A DNA stretch of 64,000 nt from a bacterium (lineage in GTDB: Bacteria > Zhuqueibacterota > Zhuqueibacteria > Oceanimicrobiales > Oceanimicrobiaceae): NCBI GenBank assembly GCA_046757025.1, contig JBHHXN010000010.1, positions 1 through 64,000 on the forward strand, read 5' to 3'. Each line of letters begins with the position of its first letter. Positions within the stretch are counted from its first letter, which is position 1. Under the pieces are notes generated by a model. The model saw only the letters and a list, made by a program, of their open reading frames with translations. It searched no databases and had not been told where the DNA came from. Both the position numbers and the translations under genes were made by a program. Shown here one piece after another: positions 1-64,000 of the stretch.

Positions 1-53
1 TTAAATACTGAATTCAGTAATAACCCCGTTTCTGAGCTAACTGGATAGCCGTA
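1..53. mobile_element. Right end of a family-D miniature TIR element, truncated by the window edge
   Basis: 52/53 nt identical to 28270-28322, including the TIR ctgagctaactggatagccgta. Confidence 0.85.
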
Positions 54-162
54 AGGAAAGTACCGTAAGTACTTGTTTTTTAGTCAAACTTTTTTCATGT
101 TTTGTGAAGTCCTATAGTCTTTAACAAATTTTGTTGTTTTTCAAAATGGTGACCATGACACG

Positions 163-987
163 ATGAAACTCGTGATAACCCTGGTCGTGGTAGCAGGACT
201 GTTGGTGCTGTTCATCCGGTTGATGGAAAACAAGCTCATCTTTTTTCCATTCAAATATCCACGTGGATACTGGCAGCCGGATTCTTTAGGGATGCAAGTC
301 GAAGAGTGTTTTTTCAACACAGCGGATGGACTGCGACTGCACGGTTGGCTTTTGCAGCGAAATTCCTCGGTGCCAACGCTCCTGTGGTGTCACGGCAACG
401 CCGGCAACATCACCGACCGCCTGGACAATTTAGCGCGACTCGCAAAATTGCCCCTGAATATTTTCATCTTCGATTACCGCGGCTATGGCAAAAGCGAAGG
501 CTCCCCGAACGAAGCCGGAGTATATCGTGACGCCGAGGCTGCTTTTGATTACTTAAATTCGCGAAAAGATATCGATGCGCAAAAAATCATCCTATTCGGA
601 CGCTCTTTAGGCGGCGCGGTAGCGGTAGATTTAGCTACCAAAAGACCCTGTGCCGCTGTGATTTTAGAATCCACTTTCACTTCAGCCAGAGACATGGCCA
701 AAGCGGCTTTCGGTCTCATTCCGATTCATTTAATCATTAAAACCAAATTCAATTCACTGGCAAAAATCCGCAACATTCAAGTACCGCTGCTCTGTTTTCA
801 TGGCAGCAGAGATAGTACCGTGCCATTTAAATTAGGTCGAAAACTGTTTGAGGCGGCAAATCAACCCAAAGAATTTTACCCCATCCAAAACGCTGACCAC
901 AATGACACTTACCTCGTCGGAGGCAGCGCGTATTTTGAGAAAATACAGGCTTTCATTGAATCGCAATTCTCCAATGATGCTCTTTAA
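163..987 (+). CDS. Alpha/beta hydrolase (ABHD13/BEM46-like) with N-terminal membrane anchor
   Basis: HGNAG, DYRGYGKSEG, GRSLGG nucleophile elbow, HGSRD, HND motifs. Confidence 0.9.
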   Translation: MKLVITLVVVAGLLVLFIRLMENKLIFFPFKYPRGYWQPDSLGMQVEECFFNTADGLRLHGWLLQRNSSVPTLLWCHGNAGNITDRLDNLARLAKLPLNIFIFDYRGYGKSEGSPNEAGVYRDAEAAFDYLNSRKDIDAQKIILFGRSLGGAVAVDLATKRPCAAVILESTFTSARDMAKAAFGLIPIHLIIKTKFNSLAKIRNIQVPLLCFHGSRDSTVPFKLGRKLFEAANQPKEFYPIQNADHNDTYLVGGSAYFEKIQAFIESQFSNDAL

Positions 988-1102
988 TGTTGCCACTCTG
1001 ATTGCAACCTTTCGTCACCGCTCATCGTAAAATTTTGTATCGAATTCGATTTTCCTTCAGGCTAAGAGTATCAAATTTAACAATTATTCAATAGGGTTCT
1101 AT

Positions 1103-1264
1103 ATGAAACAAAATGCCGTGATTGTGAACCTGTTGTTGTGGATTATTGCGATATTGGCGACTTTGTTCATCGTGGAAGAAAGCGGATTGTTCAAATATCT
1201 GGGGCCACTTTATTTTATCTGCATGATGGGTTCAACCATGGTGGTTGCGAAAACGAAAAAATAA
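1103..1264 (+). CDS. Putative 53-aa small membrane protein (below the ORF-track cutoff)
   Basis: Manual translation MKQNAVIVNLLLWIIAILATLFIVEESGLFKYLGPLYFICMMGSTMVVAKTKK; two hydrophobic segments and a basic tail; ends 34 nt before the next likely start. Confidence 0.55.
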   Translation: MKQNAVIVNLLLWIIAILATLFIVEESGLFKYLGPLYFICMMGSTMVVAKTKK

Positions 1265-1298
1265 TGTAAAATTCAACAATTTACGGGGAGGAAGTGTT

Positions 1299-2420
1299 TT
1301 GAAAAAAACGATTCGGTTCCTTACTTTTGTTTTATTTTTTACCGCAACAATTGAAATTCATTCTGTCGCTTCGTCAACGTTATCAAGCAAATCTGCTGCC
1401 GGGGACAGCCTCTCAAAAAAAAGAAACGGTTTTATTTTCATTCCCGCCCTGTTCTACACGCCGGAAACAAAAGTCGCTGGCGGTGTGTCGTTGATGTATT
1501 ATTTTCGCAGCGCCTCCAGTTCCCTCGAGAATCGTCCGTCCACGCTTTCGCCGACTTTTATTTACACCCAGCGCAAGCAAATTATCAGTCAGCTTTTCGC
1601 GGATTTTTACTGGCAGGATGAAACCTACCATTTACTAGCTGGCGGTGGATACATTAAATTTCCCGATAAGTTTTACAGCATCGGTCATTCCACCCCAAAA
1701 TCAGCTGAAGAAGATTATACGCCCCGAAAATATTTTTTTCTCCTCAACATGCAGAAAAAACTGCACCACGCCTGGCATGTGGGATTATTGTATGAAATTA
1801 CCGATACGAAAATCACCGAAACGGAGGAAAACGGACAGCTGTCCACTTCGCAGATTTTAGGGGCCGACGGCGGCATCGTGGGCGGCTTCGGACTGGTAAC
1901 CAATTGGGATTCGCGCGACAACATTTTCAATCCGACTCAAGGTGAATTTTATCAATTCTCAGCGACGTTCTTCAAAAGCCCGTTTGGAAGCGACTATGAT
2001 TTCAACCGATATAATTTTGATTTAAGAAAATATTTTCGCTTTCGATCCTCTGACGTTTTTGCCTTACAAGTATATATGAATTTTGTCACGGGCAAGCCGC
2101 CATTTCAAATGCTTTCGCTCATCGGTGGACAAAATTTGATGCGCGGCTATTATGAGGGCCGTTATCGCGATAAAAATCTGCTCATCTGGCAGAGCGAATA
2201 TCGTTTGCCGGTGTGGAAGCGTTTCGGTGTGGTGGCGTTTGCCGGCTTGGGCGATGTGGCCGCTAAACTGAGCGGCTTTGAAATCGATCGATTTAAATAT
2301 TCGTATGGGTGGGGGCTGCGTTATTTGTTCAGCCGAAATGAAGGTTTGAATATCCGATTCGATTTTGGATTCGGCAAAGATTCTTCTGGTTTTTATATCA
2401 CCCTGGGTGAAGCATTTTAA
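1299..2420 (+). CDS. Omp85/BamA-TamA family outer-membrane beta-barrel protein (no POTRA domains)
   Basis: MRGY lid-loop motif, C-terminal GEAF, signal peptide; TTG start at 1299 follows GGAGG (ORF track starts at 1245). Confidence 0.85.
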   Translation: MKKTIRFLTFVLFFTATIEIHSVASSTLSSKSAAGDSLSKKRNGFIFIPALFYTPETKVAGGVSLMYYFRSASSSLENRPSTLSPTFIYTQRKQIISQLFADFYWQDETYHLLAGGGYIKFPDKFYSIGHSTPKSAEEDYTPRKYFFLLNMQKKLHHAWHVGLLYEITDTKITETEENGQLSTSQILGADGGIVGGFGLVTNWDSRDNIFNPTQGEFYQFSATFFKSPFGSDYDFNRYNFDLRKYFRFRSSDVFALQVYMNFVTGKPPFQMLSLIGGQNLMRGYYEGRYRDKNLLIWQSEYRLPVWKRFGVVAFAGLGDVAAKLSGFEIDRFKYSYGWGLRYLFSRNEGLNIRFDFGFGKDSSGFYITLGEAF

Positions 2421-2500
2421 AAAAGATGTAACATTTTTACTTTTAACCTGTCTATTGGATCATGAAACTATCTGTCATATTGAATTTGAGGAGCGGCCAA

Positions 2501-3562
2501 ATGAAATATTCCAATTCGAAATTGATTTCCATTTTGACCTGTTTGCTTTTACTGGGCCTGCTCTGGGCATCTTGCGGAGAAAACGGTCAGGCAAAAAACG
2601 TAGATGAAACCGAAGAAAATGCGCTGTTAACCCCCGTGGAAGTTTCAAAAGTAACTCAAGATGAAATCTCAGCCTATTTGACCGGCACAGCCACGCTGGA
2701 GGCGGAGAACGAAGCCGAAGTGGTTGCCAAAATCTCGGAAATTGTGGAGGAGATACGGGTGGAAGAAGGCATGTTCGTCAAAAAAGGGCAAATCCTTGCC
2801 CGCCTGGACGCGGACATGCTGCGTATCGAATTACAGCAAACCCAGGCCGATTTAAACAAATTGCAAAACGATTTTGACCGCAACCAAGAGCTATTTAAAA
2901 AACGATTGATTTCAAAAGAAGAATTCCAAAATGTGCGTTTTCAATTTGAAGCGCAGAAAGCCGCCCTGGAGAAAGCCCGATTAAACTTAAATTACGCCAC
3001 TATCCACGCTCCCATTTCTGGCGTCATCGCCAAAAGACACATCAAGCCAGGGAATATGGTGAACCAAAACCAGCCGCTTTTTCGAATTGTGGATTTTAAC
3101 CACCTGATCGCTAATTTATTTGTACCAGAAGTGGATATTCAAAAAGTTCAAATCGGGCAAAAAGCGCTGCTCAAATTTGACGCCACCAACGGTTCAAGCT
3201 TTGAAGGCTATGTCGAACGCATCAACCCGGTGGTGGACCCCGCAAGCGGCACCGTAAAAGTAACCATTGCGGTGAATAAAGCCCGTTCTCACATCAAGCC
3301 GGGTATGTTTGCACGAGTTCAGATCGTTTACGACACCCATCCAAATAGTTTGCTCATTCCCAAACAAGCCCTGCTTTCAGAAGATGGCACGGAATTGGTT
3401 TACACCATTCAGGATTCCATTGCCATCAAGAAATTTGTGAAGACCGGCTACCGTTCGGAATCGATGATTGAAATTGTGGAGGGATTAACGGCAGGCGAAC
3501 AGGTAGTAGTCATCGGCCAAAACGGCCTAAAAGACAGCTCGAAAGTCGAAATCGTGCAATGA
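2501..3562 (+). CDS. RND efflux periplasmic adaptor (MFP), lipoprotein
   Basis: LLWASC lipobox, I.APISG, KPGMFARV; GAGGAG RBS before ATG at 2501. Confidence 0.92.
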   Translation: MKYSNSKLISILTCLLLLGLLWASCGENGQAKNVDETEENALLTPVEVSKVTQDEISAYLTGTATLEAENEAEVVAKISEIVEEIRVEEGMFVKKGQILARLDADMLRIELQQTQADLNKLQNDFDRNQELFKKRLISKEEFQNVRFQFEAQKAALEKARLNLNYATIHAPISGVIAKRHIKPGNMVNQNQPLFRIVDFNHLIANLFVPEVDIQKVQIGQKALLKFDATNGSSFEGYVERINPVVDPASGTVKVTIAVNKARSHIKPGMFARVQIVYDTHPNSLLIPKQALLSEDGTELVYTIQDSIAIKKFVKTGYRSESMIEIVEGLTAGEQVVVIGQNGLKDSSKVEIVQ

Positions 3563-3618
3563 GTGATTTCTTGAACAAGGGTGTTCCGGCAATTTCTGCG
3601 GAGGGCTTTTACGAATTA

Positions 3619-3773
3619 ACGCTTGAATGAAAACCCGAAAAATGCGCGTTTTACTACCCTCGTCGCAAAGGTGCCTCTTCGACAAAGCTCTGGCGCGGCT
3701 CCGCCGGGCCAAGCTGGAATTCACCCTCGGCCAGGAGACCTTCGGGAAGAATAGGTTGTTTTCGTTCACACAT
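3619..3773. mobile_element. Family-A miniature TIR element, copy 1
   Basis: Ends acgcttgaatgaaaac / gttttcgttcacacat; perfect 6-bp direct repeat gaatta (3613-3618, 3774-3779); body homologous to 22460-22612, 28324-28479 and 46418-46572. Confidence 0.85.
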
Positions 3774-3873
3774 GAATTACCGTTTGATCAACTCTCGACA
3801 AGATGCGATTTTGAGAACGCCTCCAAGTGAAGTATTTTCCCAATAATTCTGATAAAAATTTTCAAGGTTCAGT

Positions 3874-6800
3874 ATGAAAATCATAGATTTTTCAATTCGA
3901 CGCAGAGTCACCGTTTCCATGGTGACACTGGCCGTGGTTATTTTTGGAGCAGTGGCATTCAATCGATTAGCTGTGACTCTGCTGCCAAGTTTGACTTATC
4001 CCACTTTAACCATTCGCACCGATTACGCCGGCGCCGCTCCCATTGAAATCGAAAACTTGATCACCAAACCCATCGAAGAGGCCGTGGGCGTGGTCAAGAA
4101 TCTCATCGAGGTGCGCTCCGTTTCCCGCACCGGCCAGTCCGATGTGATTCTCGAATTTGAATGGGGCAGCAACATGGATTACGCCGGGCTGGACGTGCGC
4201 GAAAAGTTAGACGCTTTAAACCTGCCATTGGAAGCTAAAAAACCGCTGGTGCTGCGATTTGACCCGTCTCTGGATCCCATCGTGACTCTGGCTTTGCACC
4301 GCAAAAATTCGGAGGGAGGCCAAAGGTCCGAACACATGAAATTGGCCAAATTTGAACAAAAAGTTGCACGTTCAGATGAATTCCTCATCGATGAATCGAA
4401 TTTAAAATTTCTAAGAACTTTTTCCGAGGAGCAGCTCAAAAAAGAGCTTGAGTCCATTCCAGGTGTGGCGGCGGTGAAAATCAGTGGTGGATTGGAGGAA
4501 GAAATCCAGATCGAAGTTGACCAAGGTAAGTTAGCCCAGATAGGCATCTCCATCCAGGAAGTTGCCCAGCGCCTGCGTGGAGAAAATGTCAACCTTGCCG
4601 GCGGCAGTTTAAAGGAAGGCAGCCATCAATATCTGGTGCGCACGCTCAATCAATTCCGAACGGTGGATGAAATTCGCAATATGATTCTCAGAAGCCACGC
4701 CGGCTCAAACATCTACTTGAAAAATGTCGCTCGCGTCATCGAAGGCTTCAAAGAGCGCAAAGCCATCACCCGAGTGGATGGTCAGGAAGCTGTTGAAATC
4801 GCCATTTACAAAGAGGGAGATGCCAATACCGTGGCGGTAGCGAAAGCCTTGAGCAGCCGTTTGCATCGGCTCAACAAAATATTGCCCGCAGGCGCTTCGC
4901 TCAAAATGGTTTACAACCAGTCGATATTTATCGAAAACGCCGTAAACGAAGTAGTGGACGCGGCAGTCATCGGCGGCATTTTAGCTTTCTTTGTTTTATA
5001 CTTCTTTTTGCGAAATATCTGGAGTACCCTGATCATCTGTCTGGCCATTCCCATTTCGGTAATCGCGACATTTAACCTCATGTTTGGCGGGAATATTACG
5101 TTGAACATCATGTCGCTGGGGGGCATTGCTTTGGGCATCGGTATGCTGGTGGACAATTCCGTGGTGGTGCTGGAAAGCATTTTTCGGCATCGTGAAAAAA
5201 GCGGCACCATTGTGGAAGCTGCCCACACCGGTGCCAGTGAAGTTGGCATGGCGGTCATGGCCTCCACTCTCACTACCATTGCCGTGTTTTTTCCGCTGGT
5301 CTTTGTGAAAGGCATCGCCGGCCAGTTGTTTCGTGATCAGGCTCTGACCGTCACCTTCTCCTTGTTTGCATCTTTAGTGGTGGCCTTAACGCTTATTCCC
5401 ATGCTGGCTTCTCTGGGTGGTAAAAAGAGTCCGGCGTTGGAATTTAAAAACGAAACCCATGCCCCGTTGAAAAGTCGCAGCAAATTCGTACGCGGCCTTA
5501 AGCAATTTTTCCACTATCTGTTTTCGAAAATTCCTGTCTCTATTTTAACCTGGACGATTCGCCTTTCAAAAGGCCTATCTAAATTCATGAGGTGGCTGGT
5601 CAAACCCTTTGTTTCTGTGTTCGAAAAATCATACACCTTCATTGACCGATTTTATCCCCGACTTCTGAGGTGGTCTTTAAACCATAAAGCGGCCACTCTA
5701 GGAATTGCCGCAATTCTGTTTGTACTGAGTATGGGCCTGGTTCCAAAGTTAGGATTGCAGTTGATTCCACAGTTATCGCAGGGAGAATTTATCGTAGAAG
5801 TCAAGCTGCCGCCGGGCACGCCGTTAAATCAAACCGACCGGCTGATCGCGCGCATGCAAGAACGCGCTAAATCCAGCGAAATGATACACACCATGTTTTC
5901 GGTTGCCGGCACGGGCAATCGCCTGGACGCCAACCCGGAAGAGGGCGGTGAAAACTGGGGGGAGTTGCACATCAAAATGGTAACCGGCTCGGGCCGCAAG
6001 GACGAAGAGGCGTTGATGTCGGATTTGAGAAAGCGCTTTAAGCGTCTGGCCGGCGCAGAATATAAATTTTCCCGGCCGACTTTATTTAGTTTCCGAACCC
6101 CCATTGAAATTGAAATTGCTGGCTACGATTTAAAAGGATTAAAAAAAATATCCGACACCGTGGTGCGGAAATTAGAAGAAAATTCAAGATTCACGGATAT
6201 CAAATCCACCATGCAGGGCGGCTATCCCGAGATACAAATTTACTTCGACCGCGAAAGAATTGCCGCTTACGGATTGCAGGTGCCGGAAATTGCCCAGACC
6301 GTGGTCAATAAAGTCAAAGGCGAAATGGCAACGCGCTATTCCATGCGGGATCGCAAAATCGACGTGCTGGTCAGGGCGCGGGAGAGCGAGCGGGAATCCA
6401 TCGAAAACATCCGTAATTTGCTTGTGAATCCGGTCTATATGCCACCGCTCACACTGGCAGCGGTAGCGGATGTGCAAATGGAGATGGGACCCGGTGAAAT
6501 CCATCGCTCGGCCCAGCAGCGCGTGGCCTTGATTCGTGCCAATTTAATCGGTCACGATTTAGGCGCCGCCGCCGAGGAAATCAACGAAATCATTGGTCAA
6601 ATTTCCATACCTGAAGAATTCAGCATTCGCCTGGCTGGCCAGAGCAATGAAATGACGGTTTCCATTCAATCCCTGCGTCTGGCGTTAATTCTTGCGATAT
6701 TCTTGATCTATCTGGTAATGGCCTCGCAATTTGAATCACTGCTGCATCCTTTTGTGATCATGTTTACTATCCCCCTGGCATTGATCGGCGTGGTGCTGGC

Positions 6801-7155
6801 TCTACTGCTGACTGGCAACTCCATCAGCGTGGTGGTCTTGATCGGTCTGATAATGCTGGCCGGCATCGTGGTAAACAACGCCATTGTGCTGATCGATTAC
6901 ATCAATCAACTGCGAAAAAATGGATTGGCAAAATTGTCTGCCATAACCGACGCCGGGCAAGTGCGACTGCGGCCCATCCTGATGACGACCCTTACCACGA
7001 TTCTGGGATTGCTGCCTCTGGCGCTGGGTTTTGGGGAAGGCGTAGAAGTGCGGGCGCCCATGGCGATCACGGTTATCGGCGGACTGCTCGTTTCTACCTT
7101 GCTCACTCTGATCGTCATCCCAGTGATGTATTCCGTTGTCGACCGCAAAAATTAA
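3874..7155 (+). CDS. RND efflux permease subunit 1 (AcrB/MdtB-like)
   Basis: GMLVDNS, GIVVNNAI, RLRPILMT motifs; 1093 aa. Confidence 0.95.
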   Translation: MKIIDFSIRRRVTVSMVTLAVVIFGAVAFNRLAVTLLPSLTYPTLTIRTDYAGAAPIEIENLITKPIEEAVGVVKNLIEVRSVSRTGQSDVILEFEWGSNMDYAGLDVREKLDALNLPLEAKKPLVLRFDPSLDPIVTLALHRKNSEGGQRSEHMKLAKFEQKVARSDEFLIDESNLKFLRTFSEEQLKKELESIPGVAAVKISGGLEEEIQIEVDQGKLAQIGISIQEVAQRLRGENVNLAGGSLKEGSHQYLVRTLNQFRTVDEIRNMILRSHAGSNIYLKNVARVIEGFKERKAITRVDGQEAVEIAIYKEGDANTVAVAKALSSRLHRLNKILPAGASLKMVYNQSIFIENAVNEVVDAAVIGGILAFFVLYFFLRNIWSTLIICLAIPISVIATFNLMFGGNITLNIMSLGGIALGIGMLVDNSVVVLESIFRHREKSGTIVEAAHTGASEVGMAVMASTLTTIAVFFPLVFVKGIAGQLFRDQALTVTFSLFASLVVALTLIPMLASLGGKKSPALEFKNETHAPLKSRSKFVRGLKQFFHYLFSKIPVSILTWTIRLSKGLSKFMRWLVKPFVSVFEKSYTFIDRFYPRLLRWSLNHKAATLGIAAILFVLSMGLVPKLGLQLIPQLSQGEFIVEVKLPPGTPLNQTDRLIARMQERAKSSEMIHTMFSVAGTGNRLDANPEEGGENWGELHIKMVTGSGRKDEEALMSDLRKRFKRLAGAEYKFSRPTLFSFRTPIEIEIAGYDLKGLKKISDTVVRKLEENSRFTDIKSTMQGGYPEIQIYFDRERIAAYGLQVPEIAQTVVNKVKGEMATRYSMRDRKIDVLVRARESERESIENIRNLLVNPVYMPPLTLAAVADVQMEMGPGEIHRSAQQRVALIRANLIGHDLGAAAEEINEIIGQISIPEEFSIRLAGQSNEMTVSIQSLRLALILAIFLIYLVMASQFESLLHPFVIMFTIPLALIGVVLALLLTGNSISVVVLIGLIMLAGIVVNNAIVLIDYINQLRKNGLAKLSAITDAGQVRLRPILMTTLTTILGLLPLALGFGEGVEVRAPMAITVIGGLLVSTLLTLIVIPVMYSVVDRKN

Positions 7156-7187
7156 AATTCACGTATTATTTGAGTTGAGTTAGAAAT

Positions 7188-10100
7188 ATGAATATTTCCA
7201 GGACAGCGCTGCACAGACCCGTGACCACGGTTATGGTTTTTCTTTCCTTATTTCTATTGGGTGGCATCGCGAGCAGAATGCTTCCATTAGAATTTTTACC
7301 CGACGTCGATTTTCCGGGCGTCTTTATCAATTTTCCCTATCCCAATTCGACACCGAAAGAGGTCGAAGATTTGATTGCAATACCGGTTGAAGAAGTGCTC
7401 GGTACCATGAGCGGAATCAAACGGATGGATTCCTTTTCTGACGAAAACGGTCTCGGTATCAATTTGCAATTCAACTGGGGGGAAGATACCTCCATCAAAG
7501 CCATGGAAGCGAAAGAAAAAATTGAAAGTGTCTGGAATCAACTGCCGGCCGATCTGGAGCGCTATTTCGTGCTGAAATTCTCCTCCTCCGACATCCCGAT
7601 TATGAATTTGCGGCTCTCCTCTCAACGAGATCTCTCAAACAGTTATGATCTGCTGGACCGACATGTTAAGCGAAGAATCGAACGCATTCCGGGTGTGTCC
7701 AAGGTGGAACTGCACGGTGTAGAAAAAAAGGAAATTCTCATCGATTTGATGGCGGACCGCATTCTGGCGCATAAAGTAGATATCGGGCTGCTTCAACAAA
7801 AATTACGCAATTCCAACCTCATTTTTACAGCAGGACGCATTACAGACGGTCAAAAACGCTACAACGTAAGGCCGCTGGTGGAATTTCAGAGTCTGGAGGA
7901 AATCGAAAAATTGATTATCAACGAGCAGGGATTGCGCTTGAAAGATATCGCCAACCTGAAATACGATCATCCTGAATTAAACTACGGTCGGCATTTAGAT
8001 CGCAAATATGCCATCGGACTAGAGATTTTTAAAGAGTCTGGCGCCAACACTGTGGAAGTCGCCAGGCGTGTCATGAACGCCATCGCAGAAATCGAAAACA
8101 GCTCGGAAATGCAAGGTATCAAACTATATTTCATGGATAATGCAGCCGAAGGCATTATGTCATCCATCAATGAGCTGCTGAAATCCGGCATGTGGGGCGC
8201 GCTGTTTGCTGTTCTGGTTTTGTACTTCTTTTTGAGAAGAATCTCCACCACGCTGATTGTTGCCTTGGCCATTCCCTTTTCTTTGATCATCACCATGGGA
8301 TTCATGTATTTTTTAAACATGACTTTAAACATTCTCACCATGATGGGTTTGATGCTGTCGGTGGGTATGCTGGTGGACAACGCCGTCGTCATCACCGAGA
8401 GCATCTTCCGTCATCAGCAGCTTGGCGAGGAGCCCGCGCAAGCGACTATCATCGGCATCAAAGAAGTCGGGTTGGCCGTAACCGCAGCAACTTCCACCAC
8501 AGCCATCGTATTTCTACCATTCATCATGTCACCGGAAGGCGAAGTGGCGACCTACATGAAACACGTTTCTCTCACCATCGTCATTGCCCTGGCTGCCTCG
8601 CTGCTAATCGCGCAAACGCTCATTCCGCTGTTGACTTCAAAACTGCAATTTAAATCGTTTACTCACAAACAAACCGTCATCGAAAAAACCTCCGTGCACT
8701 ACGCAAAAATATTAAAATGGTCTCTGGAACACCCTGGCCTGACAACCTTGATTATTATTGGCATTGTCGCCAGTACCGCTTTACCCGTCATGAAGGTGAA
8801 AATCGATATGTTTCCAGACCGCGACGATCGGCGAATTTACTTGCGTTACCATGTCAATGGCAACTATCGTGTGGAGAAAGTGGAAGAAGCGGTGGATGTC
8901 ATTGAAGAATATTTGTATGACAATAAAAAGAAGTTTGATATCGAGTCCGTGTATTCGTACTACCAGAACGGCTATGCCATGTCCACGCTCATACTAACGG
9001 ACGAAGAGAAAGCCACAAAATCAGAAGCGGAATTGCGCAAAGAAATCGTCAAAGATTTGCCGAAAATTGCCATTGGCAAGCCCTCTTTTGAAAGAAGCGC
9101 TTCATCTGGCAGTGCCGAAAACATCAGCGTGCAATTATGGGGGGATTCCAGCGAGCTTTTGGCTGATTTGAGTAAGGACGCGGCCTGGCGGCTTTCAAAA
9201 ATTCCCGGTTTGAACGATGTGCGATCTTCGGCCGAGGCCGGCGACCGCGAAGTCCACATCAAAGTGAACCAGGAGGTGGCACAGAAACATCGATTTTCTG
9301 CTCAGGATGTGGGACAAATAGTTGCCGTGGCGTTGCGCGGCCAACAACTGCGACGCTTTAAAACACCCAGCGGGGAAATTGAAATGAAATTGCGCCTGCA
9401 GGACACAGACCGCGAAAATCTGGAGCAACTAAAAAGACTGGTTTTGTACGACGACGCCGGTAAACCAGTAGAATTGGCGACACTGGCAGATTTTAACTGG
9501 CGTAAAGGGCCGCAAAGCATTCATCGTGTGGACCGGCAAACCACCATGGAAGTCACTGCGGCTTTGGAAGAGCTCAGCGTCAACGAAGCTAGAAAATATA
9601 TTGAAAAACAACTGGCTAATTACGAATTACCTCCTGGGTATTCCTGGGGATTCGGTCGCCGTTTTGAACGAGAAGATGAAACCGCGAAGATTATGCTGAT
9701 AAACATGGTTCTCGCTCTGGTTTTGATCTATTTCGTCATGGCTTCTTTGTTTGAATCGCTGGTTTATCCCGCTGCCATCTGGACTTCCATCATATTTGCC
9801 ATCGTCGGCACGTTCTGGTTTTTCTGGATAACCGGCACCACCTTCTCCCTGATGGCGTGGATTGGCGTATTCATTCTCATCGGGATCGTGGTAAATAACG
9901 GAATCGTACTGATCGATCATATCAATCAGCTCAGAGCCGAAGGGCTGCCCAGGAAGCAAGCCATCATCGACGCAGCTTTGCACCGCATCCGCCCAATTTT
10001 GATGACCACGGCCACCACTGTGCTCGGATTGATTCCGTTGTCCATCGGCAAAACGCTCATCGGCGGGGATGGCCCACCGTATTTTCCCATGGCACGTTCC

Positions 10101-10223
10101 ATTATGGGCGGCCTGATCTTTTCCACGGTGGTCACTTTAATTATCCTGCCAACAATTTATGTGGGTTTGGACAATTTACGAACTTGGGGAAGAAATGCTT
10201 TACAGCAAGCGCGGGGGAATTAA
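7188..10223 (+). CDS. RND efflux permease subunit 2 (AcrB/MdtC-like)
   Basis: GMLVDNA, GIVVNNGI, RIRPILMT motifs; tandem paralog of the upstream gene. Confidence 0.95.
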   Translation: MNISRTALHRPVTTVMVFLSLFLLGGIASRMLPLEFLPDVDFPGVFINFPYPNSTPKEVEDLIAIPVEEVLGTMSGIKRMDSFSDENGLGINLQFNWGEDTSIKAMEAKEKIESVWNQLPADLERYFVLKFSSSDIPIMNLRLSSQRDLSNSYDLLDRHVKRRIERIPGVSKVELHGVEKKEILIDLMADRILAHKVDIGLLQQKLRNSNLIFTAGRITDGQKRYNVRPLVEFQSLEEIEKLIINEQGLRLKDIANLKYDHPELNYGRHLDRKYAIGLEIFKESGANTVEVARRVMNAIAEIENSSEMQGIKLYFMDNAAEGIMSSINELLKSGMWGALFAVLVLYFFLRRISTTLIVALAIPFSLIITMGFMYFLNMTLNILTMMGLMLSVGMLVDNAVVITESIFRHQQLGEEPAQATIIGIKEVGLAVTAATSTTAIVFLPFIMSPEGEVATYMKHVSLTIVIALAASLLIAQTLIPLLTSKLQFKSFTHKQTVIEKTSVHYAKILKWSLEHPGLTTLIIIGIVASTALPVMKVKIDMFPDRDDRRIYLRYHVNGNYRVEKVEEAVDVIEEYLYDNKKKFDIESVYSYYQNGYAMSTLILTDEEKATKSEAELRKEIVKDLPKIAIGKPSFERSASSGSAENISVQLWGDSSELLADLSKDAAWRLSKIPGLNDVRSSAEAGDREVHIKVNQEVAQKHRFSAQDVGQIVAVALRGQQLRRFKTPSGEIEMKLRLQDTDRENLEQLKRLVLYDDAGKPVELATLADFNWRKGPQSIHRVDRQTTMEVTAALEELSVNEARKYIEKQLANYELPPGYSWGFGRRFEREDETAKIMLINMVLALVLIYFVMASLFESLVYPAAIWTSIIFAIVGTFWFFWITGTTFSLMAWIGVFILIGIVVNNGIVLIDHINQLRAEGLPRKQAIIDAALHRIRPILMTTATTVLGLIPLSIGKTLIGGDGPPYFPMARSIMGGLIFSTVVTLIILPTIYVGLDNLRTWGRNALQQARGN

Positions 10224-10246
10224 CGATTGCAACCGCAAAAAGAAAT

Positions 10247-10408
10247 GTGACTATTCAGCCCAAACCGCCATGCTGAACATGTTACCGGAAGTATGTGCAC
10301 GAAGCCTCTTGCGAACCGGCCAAGAGATTCATCGCACATCCGCACCAGTAAAGATGAGCAAAGAATCCGGAACTTGTACTCAGAATGCCCCCCCCGCTGA
10401 ATGGTTAC
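10247..10408. mobile_element. Family-E miniature TIR element, copy 1
   Basis: TIR gtgactattcagc / gctgaatggttac; perfect 8-bp TSD aaagaaat (10239-10246, 10409-10416); body is the reverse complement of about 43845-44016. Confidence 0.85.
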
Positions 10409-10420
10409 AAAGAAATGAAT

Positions 10421-11722
<1,302 letters not shown>

Positions 11723-11745
11723 TTAATTTACCCTTGATTAGACAC

Positions 11746-11773
11746 AAAAAACTCCGACGAATTGGTCGGAGTT
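11746..11773 (-). terminator. Rho-independent terminator-like hairpin just upstream of purA
   Basis: Minus strand aactccgac-caattc-gtcggagtt followed by tttt. Confidence 0.7.
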
Positions 11774-11887
11774 GAGTTGTCAGCAATTTATTTTAAAAGA
11801 CAACCGGTTTCAAAATTTGGCGTGATTCACTCGCTCACAAAGCAAATACGAAATCTAATTATTCAACAGCAGATGTAAAATTAAATT

Positions 11888-12226
11888 CTATTTAAAGCTT
11901 TCGATAGCTTTTTCGACGGTATCAAATGTTTCAAAAACCGACAGCAACTTGGTAATCATCAATAAACTTTGGATGCGATCGGTAATAGTGGCCAACTTCA
12001 AATCGCCGCCGCTATTGCGCATAGTAGTCAACCCGCCTATCAAAATTCCCAGGCCAGAGCTGTTCATCCAATTGACTTTTTCAAGGTCGGCAACCACATT
12101 GGTTTTGCCTTTTTCAATAAGCTCGTGTAGCTTATCATTTAACAATGTGGCATCAGGGCCGCCCATGATTTTACCAGACAACTCGAGAACCACTACATCA
12201 TCAATACAATTTTCATTGATTTTCAT
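11888..12226 (-). CDS. STAS-domain anti-sigma-factor antagonist (RsbV/SpoIIAA-like)
   Basis: DLEKVNWMNSSGLG phosphorylation-site motif; GGAGGA RBS before ATG at 12226 (the ORF-track extension overlaps secF). Confidence 0.92.
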   Translation of the reverse strand: MKINENCIDDVVVLELSGKIMGGPDATLLNDKLHELIEKGKTNVVADLEKVNWMNSSGLGILIGGLTTMRNSGGDLKLATITDRIQSLLMITKLLSVFETFDTVEKAIESFK

Positions 12227-12264
12227 ATAAATGTCCTCCGTGGATCTGCAATTTCCATTTCGAT

Positions 12265-13185
12265 TTAGCTTCGCCTGGAAAGAGGTCTGCCTTTTTTGAG
12301 TTCCCGTCGTTTCTCCCATTCCACAACAATGGGACTCGCGATGAAAATTGAACTATATGTTCCAACAATGACACCAATTATCAAAGCAAAGGCAAAGTTT
12401 TGAATAACCGGCCCACCGAAAAGATACAGAATTAAAACCACAATCATAGTTGTAACCGAAGTAATTATGGTTCGATTCAATGATTGGTTTATGCTGGTAT
12501 TGACGATGGTTTCATACGATTCCCTTCGCAGTGTTTTTATATTTTCTCGAATCCGGTCAAATACCACAATGGTATCGTTCAGTGAATACCCGACAATGGT
12601 TAAAAAGGCCGCCACGATAGCCAGCGTAATTTCCAATCGCAGAACCGAAAACACACCCAGAGTAATTAAAATATCGTGAAACAATGCGGTAATGGCGCCG
12701 ATGGCGAACACAAACTCAAATCTCCAGCTAATATAAACTAAGATAAAAAATAAGGCGATGAGAATGGCCCAGACAGTTTTGGTGCGCAATTCCGAGCCAA
12801 TTTTCGGGCCGACTTTTTCAACTTGCTGGACTATGTAAGGATTTTCAGGAAAGGATTTTGATATTTCCGCTTTGATGGCATCGGAGATTTCCGTGCCGGT
12901 CTCTTGCTCTTCAACTCGGATCAATACTTCATTTGCGGCCCCAAAACTCTTGATCTCCGCATTTGCAAATCCGGCTCGTGCCACCGCCGCTCGCACATCG
13001 GCAATGGGAATCGGGGTTTCGAAGTGCAATTCAATGGAGGTGCCCCCTAAAAAATCGATGCCATAATTCGGCCCTTTGTGAATAACCAGCGACGCCAAAC
13101 CGATAAGGATTAAAATTCCTGAAATGATCAGGGTTACTTTTCTTTTTCCAATAAAATTATAATTCGCATTAAGAAGAAATTGCAT
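12265..13185 (-). CDS. secF: Protein translocase subunit SecF
   Basis: GIDFLGG and GYSLNDTIVVFDRIREN motifs. Confidence 0.98.
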   Translation of the reverse strand: MQFLLNANYNFIGKRKVTLIISGILILIGLASLVIHKGPNYGIDFLGGTSIELHFETPIPIADVRAAVARAGFANAEIKSFGAANEVLIRVEEQETGTEISDAIKAEISKSFPENPYIVQQVEKVGPKIGSELRTKTVWAILIALFFILVYISWRFEFVFAIGAITALFHDILITLGVFSVLRLEITLAIVAAFLTIVGYSLNDTIVVFDRIRENIKTLRRESYETIVNTSINQSLNRTIITSVTTMIVVLILYLFGGPVIQNFAFALIIGVIVGTYSSIFIASPIVVEWEKRRELKKGRPLSRRS

Positions 13186-13207
13186 TCTAACTGTTCGCTC
13201 CTAAAGT

Positions 13208-15280
13208 TTAAATACTTAATCTGGTAACTGTCAGTTTATCTGTAAAATAATCAAAAATCACACGTGTCACGACGATGGCCGTGAACATACTGACTAAAAT
13301 TCCGATTGAAAGGGTCAGCGCAAATCCACGAATGGGACCCGTACCAAACTGATATAAAACCAGTGCCGTCAGCAGTGTGGTCACATTGGCATCTAAAATA
13401 GTCTTAAATGCACGGGAATAACCGTTATCAATGGCGGCTCTGGTGGTTTTACCGTTGCGCAATTCCTCGCGTATTCTTTCAAATATCAGTACATTGGCAT
13501 CCACGGCCATACCGATGGTCAAAATGATGCCTGCGACTCCCGGCAACGTTAAAGTCGCATGAAATCCGGCCAGAACGGCCATAATAATCAGGATGTTCAA
13601 AAACAGGGCCAGGTTGGCAACAAACCCCGACAAACGATAATAGATAACCATGAAAATGACGACGATAGCTAAACCTACCAAAGCAGAGAAAGAACCTTTT
13701 TTGATGGAATCCTGTCCTAACGAAGGTCCCACGGTTCGTTCCTCAATGGCTTCCACTGGGGCCGGCAGCGCACCCGCACGCAAAACGATGGCCAAATCCT
13801 GCGCTTCCTCACTGTTGGCCATGCCGGTTATTTGCGCTCGTCCTGAAGGAATTCGCTCTTGAATATTTGGAATCGAAACGACTTTCCCGTCCAGAACAAT
13901 TGCCAATCTTTTGCCGACATTTGCGCCGGTGACTCGCGAAAATACCCTGGCGCCTTCGCCGGTCAATTCCATATTTACAACCCATTTTCCAATTTGTAAG
14001 TTGGAGCCGGGACTGGCCAAGGCATTGGATATCATCGAACCTTTAAGCTCAGGCTCTTTTTTAACTAAAAACAGTCGGTAAAATTCTTGATCACCGAATT
14101 TTTCCGAATGGGCCTGAAAAACAAATTCGGCGTCTCGGGGTAAGATGGCCTGTACTTCAGCCGAATTGATAATACGTTCAACATGGATTCGATTTTTTGT
14201 GGGTACACCTATGTCGCCACCGATGCTGGCCAATAAAGCGTCAAATGGCCTCTCCTGAAAGATTTCTTCATCCACTAACATAGTCGAATCGGCGCTTTCA
14301 GATTTAGCATCATCCTTGTCTTCCTCCAAAACCGAAATGGATTCCTCGCCGAAAAGTTCTTTAAGCGTTTTCTCGGAATCCTTTCTGATTTTTGGAGTAG
14401 CCGTTAAAGAATCAGACTGGGCAGTAGAATCCGACAAATCGCTGCTTTTGTCTTTTGCTAATTGCTTTTTCATGATGCGATTGATGTCGTTTAATACTGA
14501 GCTAATGACTTCCGGCTCTTTTTCCAACTGAAACTCCAGAAGCGCAGTGGTACCGATAATGTTTTTCGCCCGGTCCACATCCTTAATCCCGGCCAGCTCA
14601 ATCACGATTCTTTGGCTGCCTTGCTTGGTAATCGATGGCTCGGAAACACCAAACTGGTCGATGCGATTTCTGAGCACTTCCAGCGTTCTATTGACCGCGT
14701 CCTCGGCTTCATTTTTAAGCTCTTCGATGATTTTATCGTCCGAATCTCTTGCGCCACCGAAATAACGATTTAACGGTTGCTGAGCTTCCTGGGCTGTCGC
14801 TTTCAACGCTTCAAAAAAATCTTCGTTGGTTTCCCGCACGCTGGCAACGGTTTTGTCGATCAAACTCTCAAATTCAGAATCTTTCACTTTTGCCAGATTG
14901 TTCAGCAGCTCGGGCAAATCAACCTCATACACTAAATAGGTGCCGCCCTGTAAATCCAAACCCAGTTTAATCGACTTGCTCTCGTTCTCAACAATTTTCT
15001 CATCTAATGCTCGCAATGCCTCTACATCATCCAGGATGTCGTCGATTGTGTTGCCGTTATGGCCCTTAAAATTATCCCGAACCTGCAATTCGAGATTGCC
15101 CGTGGCTAAAGCCGCTTTGATATCATTTATGGAAAGTGTCGTGTTTTTTTCAATTTCAGTATAATGTCTGAAGGATGCTTTTTTTTGCTGACTTACCTGT
15201 ACTGTCGGCAGCAGAACGATAACAGACCATACCACTGTCAGCAAAATAATGAGAGTTCTAAAAAGATTTTTTCTTCGCAT
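13208..15280 (-). CDS. secD: Protein translocase subunit SecD
   Basis: LGLDLQGG, RIDQFGVSEP, GMAVDANVLIFERIREE motifs. Confidence 0.98.
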   Translation of the reverse strand: MRRKNLFRTLIILLTVVWSVIVLLPTVQVSQQKKASFRHYTEIEKNTTLSINDIKAALATGNLELQVRDNFKGHNGNTIDDILDDVEALRALDEKIVENESKSIKLGLDLQGGTYLVYEVDLPELLNNLAKVKDSEFESLIDKTVASVRETNEDFFEALKATAQEAQQPLNRYFGGARDSDDKIIEELKNEAEDAVNRTLEVLRNRIDQFGVSEPSITKQGSQRIVIELAGIKDVDRAKNIIGTTALLEFQLEKEPEVISSVLNDINRIMKKQLAKDKSSDLSDSTAQSDSLTATPKIRKDSEKTLKELFGEESISVLEEDKDDAKSESADSTMLVDEEIFQERPFDALLASIGGDIGVPTKNRIHVERIINSAEVQAILPRDAEFVFQAHSEKFGDQEFYRLFLVKKEPELKGSMISNALASPGSNLQIGKWVVNMELTGEGARVFSRVTGANVGKRLAIVLDGKVVSIPNIQERIPSGRAQITGMANSEEAQDLAIVLRAGALPAPVEAIEERTVGPSLGQDSIKKGSFSALVGLAIVVIFMVIYYRLSGFVANLALFLNILIIMAVLAGFHATLTLPGVAGIILTIGMAVDANVLIFERIREELRNGKTTRAAIDNGYSRAFKTILDANVTTLLTALVLYQFGTGPIRGFALTLSIGILVSMFTAIVVTRVIFDYFTDKLTVTRLSI

Positions 15281-15393
15281 TAAATGTTAACCTCCTGAAG
15301 AACGATATATTTAATATGAATGGCCAGTTGTAACAAGTGGCCTTTTCCGACTTGTTTCGGGACTCCGGCTGAAGCGTCTTTTTTCATGGTGAG

Positions 15394-15535
15394 GGGCTGT
15401 CCCAAAAGTCCCAAAATACACACAACTTCATGCTGAGTCCCGAAGTAAATTTGGGAAAGCATGTCTGTTTTTAATCAACTGACAACACACTTCGACCCCA
15501 CTCAGGGTGAAGCAAAACGATTTTAGGGACAGCCC
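15394..15535. mobile_element. Family-C miniature TIR element in the secD leader
   Basis: TIR gggctgtcccaaaa / ttttagggacagccc; internal cttcatgctgagtccc and ttcgaccccactcagggtgaag shared with family B. Confidence 0.7.
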
Positions 15536-15598
15536 GCTTTACTAATCCATCAAAACAGATTTTCATCTGGTCATTCATACATTTAATTAACAGAGCGC

Positions 15599-15627
15599 AA
15601 TATACTATAATTTTAAAAAAAAGTCAA
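15599..15627 (-). promoter_or_regulatory. Sigma70-type promoter, probably for secDF
   Basis: TTGACT-N17-TATATT on the minus strand. Confidence 0.65.
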
Positions 15628-15688
15628 GGTAAGAGTTTATTAACAAACCTGGAAGTCGCAGGCGGATAAATTCAAATATTTTATGAAT

Positions 15689-15889
15689 TCAGCGACTGTT
15701 TTTTATGTCTGCAATAGATGGGTTATTGTGGGTATCAGCATTTGCATGCGTACTTAAAATCGATTCCTGAATTAAACGATTCACCACCTCTTTCACAACT
15801 TTTTTAAGCATGTCAGCGTGGACAGGGGGACCCAATTGACGTTGCGCTTCGAGGGTAATTTGCCGTATTTTATCTTCTGTTATTTTCAT
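15689..15889 (-). CDS. Small hypothetical helical protein (66 aa)
   Basis: Isolated ORF with amphipathic helices ITEDKIRQITLEA and LKKVVKEVVNRL. Confidence 0.6.
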   Translation of the reverse strand: MKITEDKIRQITLEAQRQLGPPVHADMLKKVVKEVVNRLIQESILSTHANADTHNNPSIADIKNSR

Positions 15890-15965
15890 AAAAATATTTA
15901 ATTTAGTAAAAAAATATACTCTATTTTTCAGGAAATTGCAAGTATTATTTTAAAAGGAAAAATTA

Positions 15966-15994
15966 TTGACACCAAAGGTGCATTTGTTTATATT
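15966..15994 (+). promoter_or_regulatory. Sigma70-type promoter for the TPR-CHAT gene
   Basis: TTGACA-N17-TATATT. Confidence 0.7.
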
Positions 15995-16061
15995 TCACTT
16001 TGATTATATTTTGGATTTGAATACGTGTTCCTGATGAGCTATTTCTAAATTGCCAAGGTAA

Positions 16062-19000
16062 GTGTTGACTGACATGCTAAGATATTATTTTTACCAAACC
16101 GCGATTCCATTCACCCTTCTTGTACTATTCCTGGCTGGCAGCGCCAAGTGTCATCCATTCTTTCCACAATACTCTTATTATCAAACGGCTTTAAAAAATG
16201 CCGGGCAACACAATTACAAAAGGGCCATCGACCAATTAAAAGCCCAAATCGAACAGGATTCTACCTTTACTGAAGCCTACGTCAGATTGGCTAATTTCTA
16301 CCGATACGCACAAGATTTGGAACAGGGAGAAAAGTATTTTCAAGCGGCTCTTCAAAACATGCCACAGAATCCGAATGATTTTCTGGGCCTAGCGGCGATT
16401 CACCAATTCAGCAGCGATTGGAAGCAGGCGTTTGACTATGCCAAATCCGCACTGGACAAGGGTAGCACCTCGCCAACAGCCGTTCAGTTATTGGTCGAAT
16501 CCGCCATCCGCGGTGAACTCACAGATAAGCTGCCGGCCACTTTACGCAAATTGAGAAGAAAAAAAGCACAAAAACATTTCTATGATTTGGGGTACGCCAT
16601 CTGGCGATATCACTTAGGTAATTTCAAGAAAGCCCGCACCACCATTCTAAGCTATTTAAAAACCCACGGTGATCCCTTTAGTTACAATTTATTGGGGGAA
16701 ATATTATTTGAGCTGAACGACTTCAGGGCCGCCATTGCCAATTTTAAGCAATCCCAACGCGTAGCAGTATTTATTAATCCCCATTTGAAAATAACACAGA
16801 TGCAAATTTTAGGTAAATGTTTTTTTGAAATCGGCAAAGTGGATTCTGCTCAATATTATTTCGAACAAGCTTTTAAGTTGGCTCAGTTAAATGGCGCACT
16901 TTTTGAGCAATTGCAAATCAACAAAACACTCTCCCATTATTACAAAACACTCAAGTGGTTTTCAGCTGTGGAAAAAACCTGTGGCAAAGGTATTGAAATT
17001 GCAACCGCAATAAATGAACTGCAAGAATTGCCAGAACTTTATTTTGATCGGGCGACCGCTACTTTCCATTCAGGCGATTATTTTCGGGCTTTAAAATACT
17101 TAACCCTATCGGAACAAGCCACACCCGGATTTTCAAAAAGTCGCCTCAGAACATCGATTTCCCTTGCCAAAGCGCAAATCTATATCGAATTGCATGACTG
17201 GCAAAACGCCCAGAAAACTTTACATCAAACCATTAAAATAGCCGATCAAAATCGACAGACTGAACTGGAATATCAAGCACTTTTTAACCTGGCAGATGTG
17301 CACCAGGCGCAGGGAGAAATCGATAGTGCAAAAACCGAGTACAAAAAAGTACTCTGGTTTGCTGAAAGGTACAAACTCTATCATATCGCGGAATCCTGCC
17401 TGGTCAAACTGGCTGATTTAAATATCAACCATTCTTTGAATTTAAACGATGCGAAATATTATCTCACCCGTGCGGACGCACTCGCCCGACAAACGCTTCG
17501 ACTTCAATACATTGCTTTGATTCGATATATGCAAGGTGAGATATCGTTACTTGAAAAAAATATTGAAAAAGCGGAAACCTATTTTCTGGATGCCATACAA
17601 TTGGGGAAAGACACCGGTTCGTACGATGCCATATTAGCGGGCAACACCGGTTTGATTAAAACTTATTTGCAAGCCGACTTTGCCGAATTAGCCGCCACCC
17701 GCGTGGATACCGTTATCGACTTTTTGGACGATTACCGAAATCTCTGCAGCGATCAAAATATGAAACAAATATTCAACTTGAAAAGCGATTTTTTTATTCC
17801 GGCCATCACTGCCTGCTACAAGATCGGACATTTGAAAAAAATATTTGACCTGTGCGAAAAATACAAAGCCACACAGCACATCCATCATATAGCTCAAATA
17901 AAATATACCATCTCTTCCCCAGAAAATGACGTCACGAAATATCAAATTGAAAATTTAACTCAACAAATTCAACAAAAGTGGAATCAACTTTGGGATCTGT
18001 GGCGCTCTGACAACAAAGAAAATTTAACTCTCATCATGCAAATTAAAAATAAGATCAAAGGCATGATTGCGACAAAAAACAACTTGCAGAAGGAATTCGC
18101 TCAAACGTATCCCGCATTTTACAGCTTAACAACTCCTACCACCGAATCGCTTGAGCATCTTCGTCAGCAGTTGGTCAAACACAATGCCTCGTTTCTTCAT
18201 TATGTGGTGGGCGAAGAAGAAACCAACATTTTATTGGTGCGCGCCGACTCTATTTTCTTCAAACAAATTCCCATCGGTCGTGCTTACTTAACCAGACTAA
18301 TTGAACAAATTCATCCCCTTTTTTCACCCCATCAAACAAATCTCAAATATGGCGAGTATTCACTCAACGAATATTTTCGCCTGGATCTGCTCGGAATACT
18401 CTACAACTCTATTTTAAAACCCATCAAAGGATACATTCCTTTACAAAATTCTCTGTTTGTTTCAACTGACGATATTTTAAAACTCGTTCCGTTTGAATGC
18501 CTGGTGACGAACAAAGACAAGTTAACCGACAATTATGATTTTAACCACGCCCGTTTTCTGATTGAAGACTATGCCATAACCTATCTTCCTTATGCGAAAT
18601 TTCTTAATTGGCCCTACAAAAATGACGGGCGGACTCACAATTTCCTCATCGCTTTTTCCGGAAACGCCGACACGGCAAACTACCGCAATGAAACGCAATC
18701 GGGGATGGCCCATGACAGATTTCAAAACAATCACACCAGTGGTGATTTCAAACCCATTGAAAATAGTGACGAGGAAATTATGCAAATCGCTCAAGCGGTC
18801 GGCATGACCGTCTCTCAACTTTATACCACCCATCGCGATCAAAAAGATATTTTCGTAAAGAAAAGTCCAGATTATAAACTAATCCATCTGGCAACGCACG
18901 GCGCTATTTCCGAAAATTCGCCCTTATATTCAAAAATAACTTTCGGCAGGCAGGGTGAAATCATCCACGAACTGGAAATTCAAGAATTATTCAATCTTAA

Positions 19001-19424
19001 ATTAAATGCTGAGCTGGCGGTGTTAAGCAACTTAGAAAGAGAATTCAATAGTTTCAAGGACAGCAACGGTTTAAGCACGCTGGTGCATGCTTTCAATTAT
19101 GCCGGCGTGCCCACGGTGGCCACAAGTTTGTGGACCGTACCTGAAAAAAGTGGCGCGGAACTGCTCTCGGCATTTTATGCCAATTTGAAAATGGGAATGA
19201 CTAAAGCTGAAGCACTGAGGCAGGCAAAAATTACCTTTATAAAATCTATTAATTCCAATCCGTACTTGTGGTCGCGGTTTATTTTATTAGGCCTTCCTGG
19301 TACGATTCAATTTGAAAACTACCATCGCAATTTTCTGATATTTTTCGCCGCTTCAAGTATCGTTGTCTTAATGATACTGGTGTTCTTAAATTTTAGAAGG
19401 ATTAAATCCACATCGAATAAATAG
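16062..19424 (+). CDS. TPR-repeat and CHAT (caspase-like) domain protein with N-terminal signal and C-terminal TM anchor
   Basis: Multiple TPR-like repeats; IHLATHG, SLW.V, KAEALRQAK, PYLWS.F.L.G CHAT motifs; likely start ATG 16074. Confidence 0.9.
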   Translation: MLTDMLRYYFYQTAIPFTLLVLFLAGSAKCHPFFPQYSYYQTALKNAGQHNYKRAIDQLKAQIEQDSTFTEAYVRLANFYRYAQDLEQGEKYFQAALQNMPQNPNDFLGLAAIHQFSSDWKQAFDYAKSALDKGSTSPTAVQLLVESAIRGELTDKLPATLRKLRRKKAQKHFYDLGYAIWRYHLGNFKKARTTILSYLKTHGDPFSYNLLGEILFELNDFRAAIANFKQSQRVAVFINPHLKITQMQILGKCFFEIGKVDSAQYYFEQAFKLAQLNGALFEQLQINKTLSHYYKTLKWFSAVEKTCGKGIEIATAINELQELPELYFDRATATFHSGDYFRALKYLTLSEQATPGFSKSRLRTSISLAKAQIYIELHDWQNAQKTLHQTIKIADQNRQTELEYQALFNLADVHQAQGEIDSAKTEYKKVLWFAERYKLYHIAESCLVKLADLNINHSLNLNDAKYYLTRADALARQTLRLQYIALIRYMQGEISLLEKNIEKAETYFLDAIQLGKDTGSYDAILAGNTGLIKTYLQADFAELAATRVDTVIDFLDDYRNLCSDQNMKQIFNLKSDFFIPAITACYKIGHLKKIFDLCEKYKATQHIHHIAQIKYTISSPENDVTKYQIENLTQQIQQKWNQLWDLWRSDNKENLTLIMQIKNKIKGMIATKNNLQKEFAQTYPAFYSLTTPTTESLEHLRQQLVKHNASFLHYVVGEEETNILLVRADSIFFKQIPIGRAYLTRLIEQIHPLFSPHQTNLKYGEYSLNEYFRLDLLGILYNSILKPIKGYIPLQNSLFVSTDDILKLVPFECLVTNKDKLTDNYDFNHARFLIEDYAITYLPYAKFLNWPYKNDGRTHNFLIAFSGNADTANYRNETQSGMAHDRFQNNHTSGDFKPIENSDEEIMQIAQAVGMTVSQLYTTHRDQKDIFVKKSPDYKLIHLATHGAISENSPLYSKITFGRQGEIIHELEIQELFNLKLNAELAVLSNLEREFNSFKDSNGLSTLVHAFNYAGVPTVATSLWTVPEKSGAELLSAFYANLKMGMTKAEALRQAKITFIKSINSNPYLWSRFILLGLPGTIQFENYHRNFLIFFAASSIVVLMILVFLNFRRIKSTSNK

Positions 19425-19444
19425 CTCCGCATCAAACAACTTCC

Positions 19445-20965
19445 TCAATTAAACTCGAGAATATTCTCATATTTTTCTTTGAATTGCATGATGCTTGTAA
19501 AAATCGCGTTGGCCATTTTTTGTTGAAATGACCGAGATTTCAAATTTCGCTCATCATTGCGATTAGATAAAAAAGCCGTTTCTATCAAAACATTGGGCAT
19601 GGAGGCGCCGACCAAAACGTAAAAGCCGGCTTGTTTGACTCCCCGATCAACTAATCCCGTATATTTTTTGATGGACTTTTGCACCATGGCAGCAAAATCC
19701 TGACTTTCTTTGTTGTAATCATTCTGTGCCATGGCCGCTAAAATGATGCTTTCATCGTTGTACTGAGAGCCGTTGGTCTCATGATCGTCAAATTTAATCA
19801 CGGCGTTTTCGAGCTGGGCAATTTCCAGCGCTTCTTCTGATTTGGCCAATCCCAAAAAATAAGTGGAGGCACCGTTCACTCTGGAATTACGATTCCAATT
19901 GGCATGAATACTAATGAAAAGTTTGCCCTGTTTTTTATTGGCTAATTGCGTGCGCGCTGGTAATGTAAGATAAACATCCGAATCACGCGTCATAAAAACT
20001 TGCATGTTGGTTTTCCTGCGAATCAGATCTTTCACTTTTTTCGCAATGGCCAACACGACATCCTTTTCATAAATGCCGTTTTTACCAATGGTTCCGGGAT
20101 CGCGCCCTCCGTGCCCCGGATCGAGGACAATTCTATCAATTCGCCATTTTTCTTTATCGGAGTTTATTTTGGCGATGATCTTCGGATTTAGCTTGTCCTT
20201 CGTTGGAATGGAAATCCAAACCTCTCGAGCATTTTTAGTTATGTTTAAATTCTTTGCCGGAATGTCACTGTTTAACTGAAAAGAAAGTTGTACCATCTGC
20301 TCAGACTGGACGGGCACTATTTTTTTGACAAGCCCTTTTTCGATTTTCCGTGTAAAGGATTTTTCATCGATCTTTCCATGTAAAAAATCCACATACAACC
20401 AGCCGCGACTGTAGCGGGTGCTAATACTGGACTCGTTAAAATCTTTCAGTGTTTTCACCCGAATCAATGTGCCGTTTGCTTTTTCGACAACCTGAACGCC
20501 TGTAATATTAATTTCTTTTTTTAGGTCGAGCTTTCCATAAAAAGAGGTGAAATCATCTTGGTTTGAAATGACGCTTTTTACGATGGGAAGAAAATATTGA
20601 AGCGGCACATAAATATCGCCTTTCATAAACATCGTGTTTATTGGCATCTGTAATATGGTTTGGTCCACCAAAACAAATGGGTTAAAAGCGGTTAAAGTAA
20701 TTTTTTGCGACCCCAAATACAGAATGGCTTTTCTGACTTTGTTGCTATAGTAAGTTTGTGCTTTTAACACATCTGCTAAATCGTGAAGGCTGGCATAGTC
20801 CAACTGGCCATCGATTTTACGCGCTTTGGAGCGGATGAGCCTTTCCCAATCAAAATTCTGAGCACTTAAAAAATCAGGCTGTAAATTAATCAGGAAGATA
20901 ATGAGTAATAAGGGGTGGACAAAATGACTGATTGTTAAAGATTTCTTCGGGTTTTTAGAAATCAT
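19445..20965 (-). CDS. N-acetylmuramoyl-L-alanine amidase (Amidase_3)
   Basis: LDPGHGG.DPG, FISIHAN, LIETAFLSN motifs. Confidence 0.95.
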   Translation of the reverse strand: MISKNPKKSLTISHFVHPLLLIIFLINLQPDFLSAQNFDWERLIRSKARKIDGQLDYASLHDLADVLKAQTYYSNKVRKAILYLGSQKITLTAFNPFVLVDQTILQMPINTMFMKGDIYVPLQYFLPIVKSVISNQDDFTSFYGKLDLKKEINITGVQVVEKANGTLIRVKTLKDFNESSISTRYSRGWLYVDFLHGKIDEKSFTRKIEKGLVKKIVPVQSEQMVQLSFQLNSDIPAKNLNITKNAREVWISIPTKDKLNPKIIAKINSDKEKWRIDRIVLDPGHGGRDPGTIGKNGIYEKDVVLAIAKKVKDLIRRKTNMQVFMTRDSDVYLTLPARTQLANKKQGKLFISIHANWNRNSRVNGASTYFLGLAKSEEALEIAQLENAVIKFDDHETNGSQYNDESIILAAMAQNDYNKESQDFAAMVQKSIKKYTGLVDRGVKQAGFYVLVGASMPNVLIETAFLSNRNDERNLKSRSFQQKMANAIFTSIMQFKEKYENILEFN

Positions 20966-20982
20966 ATTTTATAAAGATAAAC

Positions 20983-21831
20983 CTAATTTTCGGGTTTCTT
21001 TTCACTGCTAAATTGTTGACTGGCTTCATGAAGAATTCTTCGTTCTTCGTCATTCAATTTTTCATATCCAACTTCATTGATTTTATCCAGAATTTCATCG
21101 ACTCTTTCGCGAAATCTTTGCATATCTTGTTGTTTTTTTAACTTATGCAGAACGCGACGCGATTCCCGGCGCTGGCGGATCCGTTCGCCAAGGTAGTCTA
21201 ATCGCCAATCCAGCTTTAAATAGGCAAATCCCACCGCCATGCCGCCCAGATGTGCAAAATGGGCGACGCCAAAATCGCTTCCGAACACGCCTAAAAATAA
21301 AGAAATGCCAGCAAATATCATCACCAGATATTTGGCCTTGATTTGGATAGGAAAAAACAAAAACAGCAGCAGTGTGATCACGCGTTCCGGGTACAACACC
21401 GCGAAAGCCACCATGACACCGTATATGGCTCCTGATGCGCCCACCACTGGAATGCTTGAATTGAAATAAACGATCAGGTGAAAAATACCAGCGCCGACGC
21501 CGCAAATTACGAAATATTTTAGGAATTCACGCGTGCCCAAAGATCGTTCCACTTCGCAACCAAACATCCAGAGCACAAACATGTTGAACAATAAATGCCA
21601 TATATCTGACTGACTGTGAAGAAACATATAGGTAAATGGGGTCCAAATATGCAGTTTTGAATAAACCCATTTGGGATGCATTCCAAATATTTTGATCAAT
21701 AGCGGATCCGGTCCGGGACCGATCAAATGTTGAAATAAATAAACAACGCAATTCGCAATGAGTAAATATTTAACTGCTTTGGTGAGCCCACCGCCAAACC
21801 CTAATCTATATGTTCTTTCATAATACGACAT
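20983..21831 (-). CDS. Rhomboid family intramembrane serine protease with soluble C-terminal domain
   Basis: HLLFNM, GASG, AHLGG motifs. Confidence 0.95.
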   Translation of the reverse strand: MSYYERTYRLGFGGGLTKAVKYLLIANCVVYLFQHLIGPGPDPLLIKIFGMHPKWVYSKLHIWTPFTYMFLHSQSDIWHLLFNMFVLWMFGCEVERSLGTREFLKYFVICGVGAGIFHLIVYFNSSIPVVGASGAIYGVMVAFAVLYPERVITLLLFLFFPIQIKAKYLVMIFAGISLFLGVFGSDFGVAHFAHLGGMAVGFAYLKLDWRLDYLGERIRQRRESRRVLHKLKKQQDMQRFRERVDEILDKINEVGYEKLNDEERRILHEASQQFSSEKKPEN

Positions 21832-22079
21832 GATATGACACCGTTACGTTGAATTTTGCCAGTAGGTTATGCATACTTTACTTTGGCCTTTGCTAATTAA
21901 ACTCTTTTGTCTCGAATCAAATTCCAAATCATTTGCTGCTGAAGGTTAAAAACAATACTCAAAATGAAGATGATTTGCGGAATAATAGACCATTGATCAC
22001 GTTGGTGTTTCTTTGTGGTATCGACAGGAAGGACGAATTACTAAATATCCATATTTATTAAAACTACCACAATTTTTTT

Positions 22080-22207
22080 GTAACTCTTCAGCTAGTTTTG
22101 TCATCCCGGAAAGGCCTTGTTGGTTTTATAGCACTCTCTAGATCAGCCAATTAATTCTAAACTCAAAAAAGATCCCGCAATTGCGGGATGACAGGCTGAA
22201 TAGTTAC
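22080..22207. mobile_element. Element with family-E ends and a different REP cargo
   Basis: TIR gtaactcttcagc / gctgaatagttac; flanks attttttt / attttttc (7/8 match to an 8-bp TSD); internal tgtcatcccg ... gatcccgcaattgcgggatgaca. Confidence 0.75.
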
Positions 22208-22231
22208 ATTTTTTCAGCTCAATCCGGTTCT

Positions 22232-22260
22232 ATTTTATGAATTAATCGTTTAAAAGTCAA
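22232..22260 (-). promoter_or_regulatory. Sigma70-type promoter facing the rhomboid/amidase genes
   Basis: TTGACT-N17-TAAAAT on the minus strand. Confidence 0.55.
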
Positions 22261-22422
22261 GCAAAAAAAATTACCGCCCTTCACCTGTTACGGGCCGACC
22301 GAGCTACATTCGAATATCTCTTTAAAACAGCCCATGAATTTAAATTTGAAATCGCCAGCATTCAGGATTAGATTTCGCTAAAAAGAAGGCTTTGGAAACA
22401 CTTGCAAAGAATTGAATACTTC

Positions 22423-22451
22423 TTGACTTTGCATTCCTTGAAAATTATATT
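22423..22451 (+). promoter_or_regulatory. Sigma70-type promoter facing clpS
   Basis: TTGACT-N17-TATATT. Confidence 0.65.
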
Positions 22452-22459
22452 ATTAACTA

Positions 22460-22612
22460 GTCTGAACGAAAACGACCCTATCTTCCCGAATGCCTCCTGG
22501 CCGAGGATGAATTCACGCTTGGCTCGGTGCGGCCTTTCCTGAGCTTTGTCGAAGGGACGCCTCAGCAAAGAGGTTCTTAAATCGCGCATTTCTCGAGTTT
22601 TCGTTCAGACAC
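22460..22612. mobile_element. Family-A miniature TIR element, copy 2 (opposite orientation to copy 1)
   Basis: TIR gtctgaacgaaaac / gttttcgttcagac; body homologous to the other A copies. Confidence 0.88.
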
Positions 22613-22621
22613 TAGTTATCA

Positions 22622-22789
22622 CTTAGTGCTCCATTTCAGAAATGGTTGTCGGATTCACAAGAGATAATAGCAGCTACCGATCTTCACCCTTCTACTCCGC
22701 TCTGGGTGAAGATCATGGTTTTCCGATTTTAAATGGGGCTCAGCATGAAGATAGGTACCCGACAATCAATTTTGAAATGGAATACTAAG
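22622..22789. mobile_element. Family-B miniature TIR element, copy 1
   Basis: Ends cttagtgctccatttcag / ttgaaatggaatactaag; internal hairpin gatcttcaccc...gggtgaagatc; inverted homolog at 42923-43091. Confidence 0.88.
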
Positions 22790-22932
22790 CCCAACTGAGT
22801 AGTCGAACGAGTGGGATTCGTCAAAAATTTGTGGCTCTTCCGGACCGCTATTCGTTCTGTGTCCGGAACCCGTTGCGGAGTGTCGAGTCATTAGGTTATC
22901 AAATTTATTGTAAAATCTTTTCAGGGTTCACT

Positions 22933-23283
22933 ATGACATTAAGCTACGCTGAAACAACATCTCTGCCCGATGTTTCAGAAAAAACCCGCACGAAAAAACG
23001 CAAAAAACCGCTACATATCCCTCAGTACCACGTAGTTTTATTAGACGACAATGAGCACACGTACGACTATGTCATCGAAATGCTAATGCAAATATTCCGA
23101 CACACTGAGACCAAGGCTTTTCAAATGGCCTGCGAAGTGGATCTGACGGGGAGGGTGATCGTGGATACCACTACTAAAGAACGGGCTGAGTTAAAAAGAG
23201 ACCAGATTCATGCCTACGGTCCGGATTGGAGAATTCCGCACAGTGCGGGTTCCATGTCGGCGATAATCGAGCCCGCCGCTTGA
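22933..23283 (+). CDS. clpS: ATP-dependent Clp protease adaptor ClpS
   Basis: YHVVLLDDNEHTYDYV and EVDLTGR motifs; ATG at 22933 preferred to GTG at 22831. Confidence 0.88.
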   Translation: MTLSYAETTSLPDVSEKTRTKKRKKPLHIPQYHVVLLDDNEHTYDYVIEMLMQIFRHTETKAFQMACEVDLTGRVIVDTTTKERAELKRDQIHAYGPDWRIPHSAGSMSAIIEPAA

Positions 23284-24120
23284 TCAGTTTTTGGAAAAAA
23301 AGTTGTCGGCAAGGTTTAAATTGAATTTTACCTCTACTACTTTTGCATCGATAAACAATTTCCCCCTGGCTTTAACTTCGGTATGAAATGGCAAGCGTAT
23401 GCCGTCAACTTCGCGGTAATCAGAATAGATCTCTTCGAGTACCGCCAGCCTAAGCTCTGAAGCGCCGTGGTACGTTTTTTTGGAAATCAGCAAGGTAGCA
23501 GCGTCAATATACAAGTTGAAAAATTCGCCGCTATTGTCCTTTATTTGCAACACATAATTGGACTTTCCCGCGATGGTTTCCCTTCCAAAATATTTAATAT
23601 TTAATTCCTGACTTTCGCTTCTTTTAAACAAATTGATCGTGTCACGAAATAATCCACGTTTCATTTCACGTAATTCACTTTGTGTCAGATCGCTTATGTT
23701 GTCATCGACTTTTTTCCAGCCGGAATGGCCTTGCAAAACCTGAACCCTCTCCCCTGCTTTTAACTGAAAAATCTGTTTGGTTTTATCCGGCAATTGTGCG
23801 ATTTCGGTAACCTTTAAATCTAATTTAGTTCGAGATTGCATGATCACATTCTCGGTGGTGATGCGAAAATTCCGGATCTGCGCAAATCTATCTCGTCCGC
23901 CGGCGGCTTCTACGGCCTTGAGCAGTATTTCTCTTCCGTTCGTGAGCGAGCTTGGTACTTGGGGATGTTTTTTTTGTTGAAAAATCATTGGCGTCGCTGT
24001 TTGAATACAGATCCCTGAGCAAAAGGCCGTACAAATAAACACCAGCAAAAAGCGATTGTGGTGGCTAACCATTTTGGATTGAGGAGGTTTTTTTTTCATG
24101 GTAAATACACTCCAGAACAA
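23284..24120 (-). CDS. Hypothetical exported protein (LolA-like/lipoprotein-sorting-type beta fold suspected)
   Basis: EAAGG near the N-terminus, YSDYREVDGI.LPF near the C-terminus, hydrophobic leader; start uncertain. Confidence 0.65.
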   Translation of the reverse strand: MFWSVFTMKKKPPQSKMVSHHNRFLLVFICTAFCSGICIQTATPMIFQQKKHPQVPSSLTNGREILLKAVEAAGGRDRFAQIRNFRITTENVIMQSRTKLDLKVTEIAQLPDKTKQIFQLKAGERVQVLQGHSGWKKVDDNISDLTQSELREMKRGLFRDTINLFKRSESQELNIKYFGRETIAGKSNYVLQIKDNSGEFFNLYIDAATLLISKKTYHGASELRLAVLEEIYSDYREVDGIRLPFHTEVKARGKLFIDAKVVEVKFNLNLADNFFSKN

Positions 24121-24149
24121 TTATCAACTTTTCATATTGGCTCACGGAA

Positions 24150-25985
24150 TCAATTATCGGTACTCCATTTAATCAGAGCATCGTCGTAAGCATGAATTAA
24201 GTCACGATAACTGAGAAAGCCTAAAATTTTGTTTGAATCCAGTCTATCCACCACCGGAATGGTTGAATACTTGGTTTTGAGAAATTTCACCAGGGCCTGG
24301 TGTAAATTCTCGCCCGGGGTCATCGTAACTAAGGGCGTTTTTATATCCTCAGCCACGATAATTTCTCCGATGCCTTCGTCTCCGATCACAGCTCGTAAAC
24401 TACCCATAGAAAGCAATCCCGTGATTTCGCCCTCTTTATTCACGACGGGAAAACTATCTTCCTCGCTATCAGAAAAATAAGGCAGGATCCTTTGAACAGG
24501 CAAACTGTTGGGAATTTTGGGCAACTTGGCATTGGGTTTAAAAGCGATTTCCACGGGGATTTCTTTCAAAATATCCACGATCAAATCCCCGCGGTGAGCA
24601 GGGGAGTCGGCAAAGCTTTTTACTTGCTGATTATAAATACTCCACTTTCTCGCGACAAAATAAGAAATGGTAGAGGTAAATATCAACGGTACCAATAAAC
24701 CATAACTCCCGGTCATTTCCGTGATCATGATGGTCAACGAAACCGGTACATTGGCTGTGCCGGCAAAAAAGGCCGCCATGCCCACGAGAACAAAAGCCGT
24801 GGGCTGGGTCACAATATTGGGAAACAACAGTTGCGCGAAGCCGCCGAAAGCGCCGCCCAACATGGCACCGATAAACAAGGAGGGGGCGAAAATACCGCCG
24901 CTACCGCCGGAACTGATTGAAAATGAAGTTGCAAACACTTTAAAGACCGCTGCGGTCAACATAAGTGAGATAGCAAGTTTTCCATCGATGGCTAACTGAA
25001 TCCAACCATACCCCGATCCAAGAATGTACGGAAAGAAGAATCCAAGAATGCCTAATAAAAGCCCCCCCAGTGCCGGCTTAAAATGCCTGGGAATTTTTAA
25101 TGGTGCGAAAAATTTTTCATGAAAGCCGTAGAAAATTTTTACGTAGAAAATACCCAAAAGAGCACAAAGCAAACCAAAAACTCCGTAAAACAACAACTCC
25201 AGGGGGTTTTGGAAAATGTAGCGACCGGTCGAAAAAATCGTGTTCCAGCCAAAAAATGACGCAAAAACCGAAAATCCAATTATGGACGAGGTGATGGCCG
25301 GCACCAATCCTTCTGTTTCTAAATCGTCTTTATATAATGATTCGACAGCAAAAATGGCTCCGCCAATGGGGGATCTAAAAATACTCCCGATGCCGGCCGC
25401 CATACCGGACACTACCATGATTCGTCGTTCGCGATCAGAGAGCTTCAATTTCGTGGCCAAAACCGAGCCAAATCCCGCACCGATTTGCGCGATGGGGCCT
25501 TCACGGCCGGCGCTGCCGCCAGTGCCGATGGTCACGGCCGAGGCGATGGTTTTTATCAGTGGCACGCGTTTACGAATGATGCCCCGCTCCTGATGAAAAG
25601 ATTTTATCACACCGTCGGTTCCGTGCCCTTCCGCTTCCGGCGCCCAGGTATAAACCAGAAATCCAGAAATCAAGCCACCTACTGTTGGAATAATCAATAG
25701 CCACCAAGGGTTCAATGGCAGGGTATATTCGCCCGAATTGTTGCCCTCCCCGCCAGGAAGCGGAGGGGAATATTTTGCTAACCCATGGAGAGAGACTTCT
25801 TCTACCCCCATTTGCAAATAGAAAAATAATATGGCGCCCAGTCCGGCCACAATACCAATGAGCAGACTAAAAAACATCCAGCGGCCGGTGAACTTAAATT
25901 CAAAATAGTCGCCAAATCGTTTCCAATATTTCCGGCTACTTATGAGCTTTTTTTTAATATGTAGGTTCTTTTTTCTCGAGTTCAT
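24150..25985 (-). CDS. ClC family chloride channel/H+ antiporter with two CBS domains
   Basis: GHGTD, GREGP, GGIFAP motifs; C-terminal CBS pair. Confidence 0.95.
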   Translation of the reverse strand: MNSRKKNLHIKKKLISSRKYWKRFGDYFEFKFTGRWMFFSLLIGIVAGLGAILFFYLQMGVEEVSLHGLAKYSPPLPGGEGNNSGEYTLPLNPWWLLIIPTVGGLISGFLVYTWAPEAEGHGTDGVIKSFHQERGIIRKRVPLIKTIASAVTIGTGGSAGREGPIAQIGAGFGSVLATKLKLSDRERRIMVVSGMAAGIGSIFRSPIGGAIFAVESLYKDDLETEGLVPAITSSIIGFSVFASFFGWNTIFSTGRYIFQNPLELLFYGVFGLLCALLGIFYVKIFYGFHEKFFAPLKIPRHFKPALGGLLLGILGFFFPYILGSGYGWIQLAIDGKLAISLMLTAAVFKVFATSFSISSGGSGGIFAPSLFIGAMLGGAFGGFAQLLFPNIVTQPTAFVLVGMAAFFAGTANVPVSLTIMITEMTGSYGLLVPLIFTSTISYFVARKWSIYNQQVKSFADSPAHRGDLIVDILKEIPVEIAFKPNAKLPKIPNSLPVQRILPYFSDSEEDSFPVVNKEGEITGLLSMGSLRAVIGDEGIGEIIVAEDIKTPLVTMTPGENLHQALVKFLKTKYSTIPVVDRLDSNKILGFLSYRDLIHAYDDALIKWSTDN

Positions 25986-26148
25986 TTTATTAGTTTATGC
26001 TCTTTTATGCCATAGCCTGTTTTGTTGGTGACGAATCGGTTGCCAATTTTCGATTGAAAGAAATTTTTTGAAAATGCAAATGAAGTTTTATTAACAATAT
26101 TCGCACCACAATGTATGACTGACGGGGCACTTTTCAGTTGCAATTAAA

Positions 26149-26727
26149 TTATCCCGTACTCCTCTGCAAAAGCACCTGAAATTGCATGAGCGATTTTTTT
26201 TTCAGGAGACAATTAAATCCGGCCCGGTGCGTTTTGTTTATAAAATTTTTGTAGGTCAGCAATCGCAATGGCTGAGCCAAAAATAACCTAAATAAATTGA
26301 ACATATTTAGTTGTGACAATGTCAGCAGCACGTAACCGGCAGCTTCACAAACTCTTTTGGCTTCCTCCAAAAACGCTGCCTGGTTGCTCAAATATTCAAA
26401 GATTCCGACGGCGGTAACCAGTTCAAAAGTAGAATTTTTAAACGGCAGAGCCAGTGCGTCTGCGACGACAAAATAGCATGCTTTTTTGCGCCTGGCAATT
26501 TTAATCATGTTGAGTGAACTATCCACAGCAACGGTAGTTGTGGAGTTTGGAAACAAATCCAGTGCGGTGCCCGTCCCTGTTCCAACATCCAGAATCGGTC
26601 CTTGATTTAATTTGATTTGAAAAAGCAGAGCCTGAATATTTTCTAATTCTCTATACAGCAACCATCTTAATGGAAATAAACTTCGATACCGATCATAATT
26701 TTTTGCTTTCCAGTCCCAAAGATTCAT
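26149..26727 (-). CDS. Class I SAM-dependent methyltransferase
   Basis: LDVGTGTG and ADALALPF motifs. Confidence 0.88.
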   Translation of the reverse strand: MNLWDWKAKNYDRYRSLFPLRWLLYRELENIQALLFQIKLNQGPILDVGTGTGTALDLFPNSTTTVAVDSSLNMIKIARRKKACYFVVADALALPFKNSTFELVTAVGIFEYLSNQAAFLEEAKRVCEAAGYVLLTLSQLNMFNLFRLFLAQPLRLLTYKNFINKTHRAGFNCLLKKKSLMQFQVLLQRSTG

Positions 26728-26770
26728 GGTGAGTAATTAAACGGATTTTCGACCCGTTTCCGCCCTTCAT

Positions 26771-27592
26771 TCACAATTTCATTTTTCCAATAATCGCTTT
26801 TATCAACAAAGAGAACTTATCTTTGACTATTTCGGCCACTTCAGTCACTTCATGGTGACTAAGTTTACTGTGCGATAGCCCCGTTGCTAAATTGGTAATA
26901 CATGAAATACCCAAAACCCGTAATCCGCGATAAACCGCTGCGATTACTTCCGGCACCGTGGACATGGTACCGGCATCTCCCCCCAATCGCTGCACCATCC
27001 TCACTTCGGCAGCGGACTCATAAGTGGGGCCTTTCATGGCCGCCAGCACACCTTTTTGAAGTTTAATTCCCAACTCCATCGCCGTCTGCTCTGCCAGAGC
27101 AATGAGTTCCCGGTTGTATGATTCCGACATGTCCGGAAAACGCGGCCCCAAACGATGATCGTTCAGGCCAAACAACGGATTGTCAAACATCAAATTGATG
27201 TGATCCACAATCAGCATTAAATCGCCTGGCTGAAACGTCTGATTAATGCCACCGGCTGCGTTGGTGACGATCAAATTCCTCACTCCCAATTCAGTCATTA
27301 AGTGCACAGGATAAGTGACCGTTTGCAGCGAATATCCTTCATACGAGTGAATCCGGCCCTGGAGGGTCAAAATGCGCTTGTTTTCGATATCGCCAAACAC
27401 CCACCTGCCAGCATGCCCCTCCACAGTGGATTGCGGATAATGCGGAATGGATTGGGTATCGATGACGGTTTGATTCTGTAATTCTTTCGCAAACGGCCCG
27501 AGACCCGATCCCAGAATCACTGCAATTTGGGGCGAATCTTCGGTCAAATTTCGGATAAATTCGATGGATTCTTTCAGCTGTTGTTTTAACAT
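26771..27592 (-). CDS. punA: Purine nucleoside phosphorylase (trimeric, PunA/XapA type)
   Basis: ILGSGLG, GR.HSYEG, TNAAGG, GPTYES.AE, MSTVPE motifs. Confidence 0.95.
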   Translation of the reverse strand: MLKQQLKESIEFIRNLTEDSPQIAVILGSGLGPFAKELQNQTVIDTQSIPHYPQSTVEGHAGRWVFGDIENKRILTLQGRIHSYEGYSLQTVTYPVHLMTELGVRNLIVTNAAGGINQTFQPGDLMLIVDHINLMFDNPLFGLNDHRLGPRFPDMSESYNRELIALAEQTAMELGIKLQKGVLAAMKGPTYESAAEVRMVQRLGGDAGTMSTVPEVIAAVYRGLRVLGISCITNLATGLSHSKLSHHEVTEVAEIVKDKFSLLIKAIIGKMKL

Positions 27593-27630
27593 ATTTTCAC
27601 GAATAAGGCTTCCAGTTTATTAATTCTACA

Positions 27631-27659
27631 AATATAATAGATATTTATTGCAATGTCAA
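27631..27659 (-). promoter_or_regulatory. Sigma70-type promoter for the PNP gene
   Basis: TTGACA-N17-TATATT on the minus strand. Confidence 0.7.
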
Positions 27660-27926
27660 TGCAGAGCAGCGGGTTCCTCCACCATAAAATCCGACTAGCT
27701 ACATAAATTAAAGTACTCCAGTTTCGTAGTTGTGTAATCACCTGTTTTTTAGGTATTTTTCTTAACTTGAATTCACATCATTCTATATAATCACAATCGT
27801 TAAAAAATTCCAAAATAGGAGTAGGCAGCCATTTATTTGAAAAGTCCCTTTTAAATCGACTTTTTGAGTAAATATTAAAAAGGCGTTTTATACCAGAACA
27901 CCCGATTCTCAAATAACCACTTTGAT

Positions 27927-28006
27927 TTTAACGTAAAGGCCGCTGAGAGCACAGTGAGCTTCGCACAGAGAGGGTTTTCTCTGCGCCTTTGCGCCTCGGC
28001 GTTAAA
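27927..28006. repeat. Degenerate palindromic repeat of the aacgc-ag-ag-gcgc-ag-ag type
   Basis: tttaacgtaaaggccgctgag ... ctctgcgcctttgcgcctcggcgttaaa, an imperfect inverted repeat in AT-rich DNA. Confidence 0.6.
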
Positions 28007-28101
28007 TAAAAATAGTTAAAAGTGTCCATACAACCTCACTCACTCTAATTTTGGAAGAGTCATGTAATCTCTTTAAAATTAACTGCTTAAATTGTGATTA
28101 A

Positions 28102-28322
28102 TACGGTTATCCAGTTAACTCAGCTTGAACTTATAAAAACTCTTTTCGATTGATATAAACCTTAATCGTCATGCCCGCGAAGGCGGGCATCCAGAGGTTT
28201 CGACCGCCTCAAATCTTTGTTTCTAAATGGATTCCCGCTTTCGCGGGAATGACTGACTATAGCATTCTTTTAAATACTGAATTCAGTAATAACCCCGTTT
28301 CTGAGCAAACTGGATAGCCGTA
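28102..28322. mobile_element. Family-D miniature TIR element, complete, nested in a family-A end
   Basis: 22-bp TIR tacggttatccagttaactcag / ctgagcaaactggatagccgta; perfect 9-bp TSD tgtgattaa (28093-28101, 28323-28331); internal inverted REP pair at 28167-28253. Confidence 0.92.
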
Positions 28323-28323
28323 T

Positions 28324-28479
28324 GTGATTAAACGAAAACCACCCGATCTTCTCGAAGGCCTCCTGGCCGAGGGTGAATGCCTGCTTGGCTTGGTGGAGCC
28401 TGTCCAGAGCTTTGTCAAAGGGACGCCCTCGCGAAGAGATTATTTATATCGCGCATTTCTTGAGTTTTCGTTCAGGCGC
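28324..28479. mobile_element. Family-A miniature TIR element, copy 3 (left end interrupted by the D element)
   Basis: gtgattaaacgaaaac ... gttttcgttcaggcgc; outer flanks taaatt (28088-28093) / taaata (28480-28485). Confidence 0.88.
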
Positions 28480-28553
28480 TAAATATGAATTTATTAGCTT
28501 GACCTTATTTGTTTTTGTTTACATTATCTAAGTGCGAAACTTGAGTAAAAGTA

Positions 28554-29849
28554 TTAAATTCTTAAAGTTCTCACCGTTCGTGCGATGGGATACACCAACA
28601 GTAAAGTCACCAGCGCAGAAACAGAGAGAATGATACTTTCAGTTGGAGCGGCCATTTTTAACAATGCCGCAGCCGCTTTCAAGACATTTGAAATACCGAT
28701 AATTATGGTTACTGCTACCACCACGCCCATGAGGACGTTAGACAATAAGCTGTTCAAATTTTTGGCGCTCATTAAATATCGATTGTTCACTACCATCAAT
28801 AAGAACACCGCCACCAAAGGCAGTACGATGCCATTGAACGCCTGCGCCAGAATAATGGCCGGAATGGGTTTGATATTTGCCAGCCCAAAGCCGATGCCAA
28901 CGGCTAAAACAGTCAGCCAGATGCCGCGATATTTCCAGGAACGATTGTGCCAGCCATTTTCATCCTGGCGCTGAAAGAGATTTTGGGCGGTAATCGCTGC
29001 TGCCAGCGGAGCGGTAATGGCCGATGACAAACCAGCAGCGCACAATCCAAATGCAAATAACGGTTTTGACCAGACACCGATTTTTTGTGATAAAGCCCCG
29101 ACCAGGCTGTCATAAGTAAAACTGCCGTGAACGGAGGCTCCCACCACCAGCACGCCCATGGAAATCAATCCCCCCAGAACGATGGAAACACTCAAACCAA
29201 AGCGCAACTCCTGGAGATTTTGGCCGGCTGCGATGCCCGATCCCAAAAACAAATTATAGGGCACCACCGTGGTTCCGATAAGTCCCAGGATCAAGAGACC
29301 GGAGCCCGCTGGCATTTGTGGAATAAAACTGCCAGCGAATAATTGCGAAAAGGACGGTTTCAACAAAATGGCTGTGAACAGAAAGGCGATTCCCATGAAT
29401 GCCACAACGGTACTTAAAAAATAAGCGACTCCTCGGGTGGTTCCCAGCCAGAGTATGATACCAGCGAAACCTCCGATAAGGAGCGTCCACCATCTGGCAG
29501 ATACACCGCTTCCCATAATCGCGCCGGTCACTCCGCCAAGAATGTTGCCGGCTTCATAAGCCGCGCAACCAAAAATGATGGCTCCAATTACCAAAAGCAA
29601 AATCAGCCAGCCCTTGAAACTGCCAAAAAATTGTTTGCGAATGGCCTGACCCAGACTCATGCCCGTGACCACCGCAATGCGGGCGCTGGCCTCCTGCAAA
29701 ACCAGCGTCGCGATGGTTGAAAACAGCAACGCCCATAACAGGGTATAGCCAAACTGGGCACCGGCGGATGCCGCGGTGGTAACCGTACCTGGACCAATGA
29801 AAGCGGCAGCGATGATCGACCAGAATAACACCGATAACAATCTTTTCAT
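28554..29849 (-). CDS. NRAMP-superfamily (YcsG-like) transporter, possibly for 5-oxoproline or hydantoin uptake
   Basis: AAFIGPG and GTTVVPYN motifs, many TM segments; directly downstream of the oxoprolinase genes. Confidence 0.85.
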   Translation of the reverse strand: MKRLLSVLFWSIIAAAFIGPGTVTTAASAGAQFGYTLLWALLFSTIATLVLQEASARIAVVTGMSLGQAIRKQFFGSFKGWLILLLVIGAIIFGCAAYEAGNILGGVTGAIMGSGVSARWWTLLIGGFAGIILWLGTTRGVAYFLSTVVAFMGIAFLFTAILLKPSFSQLFAGSFIPQMPAGSGLLILGLIGTTVVPYNLFLGSGIAAGQNLQELRFGLSVSIVLGGLISMGVLVVGASVHGSFTYDSLVGALSQKIGVWSKPLFAFGLCAAGLSSAITAPLAAAITAQNLFQRQDENGWHNRSWKYRGIWLTVLAVGIGFGLANIKPIPAIILAQAFNGIVLPLVAVFLLMVVNNRYLMSAKNLNSLLSNVLMGVVVAVTIIIGISNVLKAAAALLKMAAPTESIILSVSALVTLLLVYPIARTVRTLRI

Positions 29850-29930
29850 ATTGCAGTTCCTTTACTTGAGTGAATGCTCAACTATGAAACGGCCAAGCTT
29901 GTTAAATTAGAATGCAATTGAGAAGTGGAA

Positions 29931-31496
29931 TTATTCTTTTTTACCAAATCCACCTCCTCCCGGAGTTTCGAGGATCAAACGATCGCCTGGATAAACCGTA
30001 CACCCGTCCATGGCCTGTAATTCGATGATTTCGCCTGAGGCTCTAATCAAACGCTGTCGGCCGGGGGACCCCGCTTCGCCGCCCGCCAGGGCAAAGGGCG
30101 CCTGCGAGCGATTCTGGCTAAGAATGGAGAGTTCCATTTGCTTCAAAAAGGTAAATTCCCGAATCACGCCGTCCCCCCCGCGAAAATTGCCAGAACCACC
30201 AGAATCTTTCCGGATGGCAAAGCGCTCGACACGTACGGGATATCGGTGCTCAACCACCTCTACATCGGTGATGCGTGTGTTTGTCATGTGACTGTGCACG
30301 GCGCTGGCGCCATGAAAATTCGGTCCGGCGCCGCAACCACCGCAAACGGTTTCATAATAGCCAAATTCATCGGTTCCGAAAAGCAAGTTATTCATGGTTC
30401 CCTGACTTCCCGCCAGAAACTTCAGCGCTTTCAACATGGTGTTTACCAGACATTGACTGGTTTCCACATTCCCACCAACTACGGCCGGTGCTTTGTCTGC
30501 CTCTTCAGGAAATTCCGGATTCAACATGCCGGTCGGAATGATCAACTTGATCGGCTGCATCAATCCTTCGTTCAAAGGCAGAGGCTCATTTATCAGCAAA
30601 CGGAGAACATAGATTACCGCGCTGCGCACGATGGCGGGGGTGGCATTCAAATTTCCCGGGTGCACATTTGCTGAACCCGTAAAATCCACTTCAGCACTTG
30701 CTCCTGTTATTTTGAACTGAACACAAACAGATGAGCCATCATCTAATTTTCCTTTTGCCTGGTAAAGTCCGCCCTGCAAATTTGACAACGCTCTTTTTAT
30801 TTTATTTTCGGCGAGCTTTTTCAGCTGCAACATAAAATGAGAAACCACGTCGGCGCCAAAAGACTCAGCCAATTCACCCAAAGCCTGACTGCCGCGATGA
30901 TTTGCGGCCACGGCGGCTCGCAGATCGGCGAGATTGTCTTCCAGAGCGCGCGTGGGGTAAGGCCCTCCCTTTAAAATGGAACGCATGAGAGCCCAGTCGG
31001 CACGACCGTTTTTTACCAGATGAACCGGCGGAATGACCACGCCTTCTTCACTTAGAGAGCGGGCGCGGGGTGGCATGGAGCCGGGTCGAATGCCGCCAAT
31101 TTCTGCATGATGTGCGCGATTGGCTACATATCCCAGCAACTGATTTTGTGTTGTAAAAACCGGCGTGACCACGGTGATATCCGGCAAGTGCGAACCGCCG
31201 AAAGCCGGATGATTTGTCACCGCCACATCCCCCGGCGCTATTTTGAGCTCCTGGCGAAGTTTGCGAACACACAGCCCCATGGCGCCCAGATGCACTGGAA
31301 TATGCGGTGCATTCACCACTAGCTCGCCATCCGCGTCAAGGATGGCGCAGGAAAAATCCAGCCGTTCTTTGACATTGGTGGAAACCGCGGTCCGGCGCAG
31401 CATTTCACCCATCTCCTGTGCTATGGCGCGAAATCGATTGATAAACAATTCCAGTTGAATCACTTCCGCTTGGTCTGTGAGCGATTTTGGTTTCAA
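29931..31496 (-). CDS. Hydantoinase B/5-oxoprolinase C-terminal subunit
   Basis: [38 protein letters not shown] motifs; AGGAG RBS before TTG. Confidence 0.95.
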
Positions 31497-31562
31497 TGAA
31501 ATGTCTCCTGAACTAATTCAAATGACGAGGATGATTTGGTTACGCAGCCCAATCCTTTCAAA

Positions 31563-33791
31563 TTATGTTTTGTTTAGAACAAGTGCCTCGTTCTCATCTA
31601 TTCGTGCATGCCATCCCATCTCCAGAACCGTGGTACTGTGTCGTTCAAAAATTAAAGCGGGCCCCCTCAATTTCATGCCGGGAGAAAGTTCGTCCCTTTC
31701 ATAACAAGGCACATTTCGCTTTTGACCGCCGATGAAAATTTCCGCATGCCGCATGGGATTGGTTTTTTGTATATCCCCTTTCAATTTTTTCGCCTTGCGG
31801 AATACGGGAGTATCTGAGCAAATCACTCTTAAAGACTCCACTTCCAATTGCCGGCCTTCTGGAAGATGACCAAAAATTTGTTGGTATTTTTTCTGAAAAA
31901 TTTTGTGCAGAGAAATGTCACCGCAGTATTCGATGGCGACTATGGAATCCTGTCCGACAAATCGGACATTCACAATTTGACGTCGAATCGCAATCCGCGA
32001 TTCCGGAATGCCTTCTGCGGCAACCGAACGTCGAGCAGTTTCGGCAAGCGCTTTTAACCAGGAGCGAATTTTATGTTCCACCTGATTTAAGGGTTTCAAA
32101 ATTTGTTTTTCTGCAAAGCGTTCTAGTACCGCGTGCCCCAAACCCAATGCGCTCAGCAAAGAGGCCTCTTTCGGGATAATAATGACCGCCATCCCCAACT
32201 TTTCTGCAATGCTGCAAGCATGCTGACCGCCAGCTCCACCAAATGAAATTAATGCGTAATCCCCGGGCTCGAAGCCTTTGCGAACCGACACTCTGCGAAT
32301 GGCGTCTGCCATGCGCTCGTCCGCGATATCTAAAAACCCCTGTAACAATGCATCCGACGGGATTTTCTCACCTGTCGAACAGGTAACGGTTTGAATTATT
32401 TCTGAAAGCCGGGACAAGGCCTGCGTTTTTACCATGGGAATTTCGAAGTAATCCGGGTTCAATCTGCCTAGCAGCAGATTCACATCCGTCAGAGTCAATG
32501 GACCGCCGGCGCCATAACAGGCTGGCCCCGGCTGAGCTCCGGCGCTTTCGGGACCTACCTGCAAACGATAACCATCAAACGAGCAGATGGAGCCGCCGCC
32601 GGCTGCCACGCTTTCAATGGCCAGGGCCGGGGCAACTAGGTGAGCATCTCCAACCTGGTGCTCGAATACATACTCATAATCGCCATCGTAACGCGCGACA
32701 TCGGTACTGGTTCCTCCCATGTCAAATGCAATAATTTTATTGAAACCCGACTGCCTGCCGGTTAAAGCCGCTCCCACAACACCGCCAGCGGGACCGCTGA
32801 GTAGGCTGTCTTTGGCGTTAAATTCATGCGCATTAATCAAACCACCGGCACTGGTCAACACATGCAATCGACCTCTGGAAATGGCGCTTTGTACATTTTT
32901 TATATAACGGCAAATTATCGGCGTAATATACGCATCCACCACGGCGGTCTCAGTGCGCTCGAGAATTTTGATAAACGGCGCTAATTCAGCAGAAGAAGAA
33001 ACATGATGAAAGCCATTTCTTTTTAGATATTCGGTTAATTCATGTTCATGATCCGGATTTACATAGCTGTGTAACAACGAGACAGCCGCCACTCGCAAGC
33101 CCTGAGCTAACAATTCTTCAATACAGCCATGCAATTCTGAGGTGTCCAGTTTCCTTAAAATCTGACCTTGATCAGAAATGCGCTCATCCACCTCGACCAC
33201 GATTTGATAGAGCGGTTCGGGTTTGACAATATTCAACGCAAACAAATTCGGACGCTGTTGCGTACCAATGCGCAAAAGGTCGGCGAAGCCCCTGGTGACA
33301 AACAAGGCCAACGGAACGCCCTTGCGCTCAAGTAGAGCATTGGTACCGCGAGTGGTAGCCAAGCGCATGTTCAATTCTGGCAATGCCCGATCCGGCATGG
33401 TTCGAGTCACCATGCGAGCCGCCAGAATTGGCGCCTCTTCATCGGTTTTCACCTCAAAAGCCATTCCCGAATTGACCTCACCTGTCCAGGGTTCTTTTAA
33501 GACAAGACAGTTCGAATTCGCATCAAAATGTTCTACCTCCGATTCCGAATCCGTAGTTCCCAGAATTGTAAACATGAATCCGCGAATAAAATCCGAAGGG
33601 ATGTGCCATTTGTGGTTGATGCGAAATTTTTTCTCATCCAATGGCTTCTCAATAATTCCGCGCAAGCAACCGCTGCTCAATACTTTTGTTCGATGTAATT
33701 TACCGTCAGGAGCCCGAGCGATACAATCGGTAAAGGTACCCCCGGTGTCTATCCAGATCTGCCAGATAGCATTTCCCTCTTTTTCGAACAT
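31563..33791 (-). CDS. Hydantoinase A/5-oxoprolinase N-terminal (ATPase) subunit
   Basis: IDTGGTFTD, TNALLE, SGPAGG, DMGGTSTD, GPACYG motifs. Confidence 0.95.
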   Translation of the reverse strand: MFEKEGNAIWQIWIDTGGTFTDCIARAPDGKLHRTKVLSSGCLRGIIEKPLDEKKFRINHKWHIPSDFIRGFMFTILGTTDSESEVEHFDANSNCLVLKEPWTGEVNSGMAFEVKTDEEAPILAARMVTRTMPDRALPELNMRLATTRGTNALLERKGVPLALFVTRGFADLLRIGTQQRPNLFALNIVKPEPLYQIVVEVDERISDQGQILRKLDTSELHGCIEELLAQGLRVAAVSLLHSYVNPDHEHELTEYLKRNGFHHVSSSAELAPFIKILERTETAVVDAYITPIICRYIKNVQSAISRGRLHVLTSAGGLINAHEFNAKDSLLSGPAGGVVGAALTGRQSGFNKIIAFDMGGTSTDVARYDGDYEYVFEHQVGDAHLVAPALAIESVAAGGGSICSFDGYRLQVGPESAGAQPGPACYGAGGPLTLTDVNLLLGRLNPDYFEIPMVKTQALSRLSEIIQTVTCSTGEKIPSDALLQGFLDIADERMADAIRRVSVRKGFEPGDYALISFGGAGGQHACSIAEKLGMAVIIIPKEASLLSALGLGHAVLERFAEKQILKPLNQVEHKIRSWLKALAETARRSVAAEGIPESRIAIRRQIVNVRFVGQDSIVAIEYCGDISLHKIFQKKYQQIFGHLPEGRQLEVESLRVICSDTPVFRKAKKLKGDIQKTNPMRHAEIFIGGQKRNVPCYERDELSPGMKLRGPALIFERHSTTVLEMGWHARIDENEALVLNKT

Positions 33792-34040
33792 AAAGTAGAT
33801 TTTGGTTTTTCTCTAATTTTTTAACAGGGAAACAATATAAACTAATTTGAAAACCCCGGCTATTTAGACAAGCATAAGTTTAATCATTACAATAATAATA
33901 ATCAACAAAATGTCCGTAAATTACTTTCTATCCACGAAAATAGCTCATCGGTATTTACAGAATAGTTTTTACAATTAAACCGTTACTTGTCATGATATCT
34001 AAATTTAACCTTGATCGGTAAAACAGTTGCAACATTTGTA

Positions 34041-34069
34041 TTGACATTGAAAAATTAAATCTTTAATAT
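34041..34069 (+). promoter_or_regulatory. Sigma70-type promoter for the SDR gene
   Basis: TTGACA-N17-TAATAT. Confidence 0.6.
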
Positions 34070-34111
34070 TAGCCTTTTAAATTTAACTAAAATGTAAAAA
34101 TCAACAGTCCC

Positions 34112-34909
34112 ATGAAAAGCTTTCGCAACAAAACGGTTTTAGTCACAGGCGCGTCCTCCGGTATCGGCGAGTGTTTTGCCCGGTTACTTGCGGCGAAACA
34201 AGCCAATTTGATCCTCACGGCCAGATCCAAGGACAAGTTAAACGACTTGGCTAATGAGTTGAATAAACGGTTCAAAATTCAAGCTCATGTTTTTCCCGGA
34301 GATTTGAGCTCACCCAATACTCCACAAACACTTTTTGAACAAGTCTCCAGTCATGGTCTAGAAGTCGATGTGGTCATCAACAACGCAGGGTTTGGAAAAT
34401 GGGGCCATTTTGAGTCGATCAATTATGCTACCTATGAAGAAATGTGTAACTTGAATATGCAAGCGGTTGTAGCTTTGACTTATTTATTTTTGCCCAATAT
34501 GTTGGTAAAAAAAACCGGCGGGTTTATCAACGTTGCTTCCACCGCCGCTTTTCAGCCGGTGCCGTATTTTGCCACATACAGCGCCACCAAAGCCTTTGTT
34601 CTCAGCTTTTCCGAGGCTTTATGGGGCGAATATCGGGAGCGCGGTCTTACCGTTACCTGCCTTTGTCCCGGCGGCACCGAATCCAATTTTCACGAAGTCT
34701 CTGAAATGGATCCAGATAAAATAATTGGTCTGGAATCCGCTGAAAAGGTGGCAGAATTAGGACTCAGTGCGTTTTTAAAAGGTAAGTTAACGGTCATTTC
34801 AGGCGTAAAAAATTACCTCCTCGCAAATTCGATCCGTCTGGCAAACCGAAAAACGGTTACCAAAATTTCGGCAGCCATGTTTAGACCTAAGAAGTCAATC
34901 AAGATTTGA
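34112..34909 (+). CDS. Short-chain dehydrogenase/reductase
   Basis: TGASSGIG, NNAG, YSATK motifs. Confidence 0.95.
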   Translation: MKSFRNKTVLVTGASSGIGECFARLLAAKQANLILTARSKDKLNDLANELNKRFKIQAHVFPGDLSSPNTPQTLFEQVSSHGLEVDVVINNAGFGKWGHFESINYATYEEMCNLNMQAVVALTYLFLPNMLVKKTGGFINVASTAAFQPVPYFATYSATKAFVLSFSEALWGEYRERGLTVTCLCPGGTESNFHEVSEMDPDKIIGLESAEKVAELGLSAFLKGKLTVISGVKNYLLANSIRLANRKTVTKISAAMFRPKKSIKI

Positions 34910-35178
34910 TTTTAAAAAAACTTTTTCACAAACCATACACGATCCATTCATACTATAGCAAGAAAGTAACCTGTACTTAATGAATTTGACTTTCTTCATC
35001 TATTAATAAACAAATAAAATTCGACCTGCCTCATGGGACTTTAAAATACGCCTGTGCTTAATTTTCTGGAACAAAAACAATTTTGTTCAATGTTTAATGT
35101 TATTAATTTGTTTCAGCAAGCACACAGATTGTCGATATATATAAAGAATTGCGAACAACAATCAGGGAAAACACACGC

Positions 35179-36897
35179 ATGAACGAAGCCAGCGAAATAT
35201 TCAAAAGACTGAGTTTAGATAAGTCTAAACGCGAAATTGCCTATTTTACCATGGAAATCGCTCTGGAGAATGATCTGCCATCGTATAGCGGCGGCCTAGG
35301 TGTGCTGGCCGGAGACACCTTGCGTTCTGCGGCCGATTTAGGCATTCCTATGGTGGGGGTGACTTTGTTGCATCAATATGGATATTTTCATCAAGGGTTG
35401 GATGAAAACGGTAATCAAATCGAAACCGACGTGCGGTGGCACCCGGAATTAAAATTAAGACAGCTGCCGAATTATATCGAATTGACCATCGAATCGAGAC
35501 GAACCCGGGTGCGTGTTTGGGAATATGATATCGTCGGTAAATATGGATACGTAGTGCCGGTTTATTTTCTCGATGTCAATGTGCCGGAAAACTCAGAGCA
35601 GGAACGCCAAATTAACAAACATCTCTATGGTGGGGATCAATTTGCACGCCTTTGCCAGGAAATTATTTTAGGAATCGGCGGGATACGCATGTTGCGCGAT
35701 TTGGGCTATCGCGACATTCGTAATTACCACCTAAACGAAGGTCACGCCAGCTTACTGGCTCTGGAGCTGATTCGGGAAAGCGGATACAGCTCGTACGAAA
35801 AAGTAAAACAAGATTGCATATTTACCACTCACACACCGGTGGAAGCCGGCCACGATGTTTTTGAATTTGGACTGGTGAAACAGGTTTTAAAGCCCGTGTA
35901 TATGGATTATCTGGTTGAAATCTTAGGTGGTGAAAACCCGGTGAACTTAACCAACATCTCCTTAAAACTGAGCCGATTCATCAACGGCGTTTCCGCTATG
36001 CACGCAGAAGTTTCGAAAAATATGTTTAGAAATCCGAAAATCGAAGCCATCACCAACGGTATTCATTCCGCAAGCTGGACGTCTCCGAGTTTCCAGAGAT
36101 TATACAGTCAATACATTCCCGGCTGGGATATCAATCCGGAACATTTTGTTCAGACTATGTTCATTCCGACTCAGGAGATCTGGAAAGCACACATGACCGC
36201 CAAAGGCAAACTACTGCGTCTTGTAGAAGACGAAACCGGCCAACAGTTGGACTTAAATTGCTTGACCATTGGGTTTGCCAGGCGAGCAGCAGCTTACAAG
36301 AGGGCTGATTTAATTTTTACAGATTTAGAGCGCTTGATTCGTATTTGCTCCAATAAAGTGCAATTCATTTTTGCTGGCAAAGCCCATCCTAAAGACCATG
36401 AAGGTAAGCAAGTGATCAAAAACGTATTTCACGCCATGGAGGAGCTCAAGAACAAAGTCGATATCGCCTACCTGCAAAATTATGACATGAATCTTGGGGC
36501 GGTGATTACTGCCGGCGTCGATGTTTGGCTGAATAACCCCAGAAGGCCGCGGGAGGCTTCTGGTACCAGCGGTATGAAAGCCGCGCATAACGGCGTGCTC
36601 AATTTTAGCGTGCTGGATGGTTGGTGGATAGAAGGCTGCATTGAAGGCGTTACCGGCTGGGCCATCGGGCCTCACGCTAATGAAAACAATCTGGAAGATT
36701 ATGATGAAAATCTGGATATCGAAGACCTCTATGAGAAACTGGAAAACATCATTATTCCGCTCTATTACAACGAGTCCGAAAAATGGATTCAAATGATGAA
36801 AAATACCATTGCTATTAACGCCACCTATTTTAATACGCATAGAATGATCAAAGAATACGCAACTAAAGCCTATCACGTTTCGCCTCTGTTTCAGTAA
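35179..36897 (+). CDS. glgP: Alpha-glucan (glycogen) phosphorylase, short form
   Basis: YSGGLGVLAGD, LNEGH, GKAHP, EASGTSGMK PLP-lysine motif. Confidence 0.95.
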   Translation: MNEASEIFKRLSLDKSKREIAYFTMEIALENDLPSYSGGLGVLAGDTLRSAADLGIPMVGVTLLHQYGYFHQGLDENGNQIETDVRWHPELKLRQLPNYIELTIESRRTRVRVWEYDIVGKYGYVVPVYFLDVNVPENSEQERQINKHLYGGDQFARLCQEIILGIGGIRMLRDLGYRDIRNYHLNEGHASLLALELIRESGYSSYEKVKQDCIFTTHTPVEAGHDVFEFGLVKQVLKPVYMDYLVEILGGENPVNLTNISLKLSRFINGVSAMHAEVSKNMFRNPKIEAITNGIHSASWTSPSFQRLYSQYIPGWDINPEHFVQTMFIPTQEIWKAHMTAKGKLLRLVEDETGQQLDLNCLTIGFARRAAAYKRADLIFTDLERLIRICSNKVQFIFAGKAHPKDHEGKQVIKNVFHAMEELKNKVDIAYLQNYDMNLGAVITAGVDVWLNNPRRPREASGTSGMKAAHNGVLNFSVLDGWWIEGCIEGVTGWAIGPHANENNLEDYDENLDIEDLYEKLENIIIPLYYNESEKWIQMMKNTIAINATYFNTHRMIKEYATKAYHVSPLFQ

Positions 36898-37033
36898 AAT
36901 GAATTACCGAAACTCGTATTTGGTTGCGTTACGGCGAACATTTGACTTACTGCAACCCATCTAAAAACTCAACCAAATTCTATTTTATTTCAAATCACGT
37001 CTTCCTTTTTTGATTTATCCACAGGAGTAAATT

Positions 37034-37510
37034 TTGATCTCTGAAGAATCATTTAGAAATGCATTAAGTCGCTTTGCAACCGGCGTCACCATTGTCACAT
37101 TGGAACACGAAAATGAGTATCATGGCTTGACGGTCAATTCATTTACTTCTGTTTCCTTAAACCCGCCTTTAATTCTCATTTGTATCCAGAGAAATGGCAA
37201 GAGTCACGCGCTTTTTAGATTAAACCAGCGATTTGTCGTCAACATTCTGAGTCAGGAACAACGCGATCTTGCCTCGCAGTTCGCCGATTCAGATTTACAC
37301 GGCTGGCAACGATTTCATGACCTCAAATTTAACATGAGCCAGGAGGGCATTCCCATCATCGCTGATTCGCTGGCATATTTAGAATGTCAAATCGTGAAGC
37401 AATATGAAGGCGGAGATCATACCATCTTTTTGGGGGAGGTCAACGGTGCGTGGAGTGCTAACAACAAAAAACCGCTGCTTTTTTTTGAAAGCCAATTCGC
37501 CCAAATTTAA
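37034..37510 (+). CDS. Flavin reductase family protein
   Basis: FATGVT, SVSLNPP, GDH motifs. Confidence 0.93.
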   Translation: MISEESFRNALSRFATGVTIVTLEHENEYHGLTVNSFTSVSLNPPLILICIQRNGKSHALFRLNQRFVVNILSQEQRDLASQFADSDLHGWQRFHDLKFNMSQEGIPIIADSLAYLECQIVKQYEGGDHTIFLGEVNGAWSANNKKPLLFFESQFAQI

Positions 37511-37560
37511 TTTGGCCGTCTAAAAATTGAATTCGTGCAGATATTTTGATCTACGCACCG

Positions 37561-40173
37561 TTATTTTTTTAAAATTTCTCTTTCGGCGCTGGACAGATAA
37601 ATAGCATTGAAAAGAAATTTGAAAGTCGCCGTGGTTTGTGCGCGATGTTGCGCTTTGAATCCGATCAAAATGATGCGACCTTCCCCTACGGGAATATCCA
37701 AAATCGCAGGTAAGCCCGACAATTTTTCTGCCCCGATCATCAACCCACTCATGAGCGGATTGTGCGCAGCGTAATTCGCAACCACACCGGTACGCCTATG
37801 CCAGGGAAGAGCTCGGAAAACCGGACTGTCTTTCAACATAGCTGCGACTTTTCGTGGCATTCCAAAAGCGATGGGTTCGGACGTGTCCACTTCGATTTCC
37901 ACCAACGCACCCGGACAAAAATACTCCTGCTCATTCAAACCTCGCACGATATTTTCTGCAGGCAGACCAAATGTTTCCACTGCAAAATCACATGCTTTGT
38001 TTAATACGATCAAAGTACCGCCTTTAACCACAAAATCATTTAAGCTGACCACGCCACTTTCGGTGATTCCATCCTGGTAGGGCGGCGGCAACGGTGGAAT
38101 GTACATATTTGGCCGATCAAACTTTTTGCCATGCAGGATATCTTTAGCCGCCATATCCGGCAGGATGATGACGTCAAAATCACTGCTCAGGTTGCCCTTT
38201 TTAATGTCTGAATTGTGAATGGATTTATAGGGAAAATCGTACTTATCCAAAATGAAACGAGTCCAACCTTCGTCGATATTAGCAGTCCACGGTTGATACA
38301 ATCCTAACCTGAAATCTTTCAATCGATATACTTCCTGCCCCTGGAAACTCTTACTTGTTTGTTTGATTTCCAGATTCAGCTCTTGAGCTAAAAAGTCCAT
38401 TTTACGCAATTTCATTTCCTTAAATGGTATATAGATGGTGCCAGGCGGAAAAATGTTTCCCTCCAGTGAAAAGCCATTTTTTAGCCAGTAAACTTTTTTA
38501 CCCGCTTTGAGCAAACGATTCACCGCGATATAACTTCGATTGGTTTTATGACTTAGTAAATAATTGCCTTTTTTAATTTGGGTTACCGAACCCTTAGGAT
38601 AACGCTGTGATATAATTTGAATTAAATCCGCTTTAAACGGGTGCTCAATTCGGCGAGTATTAATGCCCATCATCAGGGGCAGTGTCCAGGCAGTGACATC
38701 CTGCGGTATAAATGGAAGCGGTTTTTGAGAAACAATTAATTCTGTATATTTTTGGCGCTCAAACAGATCTTTGATGTAAGGTCGAAATGGTTGAGAAAGT
38801 AAAATCACAAAGTCTTCCCTTTCAATTTTTATGTCGCCGGAAGATAAGGCTTCTTTTGGTTGATGAATCTCCACCCCGCCTTTCATCAAAATTTGTATCA
38901 TATCGAGAGTGGTGAGATAATCGTGCTGTGAAGCGGGTACCACAAATGCAAAAGGGGATTCCGTCTGCCCGCGCTCGATGGCGTCCTGGTTCATTCGGCA
39001 AAAATTAAAAATGATCGCTTCTTTCTCTTTGGCAGCCAATTCCAACAATGAAAAGACCACTGCCAATTCGTATTTAATGACGTTTCGCAGGCGCCACCAA
39101 CCGCCTGGCCACACTTTAATATGACGAAGCAAGTTGCTGTAACCCGGCATTTGTGGTTTGATATCTGTCAAACTTCCTCTGGGAAAAAAGAGCGGGGAAG
39201 CCATTTGAGCACTGGCGATCTCTGAATAGAATCCCATCATATTGTGCCACCAGGGCGTCATGCCGGCCGTGCCTTGCCACCAATCAGAAGAAAACGCGTG
39301 AGTGGCCAAACCAGGTATATTTTGTTTTTGCAAATTCTCCGCCATTCGTTGGCTGTATTTATTTATTTGATCCAATAGCCGTGGATTTAAATTGGGATTG
39401 ATCGGTGCAGAAAATGGCGGTAAATACAATAGGGCACTTTTGGCTGAGGTCTGGTGGAGGTCCAATACCACCTGCGGAAACCATTCCTTATAAAGCTGCT
39501 TGCTCACAAGTCGAGTTTCCGCCAGGTTCATCATAAACCAATCGCGATTGTTGTCGTCACCAGCATAATGATTATGAAGAAAAGGCAAAAAACATCCTTC
39601 GTGTGGCGTGTTCAAATATTGGTTATACCAGTCCACCACCCGTTCCACTCCGTCCGGATTTAAGGACGGAATCAACAAAATAATCACGTTATCTAAAATC
39701 TTCTCAAATGTCGAATTATTTTCTGTCGCTAACTTGTAGGCCAGTTCTACGGCCGTCTGACTGGAGGCGATCTCAGTCGAGTGAATATTTAAGGCAATCA
39801 TGACCACAACTTTGCTTTCACGCGCCAACAATTTTACATCGTTTGTTGACAAATGACGCGGATTGGCAGCTTGTTTTTGCAAATTTTTGTATTTAACTAA
39901 ATTCAACAAATTGTTGGGGGAAGAAATCACAGCCATGATGAATGGCGTGCCCAGAGTTGATTTTCCCAATTTTTGTACGTGGATTCGATCGGATTTGCTG
40001 TCCAACATTTCAAAATAATCAACAAGGGTTTCCCAGCCCACTAATTTTTTATCTTCCCCAACTTTAAAACCGAGAAATTCCTCAGGCGAGCGAATTTGAG
40101 CCGAAATGGGGTTCAGCAAAAACACGAAGATAATTGTGCCATATACAAGGGAGACAAACCAGCGAATGTTCAT
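37561..40173 (-). CDS. Secreted M14 zinc carboxypeptidase with C-terminal GATase-like domain
   Basis: IHSTE, NPDG, DNNRD, DLHQ motifs; signal peptide. Confidence 0.9.
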   Translation of the reverse strand: MNIRWFVSLVYGTIIFVFLLNPISAQIRSPEEFLGFKVGEDKKLVGWETLVDYFEMLDSKSDRIHVQKLGKSTLGTPFIMAVISSPNNLLNLVKYKNLQKQAANPRHLSTNDVKLLARESKVVVMIALNIHSTEIASSQTAVELAYKLATENNSTFEKILDNVIILLIPSLNPDGVERVVDWYNQYLNTPHEGCFLPFLHNHYAGDDNNRDWFMMNLAETRLVSKQLYKEWFPQVVLDLHQTSAKSALLYLPPFSAPINPNLNPRLLDQINKYSQRMAENLQKQNIPGLATHAFSSDWWQGTAGMTPWWHNMMGFYSEIASAQMASPLFFPRGSLTDIKPQMPGYSNLLRHIKVWPGGWWRLRNVIKYELAVVFSLLELAAKEKEAIIFNFCRMNQDAIERGQTESPFAFVVPASQHDYLTTLDMIQILMKGGVEIHQPKEALSSGDIKIEREDFVILLSQPFRPYIKDLFERQKYTELIVSQKPLPFIPQDVTAWTLPLMMGINTRRIEHPFKADLIQIISQRYPKGSVTQIKKGNYLLSHKTNRSYIAVNRLLKAGKKVYWLKNGFSLEGNIFPPGTIYIPFKEMKLRKMDFLAQELNLEIKQTSKSFQGQEVYRLKDFRLGLYQPWTANIDEGWTRFILDKYDFPYKSIHNSDIKKGNLSSDFDVIILPDMAAKDILHGKKFDRPNMYIPPLPPPYQDGITESGVVSLNDFVVKGGTLIVLNKACDFAVETFGLPAENIVRGLNEQEYFCPGALVEIEVDTSEPIAFGMPRKVAAMLKDSPVFRALPWHRRTGVVANYAAHNPLMSGLMIGAEKLSGLPAILDIPVGEGRIILIGFKAQHRAQTTATFKFLFNAIYLSSAEREILKK

Positions 40174-40352
40174 TTTTAGGATGCCCAGAATAATAAACGC
40201 GAAGCCCAGGTCAAACCATCAAACCTCGTTTCCGATTCAAGATATTCATTTTCAAGTCATTCTAATTCAAAAGAAAACCGCTTCTGTTGAGAAGCGGTTT
40301 CAAATTCAAGTGTGTAAAATATTTTCAATTATACATTCTTATTTTAAAACAT

Positions 40353-41435
40353 TCAATTAATATTTTTCGAAAGTTGGTTATTTTTCCAAACACCCGCAAG
40401 CGTGATTCCACACGCAAAGCACCGATCCTCGTCCATCCGGTTCTGCAAAATTTTAAAACCGAATCGAACGATCAATTCTTCATGGCAATTGGGACAATAA
40501 GTGTTCTCGTATTGGCTGACCGTTCCGGGAAGATTGCCGGCGTACACAAAATGCAATCCCGTTTCGTAGCCAATTTCCGCGGCTTTTAACAACGTGTTTG
40601 CCGGTGTGTTTTGCGGTGTAAGCATTTTATAATCCTGATGAAACGCCGTCACATGCCAGGGAATATCTGGCGAGATGTCGAAGATAAAATTCGCTATGGC
40701 CTTAAGCTCCGAGGGAGAATCGTTGAATCCGGGCACAATCAGCGTGACAATCTCCATCCAGAACCCTCTTTCATACACCATTTCGATGGAATCCAGGACG
40801 TTTTCAAGTACCCCGCCAAGCTTTCGATAATTTTTGTCATCAAAGGATTTTAAATCGATTTTGTAGAGATCGGTATAGGGGCGAATATAATCTAACACCT
40901 CAGCGGTGGCATTGCCATTGGAAACGTAGCCAGTGAGAAAGCCTTCCTTCCTGGCTTGTTTGAAGATTTTAACCGCCCACTCGCTTGTGATCAAAGGTTC
41001 GTTGTAACTGCTGACGATGAGCCGGGCGCGGTACTTTTTCCCCAGCGAAATTAAATCGTCCGCATGTACTTTTTGTGGAGAAACCACGGCTCTTTCATCC
41101 CGCAGTGCCTGCGACGTAAGCCAGTTTTGGCAATAGGAACAATGATAATCACAGCCCAACATCCCAAACGTGACAGCCAGAGAGCCGGGAAAGACATGAT
41201 AGAAGGGCTTTTTTTCGGTGGGGTCACACTGCAAACCGGCCGCATAATTTGCTGGCACAAAAAGGGTTCCACCCTCATTGAATCGCACCCGACAAATACC
41301 GTCGCGTCCCTCTTTAATCAGACAGCGATGACCACAGGCAAAACAAGTCAGGCTCTGATCTTCGTGACGTTCGTAAAGCTCACCTTCCATGGAGTAGGTG
41401 CGTAAAACTTCTTTAAGGGTTCGGGGCTCTTTCAT
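40353..41435 (-). CDS. amrS: AmmeMemoRadiSam system radical SAM enzyme
   Basis: C.AC.H.C, DPTEKKPFYH, CxxxCxxC (CDYHCSYC), YNEP motifs. Confidence 0.92.
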   Translation of the reverse strand: MKEPRTLKEVLRTYSMEGELYERHEDQSLTCFACGHRCLIKEGRDGICRVRFNEGGTLFVPANYAAGLQCDPTEKKPFYHVFPGSLAVTFGMLGCDYHCSYCQNWLTSQALRDERAVVSPQKVHADDLISLGKKYRARLIVSSYNEPLITSEWAVKIFKQARKEGFLTGYVSNGNATAEVLDYIRPYTDLYKIDLKSFDDKNYRKLGGVLENVLDSIEMVYERGFWMEIVTLIVPGFNDSPSELKAIANFIFDISPDIPWHVTAFHQDYKMLTPQNTPANTLLKAAEIGYETGLHFVYAGNLPGTVSQYENTYCPNCHEELIVRFGFKILQNRMDEDRCFACGITLAGVWKNNQLSKNIN

Positions 41436-41704
41436 GAAAGAAGGCCTGAAAGCTGGTCAATTTGAATATGAATGCTTGTAAATTTCCCTGCTGGGCCAGA
41501 TTTGCAAGCAAGATAATTTAATAGAAATTTTGTGGTGGTATCAAAATTGAATCTTCATGAGCATTTGTTTGATAAAAACGTTTTAACTCAATGTTTCTTG
41601 CCACGAAAAGTCATGAAAGATAAAATGAAGTGAATACGATATGTGTGGACTACTTATTTACTGATCAATTTTTCAGCTATCGAATCAACTATCACCGTGT
41701 GCGG

Positions 41705-42040
41705 TTAGGATTGAGCCACGCTGGTTACTTTACTGGTTTCGGCTTCAAATTTGGTTTGAATGAGCTGATTTAATCCCCGGCGAATTCTTTCGGGACTTAT
41801 GGAAATGATATCACAACATTTTTCAAATGAAAAAATATAATCCGAATTTTTTTCTTCATACAGCCAAAACTTTGCACTCTTACAATTTTTTTCAAGCTGA
41901 CTCAGTTCATGATCCAGACCCTTAATTTTTAATTGATTGATTTTATATGGATTGTGGCCGTCCAAGTAATCTTTTACCGCCCGTAAAACTACTGAAACTA
42001 CCAGCTTACGTTCTGTGATTTTATTAACTCTTATATCCAT
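41705..42040 (-). CDS. Hypothetical protein (111 aa)
   Basis: AT-rich isolated ORF with AGAGG RBS; pattern AVKDY...A..W...FSFE..C......E.IR.GL. Confidence 0.7.
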   Translation of the reverse strand: MDIRVNKITERKLVVSVVLRAVKDYLDGHNPYKINQLKIKGLDHELSQLEKNCKSAKFWLYEEKNSDYIFSFEKCCDIISISPERIRRGLNQLIQTKFEAETSKVTSVAQS

Positions 42041-42284
42041 ATTTTCCTCTTTAATGATTTAAACATGAAATATGATTATTAAAAAATCAAGGCGGGAAAC
42101 ATTCTGTGTTGGATCAATTATTCTATGAGTATTTTTTTTAAATAACAAGGCTTCGTTAAATTCAGTGATAAAATATAGTAAAAAATGTGGTATAAATCAA
42201 GTGAAAACTTTCGTTAGCGCAACCTTTTCCAAAGCAATTATGAATTATTTTCTTGCAACGATTTACCCTAAATTCAAAAGCACT

Positions 42285-42842
42285 TTATTTGATTAATTTT
42301 GTAACCTCCTTAAATTCCGGCGTACCCGCTTTTTCTAAAAGTTCAAACAGCACTGCTTCCACGGAAGTAATTACAGCTCCCGCGTGAGACAGTCGCTCCA
42401 ACGCGGTTTTGTAATCCATTTTTTTTCGAGAGGAAACCGCATCCCGGGGAACTTGTACCTGAAAATTGTTCGCGATCAAATCCAGGGCCGTTTGCAGCAC
42501 ACAAACGTGCGATTCGATCCCGGTAACGATCACTTGCTGGCTGGTCAGTGCCTTTAATTGCTGCATCAATTCATTTGAATGGCAGCAGCTAAAAGTCATT
42601 TTTTGAAGCGGAATTTTATCTCCCAGAGCTTCAGCAATTTCAGTAATCGTGCTCCCTAGCCCCTGCGGGTACTGCTCGCTTACCAGAATCGGTACATTTA
42701 AAATTGAACAGGCTTTGATCAACTTGACAATATTTTCAACTACGTGCTCTTTGTGTCTCATCACGGCCGCGATTTTTTGCTGCACATCCACGACCAAAAG
42801 TGCGGCATGTTCTCTACGTAAAATTTGTGGGTGACGCTGCAT
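42285..42842 (-). CDS. Isochorismatase family hydrolase
   Basis: VDVQ, EQYPQGLG, GIESHVCV motifs. Confidence 0.93.
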   Translation of the reverse strand: MQRHPQILRREHAALLVVDVQQKIAAVMRHKEHVVENIVKLIKACSILNVPILVSEQYPQGLGSTITEIAEALGDKIPLQKMTFSCCHSNELMQQLKALTSQQVIVTGIESHVCVLQTALDLIANNFQVQVPRDAVSSRKKMDYKTALERLSHAGAVITSVEAVLFELLEKAGTPEFKEVTKLIK

Positions 42843-42922
42843 TTTATCCTCCTGTGGTTATCGAATTTAGACTTCTGCAAAATGAAAGACCGGAAGGGTG
42901 TTCAGGCATCTGCCGGCTTAAG

Positions 42923-43091
42923 CTTAGAATTCCATTTCAAAATTGATTGTCGGATACCTATCTTCATGCTGAGTCCCAATTCAAATTCGGAAAACCATGA
43001 TCTTCACCCTGAGCGGAGTCGAAGGGTGAAGATCGGTAGCTGCTATTATCTCTTGTTAACCCTACAACCATCTCTGAAAAGGAGCACTAAG
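42923..43091. mobile_element. Family-B miniature TIR element, copy 2 (inverted)
   Basis: Reverse-complement homolog of 22622-22789; same ctta / taag ends. Confidence 0.88.
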
Positions 43092-43124
43092 GAGACTGTG
43101 TAAAAACATGCAGACTACGCTTCT

Positions 43125-43147
43125 GTCATCCCGCAACCGCGGGATTT
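43125..43147. repeat. Solitary GTCA-type REP palindrome
   Basis: tgtcatcccgcaaccgcgggatt, same family as 22171-22193. Confidence 0.65.
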
Positions 43148-43169
43148 CTGGAATAAAGCACCCCACTAA

Positions 43170-43745
43170 CTACTTACTCACAAATTTATTGCCCGCCATG
43201 TAGAATCGCCATTCCAAATCAACGGCTCTGGAAATGCCAATGCGCTGACTGGTAGCGATTTTAAAGTGACGTTGATTTTCACAACTCTGTAAAACGATAC
43301 TTTTATTCACCGGCTGCCCATGCAAATTGGGATGGAAGCCAAACGCCTGAAATAGCTTGCCGGGACCGTTGGTCAGATTTACAATGCGATCGGTTTTTCT
43401 GCGTTTTTTCATGTGCTCGATGCCGGCCGTCGGCTCGATGGCTCTAATCAACACCGCCCCGACTCCGTGTTCCTCAGTTGTGAAGTTCAGGCAGTGATAC
43501 ATCCCGTAAATGAAAAAGATATAAACCTGCCCGAATGTTTCTCGAAGCATGACGCCTTTCAAGGGCTTGGTCACCGCGTGGGAGGCTGCATCTTCTTTGT
43601 AGGCCTCGGTCTCCACGATGATGCCTTCACATTCACGATATTTCAAACGCACACCGATCAGGTCACGCGCTACCGTCAAGGTATTCTGAGCGAAAAAGGA
43701 CTTATCGAGCACCGGTAAACTCGAACCTGCAAATAGGATAGTCAA
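43170..43745 (-). CDS. mpg: DNA-3-methyladenine glycosylase (AAG/MPG family)
   Basis: IVETEAY, YGMYHCLN, AVLIRA.EP, NGPGKL, RIGI motifs. Confidence 0.93.
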   Translation of the reverse strand: MTILFAGSSLPVLDKSFFAQNTLTVARDLIGVRLKYRECEGIIVETEAYKEDAASHAVTKPLKGVMLRETFGQVYIFFIYGMYHCLNFTTEEHGVGAVLIRAIEPTAGIEHMKKRRKTDRIVNLTNGPGKLFQAFGFHPNLHGQPVNKSIVLQSCENQRHFKIATSQRIGISRAVDLEWRFYMAGNKFVSK

Positions 43746-43844
43746 TCATTTTGAATTAAAAAGCGGCTTTTAAAATTTAAAATATAAGAAGCTCGTCAGC
43801 TAAAAACAAGATAAATTCCTGAACGATAAGTAAAACTTGACCAA

Positions 43845-44016
43845 CGGGGGTTGTCATTCTGAGCACAAACTCCGGATTCTTTGCTCATCTCCACAGGTGC
43901 GGATGTGCGAAAAACCTCTTAGCCGGTTCGCAAGATGCTTCGCGCGGATACTTCCAGTAAGATGCTCAGCACTGGAGAGTTTGCGCTCAGCATGACGGTT
44001 TCGGCTGAACAGTTAC
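43845..44016. mobile_element. Family-E miniature TIR element, copy 2 (inverted, left end degenerate)
   Basis: Homologous to 10247-10408; right end ggctgaacagttac; internal gtcattctgagc ... gctcagcatgac. Confidence 0.8.
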
Positions 44017-44359
44017 CATAATAAAAGAAGGTTCCAGCTCGCTCCCCAAGTCGAGGAAAGACAAAGTTTTCCGTGTTTCGAACAGAATGTTTATATGACA
44101 ACGAATAGTTACCCCTCGTAGAAGGAGGTATTACAACTATAAAATCATTGTAATTGCATCATTAATTTCGTATATTAGTCAAACAAATTCTATTATTCAT
44201 TTTAGGTTTTAATTTGGAAAACTTCATTCCCGAGTTCCCTCAAGAATTTCATCCTTCCTGATATCGTGTCCGGATTTCTGCAAAATAATCAAAACTTTTC
44301 CATCTTTAATTTGATATTTTTACTAAATTTTTGTATATTTAAGTTTGAAATTTATTACG

Positions 44360-45841
44360 ATGTTTACCCAAAAAACAACCGTCTTTTTACTCAGTTTATT
44401 GCTGCCGTGCTCAGTGTTATCTGGAAAAAGCGATCGCCAGATTGACATCGCATTGGTAAAAGCCTTTCCAAATCTGTCATTTACAAAGCCCGTTTTCATA
44501 ACACACAGCCACGATGGCAGCAACCGACTTTTTGTGGTACAGCAGAACGGTATTATCAAAACATTTGACAACGAATTAAATGTAAGCCGTACACAAGATT
44601 TCTTGAACATTCAAAACAAAATCAACACCAGTGAGTTTGAAAGGGGTTTATTGGGACTGGCCTTTCATCCTGAATTTAGCAGTAACGGTTATTTTTATGT
44701 GAATTACACAGCCGGTTCGGGTAGTCGAAATAGAACCGTCATCTCGCGTTTCGAAGTGAATCCGAATGATATAAATCAGGCTGACCCAAATTCGGAGTTG
44801 GTGATTTTGGAGATTCTACAACCTTTCACGAATCACAACGGTGGTATGTTGCAATTTGGTCCGGTGGACGGCTATTTGTACATTGCCACTGGCGACGGCG
44901 GTAGTGGGGGCGATCCCCTGAATAACGGTCAAAATTTGAATACCCTGTTGGGTGCCATTTTACGCATCGATGTGGATAATCCATCTGAAAACCGAAACTA
45001 TGAAATTCCGCCTGACAATCCTTTCCTCGGTATGGGAGTCAAAGAAGAAATCTGGGCCTATGGTTTAAGAAATCCCTGGCGATTCAGCTTCGACTCCTCA
45101 ACGCATGAACTCTGGGTCGGCGACGTTGGTCAGAGTCGCTGGGAAGAAATAGATATCTTAAAACGCGGACAGAATTACGGTTGGAATATCACAGAGGGAT
45201 TTGATTGTTTCAACGCTTCTTCGTGCAATTCTACGAATTTAACTCCGCCCATTAAAGTGTATGGTCATTCAGGTAACAACTGCTCGGTGACCGGCGGCTA
45301 TGTCTATCGGGGCATTTTACAACCGGCATTATCAGGTGCTTACATTTATGGCGATTTTTGTACGGGCAATATCTGGCTTCTAAGATACGAAAACGACCAA
45401 TTACTTGCAGATTCTTTGCTGTTAAACAGTTCGCTGAATATCTCTTCCTTTGGCACGGATGAAAACAATGAATTGTATATAGTCGATCACAATGGTCAAA
45501 TCTACCGCTTTTCCAGAGACACGACCACCGGCGATGTGGACCACCGCGACCAAAACCCGGTCGAAGATTATAAATTGTTTCAAAATTACCCCAACCCATT
45601 CAACGCCTCCACCATCATTCAATACTACCTGAATGGTTTCAACAGAGTTCGGCTTACCGTTTACAACATGCAGGGCCAGGTAATTAAAACTTTGGTGAAT
45701 ACATACAAAGCAAAAGGCGACCATCAAATCGATTGGAATGGACTTAATGAAAGGGGAGAGTCGGTGGCGAGTGGCATTTATTATTATCAGTTGAAAACAG
45801 ACTCGAAATCATTCACGCGCAAAATGATATATTTGCGCTGA
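44360..45841 (+). CDS. PQQ-dependent soluble sugar dehydrogenase (GSDH family) with C-terminal secretion/FlgD-type domain
   Basis: ERGLLGLAFHP, NHNGG, GLRNPWR motifs; QNYPNPFN...SGIYYY...RKM tail. Confidence 0.92.
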   Translation: MFTQKTTVFLLSLLLPCSVLSGKSDRQIDIALVKAFPNLSFTKPVFITHSHDGSNRLFVVQQNGIIKTFDNELNVSRTQDFLNIQNKINTSEFERGLLGLAFHPEFSSNGYFYVNYTAGSGSRNRTVISRFEVNPNDINQADPNSELVILEILQPFTNHNGGMLQFGPVDGYLYIATGDGGSGGDPLNNGQNLNTLLGAILRIDVDNPSENRNYEIPPDNPFLGMGVKEEIWAYGLRNPWRFSFDSSTHELWVGDVGQSRWEEIDILKRGQNYGWNITEGFDCFNASSCNSTNLTPPIKVYGHSGNNCSVTGGYVYRGILQPALSGAYIYGDFCTGNIWLLRYENDQLLADSLLLNSSLNISSFGTDENNELYIVDHNGQIYRFSRDTTTGDVDHRDQNPVEDYKLFQNYPNPFNASTIIQYYLNGFNRVRLTVYNMQGQVIKTLVNTYKAKGDHQIDWNGLNERGESVASGIYYYQLKTDSKSFTRKMIYLR

Positions 45842-45953
45842 GCAATCATTAAAATCATTGTTTTCTTTAATCATTAAAATATCAAACGAGATAGAAAAAT
45901 CTAACCCATGCAATTGAACTTTTTTCAAAATAGCCTTGAAAGGAAATTTTAAA

Positions 45954-46409
45954 ATGCCTCAAAAATCAAAAAGTTATGAAATAGGACAAAATCTTGAGAC
46001 TTATTGTAACAAATGTAAAACCGAAATGCACCATGTTATCACCAAAATTAAGGACGATGAAATAAGCAAAGTCATGTGCAATGGCTGCAAAACTACTCAT
46101 AAATATTACGCAGAAACACCCGAGACGCCCAAGAAACGCGGCCCGGGACGGCCCCGAAAAACAGAGACCGATTCAACTGCCGCTCCTAAAAAACGAGGAA
46201 GAAAAAAAGATTGGCCGAGTCTGGTTTCAAAGCTGGACGAAAGTGAAATTGTGGATTACGACTTCAACGAAGATTTCACCGAAACTCACGCCATTCGGCA
46301 CAAAAAATTCGGTGTAGGCGTCATCACAAAAATTCTCGCCGATAACAAAATTGAAGTCGTGTTCGAAGATGAAAAGAAAGTTTTAGCTCAAAACTACACC
46401 GAGTTTTAA
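45954..46409 (+). CDS. Hypothetical protein: zinc ribbon, basic AT-hook-like linker and Tudor-like C-terminus
   Basis: CxxC...CxxC, KKRGPGRPRK, HKKFGVG motifs; AAGGA RBS before ATG at 45954. Confidence 0.8.
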   Translation: MPQKSKSYEIGQNLETYCNKCKTEMHHVITKIKDDEISKVMCNGCKTTHKYYAETPETPKKRGPGRPRKTETDSTAAPKKRGRKKDWPSLVSKLDESEIVDYDFNEDFTETHAIRHKKFGVGVITKILADNKIEVVFEDEKKVLAQNYTEF

Positions 46410-46417
46410 CTTTATTA

Positions 46418-46572
46418 GTGTCTGAACGAAAACTCGAGAAATGCGTGATTTAATAAGTGCTTCTCGAAGGCGTCCCTTCGACAAAACTCAGGACAGGCCC
46501 CGTCGTGCCGTGCAGAAATTCACCATCGGCCAGGAGGCCTTCGGGAAGATGGAGTCGTTTTCGGTCAATCAC
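46418..46572. mobile_element. Family-A miniature TIR element, copy 4
   Basis: gtgtctgaacgaaaac / gttttcggtcaatcac; lies between convergent genes; flanks ttatta / gaatta. Confidence 0.88.
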
Positions 46573-46575
46573 GAA

Positions 46576-47814
46576 TTACACGATCGATCGGACAATTTTT
46601 ATCAAAGAAATTTCTGCAGGGGCGTTATAGCGAACAGGGGCAAGTGAAAAACCCAAGCCATTATTGATATTCACCAACATACGCTCCACATTGTACGTTC
46701 CTCTGAAAAAACGAGATTCAAATAAAGGGGCAGCTATCGTAAATCCAAACGGCCTGAACACCATTTGCCCGCCATGCGTGTGGCCTGCTAAAAACAGGTG
46801 GTATCCTTTATCGGCCGCCGATTCAATCAGGGATTCGGAAGGCTGATGGGTCAGAACGATATCCAAAACCCCTCGTGGCTGCTGCCCCATCAAAAAATTC
46901 AGTTTATCCAGAATGGGACGTTTATTATATATGTTGGTGATAAAAGTTACCAGCAGGCTTTCGTTGCCAACCCGGATAAATTGATTGCTGTCTTCCAAAA
47001 TTTTAATTCCGCTCTCATTCAGACAATTCATCACATTTTTTGCATCAGCCCAGTAGTCATGATCTCCCAAGCAGGCATACGTTCCATATTTGGCTCTTAA
47101 ATTTCCCAACTCCGCAGCTGCCAGTTGAATATATTTTGCACCAGTGGTCACTAAATCACCGGTAAAGAAAATCAAATGCGGTCGAAGGCGATTTATTTTT
47201 TTTATGTATCGCCGGATTTTTCGTTTTCGCGTGCGAGAATCCGCCTGAATGTCGCTGATATGCACGATTTTTAAGCCATCAAGCGACAACGGTAAATTGC
47301 GAAACGTCAAAGCGATTTTTGATACCGGCATGCGCACCGTATCTGCCAGCACCTTGAAAATAACATAAATCAAATACACTGCAAAGACTGAAAGAACCAC
47401 ATGGTGTTGAATATTTAACCAGTGTGTGCTATATTTTTTATAGATAGGATACAAAGGAAATTTTATTATGTCGATAGCAAGCAGCCAGGGAATCACTTCA
47501 ATTAAATAAATGACCCCAATCCAAAAAGGATAACCAAAGAGAACGTCCCAGAACCAATTGCCCTCACGCGCCGATTTTGCGATCCGATTCAATCGTAAGG
47601 CATGCAACAGGAGCAGCAACATCGGATAACAATTTATATATCCGAGTATGGAGATCAAATAGAATCGCACTTGATCCACCGGCCAGCCTAATACATGATT
47701 GATGCCATTAAATAATTTCCAACCCGAGTAAATATATCCCAGCAAAAAAAGCGGCATAAAAGTCAATAAAATTCTAAAAACCCAAGGCATTGACAAAGAA
47801 TTACCTTTCCTCAT
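46576..47814 (-). CDS. Membrane-bound metallophosphoesterase (YkuE/YaeI-like)
   Basis: HISD, TGD, GDHD, GHTHGGQ motifs; N-terminal TM helices. Confidence 0.9.
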   Translation of the reverse strand: MRKGNSLSMPWVFRILLTFMPLFLLGYIYSGWKLFNGINHVLGWPVDQVRFYLISILGYINCYPMLLLLLHALRLNRIAKSAREGNWFWDVLFGYPFWIGVIYLIEVIPWLLAIDIIKFPLYPIYKKYSTHWLNIQHHVVLSVFAVYLIYVIFKVLADTVRMPVSKIALTFRNLPLSLDGLKIVHISDIQADSRTRKRKIRRYIKKINRLRPHLIFFTGDLVTTGAKYIQLAAAELGNLRAKYGTYACLGDHDYWADAKNVMNCLNESGIKILEDSNQFIRVGNESLLVTFITNIYNKRPILDKLNFLMGQQPRGVLDIVLTHQPSESLIESAADKGYHLFLAGHTHGGQMVFRPFGFTIAAPLFESRFFRGTYNVERMLVNINNGLGFSLAPVRYNAPAEISLIKIVRSIV

Positions 47815-47908
47815 TAGTTTCTAATTTAAGGAGGTTCCTGAATCGGAACGAAAATTCATGAATGCGTAAAAAGGATTGAATTTGCGGCCGGCTCCTTGGT
47901 TATCTTCC

Positions 47909-48009
47909 GACGAACCGCGCGGCGCTGACCCACGAGCACGCAGGCAGGGAGCCCCGCCGTGTGGGGCGGACAGCCCGCACGCGCAGTTGGGTCGAGTGCC
48001 GTGTTCCGC
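47909..48009 (-). other. Solitary attC-like recombination site (candidate)
   Basis: Minus strand GCGGAAC-5nt-ACTCGACC...GGTCAGC-8nt-GTTCGTC; very GC-rich relative to its surroundings. Confidence 0.5.
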
Positions 48010-48023
48010 CTCGCGCGGAACTT

Positions 48024-48118
48024 GTGCTTGAACGAAAACGACCCTATCTTCACGAAGTCCTCCTGGCCGACGGTGAATTCCTTCTTGGCTCGGCGGGGCC
48101 GTTCCTGAACTTTGTCGA
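48024..48118. mobile_element. Family-A element, truncated copy 5
   Basis: gtgcttgaacgaaaacgaccctatctt...tttgtcga matches copy 2; second TIR absent. Confidence 0.8.
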
Positions 48119-48218
48119 TGGCTCATTTTCTTGTGGCTGAATTGACTCAGCCACTGCCACACACATCCTTTCATAAATGACTTACCAACGACATAGCAAA
48201 CTAAAAATAAGCATCACT

Positions 48219-48776
48219 CTACGTCATTTCTTGATTTTTCCAATATGCCTCTAATTCCACACCTAATCCATCCGCTAATCGATTGACAAAATTAAAATAA
48301 GCAGTTATTTGATTGATATCCAAAATTGCCGAATCCATGAAGCCAGCCTGGCACAATTTATCGACATCCTGACGGGTGATTTCCCAAGGTGTTTTTGTGA
48401 GCTTCACAGCATACTCCAACATATCCCGATCGTTTGCAGAAATCGGCGCTTGACGATAATCCCTTTGCAATTGTTTAAATAATTCGGTTTCTTTGGTTAG
48501 CCGACAGAGACCCGCTCCGTGATGCACAATTCAGTAGTGGCATTGATTGGTGACCGAAACCACCACCGCAATCATTTCTCTTTGTACTCTACTCAATTCC
48601 GATCTACCAAACATCAGAGTGCGGTAAAGCAGGTAATGTCCATCCAACGAAGGCGGATTCAGGCTGTGAATTTTCAAAATGTTGTCAACCACTCCTTCTG
48701 CCGATTTGTGCTTATCATAAAAGGCTTTCAAATAGCCTGCGGCTTGATGTTCATTTATGACTTTTATCCAGGACAT
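48219..48776 (-). CDS. AhpD/carboxymuconolactone-decarboxylase-like peroxidase-related selenoprotein (CxxU), 185 aa by TGA read-through
   Basis: Two in-frame ORFs joined by TGA at 48531-48533: REMIAVVVS..NQCHY-U-IVHHG; C-terminal half has YFNFVNRLADGLG. Confidence 0.88.
48504..48520 (-). promoter_or_regulatory. Bacterial SECIS-like hairpin
   Basis: ACGGAG-CGGGU-CUCUGU stem-loop beginning 10 nt after the UGA. Confidence 0.65.
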
Positions 48777-49038
48777 AGATCTTAGCTCATTTTGATGGTT
48801 TATTTAATTGCATTCTGGACTTGATTTTTTTGAAAAACTTGGTAATTTAATATTTTGATCCGTTGGAGATATATTTACTTGATTTACTTGGATTTCCAAT
48901 GCACGTACGTCCAGACTCTCTGAAGATTTTATTTTTATGCAATTTTGTTTACGAGATTTTGGTTTGACCGGAAAATTCAAATATATAAATTATTTTAAAC
49001 AAATCAAATTCAATTTTTTAATTACAGGTGAATGACAA

Positions 49039-51195
49039 GTGAATGATTTTTTTAACATTATTGCTTCAAAGCTGGCTCTGCGGCCGCATCAAATTCAACA
49101 CACCGTCGAGTTGCTCGATGACGGCAACACCGTACCCTTTATCGCGCGTTACCGGAAAGAAGTTACCGGCGGTTTAAATGAAGAACAAATTCGTCAAATT
49201 GAAGATCGCGTTCGCTACTTGCGGAATTTAAATGAGCGCAAAAACACCGTCTTGGAATCCATAGAGAAACAGGGTAAGCTGACCCCTGAATTACAGCGCA
49301 AAATCGAACAGGCGATGAAACTGCAGGAAGTCGAGGATCTTTATCTTCCCTATCGACCGAAAAAACGCACTCGTGCGACGGTCGCCAAAGAAAAGGGACT
49401 GCAACCACTGGCGGAAATAATTTTCAATCAGGAGGAAACCGGAGGCACGCTGGAAAGCCTCGCTGAACCTTTTCTCAATCCTGAAAAGGAACTGAACAGC
49501 ATAGAAGACGTGCTGGCGGGAGCCCGAGATATCCTCGCCGAGCAAATCTCAGAAAGCGCAGATATTCGCAATGAAATACGGCGATTTACTTATCGAACAG
49601 GCCTGCTAAAATCAAAAGCCCGCGATGAAAAGGATATGTCGGTTTATGAAATGTACGCCGATTACAGCGAGCCAGTAAAGCATATTTTGCCGCATCGCAT
49701 TTTAGCCATAAACCGCGGTGAACGGGAAGGCGTTTTACGGGTCACCATCGACGTGGAAATCGACGATGTGCTGAAAATGCTGCGGCAAAAATGTATAAAA
49801 AACGAAAACTCCATTTTTGTCGAGCAAATCATTTTAGCTCTGACCGACAGTTATCACCGCTTGATCGCGCCGGCCATCGAACGGGAAATCCGCCACCAAA
49901 TCTCTGAAAAAGCCGATGAGCATGCCATCAAAGTGTTTGCAGAAAATGTCAAAAATTTGTTGCTCTCGCCGCCCATTCGCGACAAAATCATCATGGGAAT
50001 CGACCCTGGTTTCCGTACGGGCTGCAAGGTGGCCATTATCGATGCCACAGGCAAATATCTCGAAGGCTTGACCATCTATCCCCACGCGCCTAAAAAGCGC
50101 TGGGATTATTCCAAAACCCAGCTCAAAGAGTTAGTTGATAAACATCAGGTCGAGGTCATCGCCATCGGCAACGGCACCGCTTCGCGTGAAACGGAGCAAT
50201 TGATTGCTGAGCTGATTCAGGAGCTGGAGCAAGAACTTTTCTACGTGATCGTCAACGAAGCCGGGGCATCGGTCTATTCTGCTTCGGAAGTGGCTGCCGA
50301 AGAATTTCCAGACTTGCCCGCTGAAATGCGCGGCAACATTTCCATTGCCCGCCGCCTGCTGGACCCGCTCTCAGAGCTGGTAAAAATAGATCCCAAATCC
50401 ATCGGGGTGGGTTTGTACCAACACGACGTTAACCAGACCCGGCTGGCGGAATCGCTGGACCGAGTAGTGGAGTCGGCGGTAAATTACGTGGGAGTAGATT
50501 TAAACACCGCTTCCAAGTCCCTTCTGAAACACGTGGCCGGCATAAACAACCGCACCGCTGAAAACATCGTCAAATATCGCGAAGAAAATGGCCGATTTAA
50601 AAATCGGCTGGAGCTCACCAAAGTGAAAGGACTGGGCAACATGGCGTTTGTGCAGGCTTCGGGATTTCTGCGCATACCCGACGGCGATATATTCTTTGAC
50701 TCCACAGCCGTACATCCCGAATCGTATGATGCAGCCGACAATTTATTAAAACGATTAAATATCACCCTTGACGAAGTAAAAAACAACGGCAAAATACTAA
50801 ATCAAAAAATACAGTACTCCCGTCTGAAATTAGACGAGCTGGCGAAGTCAGTTGGCGTTGGCTTGCCCACACTGGAAGACATCCTCGTCAGTTTGGAAAA
50901 ACCCAATCGTGATCCGCGCGACGAAATGCCCAAACCCATTCTCCGCAGCGATGTGCTTAAAATGGAGGATTTAACCGAAGGCATGATTTTAAAAGGTACC
51001 GTCCGTAACGTGGTGGATTTTGGCGCTTTTGTGGATATCGGCGTCAAAGTAGATGGGCTGGTACACAAAAGCCAGATGGGGAAAAAATATGTCAAAAATC
51101 CCATGGACGTGATTTCGGTGGGAGATGTGATCGAAGTTAAAGTGTTAAGTATCGATGAGGAACGGGGTCGGATTGGTTTGAGTATGGTGACCTGA
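49039..51195 (+). CDS. tex: Tex-family RNA-binding transcription accessory protein
   Basis: TVPFIARYRKE, DPGFRTGCK, GNGTASRE, SIGVGLYQHD motifs; C-terminal S1 domain. Confidence 0.97.
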   Translation: MNDFFNIIASKLALRPHQIQHTVELLDDGNTVPFIARYRKEVTGGLNEEQIRQIEDRVRYLRNLNERKNTVLESIEKQGKLTPELQRKIEQAMKLQEVEDLYLPYRPKKRTRATVAKEKGLQPLAEIIFNQEETGGTLESLAEPFLNPEKELNSIEDVLAGARDILAEQISESADIRNEIRRFTYRTGLLKSKARDEKDMSVYEMYADYSEPVKHILPHRILAINRGEREGVLRVTIDVEIDDVLKMLRQKCIKNENSIFVEQIILALTDSYHRLIAPAIEREIRHQISEKADEHAIKVFAENVKNLLLSPPIRDKIIMGIDPGFRTGCKVAIIDATGKYLEGLTIYPHAPKKRWDYSKTQLKELVDKHQVEVIAIGNGTASRETEQLIAELIQELEQELFYVIVNEAGASVYSASEVAAEEFPDLPAEMRGNISIARRLLDPLSELVKIDPKSIGVGLYQHDVNQTRLAESLDRVVESAVNYVGVDLNTASKSLLKHVAGINNRTAENIVKYREENGRFKNRLELTKVKGLGNMAFVQASGFLRIPDGDIFFDSTAVHPESYDAADNLLKRLNITLDEVKNNGKILNQKIQYSRLKLDELAKSVGVGLPTLEDILVSLEKPNRDPRDEMPKPILRSDVLKMEDLTEGMILKGTVRNVVDFGAFVDIGVKVDGLVHKSQMGKKYVKNPMDVISVGDVIEVKVLSIDEERGRIGLSMVT

Positions 51196-51231
51196 ACACT
51201 GCAAGATCGGAATTCGTTTTGAATTGCCAGA

Positions 51232-53826
51232 TTAAACTTTTGTCATCTGAATGATCAACAAAGTGTAATCATCTACCCGCGCCTCACCTTGATAGAAAGA
51301 TTCTATTTCTTCGGTAAGAGAGACTAATATTTCGTCGGCACTTTTACCGCGCAGCGCTTGTAAACTTTCCCTGAATCGGTCCTCACCAAAAAACTGCATG
51401 CCCTCCTCGGAGGGATTCGTGCGGGCGGCTTCAATCACGCCATCAGTGTAAAATATGATCGAATCCCCTTCTCCCAACAGTATCGTCCCTTCTTCCAGAT
51501 TTTTTTCAAACAAATCCCCAATTCGTTCCAGTCCGATTCCCAAACCGTTAAAACCGATTTCACGGATTTCTCCACGCTTGCGCCCAGGCAAATGAACGGG
51601 CAAGGTGTGCCCCGCACGAACAAATTTAACGGTTTTGGCACGAGTATCGAGCACCCCCACAATCGCCGTCACAAATACTTGCCGGTCCACACGTGAACTG
51701 GAAAAATATTGATTCAACCGCAGCACCACCTCTCTTGGATTTTCCGTAAATTGCGGAGAGTAGCGAATGAGACTGATACACTGGGCCATATAAAACGCCG
51801 CCGAAGTGCCCTTGCCGGAAACGTCGCCAATAGTAAACAGATACTTATCTTCACTCAAAGGCAAAATATCGTAAAAATCTCCCCCCACCTCGTTGGCCGT
51901 CTCGAGGGTGGCGGCAATCTGAAAGCCGCGTATTTCGGGTAAATTGCGGGGAAGCAAATCGAGTTGCACTTGCCGGGCAATGGTCAGCTCGTGTGCCAGA
52001 CGCTCTTTTTCTCGCGCCTCGGCGATGGAGTCTTTCAATTTGTCCCCCATCTGGTTGAACCGCTCCGCAAATTCCACAAACTCATCGTTTCCCTCCAATT
52101 TGACTTTGTAATCCAAATTGCCGGTGGAAATTTCACGAATACCAACTTTCAATTGATTTACTTTATGCACAATTATTTGGTTAATCTCCGAGCCAAATTT
52201 TATCATACGACGGGTGACGAGAAGATTAACCAGCGCATAAATTCCTAACAATAACAAAAAGTAACTAATTAACGCGGTGGAAAAAAAGGCTATATTGGGA
52301 ATGGCTAAAATATCAAACGCAAAATACCCTTGTGGCTGGAACTTCGCATCCATTAGCGGACTGATCACTCTTCCGATGGTAAAACGATTGTTCCCGGCAA
52401 GGATGCGATTTATCTTTGTTACCCACTCCGCCTGGCTCACTTCCGACTCGCCAAATGGTACCGCCAAGGATGAGTAAGCCGTGTGGGGGGTCAAGCCAAA
52501 TGGGAAAATGCGAAAATGATGCTTGGCGATCCTATTCGACAATTTATAAAAATAAGATTCCCACTGAGACGGATGGTAAGGGTAAGCAAACAGATACGAG
52601 CCGGCCAAAATCGAGGTGTTTTCAGAAACCGTCCGGAGAAAATGGCTGTCCAGTTTCACAAAATAAACTAATTCTTCCTCAATTTCAGGCGATTTAAAAA
52701 ACAACAAAAAAGCTTCCTTTTCCTCATTTAGGTCTTCCCGGGGTTGCTTTATTTCCACAATGCCCATATCTGGAATATTTTCGGTTAGCTGGACGGGCTC
52801 GTAGCCTTTAATCTGTAAAACAGTGGAAGATTGATTGGCTGGTAAAATAAATAGATCCAAGCTCCTTTCCACTTCACCATAAGCAATTTTTTCACACTGT
52901 TCCAGGACTGTGTTACGCATTTTATCCGCTTGCAGCCCGGCAACGAGAAAATAAAAAATCAACAGCAGCATGATTAGTTGAATAAACTGCGGAAAAGTTG
53001 ATTGAAACAATCCCGCAATTTTCAATTTACGGGAAAGACGGGCGAAATTATAGATGAGCACGACGGGAATTTTAACCAGCAGCGCAATCAGATATATTTT
53101 AAATGACAAATAAATAAACCTTGGTAGTCCATACCAGACTATAGATGCATTCAAGCCGTGAATTTCACTGGATTGAAAGGGATTCAGTCCGGAAAAATAT
53201 TTGAGTAAAATATAAACCGCAATTAAGTAAATCCAGCATTCAACGCGGGTCAATTCTTCTAACCATGCCGTTTTTTTCAACAGAAAAATAAATAGAATAA
53301 CCTGACAAATAAACACGTAAAAAAGGCTTTCACTGTAAAACACATTTATGGTTAATATTCCCAAAAGAATAAATGAAATCAAAACGCCTTTTTTTCCCTG
53401 GCTGTTTTGTACCAATATCAAACTAAAAATCAAAGTTAAAAAAGCTAACAGCAAATTTTGTATGATTTTAATTAATAAGCTGGAATGGTTAATTAAACCC
53501 CAACCGCTGGCGGACGTCGAATTGACCGATTTTAACACCAGTGATTCAATTAAAAAGCAAAAAAAGAATAAGATTATTAGCAATTCATTGGGAGGAGCAA
53601 GTGGAAGGAGTTTTTCGGAAATTAATTTAATCCAAAAAAAGATTAAAACGCCCAGAAAGATCAAACTAAAATTGGACGACAGAAGATCAAAAGAAAAGAC
53701 GACAGCAAATAAAAAGAAGCAACCGATTAAATAAAATAGAAACCCTCTATTCAATACGTCCTTCGATCTAACACTCTGGATAAATTGACCAATCCTTGCA
53801 CCAACCTGAAAATGAGTATCTGGCAT
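51232..53826 (-). CDS. Membrane protein with HAMP and SpoIIE/PP2C phosphatase domains
   Basis: DEF..FAERFNQM HAMP; VGGDFYD, GDVSGKG, YTDG, DDYT motifs; multiple N-terminal TMs. Confidence 0.93.
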   Translation of the reverse strand: MPDTHFQVGARIGQFIQSVRSKDVLNRGFLFYLIGCFFLFAVVFSFDLLSSNFSLIFLGVLIFFWIKLISEKLLPLAPPNELLIILFFFCFLIESLVLKSVNSTSASGWGLINHSSLLIKIIQNLLLAFLTLIFSLILVQNSQGKKGVLISFILLGILTINVFYSESLFYVFICQVILFIFLLKKTAWLEELTRVECWIYLIAVYILLKYFSGLNPFQSSEIHGLNASIVWYGLPRFIYLSFKIYLIALLVKIPVVLIYNFARLSRKLKIAGLFQSTFPQFIQLIMLLLIFYFLVAGLQADKMRNTVLEQCEKIAYGEVERSLDLFILPANQSSTVLQIKGYEPVQLTENIPDMGIVEIKQPREDLNEEKEAFLLFFKSPEIEEELVYFVKLDSHFLRTVSENTSILAGSYLFAYPYHPSQWESYFYKLSNRIAKHHFRIFPFGLTPHTAYSSLAVPFGESEVSQAEWVTKINRILAGNNRFTIGRVISPLMDAKFQPQGYFAFDILAIPNIAFFSTALISYFLLLLGIYALVNLLVTRRMIKFGSEINQIIVHKVNQLKVGIREISTGNLDYKVKLEGNDEFVEFAERFNQMGDKLKDSIAEAREKERLAHELTIARQVQLDLLPRNLPEIRGFQIAATLETANEVGGDFYDILPLSEDKYLFTIGDVSGKGTSAAFYMAQCISLIRYSPQFTENPREVVLRLNQYFSSSRVDRQVFVTAIVGVLDTRAKTVKFVRAGHTLPVHLPGRKRGEIREIGFNGLGIGLERIGDLFEKNLEEGTILLGEGDSIIFYTDGVIEAARTNPSEEGMQFFGEDRFRESLQALRGKSADEILVSLTEEIESFYQGEARVDDYTLLIIQMTKV

Positions 53827-54011
53827 AGCGGGATTCGATTTATATTAAATTACCTGTTTGAATTAATTTACCACCATTGTACAATTTTTACAAGGAAGGA
53901 TTTGTGGATTCCCAACACTGGTAGAAGATTAATCCGGCATCTAAGCACTCAGCTATCACATTGAATTTGAGCTTGATCGCAATTTATTGAGATAGTTATT
54001 TTACCGGGGCG

Positions 54012-56450
54012 CTACAAAACTTTGATGACTACCATCGTCATATCGTCGTGCTGTGGATGATTTCCCACAAATTGATTCACTGCTCGCACCACTTTTTGAA
54101 TAATGACGTTGGCGGAAAAATCTTTGTTTTGCGAAATAGTCGAAATCAATCGATCTTCCCCATATTCGTCGCCGTTTTTAGTGGTGGCCTCCGTGAAGCC
54201 GTCGGTGTAAAAAGTCAGGACGTCGCCGCTTACTAATTGAATTTCGTGCTCTTCCAGAAAGCTGTAAAACTTTTCGCCCTTCTCAAGCCCCACCGCAATG
54301 CCTTTTGGTTCCAGCAATCTATTTGAATCACTGCCGCGCTGAGCTAAAATTGCCGGATTGTGTCCGGCCCTGGAAAATCGGATGGTGTGCTGCTCCATAT
54401 CGATGACTGCGTAAAACATACTCACAAATGTGTTGCGCTCGATATTGTCGTACATTTGCCAGTTTAATTTATTTAACACTTCTTTTGGCGAAACCACCTC
54501 GCCGGCGTGGGATTGTAAAATGCCTTTGGTCAACGTCATATAAATGGCCGCTGGAACGCCTTTGCCAGAGACATCGCCGATGGCAATGCCGAATTTTCCG
54601 TTTCCCAAATGGAAAAAATCGTAATAGTCGCCGCCAACCTCCAGGGCGGGAATGCAGATGCCGGCGATGTCATATCCTTCAATCAGTGGATTTTTTTTGG
54701 GTAGCAGACTCATTTGCACATTGCGAGCAATCTCCAGCTCCTGTGCCATGCGCTCCCGTTCGGAGATGCGGCGGATATGTGATGGAGTCAATTCCGGCGT
54801 AAATTCAACTTTGTCTTTTTTAATATAGCCAATCACCGCCAAAACAAGTGGAACACTCAACATTCCCAGGAACAACAGACTATGAAAATGATGAAATGGC
54901 GAACTTGCTGCCAGTATGGGGACGGCATAAGTCAAAGCTAAAACCACAAAATTGGCAAAGATAGCTGTTAACAAATCGTATTTTACCAAAATCCATCCTA
55001 ACCCCACACTGATCAAAAAATATAGTGGGAAAAGTAAAGCAAAGTGGATAAAGCCTAAAGGAAAATCCCACAAAATAAATGCCACCAGCATCCACAGAAA
55101 GGAAGACACAAGAATGCCAGGCCAGGTCTTTTTTGTTTTTTCTCGTAACCATGAAATAAAAAATAAACGGAACACAATTTCATTGAGTATGGCCACACGC
55201 AGAGCTAAAAAAATCGCGCTTACGGATGGAGAAAATGATTCCGGTACGCCGTTTAATAACGGAATGGTGTACAAACCAAAATTCATCTGAGATGCGACTA
55301 TGGCAGCGGTACCGTAAACCAATCCCAGGAAAAGCAATCCAAATGAATAGCCGCGGGTTACCGCGTTGGCCAATTCCAGGGTAAACGGTTTTCTTTGAAT
55401 CAAGCCGTCCACGGCTTTTAGTACTTTGTTCCAGCCCCGGCGAGCAGAAGACTCGCCAACACTCCAGGCGGCAAACACCATGGCCGCCAGAAACGCTTGC
55501 ACAATGAACACCGAAATGACGAAGAAGATGATTCTTACGTTGAAGCGATTCACATCTCCAATGGTAGAGCCATATCCAATCGTCGTAAATTTCAACATAT
55601 ATTCGAGCAAAATGAATGCAAATAAAATGACAAAAACACCTATGGCAGTTCTAATGCCGACTTCCCCTTCATGGTATTTTTTTAGAAATAAGGCAATCAC
55701 AAAAACCAAAAGCACAAATGTGGCGATGGAAGAGGCTGTGATTATAAACGTGACGTAGGTTTCCACTTTACTGCCTGCGCTGCGAAAGGCTTGGGGAGCT
55801 TGAAGATCATATCGGAAACCACCGATTTTATCTCCCTGCACCCTCACCCAATATTTAGGCACCATGTTGAAAACTGAATCTTTTCGAGTCCATTTGAAAA
55901 AGAAATCCCTGCGATTGATATGCTGATTAGCAGTCGAGCTTTCCAGCTCAAACCTATCAATGTCCAGCCCTTTTTCAATTAAGAAATTTTGTGCAATGTT
56001 TTTTGCCTCGTCTTCTTCAATTGAGTTCATGATAACCGTATCCGGCAAAATATGTGTAAAACCCAGAAATTGGCCGGTGGGAGAAATCCAGACCCTGAAT
56101 CGATGTCGCATCTGGCTGGGGGCCTGTTTTCTGTTGAAAAAATAGATGTTCCAGTAGTGTGCCGAAAGGGTGTCCGCACGCAGAATTTTGTTGGCGGTTA
56201 CCAAACCTAACTCATTTTGAAGATAAAAAGCAATTCCGGAATCAAAAGTAAAATTGGCGTCGGCGTCCTGCTTCGCTGTTTGATAATCGAGCTCGGCAAG
56301 ATATTCTCGGGCAAGTTTGATCACTTCTTTGCGGGTTAATATTAAATCCATTGAGGCCAACGGAGAATAATTATCAAAAAGATAAAAAAATACTCCTCCA
56401 CCAACAACGCCAAGGAGAACAATGACAATCAACGACTTCAGATTCGACAT
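54012..56450 (-). CDS. Membrane protein with extracytoplasmic domain, CPBP/Abi-like TM bundle and SpoIIE/PP2C phosphatase
   Basis: VGGDYYD, GDVSGKG, YTDG, DDMT motifs; NEIVFR in the TM region. Confidence 0.92.
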   Translation of the reverse strand: MSNLKSLIVIVLLGVVGGGVFFYLFDNYSPLASMDLILTRKEVIKLAREYLAELDYQTAKQDADANFTFDSGIAFYLQNELGLVTANKILRADTLSAHYWNIYFFNRKQAPSQMRHRFRVWISPTGQFLGFTHILPDTVIMNSIEEDEAKNIAQNFLIEKGLDIDRFELESSTANQHINRRDFFFKWTRKDSVFNMVPKYWVRVQGDKIGGFRYDLQAPQAFRSAGSKVETYVTFIITASSIATFVLLVFVIALFLKKYHEGEVGIRTAIGVFVILFAFILLEYMLKFTTIGYGSTIGDVNRFNVRIIFFVISVFIVQAFLAAMVFAAWSVGESSARRGWNKVLKAVDGLIQRKPFTLELANAVTRGYSFGLLFLGLVYGTAAIVASQMNFGLYTIPLLNGVPESFSPSVSAIFLALRVAILNEIVFRLFFISWLREKTKKTWPGILVSSFLWMLVAFILWDFPLGFIHFALLFPLYFLISVGLGWILVKYDLLTAIFANFVVLALTYAVPILAASSPFHHFHSLLFLGMLSVPLVLAVIGYIKKDKVEFTPELTPSHIRRISERERMAQELEIARNVQMSLLPKKNPLIEGYDIAGICIPALEVGGDYYDFFHLGNGKFGIAIGDVSGKGVPAAIYMTLTKGILQSHAGEVVSPKEVLNKLNWQMYDNIERNTFVSMFYAVIDMEQHTIRFSRAGHNPAILAQRGSDSNRLLEPKGIAVGLEKGEKFYSFLEEHEIQLVSGDVLTFYTDGFTEATTKNGDEYGEDRLISTISQNKDFSANVIIQKVVRAVNQFVGNHPQHDDMTMVVIKVL

Positions 56451-56644
56451 GAAACGCCTTTCCTGATATTAAATTGATGTCAAAAACCATTTCGATCAAA
56501 TACGTTTTCCTATTCTAACTAGTTGCAAAAGTGTTCGGAAGCGAGAGTGGAATTTGTGGGGTAAATCTTTTCGCAACTATTTTGGCGAAGCCAAATTCGT
56601 TTTTGAGATTTGATTTTGATGCCCTAGTTAAAAATATATTCCAA

Positions 56645-56675
56645 GAAAAAAAGCCCATTTGAAAAATGAGCTTTT
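56645..56675 (-). terminator. Rho-independent terminator of the tRNA/gltX unit
   Basis: Minus strand aaaagctcattt-ttc-aaatgggctttt followed by further T residues. Confidence 0.75.
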
Positions 56676-56687
56676 AGATTGCGGAGG

Positions 56688-56761
56688 TACGCCCGGAAGG
56701 ATTCGAACCCTCAACCCTCTGATCCGAAGTCAGATGCTCTGTCCAGTTGAGCTACGAGCGC
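56688..56761 (-). tRNA. tRNA-Arg(UCG)
   Basis: Cloverleaf GCGCTCG...CGGGCGT-A; anticodon loop CT-TCG-GA; GGTTCGAATCC T-arm. Confidence 0.95.
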
Positions 56762-56768
56762 ATGGTTG

Positions 56769-56839
56769 CTGGGGTGCAGGGATTCGAACCCCGATTACAC
56801 GATCCAGAGTCGCGTGTCCTGCCGTTGGACGACACCCCA
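56769..56839 (-). tRNA. tRNA-Gln(CUG)
   Basis: TGGGGTG...CACCCCA-G; anticodon loop CT-CTG-GA. Confidence 0.95.
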
Positions 56840-56857
56840 GATTCACACCTCAACATA

Positions 56858-58318
56858 CTACTCGCTGGTTTCCTGTTCTACCGCTTCATTTTTAGTCAAG
56901 TACTCAACTACTTTTTTAAGGCGCGCAATCACCGCTTTTTTTCCCAACATTTCCATAATTTCGAACAATCCTGGACTCACGGTTCTGCCTGTTATGGCTA
57001 ATCTGGTCGGATGGATAATCCCGGCTGCGCTGATCTCCCACTCAAGGGCCAGAGCTCTCAGAATCCTTTCGACATTATCCGCAGTAAAATTTTCCAGGAT
57101 ATTCAGACGCTCAATCAATTGCACGAATTTGTCGGCCTGAGCCGGATCCTGCCAGAATTTTTCCATGCCTTTCTGGTCAAATTCTTCGGGCTGGTGAAAG
57201 AAATACTTCGACATGGTCACAAATTCCACCAGGCGTCGGGCGCGGGTCTTCAGGAGCCGGATAATCTTCAACAAATAATCGCGATTTTTTTGAGCAAATT
57301 GCTCGGTAGTTAGTCCAGCATTTATCAGCTCCGGCAGCAGTATTTGCAGTAAGGATTCGTCGCTCATCGCCATCAAATACTGTCCGTTCATCCACAGCAA
57401 TTTCTTTTCATCAAACACCGCGCTTTTTTTCATGATACCCTTTAATGAAAAGGCCTGGATCAAATCTTCTTTGGAAAATAATTCCCGGTCATCACCGGTA
57501 GACCAACCCAAAAGCGCCAAAAAATTGAACATGGCGTCCGGCAAATAGCCGGCTTTTTGATATTCTGTCATTGCCGTGGCCCCATGGCGCTTGCTCAACC
57601 TCTGACGGTCGGGACCTAAAATCAATGGTACATGCACAAATATTGGGCACTTCCACCCCATTGCTTCATACAACAGCACGTGTTTTGGGGTGTTTGAAAG
57701 ATGATCTTCACCACGAATAACGTGGGTGATTTGCATCTCATGATCATCCACTACCACCGCTAAATGGTAAGTCGGATTTCGGTCAGACCGCAGAATTATA
57801 AAATCATCCAATTGCGAATTCTTTACCTGGATGTCGCCATAAATTTGATCGGTAAATGAAGTTATGCCGGCCTTCACTTTGAACCTGATCACGAATGTTT
57901 GATTATCTCGTTCGCGCTGCGCGATTTCTTCACCGGTCAAATTTAAACAGGCACGGTCATATTTATACTCACCCTTGTTTTTTTCTGCCCTTTCTCGCAA
58001 TTCCCGCAATCGTTCAGGTGAGCAAAAGCATTTATACGCCGCACCTTGTTCAACAAGCATGAATGCAAATTTACGATAAATTTCAAACCGAGAGGATTGA
58101 TACAGGGGCGATTCATCCCAGGTTAATCCAAGCCACTGCAATCCCTGAAATATGGCGTCAACTTGCGCAGTTTGAGAGCGGACGACATCGGTATCTTCGA
58201 TTCGCAGTAAAAATCGCCCCCCCTGTTTTCGAGCATACAGCCAATTGAAAATAGCCGTGCGGGCCCCCCCCACATGAAGATATCCTGTGGGACTGGGTGC
58301 AAACCTTACACGAACCAT
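56858..58318 (-). CDS. gltX: Glutamyl-tRNA synthetase
   Basis: RFAPSPTGYLHVGG, RIEDTD, LSKR motifs. Confidence 0.98.
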   Translation of the reverse strand: MVRVRFAPSPTGYLHVGGARTAIFNWLYARKQGGRFLLRIEDTDVVRSQTAQVDAIFQGLQWLGLTWDESPLYQSSRFEIYRKFAFMLVEQGAAYKCFCSPERLRELRERAEKNKGEYKYDRACLNLTGEEIAQRERDNQTFVIRFKVKAGITSFTDQIYGDIQVKNSQLDDFIILRSDRNPTYHLAVVVDDHEMQITHVIRGEDHLSNTPKHVLLYEAMGWKCPIFVHVPLILGPDRQRLSKRHGATAMTEYQKAGYLPDAMFNFLALLGWSTGDDRELFSKEDLIQAFSLKGIMKKSAVFDEKKLLWMNGQYLMAMSDESLLQILLPELINAGLTTEQFAQKNRDYLLKIIRLLKTRARRLVEFVTMSKYFFHQPEEFDQKGMEKFWQDPAQADKFVQLIERLNILENFTADNVERILRALALEWEISAAGIIHPTRLAITGRTVSPGLFEIMEMLGKKAVIARLKKVVEYLTKNEAVEQETSE

Positions 58319-58389
58319 AAAAACCTTGCGTAAAAATTAACCATCGCAGAATCCATTAAATCTTGAAAAAAATTTAAAGCATAAAAAAG

Positions 58390-58477
58390 CGGAGAGGCTG
58401 GGATTCGAACCCAGGGTAGACACAAAGCCTACAACGGCTTAGCAGGCCGCTGCCTTCAACCACTCGGCCACCTCTCC
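58390..58477 (-). tRNA. tRNA-Ser(GCU)
   Basis: GGAGAGG...CCTCTCC-G; loop CT-GCT-AA; long variable arm. Confidence 0.95.
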
Positions 58478-58524
58478 GAATAGAATCGATTTTTTGAAGC
58501 ACTATCAAATTTTTCAAACAACAG

Positions 58525-58608
58525 CGGAGGGCGAGGGATTCGAACCCCCAAGGGCGTACACCCGGCGGTTTTCAAGACCGCTGTCTTACCAATTAGATCT
58601 AGCCCTCC
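58525..58608 (-). tRNA. tRNA-Ser(UGA)
   Basis: GGAGGGC...GCCCTCC-G; loop CT-TGA-AA; long variable arm. Confidence 0.93.
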
Positions 58609-58630
58609 TTAAAATAAATCAGGCGGCCAA

Positions 58631-58659
58631 AATATAAACATTTTTCTCAAATATGTCAA
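58631..58659 (-). promoter_or_regulatory. Sigma70 promoter of the tRNA-Ser/gltX unit with GC-rich discriminator
   Basis: TTGACA-N17-TATATT followed by ttggccgcc. Confidence 0.75.
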
Positions 58660-58689
58660 CTGCTTTTTGAAACCAATTCTAGCAATTGA

Positions 58690-59772
58690 TTACACTTTTA
58701 CAAAATATTTTCCGGCCAATTGCTTGACTAAATTTTTCAATTCTAAAGACAACAGCACAGCCAGCGCTTTTGCAGTGTTTTGATTTAATTTTAAGGCAAG
58801 TGCATCGATATGTATGGGTTCATGCGACAAAAAAGAGAACACTTTTTTTTCGTCATCATTTAAATCGATATCCTCATGGCTGGTCTGCTTTCTTTGCTGA
58901 AACAACGGTAATTGTGGCTGCAGTTCTTCAAGAATGTCATCTACCGAAGCAACCAGTTTGGCACCCTGTTTAATGAGCGCATTTGTGCCGACACTGTTCG
59001 GGCTGTCGATATTGCCGGGCACCGCAAATACTTCACGGTTTTGCTCCACAGCCATGGCCGCGGTAATGAGGGCGCCACTTTTCATGCCGGCTTCGATGAC
59101 TAACGTGCCCAAACTCATACCGCAAATAATTCGATTCCTGCGAGGAAAATTCATCCAGTCCGGTTTCGCCCCCATGGGGTATTCCGAAAGGATGGCGCCA
59201 CTCTCAGCAATCCTCTCTGCAAGATTTTTATTCTCATAAGGATAAATTACATCCGCGCCCGAACCCAAAATAGCCAGCGTTCGCACCCCTGATTTTAAAG
59301 CAGTATTGTGCGCCAGAGTATCTATGCCGTAGGCCAAACCACTGACGATTGTGAAGCCTTGATTGGCCAATTCGGCAGTCAATTTTTCAGTCATGATTCT
59401 ACCGTAATTGCTCGGGGAACGAGTACCAACGATTCCGATAGCAAAATTATCACTTTGAAGCAAAGTGCCACGAATGAACAAAAGGACCGGAGGATCAAAA
59501 ATCTGTTTCAGCGGCTCAGGGTATTCATTATCCCAAAAAGTGATCAACCGGACGCCGCAGTTTTGCATTTTTTCAATTTGTAAACGCGCATTTTCCTGGC
59601 CATCATATTCGGCAATGTTTTCCGCGGTTTTTTGACCAACCACCGAAGCCAAACGATCGAATGAAGCCTGAAAGACATTTTGAGGAGAGCCAAATTTGCT
59701 GATGAGCGCCCGCAATTTATTGGGCCCGACCCCTGGAACGAAATGCAGCCTTAGCAACGCTTGAAGGTCCAT
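58690..59772 (-). CDS. dprA: DNA-processing protein DprA
   Basis: IVGTR, VSGLAYGID, FPRRNRII, SGALITA, EVFAVPG motifs. Confidence 0.97.
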   Translation of the reverse strand: MDLQALLRLHFVPGVGPNKLRALISKFGSPQNVFQASFDRLASVVGQKTAENIAEYDGQENARLQIEKMQNCGVRLITFWDNEYPEPLKQIFDPPVLLFIRGTLLQSDNFAIGIVGTRSPSNYGRIMTEKLTAELANQGFTIVSGLAYGIDTLAHNTALKSGVRTLAILGSGADVIYPYENKNLAERIAESGAILSEYPMGAKPDWMNFPRRNRIICGMSLGTLVIEAGMKSGALITAAMAVEQNREVFAVPGNIDSPNSVGTNALIKQGAKLVASVDDILEELQPQLPLFQQRKQTSHEDIDLNDDEKKVFSFLSHEPIHIDALALKLNQNTAKALAVLLSLELKNLVKQLAGKYFVKV

Positions 59773-59787
59773 TGGTGGCTTTACATT

Positions 59788-60780
59788 TTATGATTTTTCT
59801 TCATCAACGGTTCGCAGCATTTTCCAGATTAAATCCTTCAATTCCGACAACCCTTCACCAGTAAAACTCGATATTTTACAGACCGGCTGGTTGCCGTCAT
59901 TTTTCAATACACTCAAATCAACTTCCACACCGATATCGATTTTTGACAGCGCAATGATATGAGGTCGATCCAACAAATTTGCATTGTAGTTTATCAGTTC
60001 ATTATTTAAGGTCAGAAAATCAGTCTTTAAATCCTCGCTGTTACAATCAATTAAGTACACCAGAATTTTTGTTCTCTCAATATGGCGCAAAAATTCTATG
60101 CCCAAACCTTTTCCAGAATGCGCTCCTTCGATCAAGCCGGGAATGTCGGCCATGACAAAGCTGCCAAACTCACGGTAATTCACGATTCCTAAATTAGGTT
60201 TCAACGTGGTGAAGGGATAATCGGCAATTTTAGGCGTAGCAGCTGAAAGTTTTGATAAGAGGGTGGACTTACCGGCGTTGGGCGCTCCAACCAATCCCAC
60301 ATCGGCGATCAATTTGAGCTCCAACTCAAGAATTTTTTCTTCTCCAAATTCACCTTTCTCCCAGGTGCGAGGGGCTTGGTTAGTGGCGCTGACAAACCGT
60401 GCATTGCCGCGTCCACCTTTGCCGCCCTTCGCCACCAGAATTCTTTGACCTGCCGTAACTAAATCCCCCAAAAGCTCGCCGGTTTCATAATTTTTAACCA
60501 ACGTTCCAACCGGTACCCGAATGAATATATCCTTGCCGTTTTTACCATGCTTATTGCTGCCCTTGCCATGCTCAGCTCGCTTGGCTCTGAAATTGGGATG
60601 ATAATGGAAATCGAGCAGGGTAGAGAGCTTGTCATCGGCTATTAAGATGACATCTCCACCTTTACCACCATCACCGCCATCCGGTCCGCCTTTGGGATTG
60701 TATTTTTCCCGCCGGAAACTCAAACACCCACTGCCGCCATCACCGGATTTTACACGTATTTTAGCATGATCGACAAACAT
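59788..60780 (-). CDS. obgE: GTPase ObgE/CgtA
   Basis: GGPDGGDGG, G.PNAGKS, YPFTT, DIPG motifs. Confidence 0.98.
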   Translation of the reverse strand: MFVDHAKIRVKSGDGGSGCLSFRREKYNPKGGPDGGDGGKGGDVILIADDKLSTLLDFHYHPNFRAKRAEHGKGSNKHGKNGKDIFIRVPVGTLVKNYETGELLGDLVTAGQRILVAKGGKGGRGNARFVSATNQAPRTWEKGEFGEEKILELELKLIADVGLVGAPNAGKSTLLSKLSAATPKIADYPFTTLKPNLGIVNYREFGSFVMADIPGLIEGAHSGKGLGIEFLRHIERTKILVYLIDCNSEDLKTDFLTLNNELINYNANLLDRPHIIALSKIDIGVEVDLSVLKNDGNQPVCKISSFTGEGLSELKDLIWKMLRTVDEEKS

Positions 60781-60813
60781 TGGTACGGCACTACCCGAAT
60801 CGTGGTCTATTTA

Positions 60814-60945
60814 GTGATTGACCGAAAACAGCTTTTTCATGTCATTCCTGCAAGTTTTTAGCCGGAATCTCTTGCCTGAAATGAGGAGATTCCAGCACAA
60901 AAGATCGCTGGAATGACATAAAGAATCGAGTTTTCGGTCAATCAC
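60814..60945. mobile_element. Element with family-A ends and an unrelated REP-doublet cargo
   Basis: Perfect 16-bp TIR gtgattgaccgaaaac / gttttcggtcaatcac; perfect 6-bp TSD tattta; internal gtcattcc...ggaatct and agattcc...ggaatgac. Confidence 0.92.
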
Positions 60946-61053
60946 TATTTAGGAAAATTAAAATGGATTAGTAACTTAAATGTGAATTACTCGGTACGGA
61001 AGGGACGTTCAAACGAATTCTAATCAAATATCAGTTGATAAATAAATTTCATT

Positions 61054-61761
61054 TTATCTGGTTACTTTACCAAAATCCTGATTCTGGAAAAAAAACATTC
61101 TTTTCTTTTTCGAATCGAGATTAAGCTGTTTTAAATATTTGCGCATTTCGAACCAACCGAGTTTGATATTTCCAAAACGCGAGGTGTTTAGTTTTTTAAT
61201 TATTTGAAACATACTTGAATCCGGATTTTCAATGATGATTCGTTTCAACTTTTCTTCGATTGTTTCCAATTGCGGTTCGGATTTATTGTCTGCTTGCTGC
61301 TCCAACTCAACTACATTGGTTTCTGATTGGGGAGCCACTTGAGTATTTTCCGTGGACTGCGTTTCCTCATGCATCGACGGATGCATGATTGCTGCCGGCG
61401 CTTTCTCCTGCGAAAAGTCAGCAATGGCCTCATCCAATGAATCAAAAGCCTTTAGAATGTAATGAAACTCCAGCAATTCAAACACTTCATAAACATCAGG
61501 AATCATTCGCACCAATTTTAAATCGCCTTTGTTTTCTCGAATGCCTTTGATTTCACTAATGAAAATACCCCAGCCAGCGCTGCTGATGTAATCGACATTT
61601 CCTAAATCTATTATGATATTGTAACTATTGGACCTCAGTACAGAATTCAATGCATGTTCAAGTTCAGCAGAAGTGGTCGTATCAATATAACCACCGACTT
61701 TGATTACCGAGATATTTTGTTTTTCACCAGCTTTTTCGACGGACACTTGAATGCCTTCCAT
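61054..61761 (-). CDS. STAS anti-sigma antagonist with linker and C-terminal HTH-like module
   Basis: DLGNVDYISSAGWG STAS motif; about 60-aa basic helical C-terminal domain. Confidence 0.9.
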   Translation of the reverse strand: MEGIQVSVEKAGEKQNISVIKVGGYIDTTTSAELEHALNSVLRSNSYNIIIDLGNVDYISSAGWGIFISEIKGIRENKGDLKLVRMIPDVYEVFELLEFHYILKAFDSLDEAIADFSQEKAPAAIMHPSMHEETQSTENTQVAPQSETNVVELEQQADNKSEPQLETIEEKLKRIIIENPDSSMFQIIKKLNTSRFGNIKLGWFEMRKYLKQLNLDSKKKRMFFFQNQDFGKVTR

Positions 61762-61810
61762 GGATGGCTCCTACTCTTTTATTTCAACTGAATTCAAAAA
61801 TAACGGATAA

Positions 61811-61839
61811 AATATACGTGAAATCGAATTAAAAGTCAA
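61811..61839 (-). promoter_or_regulatory. Sigma70-type promoter for the STAS gene
   Basis: TTGACT-N17-TATATT on the minus strand. Confidence 0.65.
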
Positions 61840-61907
61840 TAGAAAGTAATCGTTTACCCACGCTACTATTTTCATGGGTTGATTTACTCATTCAATCCAA
61901 AATAGAG

Positions 61908-64000
61908 TTATATCATTTGCAAAGCTCTTTCGATCTTTTCCTTGACGTCAACTCTTTCGGGGTTTAATTCCAAAACTTTTTCCCACTCGCGGATCGCCAA
62001 TTTATAATCACCCCGATTAGCGTAAATCACTCCCAAATTTTCATAGGCCGCAATATCAGCGGGATCAATCCGTTTCACCAGTTTATACGATTCAGCGGCA
62101 TCCTCGTACATCTGATTGCGGAAATACGCGTTTCCCAGAATACTGTGCGCTTCTTTGTAGTCCGGATAAATTTCAACGATTTTTTTGAATTCGTCGATGG
62201 CTTTTTCGTAGTCTTTTTCTTTGTAGTATTTAATGCCCGGAATCAGAATTTTCTCCTTTTCACTGGCGTCAGGATATCGGGCTTCGCGCATGCCAGGGGC
62301 GCCCGCGGCTTCTAACTTTTTCTTCCTTTTACGCTTAAATTTCGAAACGAGGCCGTCACGCTCGTGGTGCTCAGAATGGCTTCCAGATTCTCTATTTTCA
62401 ACGCCGTTGCTATTACCAGATTTGAAATCATTTTTTTCTTTTTTATCGGACACATAGACAATTTCTTCATCGATGCTTTGAATTAAATCCGAAAAAGAAA
62501 CAGTGTCTTCCTTGTTATTGCTGTCGCTCGACTCTTCAGCCAAAAGTTCGTCGATAGAAGGAATCGTGAGATCGTCTTCTCCTTCTTTACTCCCTAATTC
62601 TGAATATTGCGCTTTTTCTTTTTTCTCATCTTCCACAGCGCTTTGTGAATCATCGGGCTGAGACGGTTCATCTTTTGGTCGAAATGGATCCGGTAGTTCA
62701 ACCGTTTGGGTCTCTTCATCCGAATTGGTGCTTATGACAATGGGTTGTTCATCTTCATCGTCGTCAAAGTCCTGATCCTCTAAATTGCTTTGACCTCCAA
62801 AAAGCTCCTCAAATGAAAATTCATCGGTTAAAGATGATTCTAAAGATTGGTTTTCAAAATAATCCACCGCAGATTCATCCTTCTCAAATGTCCCGCTTTC
62901 TGAAATATCCGCATCCTCATTTAATTCAGTAACCGAGGCATGATCCTCAATTGATGAAATAGCTTCAATTTGCGAATGGGGTGGGACTTCTGATTTGATT
63001 TCTTCACCTTCAACATCGCTTTCTGAAAAATCGTCATCTGTCTCCACGGCGTGCTCTTTTGCGAGTATTTCATCAATTGGTACGTCGAAACGTAAATCAG
63101 AATCTTCATCGATTTGGATGTGGCTGGCATCGTCCACCACACTTTCCTCCCCGGCCGTCTCCACACCGCCGTCAGTTAGCTTCTTCTCGTCTTCGCTTTG
63201 ATCTTTCGATCGCTTTTGCGTGGTTATTCTGGTGCGCGGTTCGGTTGAAATGGTAAAATCTATAGGTTCTTTATGGTCAATAATAATTTTACCATCAAGA
63301 GTCATCATCGGCGTACCAGGTGGTTTTAATTTTCGGTTACTTTTCTTAATTTTTGATATATAAGCTTCTCTGAGCTGCCTGGTATTCAGCCGACTTCTCA
63401 CTAGCTCATCATAAATTTTGCTCTCGCTGATTTCTGTAAAATTATATCTTTCTGTTTTTAGCTCGTCGCTGATTCTACTGGCGCCGTATTCCGGGTGTTT
63501 GGCAATGATATCAAATATTTTGGTTTTTTCTTCCACGCTTAAATGCTTGGCTTCTACCGACACATCTTCATTGATTTCGAACGAATCCATGCCTTCTTCT
63601 TCAAACACTTTTTTGTATTTGCTGTAATAAGCATAGGTCGTTAAATTTACGGTTTCACAAGCTTCGCGAATGCTGCTTCCTTCCAAAATCATTTTGTGAG
63701 CTTCTTTGGCTCTTCGCAATTCATCTTCTTCACGCGTGGACTTTTCCTTGATTGCCACCAGCGAAATGTCATCGTATTGGGGGTTACCTTCGGTGAATGA
63801 ATGAATTCCCAATTTCAATTGTTCAACAAATTCATTGACATCCAGGTGGCCATGACGGCGTAATAAATCAAGCAACCGCTCCTCACCGAGTAGCTCGCGG
63901 TTTGAATTCATGGCTTCGGTGATGCCGTCGGTGTACACCAGCAGAATATCATCTTTGGTCAGTTGAATGGTTTCAGAATCAATAGACTTTCTAAATAAAT
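61908..64000 (-). CDS. SpoIIE/PP2C phosphatase fused to HTH module, acidic linker and TPRs (5' end outside the window)
   Basis: Frame is open to the window edge; YTDGITEA...DDIS PP2C end; D/E-rich tract; three to four C-terminal TPRs. Confidence 0.9.
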   Translation of the reverse strand, partial: LFRKSIDSETIQLTKDDILLVYTDGITEAMNSNRELLGEERLLDLLRRHGHLDVNEFVEQLKLGIHSFTEGNPQYDDISLVAIKEKSTREEDELRRAKEAHKMILEGSSIREACETVNLTTYAYYSKYKKVFEEEGMDSFEINEDVSVEAKHLSVEEKTKIFDIIAKHPEYGASRISDELKTERYNFTEISESKIYDELVRSRLNTRQLREAYISKIKKSNRKLKPPGTPMMTLDGKIIIDHKEPIDFTISTEPRTRITTQKRSKDQSEDEKKLTDGGVETAGEESVVDDASHIQIDEDSDLRFDVPIDEILAKEHAVETDDDFSESDVEGEEIKSEVPPHSQIEAISSIEDHASVTELNEDADISESGTFEKDESAVDYFENQSLESSLTDEFSFEELFGGQSNLEDQDFDDDEDEQPIVISTNSDEETQTVELPDPFRPKDEPSQPDDSQSAVEDEKKEKAQYSELGSKEGEDDLTIPSIDELLAEESSDSNNKEDTVSFSDLIQSIDEEIVYVSDKKEKNDFKSGNSNGVENRESGSHSEHHERDGLVSKFKRKRKKKLEAAGAPGMREARYPDASEKEKILIPGIKYYKEKDYEKAIDEFKKIVEIYPDYKEAHSILGNAYFRNQMYEDAAESYKLVKRIDPADIAAYENLGVIYANRGDYKLAIREWEKVLELNPERVDVKEKIERALQMI

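Follow-up and report, generated by a model that had tools for sequence, protein, structure and literature searches.

Palindromic hairpin doublets as cargo of mini-transposons with several types of insertion sequence ends in a Zhuqueibacterota genome

Elements of the window

The window is a stretch of 64,000 nucleotides of contig JBHHXN010000010.1, from a bacterium of the phylum Zhuqueibacterota, and holds 14 elements with ends of five types (A to E), the complete ones being 128-221 bp long. Like MITEs in general they have terminal inverted repeats, are shorter than 500 bp and contain no transposase. A preliminary description had counted about 14 intergenic elements in five end-families, and all five end types are found at the places it gave. 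An Rfam search of the window returned four tRNAs and nothing else.

Elements with ISNCY-type ends carry two kinds of cargo. A1 (3619-3773, + strand) is a worn MITE with an untagged palindromic core and an exact 6-bp flanking repeat, while A2 (22458-22612, -) has the same type of core, enlarged by an inserted 25-bp hairpin, together with one worn end and a flanking repeat that is inverted. The untagged core is also found in A3 (28324-28479, -) and A4 (46418-46572, +), with one and two mismatches in the flanking repeat, respectively, and A5 (48024-48121, -) is a truncated copy of this subfamily with a single end (left half). A6 (60814-60945, +) contains a GTCA-tagged doublet and is flanked by an exact 6-bp duplication. 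B1 (22626-22785, +) has hairpins with TTCA tags between IS630-type ends some 30 bp long, and is flanked by CTTA and TAAG; B2 (42927-43087, -), with ends of the same type, is 91% like it. C1 (15394-15535, +) consists of IS1182-type ends around a TTCA-tagged doublet, without a duplication. The IS1595-type ends of D1 (28102-28322, +) enclose a head-to-head NTS/CGTC-1 doublet (28167-28254, no strand assigned), both arms of which fit the published SRM pattern, and the exact 9-bp duplication of D1 overlaps the left end of A3. D0 (1-53, +) is the right end of a D1-type MITE, 98% identical to 28270-28322, the rest of which is cut off by the start of the contig. Among the elements with IS66-type ends, E1 (10247-10408, +) has a GTCA-tagged doublet and an exact 8-bp duplication, E2 (22080-22207, +) has an arm from position 22168 that fits the SRM pattern and an 8-bp repeat with one mismatch, and E3 (43846-44016, -) is of the E1 type with one end worn.

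Three host elements around these MITEs had gone unnoticed in the preliminary description. C1 sits in one hairpin arm of a family I MITE (15322-15572, +), uninterrupted paralogues of which appear as joints in contigs assembled from sequencing runs. A3 and D1 interrupt a host element (27715-28546, +) that measures about 430 bp and has inverted ends of its own; uninterrupted copies of it lie on contigs C8, C85, C122 and C70. B2 is placed between the left end of a J element (42869) and an N remnant (43092-43145).

Ends and cognate insertion sequences

The five types of ends are those of DDE insertion sequences (IS), and sequence comparison supports their assignment to ISNCY (A, NF033593), IS630 (B), IS1182 (C), IS1595 (D) and IS66 (E). 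That the inverted repeats were of the DDE type and came from several IS families had been proposed from the window, and each of the five indeed bounds full elements in other genomes. Of 167 genomes from the phylum, 44 contain the exact A end, and the reversed pattern occurs at most once per strand. A-type ends bound three of the four ISNCY transposases in the family that score above the cut-off of 325 bits (422-540 bits), one of them with an exact 6-bp duplication. Nine elements of 1.27-1.47 kb among 120 metagenome loci have B ends; three of their proteins were tested and all match IS630, one of them over the cut-off. Ends one base off C are found at 3 of 30 IS1182 loci, a 982-bp IS1595 element carries D ends, and among 30 IS66 loci three pair a transposase above the cut-off with neighbouring E-type ends that show no more than two mismatches, while the ends at a fourth match more loosely. 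At least eight further end families in the genome have the same cargo types, which brings the total to at least 13; for F ends, no full IS was found among 14 loci from other genomes. The D end has no match in viral contigs, and matches of D elements to plasmid records are confined to the cargo. The C end occurs at three viral loci, one of which is a pair spanning 1773 bp in which no ORF reaches 380 aa.

In the assembly itself (94.8% complete, 374 contigs) no intact cognate transposase was found for IS66, IS1182, IS1595 or ISNCY, which counts against copying by transposases: the searches for IS66, IS1182 (Pfam) and IS1595 were empty, and of ISNCY there is only a remnant of the 3' part, which has an A right end, on contig C83. 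Five DDE_Tnp_1 matches were considered as cognates and rejected, none of them lying near A-E ends. As no intact cognate gene was found in the assembly, the transposase would be supplied in trans.

Target duplications and empty sites

Direct repeats at the borders of the elements have lengths that are specific to the end family and are far more frequent than in re-paired controls, in agreement with the lengths first suggested for A, D and E. Exact 6-bp repeats flank 48 of 172 A pairs genome-wide (re-paired flanks gave a mean of 10.1 and a maximum of 21 in 500), 9-bp repeats with at most one mismatch flank 23 of 30 D pairs (0.8 expected), and 8-bp repeats flank 12 of 24 E pairs (0.5 expected). 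The 6-bp duplications of families F and H also exceed re-paired controls. The idea that A and F elements are generally bordered by inverted instead of direct duplications was discarded, these being present at only 2 of 172 and 1 of 48 pairs. B elements do not show the plain TA duplication that had been thought possible; their flanks are CTWA and TWAG, and among the 17 pairs in this genome the same three bases are duplicated in six and inverted in four, any B target duplication being weak. C elements have no duplication (at best 2 of 20), nor have the IS1182 elements examined, and the sole full IS1595 element and the IS66 elements examined likewise lack one. The exact duplications at just 48 of 172 A pairs and their absence for C count against the view that the cargo rides in transposed elements.

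Empty sites exist within the genome as paralogues, that is, as repeat copies that lack the element. For D, deletion of the element and one duplication in silico gives back an uninterrupted paralogue at C243 (98.75%, 16 copies), C259 (97.5%) and C180; paralogous empty sites are likewise found for A at C11 and C253, and for both E and H at C129, self-hits and tandem neighbours having been left out of the tally. No orthologous empty allele was seen among the joints listed from the contigs of four sequencing runs of a single study, a further point against the riding of cargo. A joint of 28092 to 28489, which corresponds to the uninterrupted host element of about 430 bp, is present in three of the four runs, and one contig of run X4 departs from the window sequence at 22461.

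It might be argued that the outer inverted repeats are a mere part of large REP/BIME palindromes, or an artefact of assembly, a proposition that we find scarcely credible. Contigs do break at the elements, B elements are flanked inconsistently and C elements lack a duplication, and the passages of Di Nocera et al. that bear on this describe REP dimers within longer palindromes rather than within named transposons (PMC3733652). However, every end type bounds full transposase genes elsewhere and the duplications far exceed the re-paired controls, the empty paralogues miss exactly the element and one duplication, and independent contigs run across E1 and E2. The argument is refuted for A, D and E.

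Identity and confinement of the cargo

The cargo mostly consists of hairpin doublets with the tags on the outside, of the CGTC-REP/NTS-SRM kind. Tag, stem of 8-9 bp, short loop, CCA tail and head-to-head dimer, the features of CGTC REPs, were all found in doublets, and the D1 doublet matches repeats of Neisseria, Azospirillum and sphingomonads. The range of cargo is wider than CGTC REPs: TTCA-tagged and untagged cargo was not assigned to any published CGTC REP family, and the untagged palindromic core defines the largest A subfamily, with 67 of 128 clustered elements and four of the five complete A elements of the window. The initial impression that most cargoes are GTCA- or TTCA-initiated palindromes captured the CGTC-type cargo and missed the core of this subfamily.

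REP cargo without inverted ends, which had been named as an observation that would speak against riding, is rare. The SRM pattern, which fits F cargo as well as the arms in D1 and E2, has 94 matches in the genome, of which 58 lie in end pairs, eight beside one end and four at contig edges; the remaining 24 are unbounded, compared to 27 expected by chance from the control. This count is the unbiased one and covers one arm type, whereas the 100 of 145 tag-outside doublets located within end pairs is a biased figure because the doublet patterns were written from MITE cargo. A free-standing position with diverse flanks, which is typical of CGTC REPs but not strictly defining, is not the rule for the doublets of this genome.

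Selection for RNA structure offers another way to account for such interiors: deletion-derived MITEs could have been retained for the effect of their hairpins at gene ends, as terminators or as stabilisers of RNA, with the likeness to REPs as a by-product. The interiors do fold strongly: in other genomes 30 of 36 A interiors have z < -2, compared to 4 of 16 subterminal IS segments, and just 7 of 344 elements fall within a long ORF. Yet the interiors match known REPs in sequence while REP tags occur in 0 of 16 subterminal IS segments, and in free intergenic DNA the elements have a density of 0.37 per kb in convergent, 0.40 in tandem and 0.39 in divergent gaps (crude ORF calls). Placement as terminators was dropped since the density shows no bias towards convergent gaps, and retention for RNA structure is regarded as highly improbable.

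Spread of the elements and pairing of ends with cargo

Amplification by riding in MITEs is supported by D1, which has 13 copies at different sites that are 96-100% alike and the interior of which reaches a depth of 416 compared to about 13 for single-copy DNA. Genome-wide searches placed 13 of 15 copies of the D1 doublet in D pairs and 11 of 12 copies of the A6 doublet in A pairs. The earlier proposal that ends and cargo assort independently is therefore overstated: the same ends do carry differing cargo, but each cargo of the window that was searched stays with its own ends throughout the genome, which implies that the pairings are rare founding events. It had similarly been proposed that REPs either ride in MITEs or insert into them; the 13 copies of D1 speak for riding, and the insertion of whole doublets was not borne out. 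A third relation, absent from the preliminary description, is the insertion of MITEs into REP arms and into other MITEs: five of 30 D sites fall in a REP-arm motif compared to 0.65% of random sites, and nests of MITEs are common, some involving three element families.

The elements are non-coding mini-transposons which combine the ends of five IS families with doublet cargo. It is likely that they are copied by transposases and that new pairings arise by nesting and the wear of inner ends. A unit of ends plus cargo would be copied around the genome by the matching transposase acting in trans. Since doublets are found almost only inside IS-type ends they have probably spread as passengers, and this would explain how the repeats become numerous although no enzyme is dedicated to them. 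New pairings probably form when one element lands in another and the inner ends wear away; such erosion after nesting, or gene conversion at the A-rich inner edge that the ends share, could be the main route, as alignments of a few elements suggest. The likeness between families spans tag to tag (89.6% over 96 nt for A and G) and, between A1 and C, continues through the linker as far as the inner edge of the end. In other families, A elements retain a relic of the inner N end, and genome G014 has composite A-over-C elements at two sites.

Small GIY-YIG genes may be the source of the doublets. A 463-bp E element consists of a broken GIY-YIG gene between two hairpins, is flanked by an 8-bp duplication and has an empty site, and a form with a 266-bp deletion is also present. 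Most small GIY-YIG genes of the genome are broken and carried between IS66-type ends, and a second hairpin-GIY-YIG cassette has 30-31 nt (97%) in common with G cargo. Doublets might accordingly arise when hairpin-gene-hairpin cassettes with small GIY-YIG, Ssn-like genes lose their middle part by deletion, a course seen in one series. A 135-bp E element was rejected as a direct deletion product of the 463-bp element, the two aligning at one end only.

The doublets could instead be mobile themselves, a single-strand nuclease of the Ssn or RAYT type moving them preferentially into short empty MITEs with hairpin-forming ends and so creating new pairings, whether or not these are transposed afterwards. 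SsnA cleaves upstream of the tag at a distance of a few bases (PMC11893778), the likeness between families often ends 0-5 nt from the tags, and these come as near as 2-3 nt to the inner edge of the end in F and E. Single hairpins of 23-30 nt have moreover joined arm loops without any IS end (F of 121 versus 147 bp, A of 130 versus 155 bp). The genome also possesses an intact 98-aa GIY-YIG gene (PF01541, 64.6 bits) with GTCA hairpins on both sides and four free doublets beside it on C173, further free doublets lying on C325. However, copy number tracks clonal units of ends plus cargo with fresh duplications, and a family of empty precursors was not found: only 38 of 428 end pairs are 105 bp or shorter, mostly with remnants of arms (judged partly by eye), and the ten J copies that form an empty family lack a nested MITE rather than a doublet. 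A single nuclease would also leave unexplained why palindromes of unrelated types, and other small genes, are found between the same ends. Self-mobility of whole doublets is therefore considered unlikely. Under passenger transport a small nuclease would be dispensable for genome-wide spread and may move single hairpins into hairpin loops.

More tentatively, IS ends plus a palindromic doublet might be a general recipe for the birth and success of MITEs, in which hairpin cargo is actively favoured and REPs of every kind ride unrelated DDE transposases. Hairpins might help very short elements to join their ends, or a nuclease might install them. This somewhat doubtful extension would, if true, provide the missing vehicle of CGTC REPs across many phyla and make DDE, Ssn and RAYT enzymes one nested guild of parasites.

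Comparison with known systems

All of the parts are already known, and one MITE holding a REP has been published. QMITE2 of Coxiella burnetii measures 150-190 bp, has terminal inverted repeats and direct repeats of 7-11 bp and contains a REP that is an IS target, and its short forms are bare REPs (PMC5896051). It is described there as a single family with a GTAG REP, whereas the present genome has at least 13 end families that are nested in one another and have in common a small set of doublet types, most of them CGTC-tagged. No paper was found on REP doublets as the common cargo of several MITE families, although most subscription papers lay outside the search and supplements may list such elements, and the pertinent passages of reviews and a census (PMC3184786, PMC10969869, PMC11602168) do not describe them.

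CGTC REPs are characterised by a GTC tag, a stem of 8-9 bp, a short loop, a CCA tail and head-to-head dimers, and are presented in the sections concerned as lacking a dedicated transposase (Di Nocera et al. 2013, PMC3733652). The same sections report dimers within longer palindromes in Halothiobacillus and Anabaena, propose a broad spectrum of transposases as movers and leave unanswered how such repeats can increase in number with no transposase of their own. Most of those repeats have diverse flanks, while here nearly all are inside IS-derived ends with duplications. As outgroup doublets are free-standing in three of four cases, riding is not the route of all CGTC REPs and does not explain their spread in lineages of that kind.

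The arms of D1 fit both the NTS consensus and the SRM pattern of the Ssn system, and GTCA-tagged hairpins bracket small single-domain GIY-YIG genes here too; these flanking hairpins miss the published pattern (Chenal et al. 2025, PMC11893778), which has no match within 500 bp of any of the six GIY-YIG genes tested. The main text of that paper contains neither 'MITE' nor 'terminal inverted', and the parts that treat hairpin mobility leave it open. For one lineage the present genome offers a concrete and testable answer, in that hairpins would multiply as cargo of DDE mini-transposons; this departs from the usual view of the MITE interior as the leftover of a deleted IS, and the end families, cargo types and nesting order are clear enough for assays to be designed. 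The repeats flanking a RAYT-like gene on C220 differ from the doublet REPs. In REPINs, inverted-REP doublets derived from gene-flanking repeats are the repeated unit; the doublets described here are distinguished by DDE ends and duplications at their borders. Mobile insertion cassettes such as MIC231 have IS231 ends without a transposase around a passenger gene, measure about 700 bp to 3 kb and are moved in trans (PMC6199540). The 463-bp E element, which lies outside the window, is built in the same way on a smaller scale, with IS66-type ends and a hairpin-flanked nuclease pseudogene as its passenger.

Hairpin cargo in MITE end families

The pattern of hairpin cargo, mostly doublets with outer tags, within several MITE end families is real. 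The window opens contig C10 of an assembly of 5.96 Mb (374 contigs, 94.8% complete), and the four sequencing runs containing its DNA are hydrothermal-vent metagenomes from a single study. The 14 window elements of the preliminary description were confirmed at their positions, and genome-wide the end families A to E form pairs of less than 500 bp in numbers of 178 (A), 17 (B), 20 (C), 30 (D) and 24 (E). Against re-paired controls, exact flanking repeats occur at 48 of 172 A pairs (10.1 expected), repeats with at most one mismatch at 23 of 30 D pairs (0.8 expected) and repeats at 12 of 24 E pairs (0.5 expected). In the same comparison of own-genome pairs the B repeats are ambiguous and no target duplication was found for C. 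The B flanks read CTWA/TWAG with the middle base often unduplicated, both in this genome and at loci L152-L216, full-length IS630-like elements included; either a mis-joined assembly or an unusual cut is possible. Elsewhere in the window, four tRNA genes lie on the minus strand (56688-56839 and 58390-58607), and adjacent long ORFs of 1093 and 1011 aa at 3874-10223, alike to 70-75% in places, give the impression at the sequence level of paired RND-type transporter subunits.

Many hairpin arms appeared free while only A to E were known; around such arms lie additional end families (F 48 pairs, G 14, H 9, I 13, J 8, K 8 and L 1), together with about 50 N elements and a further end family represented by the host element of the window (27715-28546). 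With 13 end types considered, 94 matches to the published SRM pattern (Chenal et al. 2025, PMC11893778) comprise 58 within a pair, 8 next to a single end and 4 at contig edges, the other 24 being unbounded, compared with 27 chance matches in the reversed genome, so that REP cargo does not mostly lack terminal inverted repeats. Among 145 doublets, a count biased by search patterns derived from MITE cargo, 100 lie within pairs and 17 show a single matching end; 3 fall at edges, and the remaining 25 lack a matching end. About ten of these 25 have worn ends by eye and five form clearly free clusters. The N elements of this genome insert in the middle of one short palindromic repeat; their left and right linkers are mosaic, as if recombined through the shared doublet.

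Insertion-sequence origin of the ends

ISNCY transposases (NF033593) are bounded by A ends in three related genomes, in one with an exact 6-bp duplication; a fourth above the cut-off has other ends, and in the own genome an ISNCY 3' remnant is followed by an A end. The D end, seen repeatedly in genomes of candidate division KSB1, delimits an IS1595 element of 982 bp at one of 46 loci. IS66 transposases are flanked by E ends at three of 30 loci and by looser matches at a fourth, and IS1182 has ends one base off C ends at three of 30 loci, in whose flanks no duplication was seen. Among 120 metagenome loci B ends enclose nine elements of 1.27-1.47 kb; all three of the proteins tested match IS630, one of them passing the cut-off. 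A search of the assembly for cognate transposases of the ISNCY, IS66, IS1182 and IS1595 types found no intact one; in general, multi-copy insertion sequences often collapse in short-read assemblies. At L042 (genome G017, contig C278) a second left end adjoins a full ISNCY element, with one shared 6-bp repeat between them; tandems with a common duplication are also seen among A and F MITEs.

Unit of spread

For D, A, E and H, taking out the element along with one copy of its duplication regenerates intact paralogous sequence, and the host element of the window runs on uninterrupted in four further copies, as it does in three of the four runs. D1 (28102-28322), a D element, has thirteen copies that are 96-100% alike, and the depth of its interior is about 30 times single-copy. 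Genome-wide, every window cargo keeps its own ends, short single arms excepted. Ends together with their cargo are therefore what spreads, and the independent assortment of the two proposed earlier was overstated. A D1 element at contig C65:25204-25424 has an exact 9-bp duplication and lies in coding-like DNA with two uninterrupted paralogues.

Nature and distribution of the cargo

The D1 interior resembles repeats of Neisseria, Azospirillum and sphingomonads by sequence match, is consistent with the NTS consensus, and matches the published SRM pattern in both arms. It is the CGTC-1 REP of Di Nocera et al. (PMC3733652). The remaining cargo types have the tag-outside doublet plan in common and differ in their stems; one carries a TTCA tag, and the commonest A subfamily holds a palindrome without a tag. 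Shortened hairpins of 23-30 nt inside REP-arm loops are a recurrent format in F, A, G and N cargo, independent of IS ends.

Small GIY-YIG genes between arms of the same kinds are present in the own genome, including an intact 98-aa gene amid four free doublets (C173) and a broken cassette sharing 30-31 nt with G cargo (C259). The published SRM pattern was not matched by the arms beside these genes, which are therefore termed Ssn-like. E ends hold a 463-bp GIY-YIG cassette, of which several copies are worn and one form has a 266-bp deletion. They also enclose a presumably GxxExxY-like gene remnant and a palindrome of probable heptamer repeats (C13:53531-54187, C123:13539-14320, C271:818-1024). 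A further small GIY-YIG gene (C59:26963-27172) lies between a tRNA-like sequence and a repeat resembling a tRNA 3' end, with no GTCA hairpins.

Of 167 genomes in the phylum, 44 contain the exact A end. A interiors taken from other genomes fold with z < -2 in 30 of 36 cases, against 4 of 16 for subterminal segments of IS. Elsewhere, B and D ends hold different palindrome types, presumably RAYT-like and C-run, or none. Four doublets were found outside the phylum, one within an inverted-repeat pair in Manganitrophus and three free. No preference of the elements for convergent intergenic gaps was found.

Nesting and new pairings

Nests are common (D inside A, C and REP arms; A inside E and N; E inside A; N inside J; C inside I) and include a triple nest of E over C over D on C167. 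D sites fall in a REP-arm motif in 5 of 30 cases compared with 0.65% of random sites. The host element, an AT-rich stretch of 430 bp that has inverted ends of its own and occurs in up to 30 partial copies, serves as a landing pad for A, D, E and H insertions, with A at the identical spot in three copies. C1 (15394-15535) appears to have taken the place of the top of a hairpin arm in its host I element; at 15534, directly after its right end, the window's strain lacks 10 bases that three of the four runs contain.

A-over-C composites occur at two sites in another genome (G014), and the doublet found here in N ends is also found in A ends of five elements from other families, which still carry a remnant of the inner N end. 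Between the window element A1 and C, the shared sequence takes in the linker and reaches the A-rich inner edge of the ends. The nests, composites, relics and shared linker favour nesting, followed by erosion or conversion, as the way in which new pairings of ends and cargo may arise, as inferred from few alignments. However, cross-family likeness often ends 0-5 nt from the tags, SsnA is reported to cut just upstream of the tag (PMC11893778), and single hairpins are gained in arm loops without IS ends, all of which count against this route. A pool of empty doublet precursors was not found among short elements.

Relation to known systems

MITEs, CGTC REPs, Ssn cassettes and MICs are already known kinds. 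REP cargo common to several MITE families was not found described in a literature search that lay mostly outside subscription papers. Di Nocera et al. (PMC3733652) report REP dimers within longer palindromes and leave the vehicle of CGTC REPs open, and QMITE2 (PMC5896051) is a published MITE that contains a REP.

Follow-up and report, generated by a model that had tools for sequence, protein, structure and literature searches.

Whether the TGA that interrupts a minus-strand frame at positions 48219 to 48776 ends a gene or is read as an amino acid is the question raised by this locus of the window, by which we mean the whole 64,000-nt stretch of DNA analyzed here. A reading of the sequence alone had proposed that the TGA encodes selenocysteine (Sec) in an AhpD-like CxxU enzyme, without assigning a strand. 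Comparison with homologs makes it highly probable that there is one gene, in which UGA is decoded as Sec to give a 185-residue CxxU oxidoreductase of the AhpD fold, its likely role being the reduction of peroxides or similar oxidants. This interpretation draws on features that can be observed directly, namely, a frame that runs on past the TGA, membership in the family, Sec genes in the genome, a conserved TGA, and a conserved hairpin. The features of the locus are as follows.

48219..48776, minus strand: AhpD-like peroxidase-related selenoprotein gene (TIGR01926), 185 aa, with predicted relay E67, C79, Y81, U82, H86
48531..48533, minus strand: in-frame TGA, codon 82, very likely Sec; TGA in 97 of 99 distinct homologous loci
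48540..48542, minus strand: TGC, Cys79, which opens the CxxU motif; invariant in 30 of 30 aligned proteins
48504..48520, minus strand: predicted bacterial SECIS by comparison with homologs; one of its six stem pairs is G-U, and its 5-nt loop is CGGGU

A single frame with one internal TGA

Translation of the minus strand from 48776 to 48219 yields 185 residues followed by TAA. The sole in-frame TGA occupies 48533-48531 (U82), in the context N77-Q-C79-H-Y-U82-I-V-H85-H86. The string TGC CAC TAC TGA ATT GTG CAT CAC, cited in the sequence-only reading as placing UGA at the second Cys of the motif, is present as quoted, and its claim that the frame runs 103 codons past the UGA is borne out by the 103 residues that follow U82. 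Also as anticipated there, standard gene calling returns fragments: ORF calling under table 11 splits the gene into ORFs of 81 and 102 aa, and both pieces are present in a public collection of 15 billion proteins, in which the full-length 185-aa protein was not found.

The read-through protein passes the TIGR01926 model with 148.5 bits (cut-off, 81.8 bits), residues 2 to 173 aligning with positions 1 to 173 of the 178-position profile; scored separately, the two halves fail, with 53.4 and 73.9 bits. The read-through protein also passes the Pfam CMD model, PF02627. The TGA aligns to the second Cys of the CxxC motif in Cys-containing homologs (CFYC in 2PFX, CYYC in 3C1L, and CVYC in 6K40). Membership in either of two other models, NF041238 (AhpD_rel_CFYUT; 48.9 bits against a cut-off of 175) and NF053654 (YciW-related; 27.4 bits against a cut-off of 310), was rejected, both scores falling far below the cut-offs.

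Conservation of the TGA among homologs

Matches to the gene were recovered from 26 of the 60 relatives searched, and these returned 31 loci. Placement succeeded for 29, with TGA in 27 and a Cys codon in 2; the two unplaced loci (L049 and L050, with 25 to 26% identity) gave no tblastn alignment and were excluded from all codon counts. When one genome per species was scanned, 350 relatives were confirmed; the best 80 of these 350, drawn from KSB1, Calditrichota, Acidobacteriota, Chloroflexota, and other groups, have TGA at every one of their 80 loci. When the loci are pooled and 10 duplicates are removed, TGA is present in 97 of 99, and neither TAA nor TAG occurs at the codon 82 site in any of the 99. 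The pairing of Cys with TGA that was to be sought at this codon is therefore found, since Cys homologs exist as well, and the case that was to speak against Sec, a genome devoid of Sec machinery with homologs that never have TGA, was not seen.

Of the two Cys-containing copies, that in G011 (96% complete) has TGT and no hairpin, and no selA, selB, or tRNA-Sec exceeds the cut-off in that genome; this copy, with 45% identity, is possibly not an ortholog. The other, in G055, is 39% identical, and its genome has Sec genes. In the 80 cross-phylum genomes, selA exceeds the cut-off in 71 (a raw count), selB or tRNA-Sec occurs in 6 of the 9 without selA, and at least one Sec component is present in 77. 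A search for genomes that bear the TGA but no Sec machinery left only three of the 80, all draft assemblies (G062, G100, and G101, in which no selA, selB, or tRNA-Sec was detected), so that the case is not supported; G062 has its locus in common with G007 (76% complete). Because selA is present in 56 of the 61 genomes of this class, co-occurrence among the relatives is itself weak evidence.

A conserved hairpin downstream of the TGA

The hairpin to which the sequence-only reading had pointed, ACGGAG-CGGGU-CUCUGU at SECIS distance, is present at 48520-48504, where it overlaps codons H86 to C91. Its 6-bp stem, its 5-nt loop with a G, and a spacing of 16 nt between the UGA and the start of the loop satisfy the bSECIS geometry given in one figure legend (loop of 3 to 9 nt, stem of 4 to 16 bp, G in the first two loop positions, and spacing of 16 to 37 nt; PMC13188914, Fig. 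2 legend). The energy given for the bSECIS model is -7.5 kcal/mol or lower (PMC13188914); the hairpin region of the window reaches -5.4 kcal/mol over a 36-nt stretch, over which most orthologs range from -6.5 to -10, and longer stretches around the window hairpin reach -8 to -10 with a different fold.

By itself, the window hairpin is no better than chance. Three of the four stretches folded lack it in their minimum-energy structure, the z-scores against shuffles are positive for all four (0.38 to 1.61), and a stem of at least 6 bp also arises in 53% of synonymous recodings of the peptide encoded here. Its support derives, therefore, from comparison with homologs. Silent third positions within the stem codons are 0.95 to 1.0 fixed across 23 orthologs, as opposed to 0.33 to 0.78 at 16 other four-fold sites, and a stem of at least 6 bp occurs in 80 of 97 loci; over 300 synonymous recodings the corresponding number is 20.8 ± 4.0, and 32 at most. 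At two positions, G is invariant despite variation in the amino acids encoded there. Across 52 hand-picked rows, 87.5% of cells pair over the six pairs, and changes on both sides of a pair occupy 10 cells versus 3.1 ± 1.5 in shuffles (0 of 500). The sequences are related, and the recoding and shuffle controls thus overstate significance. Registers slid along the alignment pair in 28 to 55% of cells, and the +2 slide, 45% paired, yet contains 13 double-change cells. RNAalifold independently predicts five of the six pairs.

The window stem contains a G-U pair in place of the G-C usual in homologs, a substitution that changes Arg91 to Cys and that is also observed in Chloroflexia locus L110; read-through may be less efficient owing to this pair. 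As judged by its conservation across homologs, the hairpin fits SelB-dependent decoding.

Selenocysteine machinery in the genome

A Sec codon at this site implied selA, selB, selC, and selD elsewhere in the genome (5.96 Mb, 94.8% complete), and a search for selA, selB, selD, and tRNA-Sec found every component above its curated cut-off. These comprise selA on C1 (580.8 bits), selB on C73 (362 bits), and two selD genes (406.4 and 379.7 bits), the lower-scoring of which contains a TGA and adjoins selB on C73. The other selD (L009, G000:C344) is of the Cys type and is fused behind a desulfurase-like domain in a protein of about 750 aa; we take this domain to be NifS/cysteine-desulfurase-like. The tRNA-Sec on C28 passes RF01852 with 65.3 bits, and ARAGORN lists tRNA-SeC(tca) as the only tRNA with a TCA anticodon. 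Within the window, an Rfam scan recovered only four tRNAs.

The genome also encodes a paralog (L024; G000:C45:10468-11001, minus strand) that is 46% identical, scores 152.3 bits with TIGR01926, and has CHY-TGA followed by a compensated 7-bp hairpin. This type of paralog, with its TGA, recurs in about ten relatives.

A genome-wide filter for TGA and a crude hairpin passed 1,555 of 16,314 read-through frames and was rejected as a definition of the selenoproteome, being too unspecific. The scan turned up a likely selenoprotein of the UxxC type on C2 and two further likely selenoproteins on C90 and C158. Presumably, the C2 protein resembles PrdB/GrdB, that on C90 is HdrA-like, and that on C158 is like the large subunit of NiFeSe hydrogenase.

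Predicted structure and chemistry

An AlphaFold2 model, with Sec entered as Cys, has a pLDDT of 93.5 and a pTM of 0.88, and its active-site helix comprises H80-94. The closest structures are Mlr4105 (3C1L), Deinococcus radiodurans DR1765 (6K40), 2PFX, 2PRR, and 2OYO (TM scores of 0.86 to 0.90 with 27 to 36% identity; 0.89 to 0.90 for 3C1L and 6K40), and more distant matches include pneumococcal AhpD, Pseudomonas aeruginosa PA0269, Bmp8, and sestrin. Residues E67, C79, Y81, U82, and H86 are invariant in all 30 aligned proteins. When mapped by spacing, they coincide with the relays described for PA0269 (E36/C48/Y50/C51/H55; PMC3141380) and Mycobacterium tuberculosis AhpD (E118/C130/H132/C133/H137; PMC3141380, PMC6300522).

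These correspondences suggest a mechanism. SelB with Sec-tRNA would bind the hairpin loop 16 nt downstream of the UGA and insert Sec82, which in the predicted fold would occupy the place of Cys133 of M. tuberculosis AhpD and Cys51 of PA0269, beside the E67-H86 relay and Cys79. In AhpD, the second Cys of the CxxC motif is the attacking residue. The Sec82 selenolate would likewise attack the oxidant, Cys79 would resolve the product, forming a selenenylsulfide that a cellular dithiol would then re-reduce.

A role in reducing peroxides or other oxidants is likely. The DR1765 mutant is H2O2 sensitive, with both Cys residues important (as summarized in a review, PMC8945050), but PA0269 reduces H2O2 only weakly (PMC3141380), a point against the role. 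A role as an AhpC adaptor was rejected: a search with TIGR03137 gave one weak match (37.4 versus 272 bits) in the 94.8%-complete genome, and since no AhpC above the cut-off was found, the protein is probably, on the gene content of the genome, a stand-alone enzyme rather than an adaptor. A lipoamide dehydrogenase (Lpd) gene does exceed the cut-off, and the reductant may therefore be the lipoamide/Lpd system.

Genomic neighbors

In the window family, a divergent Tex gene lies upstream in 12 of 17 loci and a YaeI-like metallophosphoesterase gene lies downstream on the same strand in 13 of 17. Both recur in this family only and were rejected as conserved partner genes; the arrangement reads as inherited gene order. 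Elsewhere, the neighbors vary, and their identities come from scanning one representative per group. A Ni-SOD gene is a neighbor in four Chloroflexota loci (L074, L082, L093, and L131). In Acidobacteriota, glycosyltransferase genes matching TIGR04282 occur in five loci (L071, L072, L085, L087, and L096) and those matching TIGR04283 in four (L072, L079, L091, and L094); both models are titled 'arsenosugar biosynthesis' glycosyltransferases. An iodotyrosine-deiodinase-like gene is present in 25 of the 61 genomes of the class.

Alternative explanations for the interrupted frame

If the TGA were a true stop, the halves would be translated separately, by reinitiation at the in-frame GTG two codons on, and would then assemble. 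In its favor, besides this GTG, the codon directly after the TGA is most often ATG in homologs (20 of 97), but an ATG, GTG, or TTG lies within three codons of it in just 39 of 97, which argues against a conserved second gene. A stop here would also remove the second redox residue and, in the model, sever the active-site helix, and no locus has replaced TGA with TAA or TAG, making separate translation very improbable. A nonsense mutation, pseudogene, or assembly error peculiar to this genome might seem to explain the weaker hairpin and the two Arg-to-Cys differences from the consensus (C91 and C142). Each of these changes, however, recurs in unrelated genomes, and that at codon 91 leaves the stem paired as G-U (L110 and L131). 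Moreover, both halves are intact, mean identity to the family orthologs is 0.68, inside the range of 0.67 to 0.75, and the TGA is shared by homologous loci over several phyla. Conservation thus largely refutes an error private to this genome, the chance of which we judge to be minute. Decoding of UGA as Cys or Trp, through general read-through or a variant genetic code, would accord with the alignment of the site to Cys in homologs, but the only TCA-anticodon tRNA listed is the one that passes the tRNA-Sec model, the adjacent genes are complete under table 11, and the conserved hairpin matches SelB-dependent decoding. We hold decoding as Cys or Trp to be extremely improbable. These comparisons make it very likely that the UGA is Sec within a single gene of this family.

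An alternative that retains Sec concerns the substrate, with the enzyme acting as a reductive dehalogenase or a scavenger of halogen oxidants instead of as a peroxidase. The debrominase Bmp8 (6OHI, 6OHJ) has the same fold (TM score, 0.79; 17% identity; profile E value, 3.6e-6), and the iodotyrosine-deiodinase-like gene occurs near 11 of the 99 loci, all in Acidobacteriota and Chloroflexota. In four of these (L100, L112, L114, and L127), this flavoprotein gene is directly upstream on the same strand, at about 11 nt; in the other seven (L080, L085, L087, L110, L118, L122, and L123), it lies within 3 kb. The copy from L127, the only one tested, gives a match to iodotyrosine dehalogenase 1 with an E value of 1.7e-50. 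Against this, 88 of the 99 loci have no deiodinase neighbor within flanks of about 1.5 to 4 kb, neighbors change by lineage, and DR1765 and the uncharacterized peroxidase-related structures are far closer than Bmp8. We regard dehalogenation as unlikely because no deiodinase gene was found in the window genome (E ≤ 1e-30; 94.8% complete) and because such a gene is present in 25 of the 61 genomes of the class. A literature search found no paper joining 'iodotyrosine deiodinase' and 'AhpD'. Were the dehalogenase assignment true, this widespread Sec-dependent AhpD subfamily would represent, in bacteria and on the AhpD fold, the equivalent of Sec deiodinase chemistry, working beside iodotyrosine deiodinase.

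Repeats and other sequences in the vicinity

A high-copy repeat lies just downstream of the gene, at 48020-48121, and recurs within the window.

3679..3768, 22463..22555, 28323..28416, and 46475..46572: other copies of the repeat

Genome-wide, it has 112 blastn matches at E ≤ 1e-5 and a consensus of about 135 nt; the best copies are 80 to 91% identical to the window copy at 48020-48121, which misses the final part. Another copy lies near the paralog, at C45:11408-11498. The repeat has no Rfam match, and among 25 relatives it was found in G013 only, where there are also many copies; it may belong to the MITE- or REP-like elements. A 117-aa ORF that overlaps it (47821-48174) is probably spurious. 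Abutting this repeat is a second, GC-rich one (47918-48021) with 3 to 5 copies (e.g., on C51 and C23), which terminates in a terminator-like hairpin at 48003-48021. A promoter and terminator scan at the locus was uninformative.

Two other ORFs in the window have no Pfam match: one of 157 aa (45936-46409, plus strand), with two CxxC-like Cys pairs near its N terminus, and one of 111 aa (41705-42040, minus strand). In a homologous locus, L110:4001-4102 is a diverged duplicate of the first ~34 codons of the gene, situated 173 nt upstream of the intact copy.

Comparison with known systems

The protein shares its five-residue relay (Glu, Cys, Tyr/His, Cys/Sec, His), identically spaced, with M. tuberculosis AhpD and PA0269, as their relays are given in the sources cited above. 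Sequence identity to PA0269 is low, at 19%, and whereas the M. tuberculosis AhpC/AhpD system has an AhpC partner, the window genome has none above the cut-off. With DR1765, Mlr4105, 2PFX, 2OYO, and 2PRR it has in common the fold and the NxCxYC-x3-H motif, but Sec substitutes for the second Cys of these Cys-containing structures. The window subfamily also has an extra His, His85, where 2PFX, 3C1L, 6K40, and the paralog carry Ala or Ser. The selenoproteins modeled by NF041238 and NF053654 have the CxxU motif in common with the window protein, but the similarity is distant, and NF041238 proteins are about 357 aa in length, compared with 185 aa here.

That AhpD-like selenoproteins were already known, as the sequence-only reading had it, is confirmed by the published surveys (PMC1088965, PMC2398784, PMC13188914). 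A 2005 study of the Sargasso Sea described 27 sequences of AhpD-like CxxU selenoproteins (PMC1088965), members in two bacterial genomes followed in 2006 (PMC1794560), and the GOS data contain 299 'AhpD-like 1' sequences (PMC2398784). In Table 1 of a 2026 review, the entry 'AhpD-like protein, TIGR01926, CxxU' is 'Predicted with high confidence', that is, a predicted selenoprotein for which that entry lists no experimental proof (PMC13188914). The family is thus among the most abundant predicted bacterial selenoproteins, by its GOS count (PMC2398784), and biochemical work on any member would be worthwhile. The window gene or near kin of it may already be catalogued in BSepDB (PMC13326102).

The window gene is very likely an ordinary member of this family, predicted since 2005, and the immediate consequence is a corrected annotation, public calls having cut one gene into fragments of 81 and 102 aa. 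Relatives of the same family are labeled candidate division KSB1, an assignment based on identical loci. Like the known TIGR01926/COG2128 CxxU proteins, for which Cys homologs are widespread, the window protein has one Sec in a CxxU motif and a downstream hairpin with a G in its small loop, and it does not differ from them in kind. Its genome has a second, TGA-bearing paralog, and the sole peculiarity of the window copy among members of the family is its weakened SECIS stem, a naturally occurring G-U version of an element that is highly conserved.

Follow-up and report, generated by a model that had tools for sequence, protein, structure and literature searches.

In two of the described systems closest to the locus presented here, SypE/SypA and CapK/CapS, a kinase acts on a STAS-domain protein. 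SypE combines an N-terminal serine kinase with a C-terminal PP2C phosphatase in one polypeptide acting on a STAS protein; a REC domain lies at its centre, and a phosphorelay controls it (PMC3610818, available text). According to the available text of PMC4517449, the mechanism of action of SypA in Vibrio fischeri is unknown. CapS has been shown by experiment to be a STAS-HTH repressor; the RsbW-type kinase that switches it, CapK, is described in the available text as a soluble, ssDNA-activated HTH-STAS-GHKL protein without a phosphatase, and CapKS pairs occur in a few hundred loci, where they accompany immune operons (PMC13373217; Chambers et al., EMBO J 2026). In addition, the HenR/All4160/Alr3423 module of Anabaena is a sigma-free, partner-switch-like system controlling exopolysaccharide, in which, in the accessible part of that report, kinase and phosphatase are separate and the output regulates a biosynthetic enzyme rather than an HTH (bioRxiv 10.64898/2026.04.08.717354).

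The present locus would work like SypE/SypA and CapK/CapS but belongs to neither. As far as the available texts describe these systems, it shares with SypE/SypA a kinase and PP2C in one chain and a STAS gene standing first in a polysaccharide locus. In contrast to SypE, the sensor has TM-periplasmic-TM-HAMP at its centre and a two-HTH module thereafter, with no REC domain; unlike SypA, a single STAS domain, STAS here carries an HTH tail and occurs as two paralogs; and the context of type IX secretion (T9SS) cargo and PorV is specific to the present system. With CapK/CapS it has in common a STAS domain bearing a C-terminal DNA-binding-type domain, an adjoining HTH-bearing anti-sigma-type kinase and, probably, independence from a sigma factor. 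Within the same limits, the sensor differs from CapK in being a membrane kinase-plus-PP2C encoded at a phylum-core envelope locus, not an immune operon, and whereas the winged, ArsR/MarR-like HTH of CapS is packed after its STAS domain, here a wingless IS481-type HTH follows a disordered linker. The features that fall within the window, i.e. the whole stretch of 64,000 nucleotides analysed, are listed in Table 1.

Table 1. Features of the sensor and STAS-HTH genes (positions in the window).
Feature	Position	Strand	Basis or remark
Basic four-helix HTH tail of STAS protein (aa 167-228), after disordered linker	61078..61263	-	Profile, AlphaFold2
STAS domain (aa 1-119); Ser61 invariant	61405..61761	-	TIGR00377 over cut-off
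Sigma70-type promoter TTGACT-N17-TATATT of STAS-HTH gene	61811..61839	-	Conserved; spacer not conserved
3' part of membrane kinase/phosphatase (sensor) gene	61908..64000	-	1262 aa; full ORF on contig C10, 61908-65696
Three C-terminal TPRs	61929..62261	-	Found in 23/80 related loci
Acidic linker, poorly conserved	62442..63206	-	85 D/E, 15 K/R in 255 aa
K-x-P-G-T-P-x-x-T-L-D-G motif, 3' of HTH module	63273..63329	-	Kept in KSB1/Calditrichota-type proteins
Two-HTH module (sensor residues 658-786)	63339-63725	-	
HTH2 and fourth helix, homolog of STAS tail	63339..63539	-	Profile alignment, AlphaFold2
HTH1 of bipartite IS481-type module	63585..63725	-	Without S-R arginine of transposase-type recognition helices
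SpoIIE/PP2C phosphatase domain, C-terminal part (aa 455-650)	63747..64000	-	PF07228 E 4e-49

The sensor ORF extends 1.7 kb past the window and its N-terminal end is an RsbW-type kinase domain. The preliminary description had rightly recognised the PP2C domain, but its reading as a phosphatase only was wrong: judged from its sequence, the gene product is a predicted membrane RsbW-type kinase–HAMP–PP2C–HTH–TPR protein with both kinase and phosphatase domains. The chain runs from the kinase (residues 12-137) through a TM helix (~163), a periplasmic domain, a second TM helix (~331) and HAMP to the PP2C domain and the HTH module; everything up to and including the start of PP2C is encoded beyond the window. 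Three features of the RsbU/V/W type are present, namely a GHKL kinase with intact N/G boxes, a PP2C domain with its aspartates and a STAS domain with a conserved serine. The kinase matches HATPase_c_2 (E 2e-30), and E49, N53, G85 and G111 are invariant in 72/72 homologs (D83 in 71/72); the metal-binding aspartates D446, D464, D590 and D643 of PP2C are invariant as well (76/76 to 81/81). No Response_reg domain matched the sensor at E<=1; its central part holds a pair of TM helices and HAMP instead. Kinase, PP2C and HTH are encoded in a single ORF in 68/80 loci, most of the remainder being split or cut at contig ends. The acidic linker and TPRs, earlier proposed as parts of the system, were rejected as core components and are lineage-specific extras.

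The adjoining STAS protein was predicted by AlphaFold2 as a STAS fold, a disordered linker of ~45 aa and a four-helix tail without beta wing or strand. Ser61, by comparison with the STAS family the presumed phospho-acceptor position, is invariant in 70/70 homologs. The tail, whose Pfam matches are the transposase families HTH_21/Tc3_2, is under strong constraint and is present in 59 of the 69 loci having a STAS gene; a tail-less STAS occurs in 8/80 loci.

Both segments singled out in the preliminary description are present on the minus strand, and their proposed relationship is confirmed: they are homologous, fold as HTHs and match IS481 transposases only at the N-terminus. Within this genome, pairwise BLASTP of the sensor segment against the STAS tail gave no match (E 9.6), and homology is visible at the profile level only. 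Family profiles of sensor HTH2 and STAS tail align with an hhalign probability of 99.2 (E 2.9e-19, 59 columns), and the STAS-tail profile, which included this genome's own sequence, recovers sensor HTH2 among 51,461 own-genome ORFs (E 4e-13). The AlphaFold2 model of the sensor module has a mean pLDDT of 87 and shows a pair of three-helix HTHs as well as a fourth helix. The module shares with the IS481 N-terminus (NF033577; Pfam HTH_28/HTH_32) a pair of HTHs whose order and spacing agree, and profiles match in both directions. The NCBIfam model NF033577 matches the sensor family only over ~1-126 of its 284 positions, with E 1e-6 for this sensor and down to 3e-19 in a relative; no DDE core follows the module, the match ending at ~126 without any integrase match, and no flanking inverted repeats were found. 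In contrast to IS481, it is a single fixed copy with diverged recognition residues. The module profile retrieved nothing under E 0.01 from the PDB sequences, and Foldseek and VIA-align gave weak generic HTH matches only (E>=0.7; Z<=5.7), including the bipartite DNA-binding domains of TnsB, Pax5/6 and Tc3 (Foldseek E 0.7-3.1, VIA Z 5.6); Pax5/6/8 and Tc3 rank among the top matches. The Pax paired domain is itself a bipartite HTH from a DDE transposase that was reused by its host, and other eukaryotic captures exist. Unlike Pax, the present module is bacterial and IS481-type, and the proteins to which it is fused are signalling enzymes and a membrane protein; the parallel is an analogy and not family-level homology. 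Transfer from transposase to host is the inferred direction, the HTH2 tree being unrooted. In that tree (99 rows, 69 columns; 22 each from 79 sensor, 59 STAS-A, 30 STAS-B and 104 GT2 sequences, plus 11 IS481), which is too short for rooting or naming a donor, sensor HTH2 and STAS tails are mutually nearest with support of 93/85, not strong.

The survey of the gene pair in relatives showed that the fusion is conserved. The module was found in 150/151 genomes of this uncultured phylum, including 105/105 of good quality, mostly with three matches each, which usually correspond to the sensor and two STAS paralogs; on the sensor it lies in frame at the same position in 79/80 loci from several phyla. 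A functionless remnant of an IS481 insertion would explain the homology to IS481 N-termini, but is hardly credible for a module so fixed in frame, position and presence, with neither DDE core nor terminal repeats around it. A mobile element or pseudogene was rejected; synteny is fixed across phyla. The suggestion of a host-owned module on both partners was upheld: a fixed, non-mobile IS481-related HTH is carried by both members of a conserved partner-switch pair, for which targeted searches of open-access papers found no precedent.

Gene order is fixed both at the sensor locus (T9SS cargo, PorV-TPR, sensor, STAS-HTH) and at a second locus (glgA-like, STAS-HTH paralog, wza, wzc). The cargo and PorV-family genes lie upstream of the sensor gene, and recurring neighbours of the sensor and STAS loci are T9SS cargo, PorV, TPR, obg or EPS genes. 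The PorV/PorQ-family gene scores over cut-off with NF033709, as does SprA of the T9SS core; 150 C-terminal sorting domains were scored in this genome, and the sorting-domain identity of the cargo was read by eye from its C-terminus, encoded upstream of the sensor gene. The second paralog, STAS-B, heads a sigma54 wza-wzc operon and adjoins the Poly_export/SLBB gene (wza) on its 5' side in 30/30 loci. In Zixibacteria-type loci, STAS-HTH is flanked by a ParA-family gene (10 loci) on one side and by GGDEF-wza-wzc on the other. The kinase domain, the cargo/PorV genes and the second paralog are all outside the window and did not figure in the preliminary description.

Of this genome's 28 PP2C and 16 STAS proteins, just 1 and 2, respectively, carry the module; the genome also has 9 RsbW-type proteins. 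Restriction of the module to three partners would suit a docking or insulating role, in which sensor HTH2 pairs with the STAS tail and keeps kinase and phosphatase specific among paralogs; the proximity of the two in the tree and an acidic recognition helix in the sensor facing a basic one in STAS point the same way. However, the sensor HTH is kept in 5/5 genomes lacking any STAS match that extends into the tail (completeness of those genomes not given) and in one spirochaete-labelled genome likewise without a STAS-HTH found, two of these six carrying it in duplicate, which argues that its partner is something else than the tail of STAS; moreover, HTH1 has no counterpart on STAS. Prediction of a complex of sensor module and STAS tail scored 0.00, evidence neither way. 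Dedicated HTH-HTH docking, as proposed earlier, is therefore weakened, and we consider it decidedly improbable.

A partner switch with direct DNA output had also been envisaged, and stays a prediction: STAS tails are strongly basic and a sister family has a conserved operator, but the base-reading positions have diverged and the STAS promoter shows no operator. Net charge is +7.7 and +10.6 in the STAS tails, +6.8 in IS481 and +3.0 in sensor HTH2. The arginine of recognition helix 1 is found in 0/79 sensors, against 98/104 GT2 modules and 5/10 IS481 proteins, and the base-reading positions of sensor HTH2 are variable. Where the recognition helix makes its first turn, STAS tails carry W or F (W in 46/59 STAS-A, F/W in 24/30 STAS-B), and their last helix is aromatic-basic. 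These aromatics would fit an HTH that is now a protein- or membrane-binding effector, with STAS-HTH acting post-transcriptionally on Wza/Wzc, a glycosyltransferase, a ParA-type ATPase or the sigma54 activator, as would the predicted co-transcription of STAS-B with wza-wzc and the Zixibacteria-type arrangement. Within the available texts, a possible precedent is SypA (PMC4517449), and another is All4160, which acts on its fused enzyme (bioRxiv 10.64898/2026.04.08.717354). Furthermore, Patescibacteria have this module as a fusion with GT2 synthases. Yet this sister family appears, from its promoter sequences, to bind its own promoter, an operator-like motif being conserved in the promoter spacer of 30/41 GT2-module genes (shuffles max 1). 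None of 75 GT2 loci has STAS, PP2C or RsbW genes, and the module's link to polysaccharide may therefore be coincidental. An HTH fold that is intact and a strongly positive charge also speak against a post-transcriptional output, which we regard as somewhat unlikely.

Regarding promoters, CapK/CapS, in the text available, has a palindromic operator at its own promoter. In 16 aligned STAS-A promoters no operator was found; only the -35 and -10 elements are conserved there. Both linked operons, cargo and polysaccharide, have sigma54-type promoters. A common palindrome lies upstream of the STAS-B/polysaccharide operon in 23/30 loci and downstream of the cargo-operon promoter in 5/9, with just 1/8 upstream of it; it recurs behind the sigma54 activator gene in 9 of 16 parsed cases (of 30 loci) and is absent in 6 lineages in which the STAS tail is kept but the activator is divergent or undetected. 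The palindrome, as far as its placement tells, ties the polysaccharide and cargo loci together, yet tracks the sigma54 activator, and the copies at STAS-B seem to fit this activator better than the STAS tail. The exact paired-site pattern, present in 7/61 genomes, is too strict for a covariation test. A classical partner switch, in which the kinase is an anti-sigma for a sigma factor encoded elsewhere, STAS the antagonist and the HTHs accessory, e.g. for localisation, would agree with the match to RsbW/SpoIIAB models (E 1e-22, below cut-off), the resemblance of the STAS domain to SpoIIAA/RsbV structures and the STAS-only versions. It is nevertheless improbable, given the sigma54-type promoters of the linked operons, the constraint on the tail and the lack of a sigma-factor gene among recurring neighbours (judged by eye, not by profile scan; distant ones are possible).

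Our preferred reading, to which we assign a probability of roughly 0.4, is a phosphorylation switch of the cell surface that needs no sigma factor: a kinase/phosphatase of the inner membrane would set the phosphorylation state of two STAS-HTH proteins, which are predicted to bind DNA by their IS481-related HTH; the switch would likely toggle a surface adhesin against a sugar coat. The periplasmic domain would read the state of the cargo/PorV-TPR complex, and kinase and PP2C would act on Ser61. Unphosphorylated STAS-HTH may dimerise via STAS, as CapS does, so that the two single HTHs of the dimer would bind DNA and tune adhesin and polysaccharide operons driven by sigma54 and its activator. Because its base-reading residues are lost, the sensor module might be a low-specificity DNA tether bringing the membrane enzyme to its DNA-bound substrate. 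Observed are the make-up of the domains, catalytic motifs that are intact, the fixed order of the genes, sigma54 promoters at both loci and the common palindrome. The switch is also supported by the near-universal presence of the module in the phylum, its restriction to few PP2C and STAS proteins of the genome, the sensor HTH kept where no STAS-HTH was found, the position of STAS-B before wza, the basic STAS tails, the GT2 operator-like motif, the CapS precedent and the weak resemblance to bipartite DNA-binding domains. Counting against it are the lost arginine, the variable base-reading positions and low charge of sensor HTH2, the W or F of the STAS tails, the lack of an operator in the STAS-A promoters aligned, a palindrome that tracks the activator and the tail-less STAS proteins. 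More doubtful is the fullest form of this picture, a phylum-core trans-envelope system in which a giant T9SS surface protein and PorV-TPR report to an IS481-domain-tethered sensor that flips two STAS-HTH factors between adhesin and exopolysaccharide, following a Pax-like transposase capture repeated on the Patescibacteria GT2 synthases.

If true, the switch would be a serine-phosphorylation counterpart to two-component systems, with a membrane kinase/phosphatase and a STAS-HTH "response regulator", belonging to the core of an entire phylum and found in several further phyla. It would link type IX secretion to signalling, and would exemplify, for bacteria, the capture of a transposase's DNA-binding domain by signalling and polysaccharide proteins of the host. 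How SypA-type STAS proteins control the polysaccharide of biofilms is a question that a version with its output domain attached would make directly testable.

The window covers the leading 64 kb of contig C10, whose full length is 67,988 bp, and ends within the larger of two real open reading frames (see table), those of a membrane sensor and of the adjacent STAS protein, STAS-A. The preliminary description of the former as a PP2C phosphatase holds for its SpoIIE domain, but the same frame also encodes a HATPase_c_2 kinase domain, a HAMP domain and two transmembrane helices (around residues 163 and 331 by hydropathy), with weak Pfam matches to HTH_32/HTH_21 between SpoIIE and the TPRs. STAS-A combines an anti-sigma-factor-antagonist STAS domain (TIGR00377, above cut-off) with a tail. 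Upstream of the sensor gene lie a gene of the PorV/PorQ family with TPRs (NF033709, above cut-off) and the final 78 codons of a cargo gene whose end, judged by eye, resembles a T9SS sorting domain; the most likely position of its start is the end of contig C2, across an inferred contig join. SprA and 150 scored sorting domains represent the T9SS in this genome. The window also encodes two membrane SpoIIE phosphatases in tandem that lack the HTH module, one having an Rce1-like CAAX-protease domain.

Features of the sensor and STAS-A genes and of accompanying elements (C, contigs of this genome; L, loci)
Feature	Position	Strand	Basis
STAS-A, 235 aa	61054-61761	-	real ORF
Sensor, 1262 aa	C10:61908-65696; open from window edge to 61908	-	real ORF
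HATPase_c_2	sensor aa 12-137		Pfam
HAMP	sensor aa 344-386		Pfam
SpoIIE	sensor aa 455-650		Pfam
TPRs	sensor aa 1146-1256		Pfam
Tandem SpoIIE phosphatases	51232-56450		
Repeat element, ~140 bp	60807-60952		
Sigma54 activator (L268)	C15:50084 and C15:50195-51577		
TPR protein, ~375 aa	L271:6773-7897, C2 end		

BLASTP detected no homology between the sensor segment and the STAS tail (E 9.6). Profiles built from related loci nevertheless bear out the proposed match between the STAS tail and the module's second half (probability 99.2, E 2.9e-19), and AlphaFold2 models both segments as the predicted HTHs with an additional C-terminal helix, the tail lacking a beta wing and being attached through a disordered linker. 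At E<=0.1, sensor modules match HTH_32 in 68/75 and HTH_28 in 60/75 cases; 26/58 STAS tails match HTH_21. The suspected resemblance to the N-terminus of IS481-type transposases was recovered: of the 284 positions in the IS481 model, sensors match just the first ~126. In the other direction, the profile of the sensors retrieves a genuine IS481 protein (scoring above the cut-off for that family), with both HTHs aligned (E 8e-13, computed on a nominal 1000 sequences). Foldseek placed bipartite DNA-binding domains (TnsB, Pax, Tc3) at the head of its list, but fold matches were weak throughout. An IS481 element as such was rejected on comparison with the features given in PMC10045372.

A species-genome scan yielded 561 relatives, of which the best 80 were surveyed; their labels include KSB1, Calditrichota, Zixibacteria, Eisenbacteria, FCPU426 and Spirochaetota, the closest being KSB1 (79%). 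With HTH profiles derived from these same loci, a PP2C frame with HTH was found in 79/80, and kinase, PP2C and HTH share a single frame in 68/80. A PorV gene is present in 63/80, the large upstream gene family in 60/80 and TPRs in 23/80, while 69/80 have a STAS gene, tailed in 59, frameshift-split in 2 and truly tail-less in 8. Catalytic residues and the presumed phospho-acceptor serine S61 of STAS are invariant. Within the Zhuqueibacterota, 150/151 genomes (105/105 of good quality) contain the module, mostly with three matches each; among the 28 PP2C, 16 STAS and 9 RsbW-type proteins of this genome only the sensor, STAS-A and a paralogue on contig C1, STAS-B, carry it. The module-bearing sensor/STAS system is thus real and conserved, as are the fusion and gene pairing suggested earlier, and a mere remnant, for all the kinship to IS481, is scarcely credible. 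Spirochaetota-labelled loci (L056, L066, L073, L079, L314) have sensor and STAS-HTH without cargo or PorV genes nearby, some with two flanking STAS-HTH genes.

Targeted searches of the open-access literature found no description of such a system. It works like the published kinase-phosphatase/STAS pair SypE/SypA (PMC3610818, PMC4517449), but its sensor has no REC domain and its STAS has an HTH tail; it also resembles CapK/CapS (PMC13373217), from which it differs in that its HTH is wingless, its kinase sits in the membrane and is joined to a phosphatase, and its context is the envelope.

A dedicated docking domain, which the shared HTH would suit, is quite unlikely. In five genomes with a tail-less adjacent STAS, 0/40 STAS matches reach as far as the tail, and searching with the profile of HTH2 finds, at strong E-values, only the sensor and no STAS-sized carrier; a sixth likewise has only the sensor copy. 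The sensor HTH therefore persists in six genomes (completeness not given) where no STAS-HTH was detected. HTH2 is duplicated in the sensors of two of the five, G152 (L305/L307) and G154 (L306/L308), as though the STAS tail had moved in cis.

Direct DNA output, also proposed earlier, fared unevenly. Searching 1.84 billion representatives gave 3887 module matches at E<=0.001; 52 of the best 150 have two tandem modules. The 47 that were scanned comprise 31 GT2 glycosyltransferases, 12 proteins with HTHs only and 4 sensors, none with an integrase core; one carries the annotation Patescibacteria. The GT2-family profile aligns with the sensor module (probability 99.6), and STAS, PP2C or RsbW genes occur at 0/75 GT2 loci. 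Since GT2 modules retain an S-R-x-x-F-Y helix (R in 98/104) and a conserved H-G-V-Q-N helix, and their own promoters carry an operator-like motif inside the -35/-10 spacer (30/41; shuffles maximum 1), specific binding to DNA is plausible for modules of this type. Loci L193-L267, from Patescibacteria-type metagenomes, encode membrane GT2 synthases with two N-terminal module copies and this motif in their own promoter. In sensors, however, the S-R arginine is absent (79/79) and base-reading positions of HTH2 vary; STAS tails have W/F at such positions, yet are more basic than transposase HTHs. Sixteen STAS-A promoters searched for an operator displayed only -35 and -10 boxes. These residues and promoters argue against simple sequence-specific autoregulation. 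A protein-level effector acting on the polysaccharide machinery or the sigma54 activator is possible though doubtful.

STAS-B has a glgA-like gene on one side and a Poly_export/SLBB gene on the other, with a Wzc-type gene coming next; both flanks recur in 30/30 loci, the best from 61 genomes searched. It is preceded by a sigma54-type site in 24/30 (shuffles 0.2, maximum 2) and by TGT-N11-ACA palindromes, mostly paired, in 23/30 (shuffles 2.5, maximum 8). A matrix built without this genome found 10 palindrome pairs in it (shuffles 1-3), 7 near a sigma54 site, fronting glycosyltransferases, a T9SS cargo and the gene immediately after a REC-AAA-Fis activator; the 389-aa product of this last gene has no Pfam match. 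A sigma54-type site is also present at the cargo-PorV-sensor operon, both here and, by pattern match, in 8/10 relatives (the G055 site was not compared with its gene map). Just downstream of that operon's promoter a single palindrome occurs in 5/9 (shuffles 0.13, maximum 2), against 2/162 sigma54-like sites genome-wide, a position that suggests repression. A classical anti-sigma switch, which the STAS family assignment would recall, is fairly unlikely.

The genomes of six STAS-B loci without palindrome have an activator 61-66% identical or not found, the others one at least 69% identical (one not found), and the palindrome reappears behind the activator gene in 9/16 parsed loci. Because its presence thus tracks the activator, we read it as the predicted site of that protein, joining both loci into one circuit; it cannot be counted as evidence that the HTH module binds DNA. 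The activator, highly conserved (51/61 genomes at E<=1e-135), likely governs a TGT-N11-ACA regulon that takes in genes for EPS, glycosyltransferases and T9SS cargo. Zixibacteria-type genomes merge both loci (cargo, PorV, sensor, ParA-family gene, STAS-HTH, GGDEF, wza, wzc). A ParA/MinD-family ATPase gene separates sensor and STAS-HTH, with a GGDEF gene following, in 10 loci (L048, L049, L052, L059, L062, L065, L068, L070, L072, L077). The ~375-aa TPR protein accompanies the system (also L047, L050, L054, L067, L072), its gene immediately preceding the cargo operon in the Zhuqueibacterota, right after STAS in FCPU426-type loci and within the EPS cluster in Zixibacteria-type loci. The element between the STAS gene and obg has 23-bp terminal inverted repeats and 44 BLASTN matches in the genome (one copy 100% identical, about a dozen near-full-length), and probably belongs to a family of MITE or REP-like type.

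Anatomy, motifs, synteny and promoters, all observed, underlie the mechanism we favour, to which we give a probability of roughly 40%. The sensor would read the periplasmic state of a cargo/PorV-TPR complex and set S61 phosphorylation; its own module may serve as a DNA tether of low specificity, and STAS-HTH dimers would bind DNA and tune sigma54-driven adhesin and polysaccharide operons.
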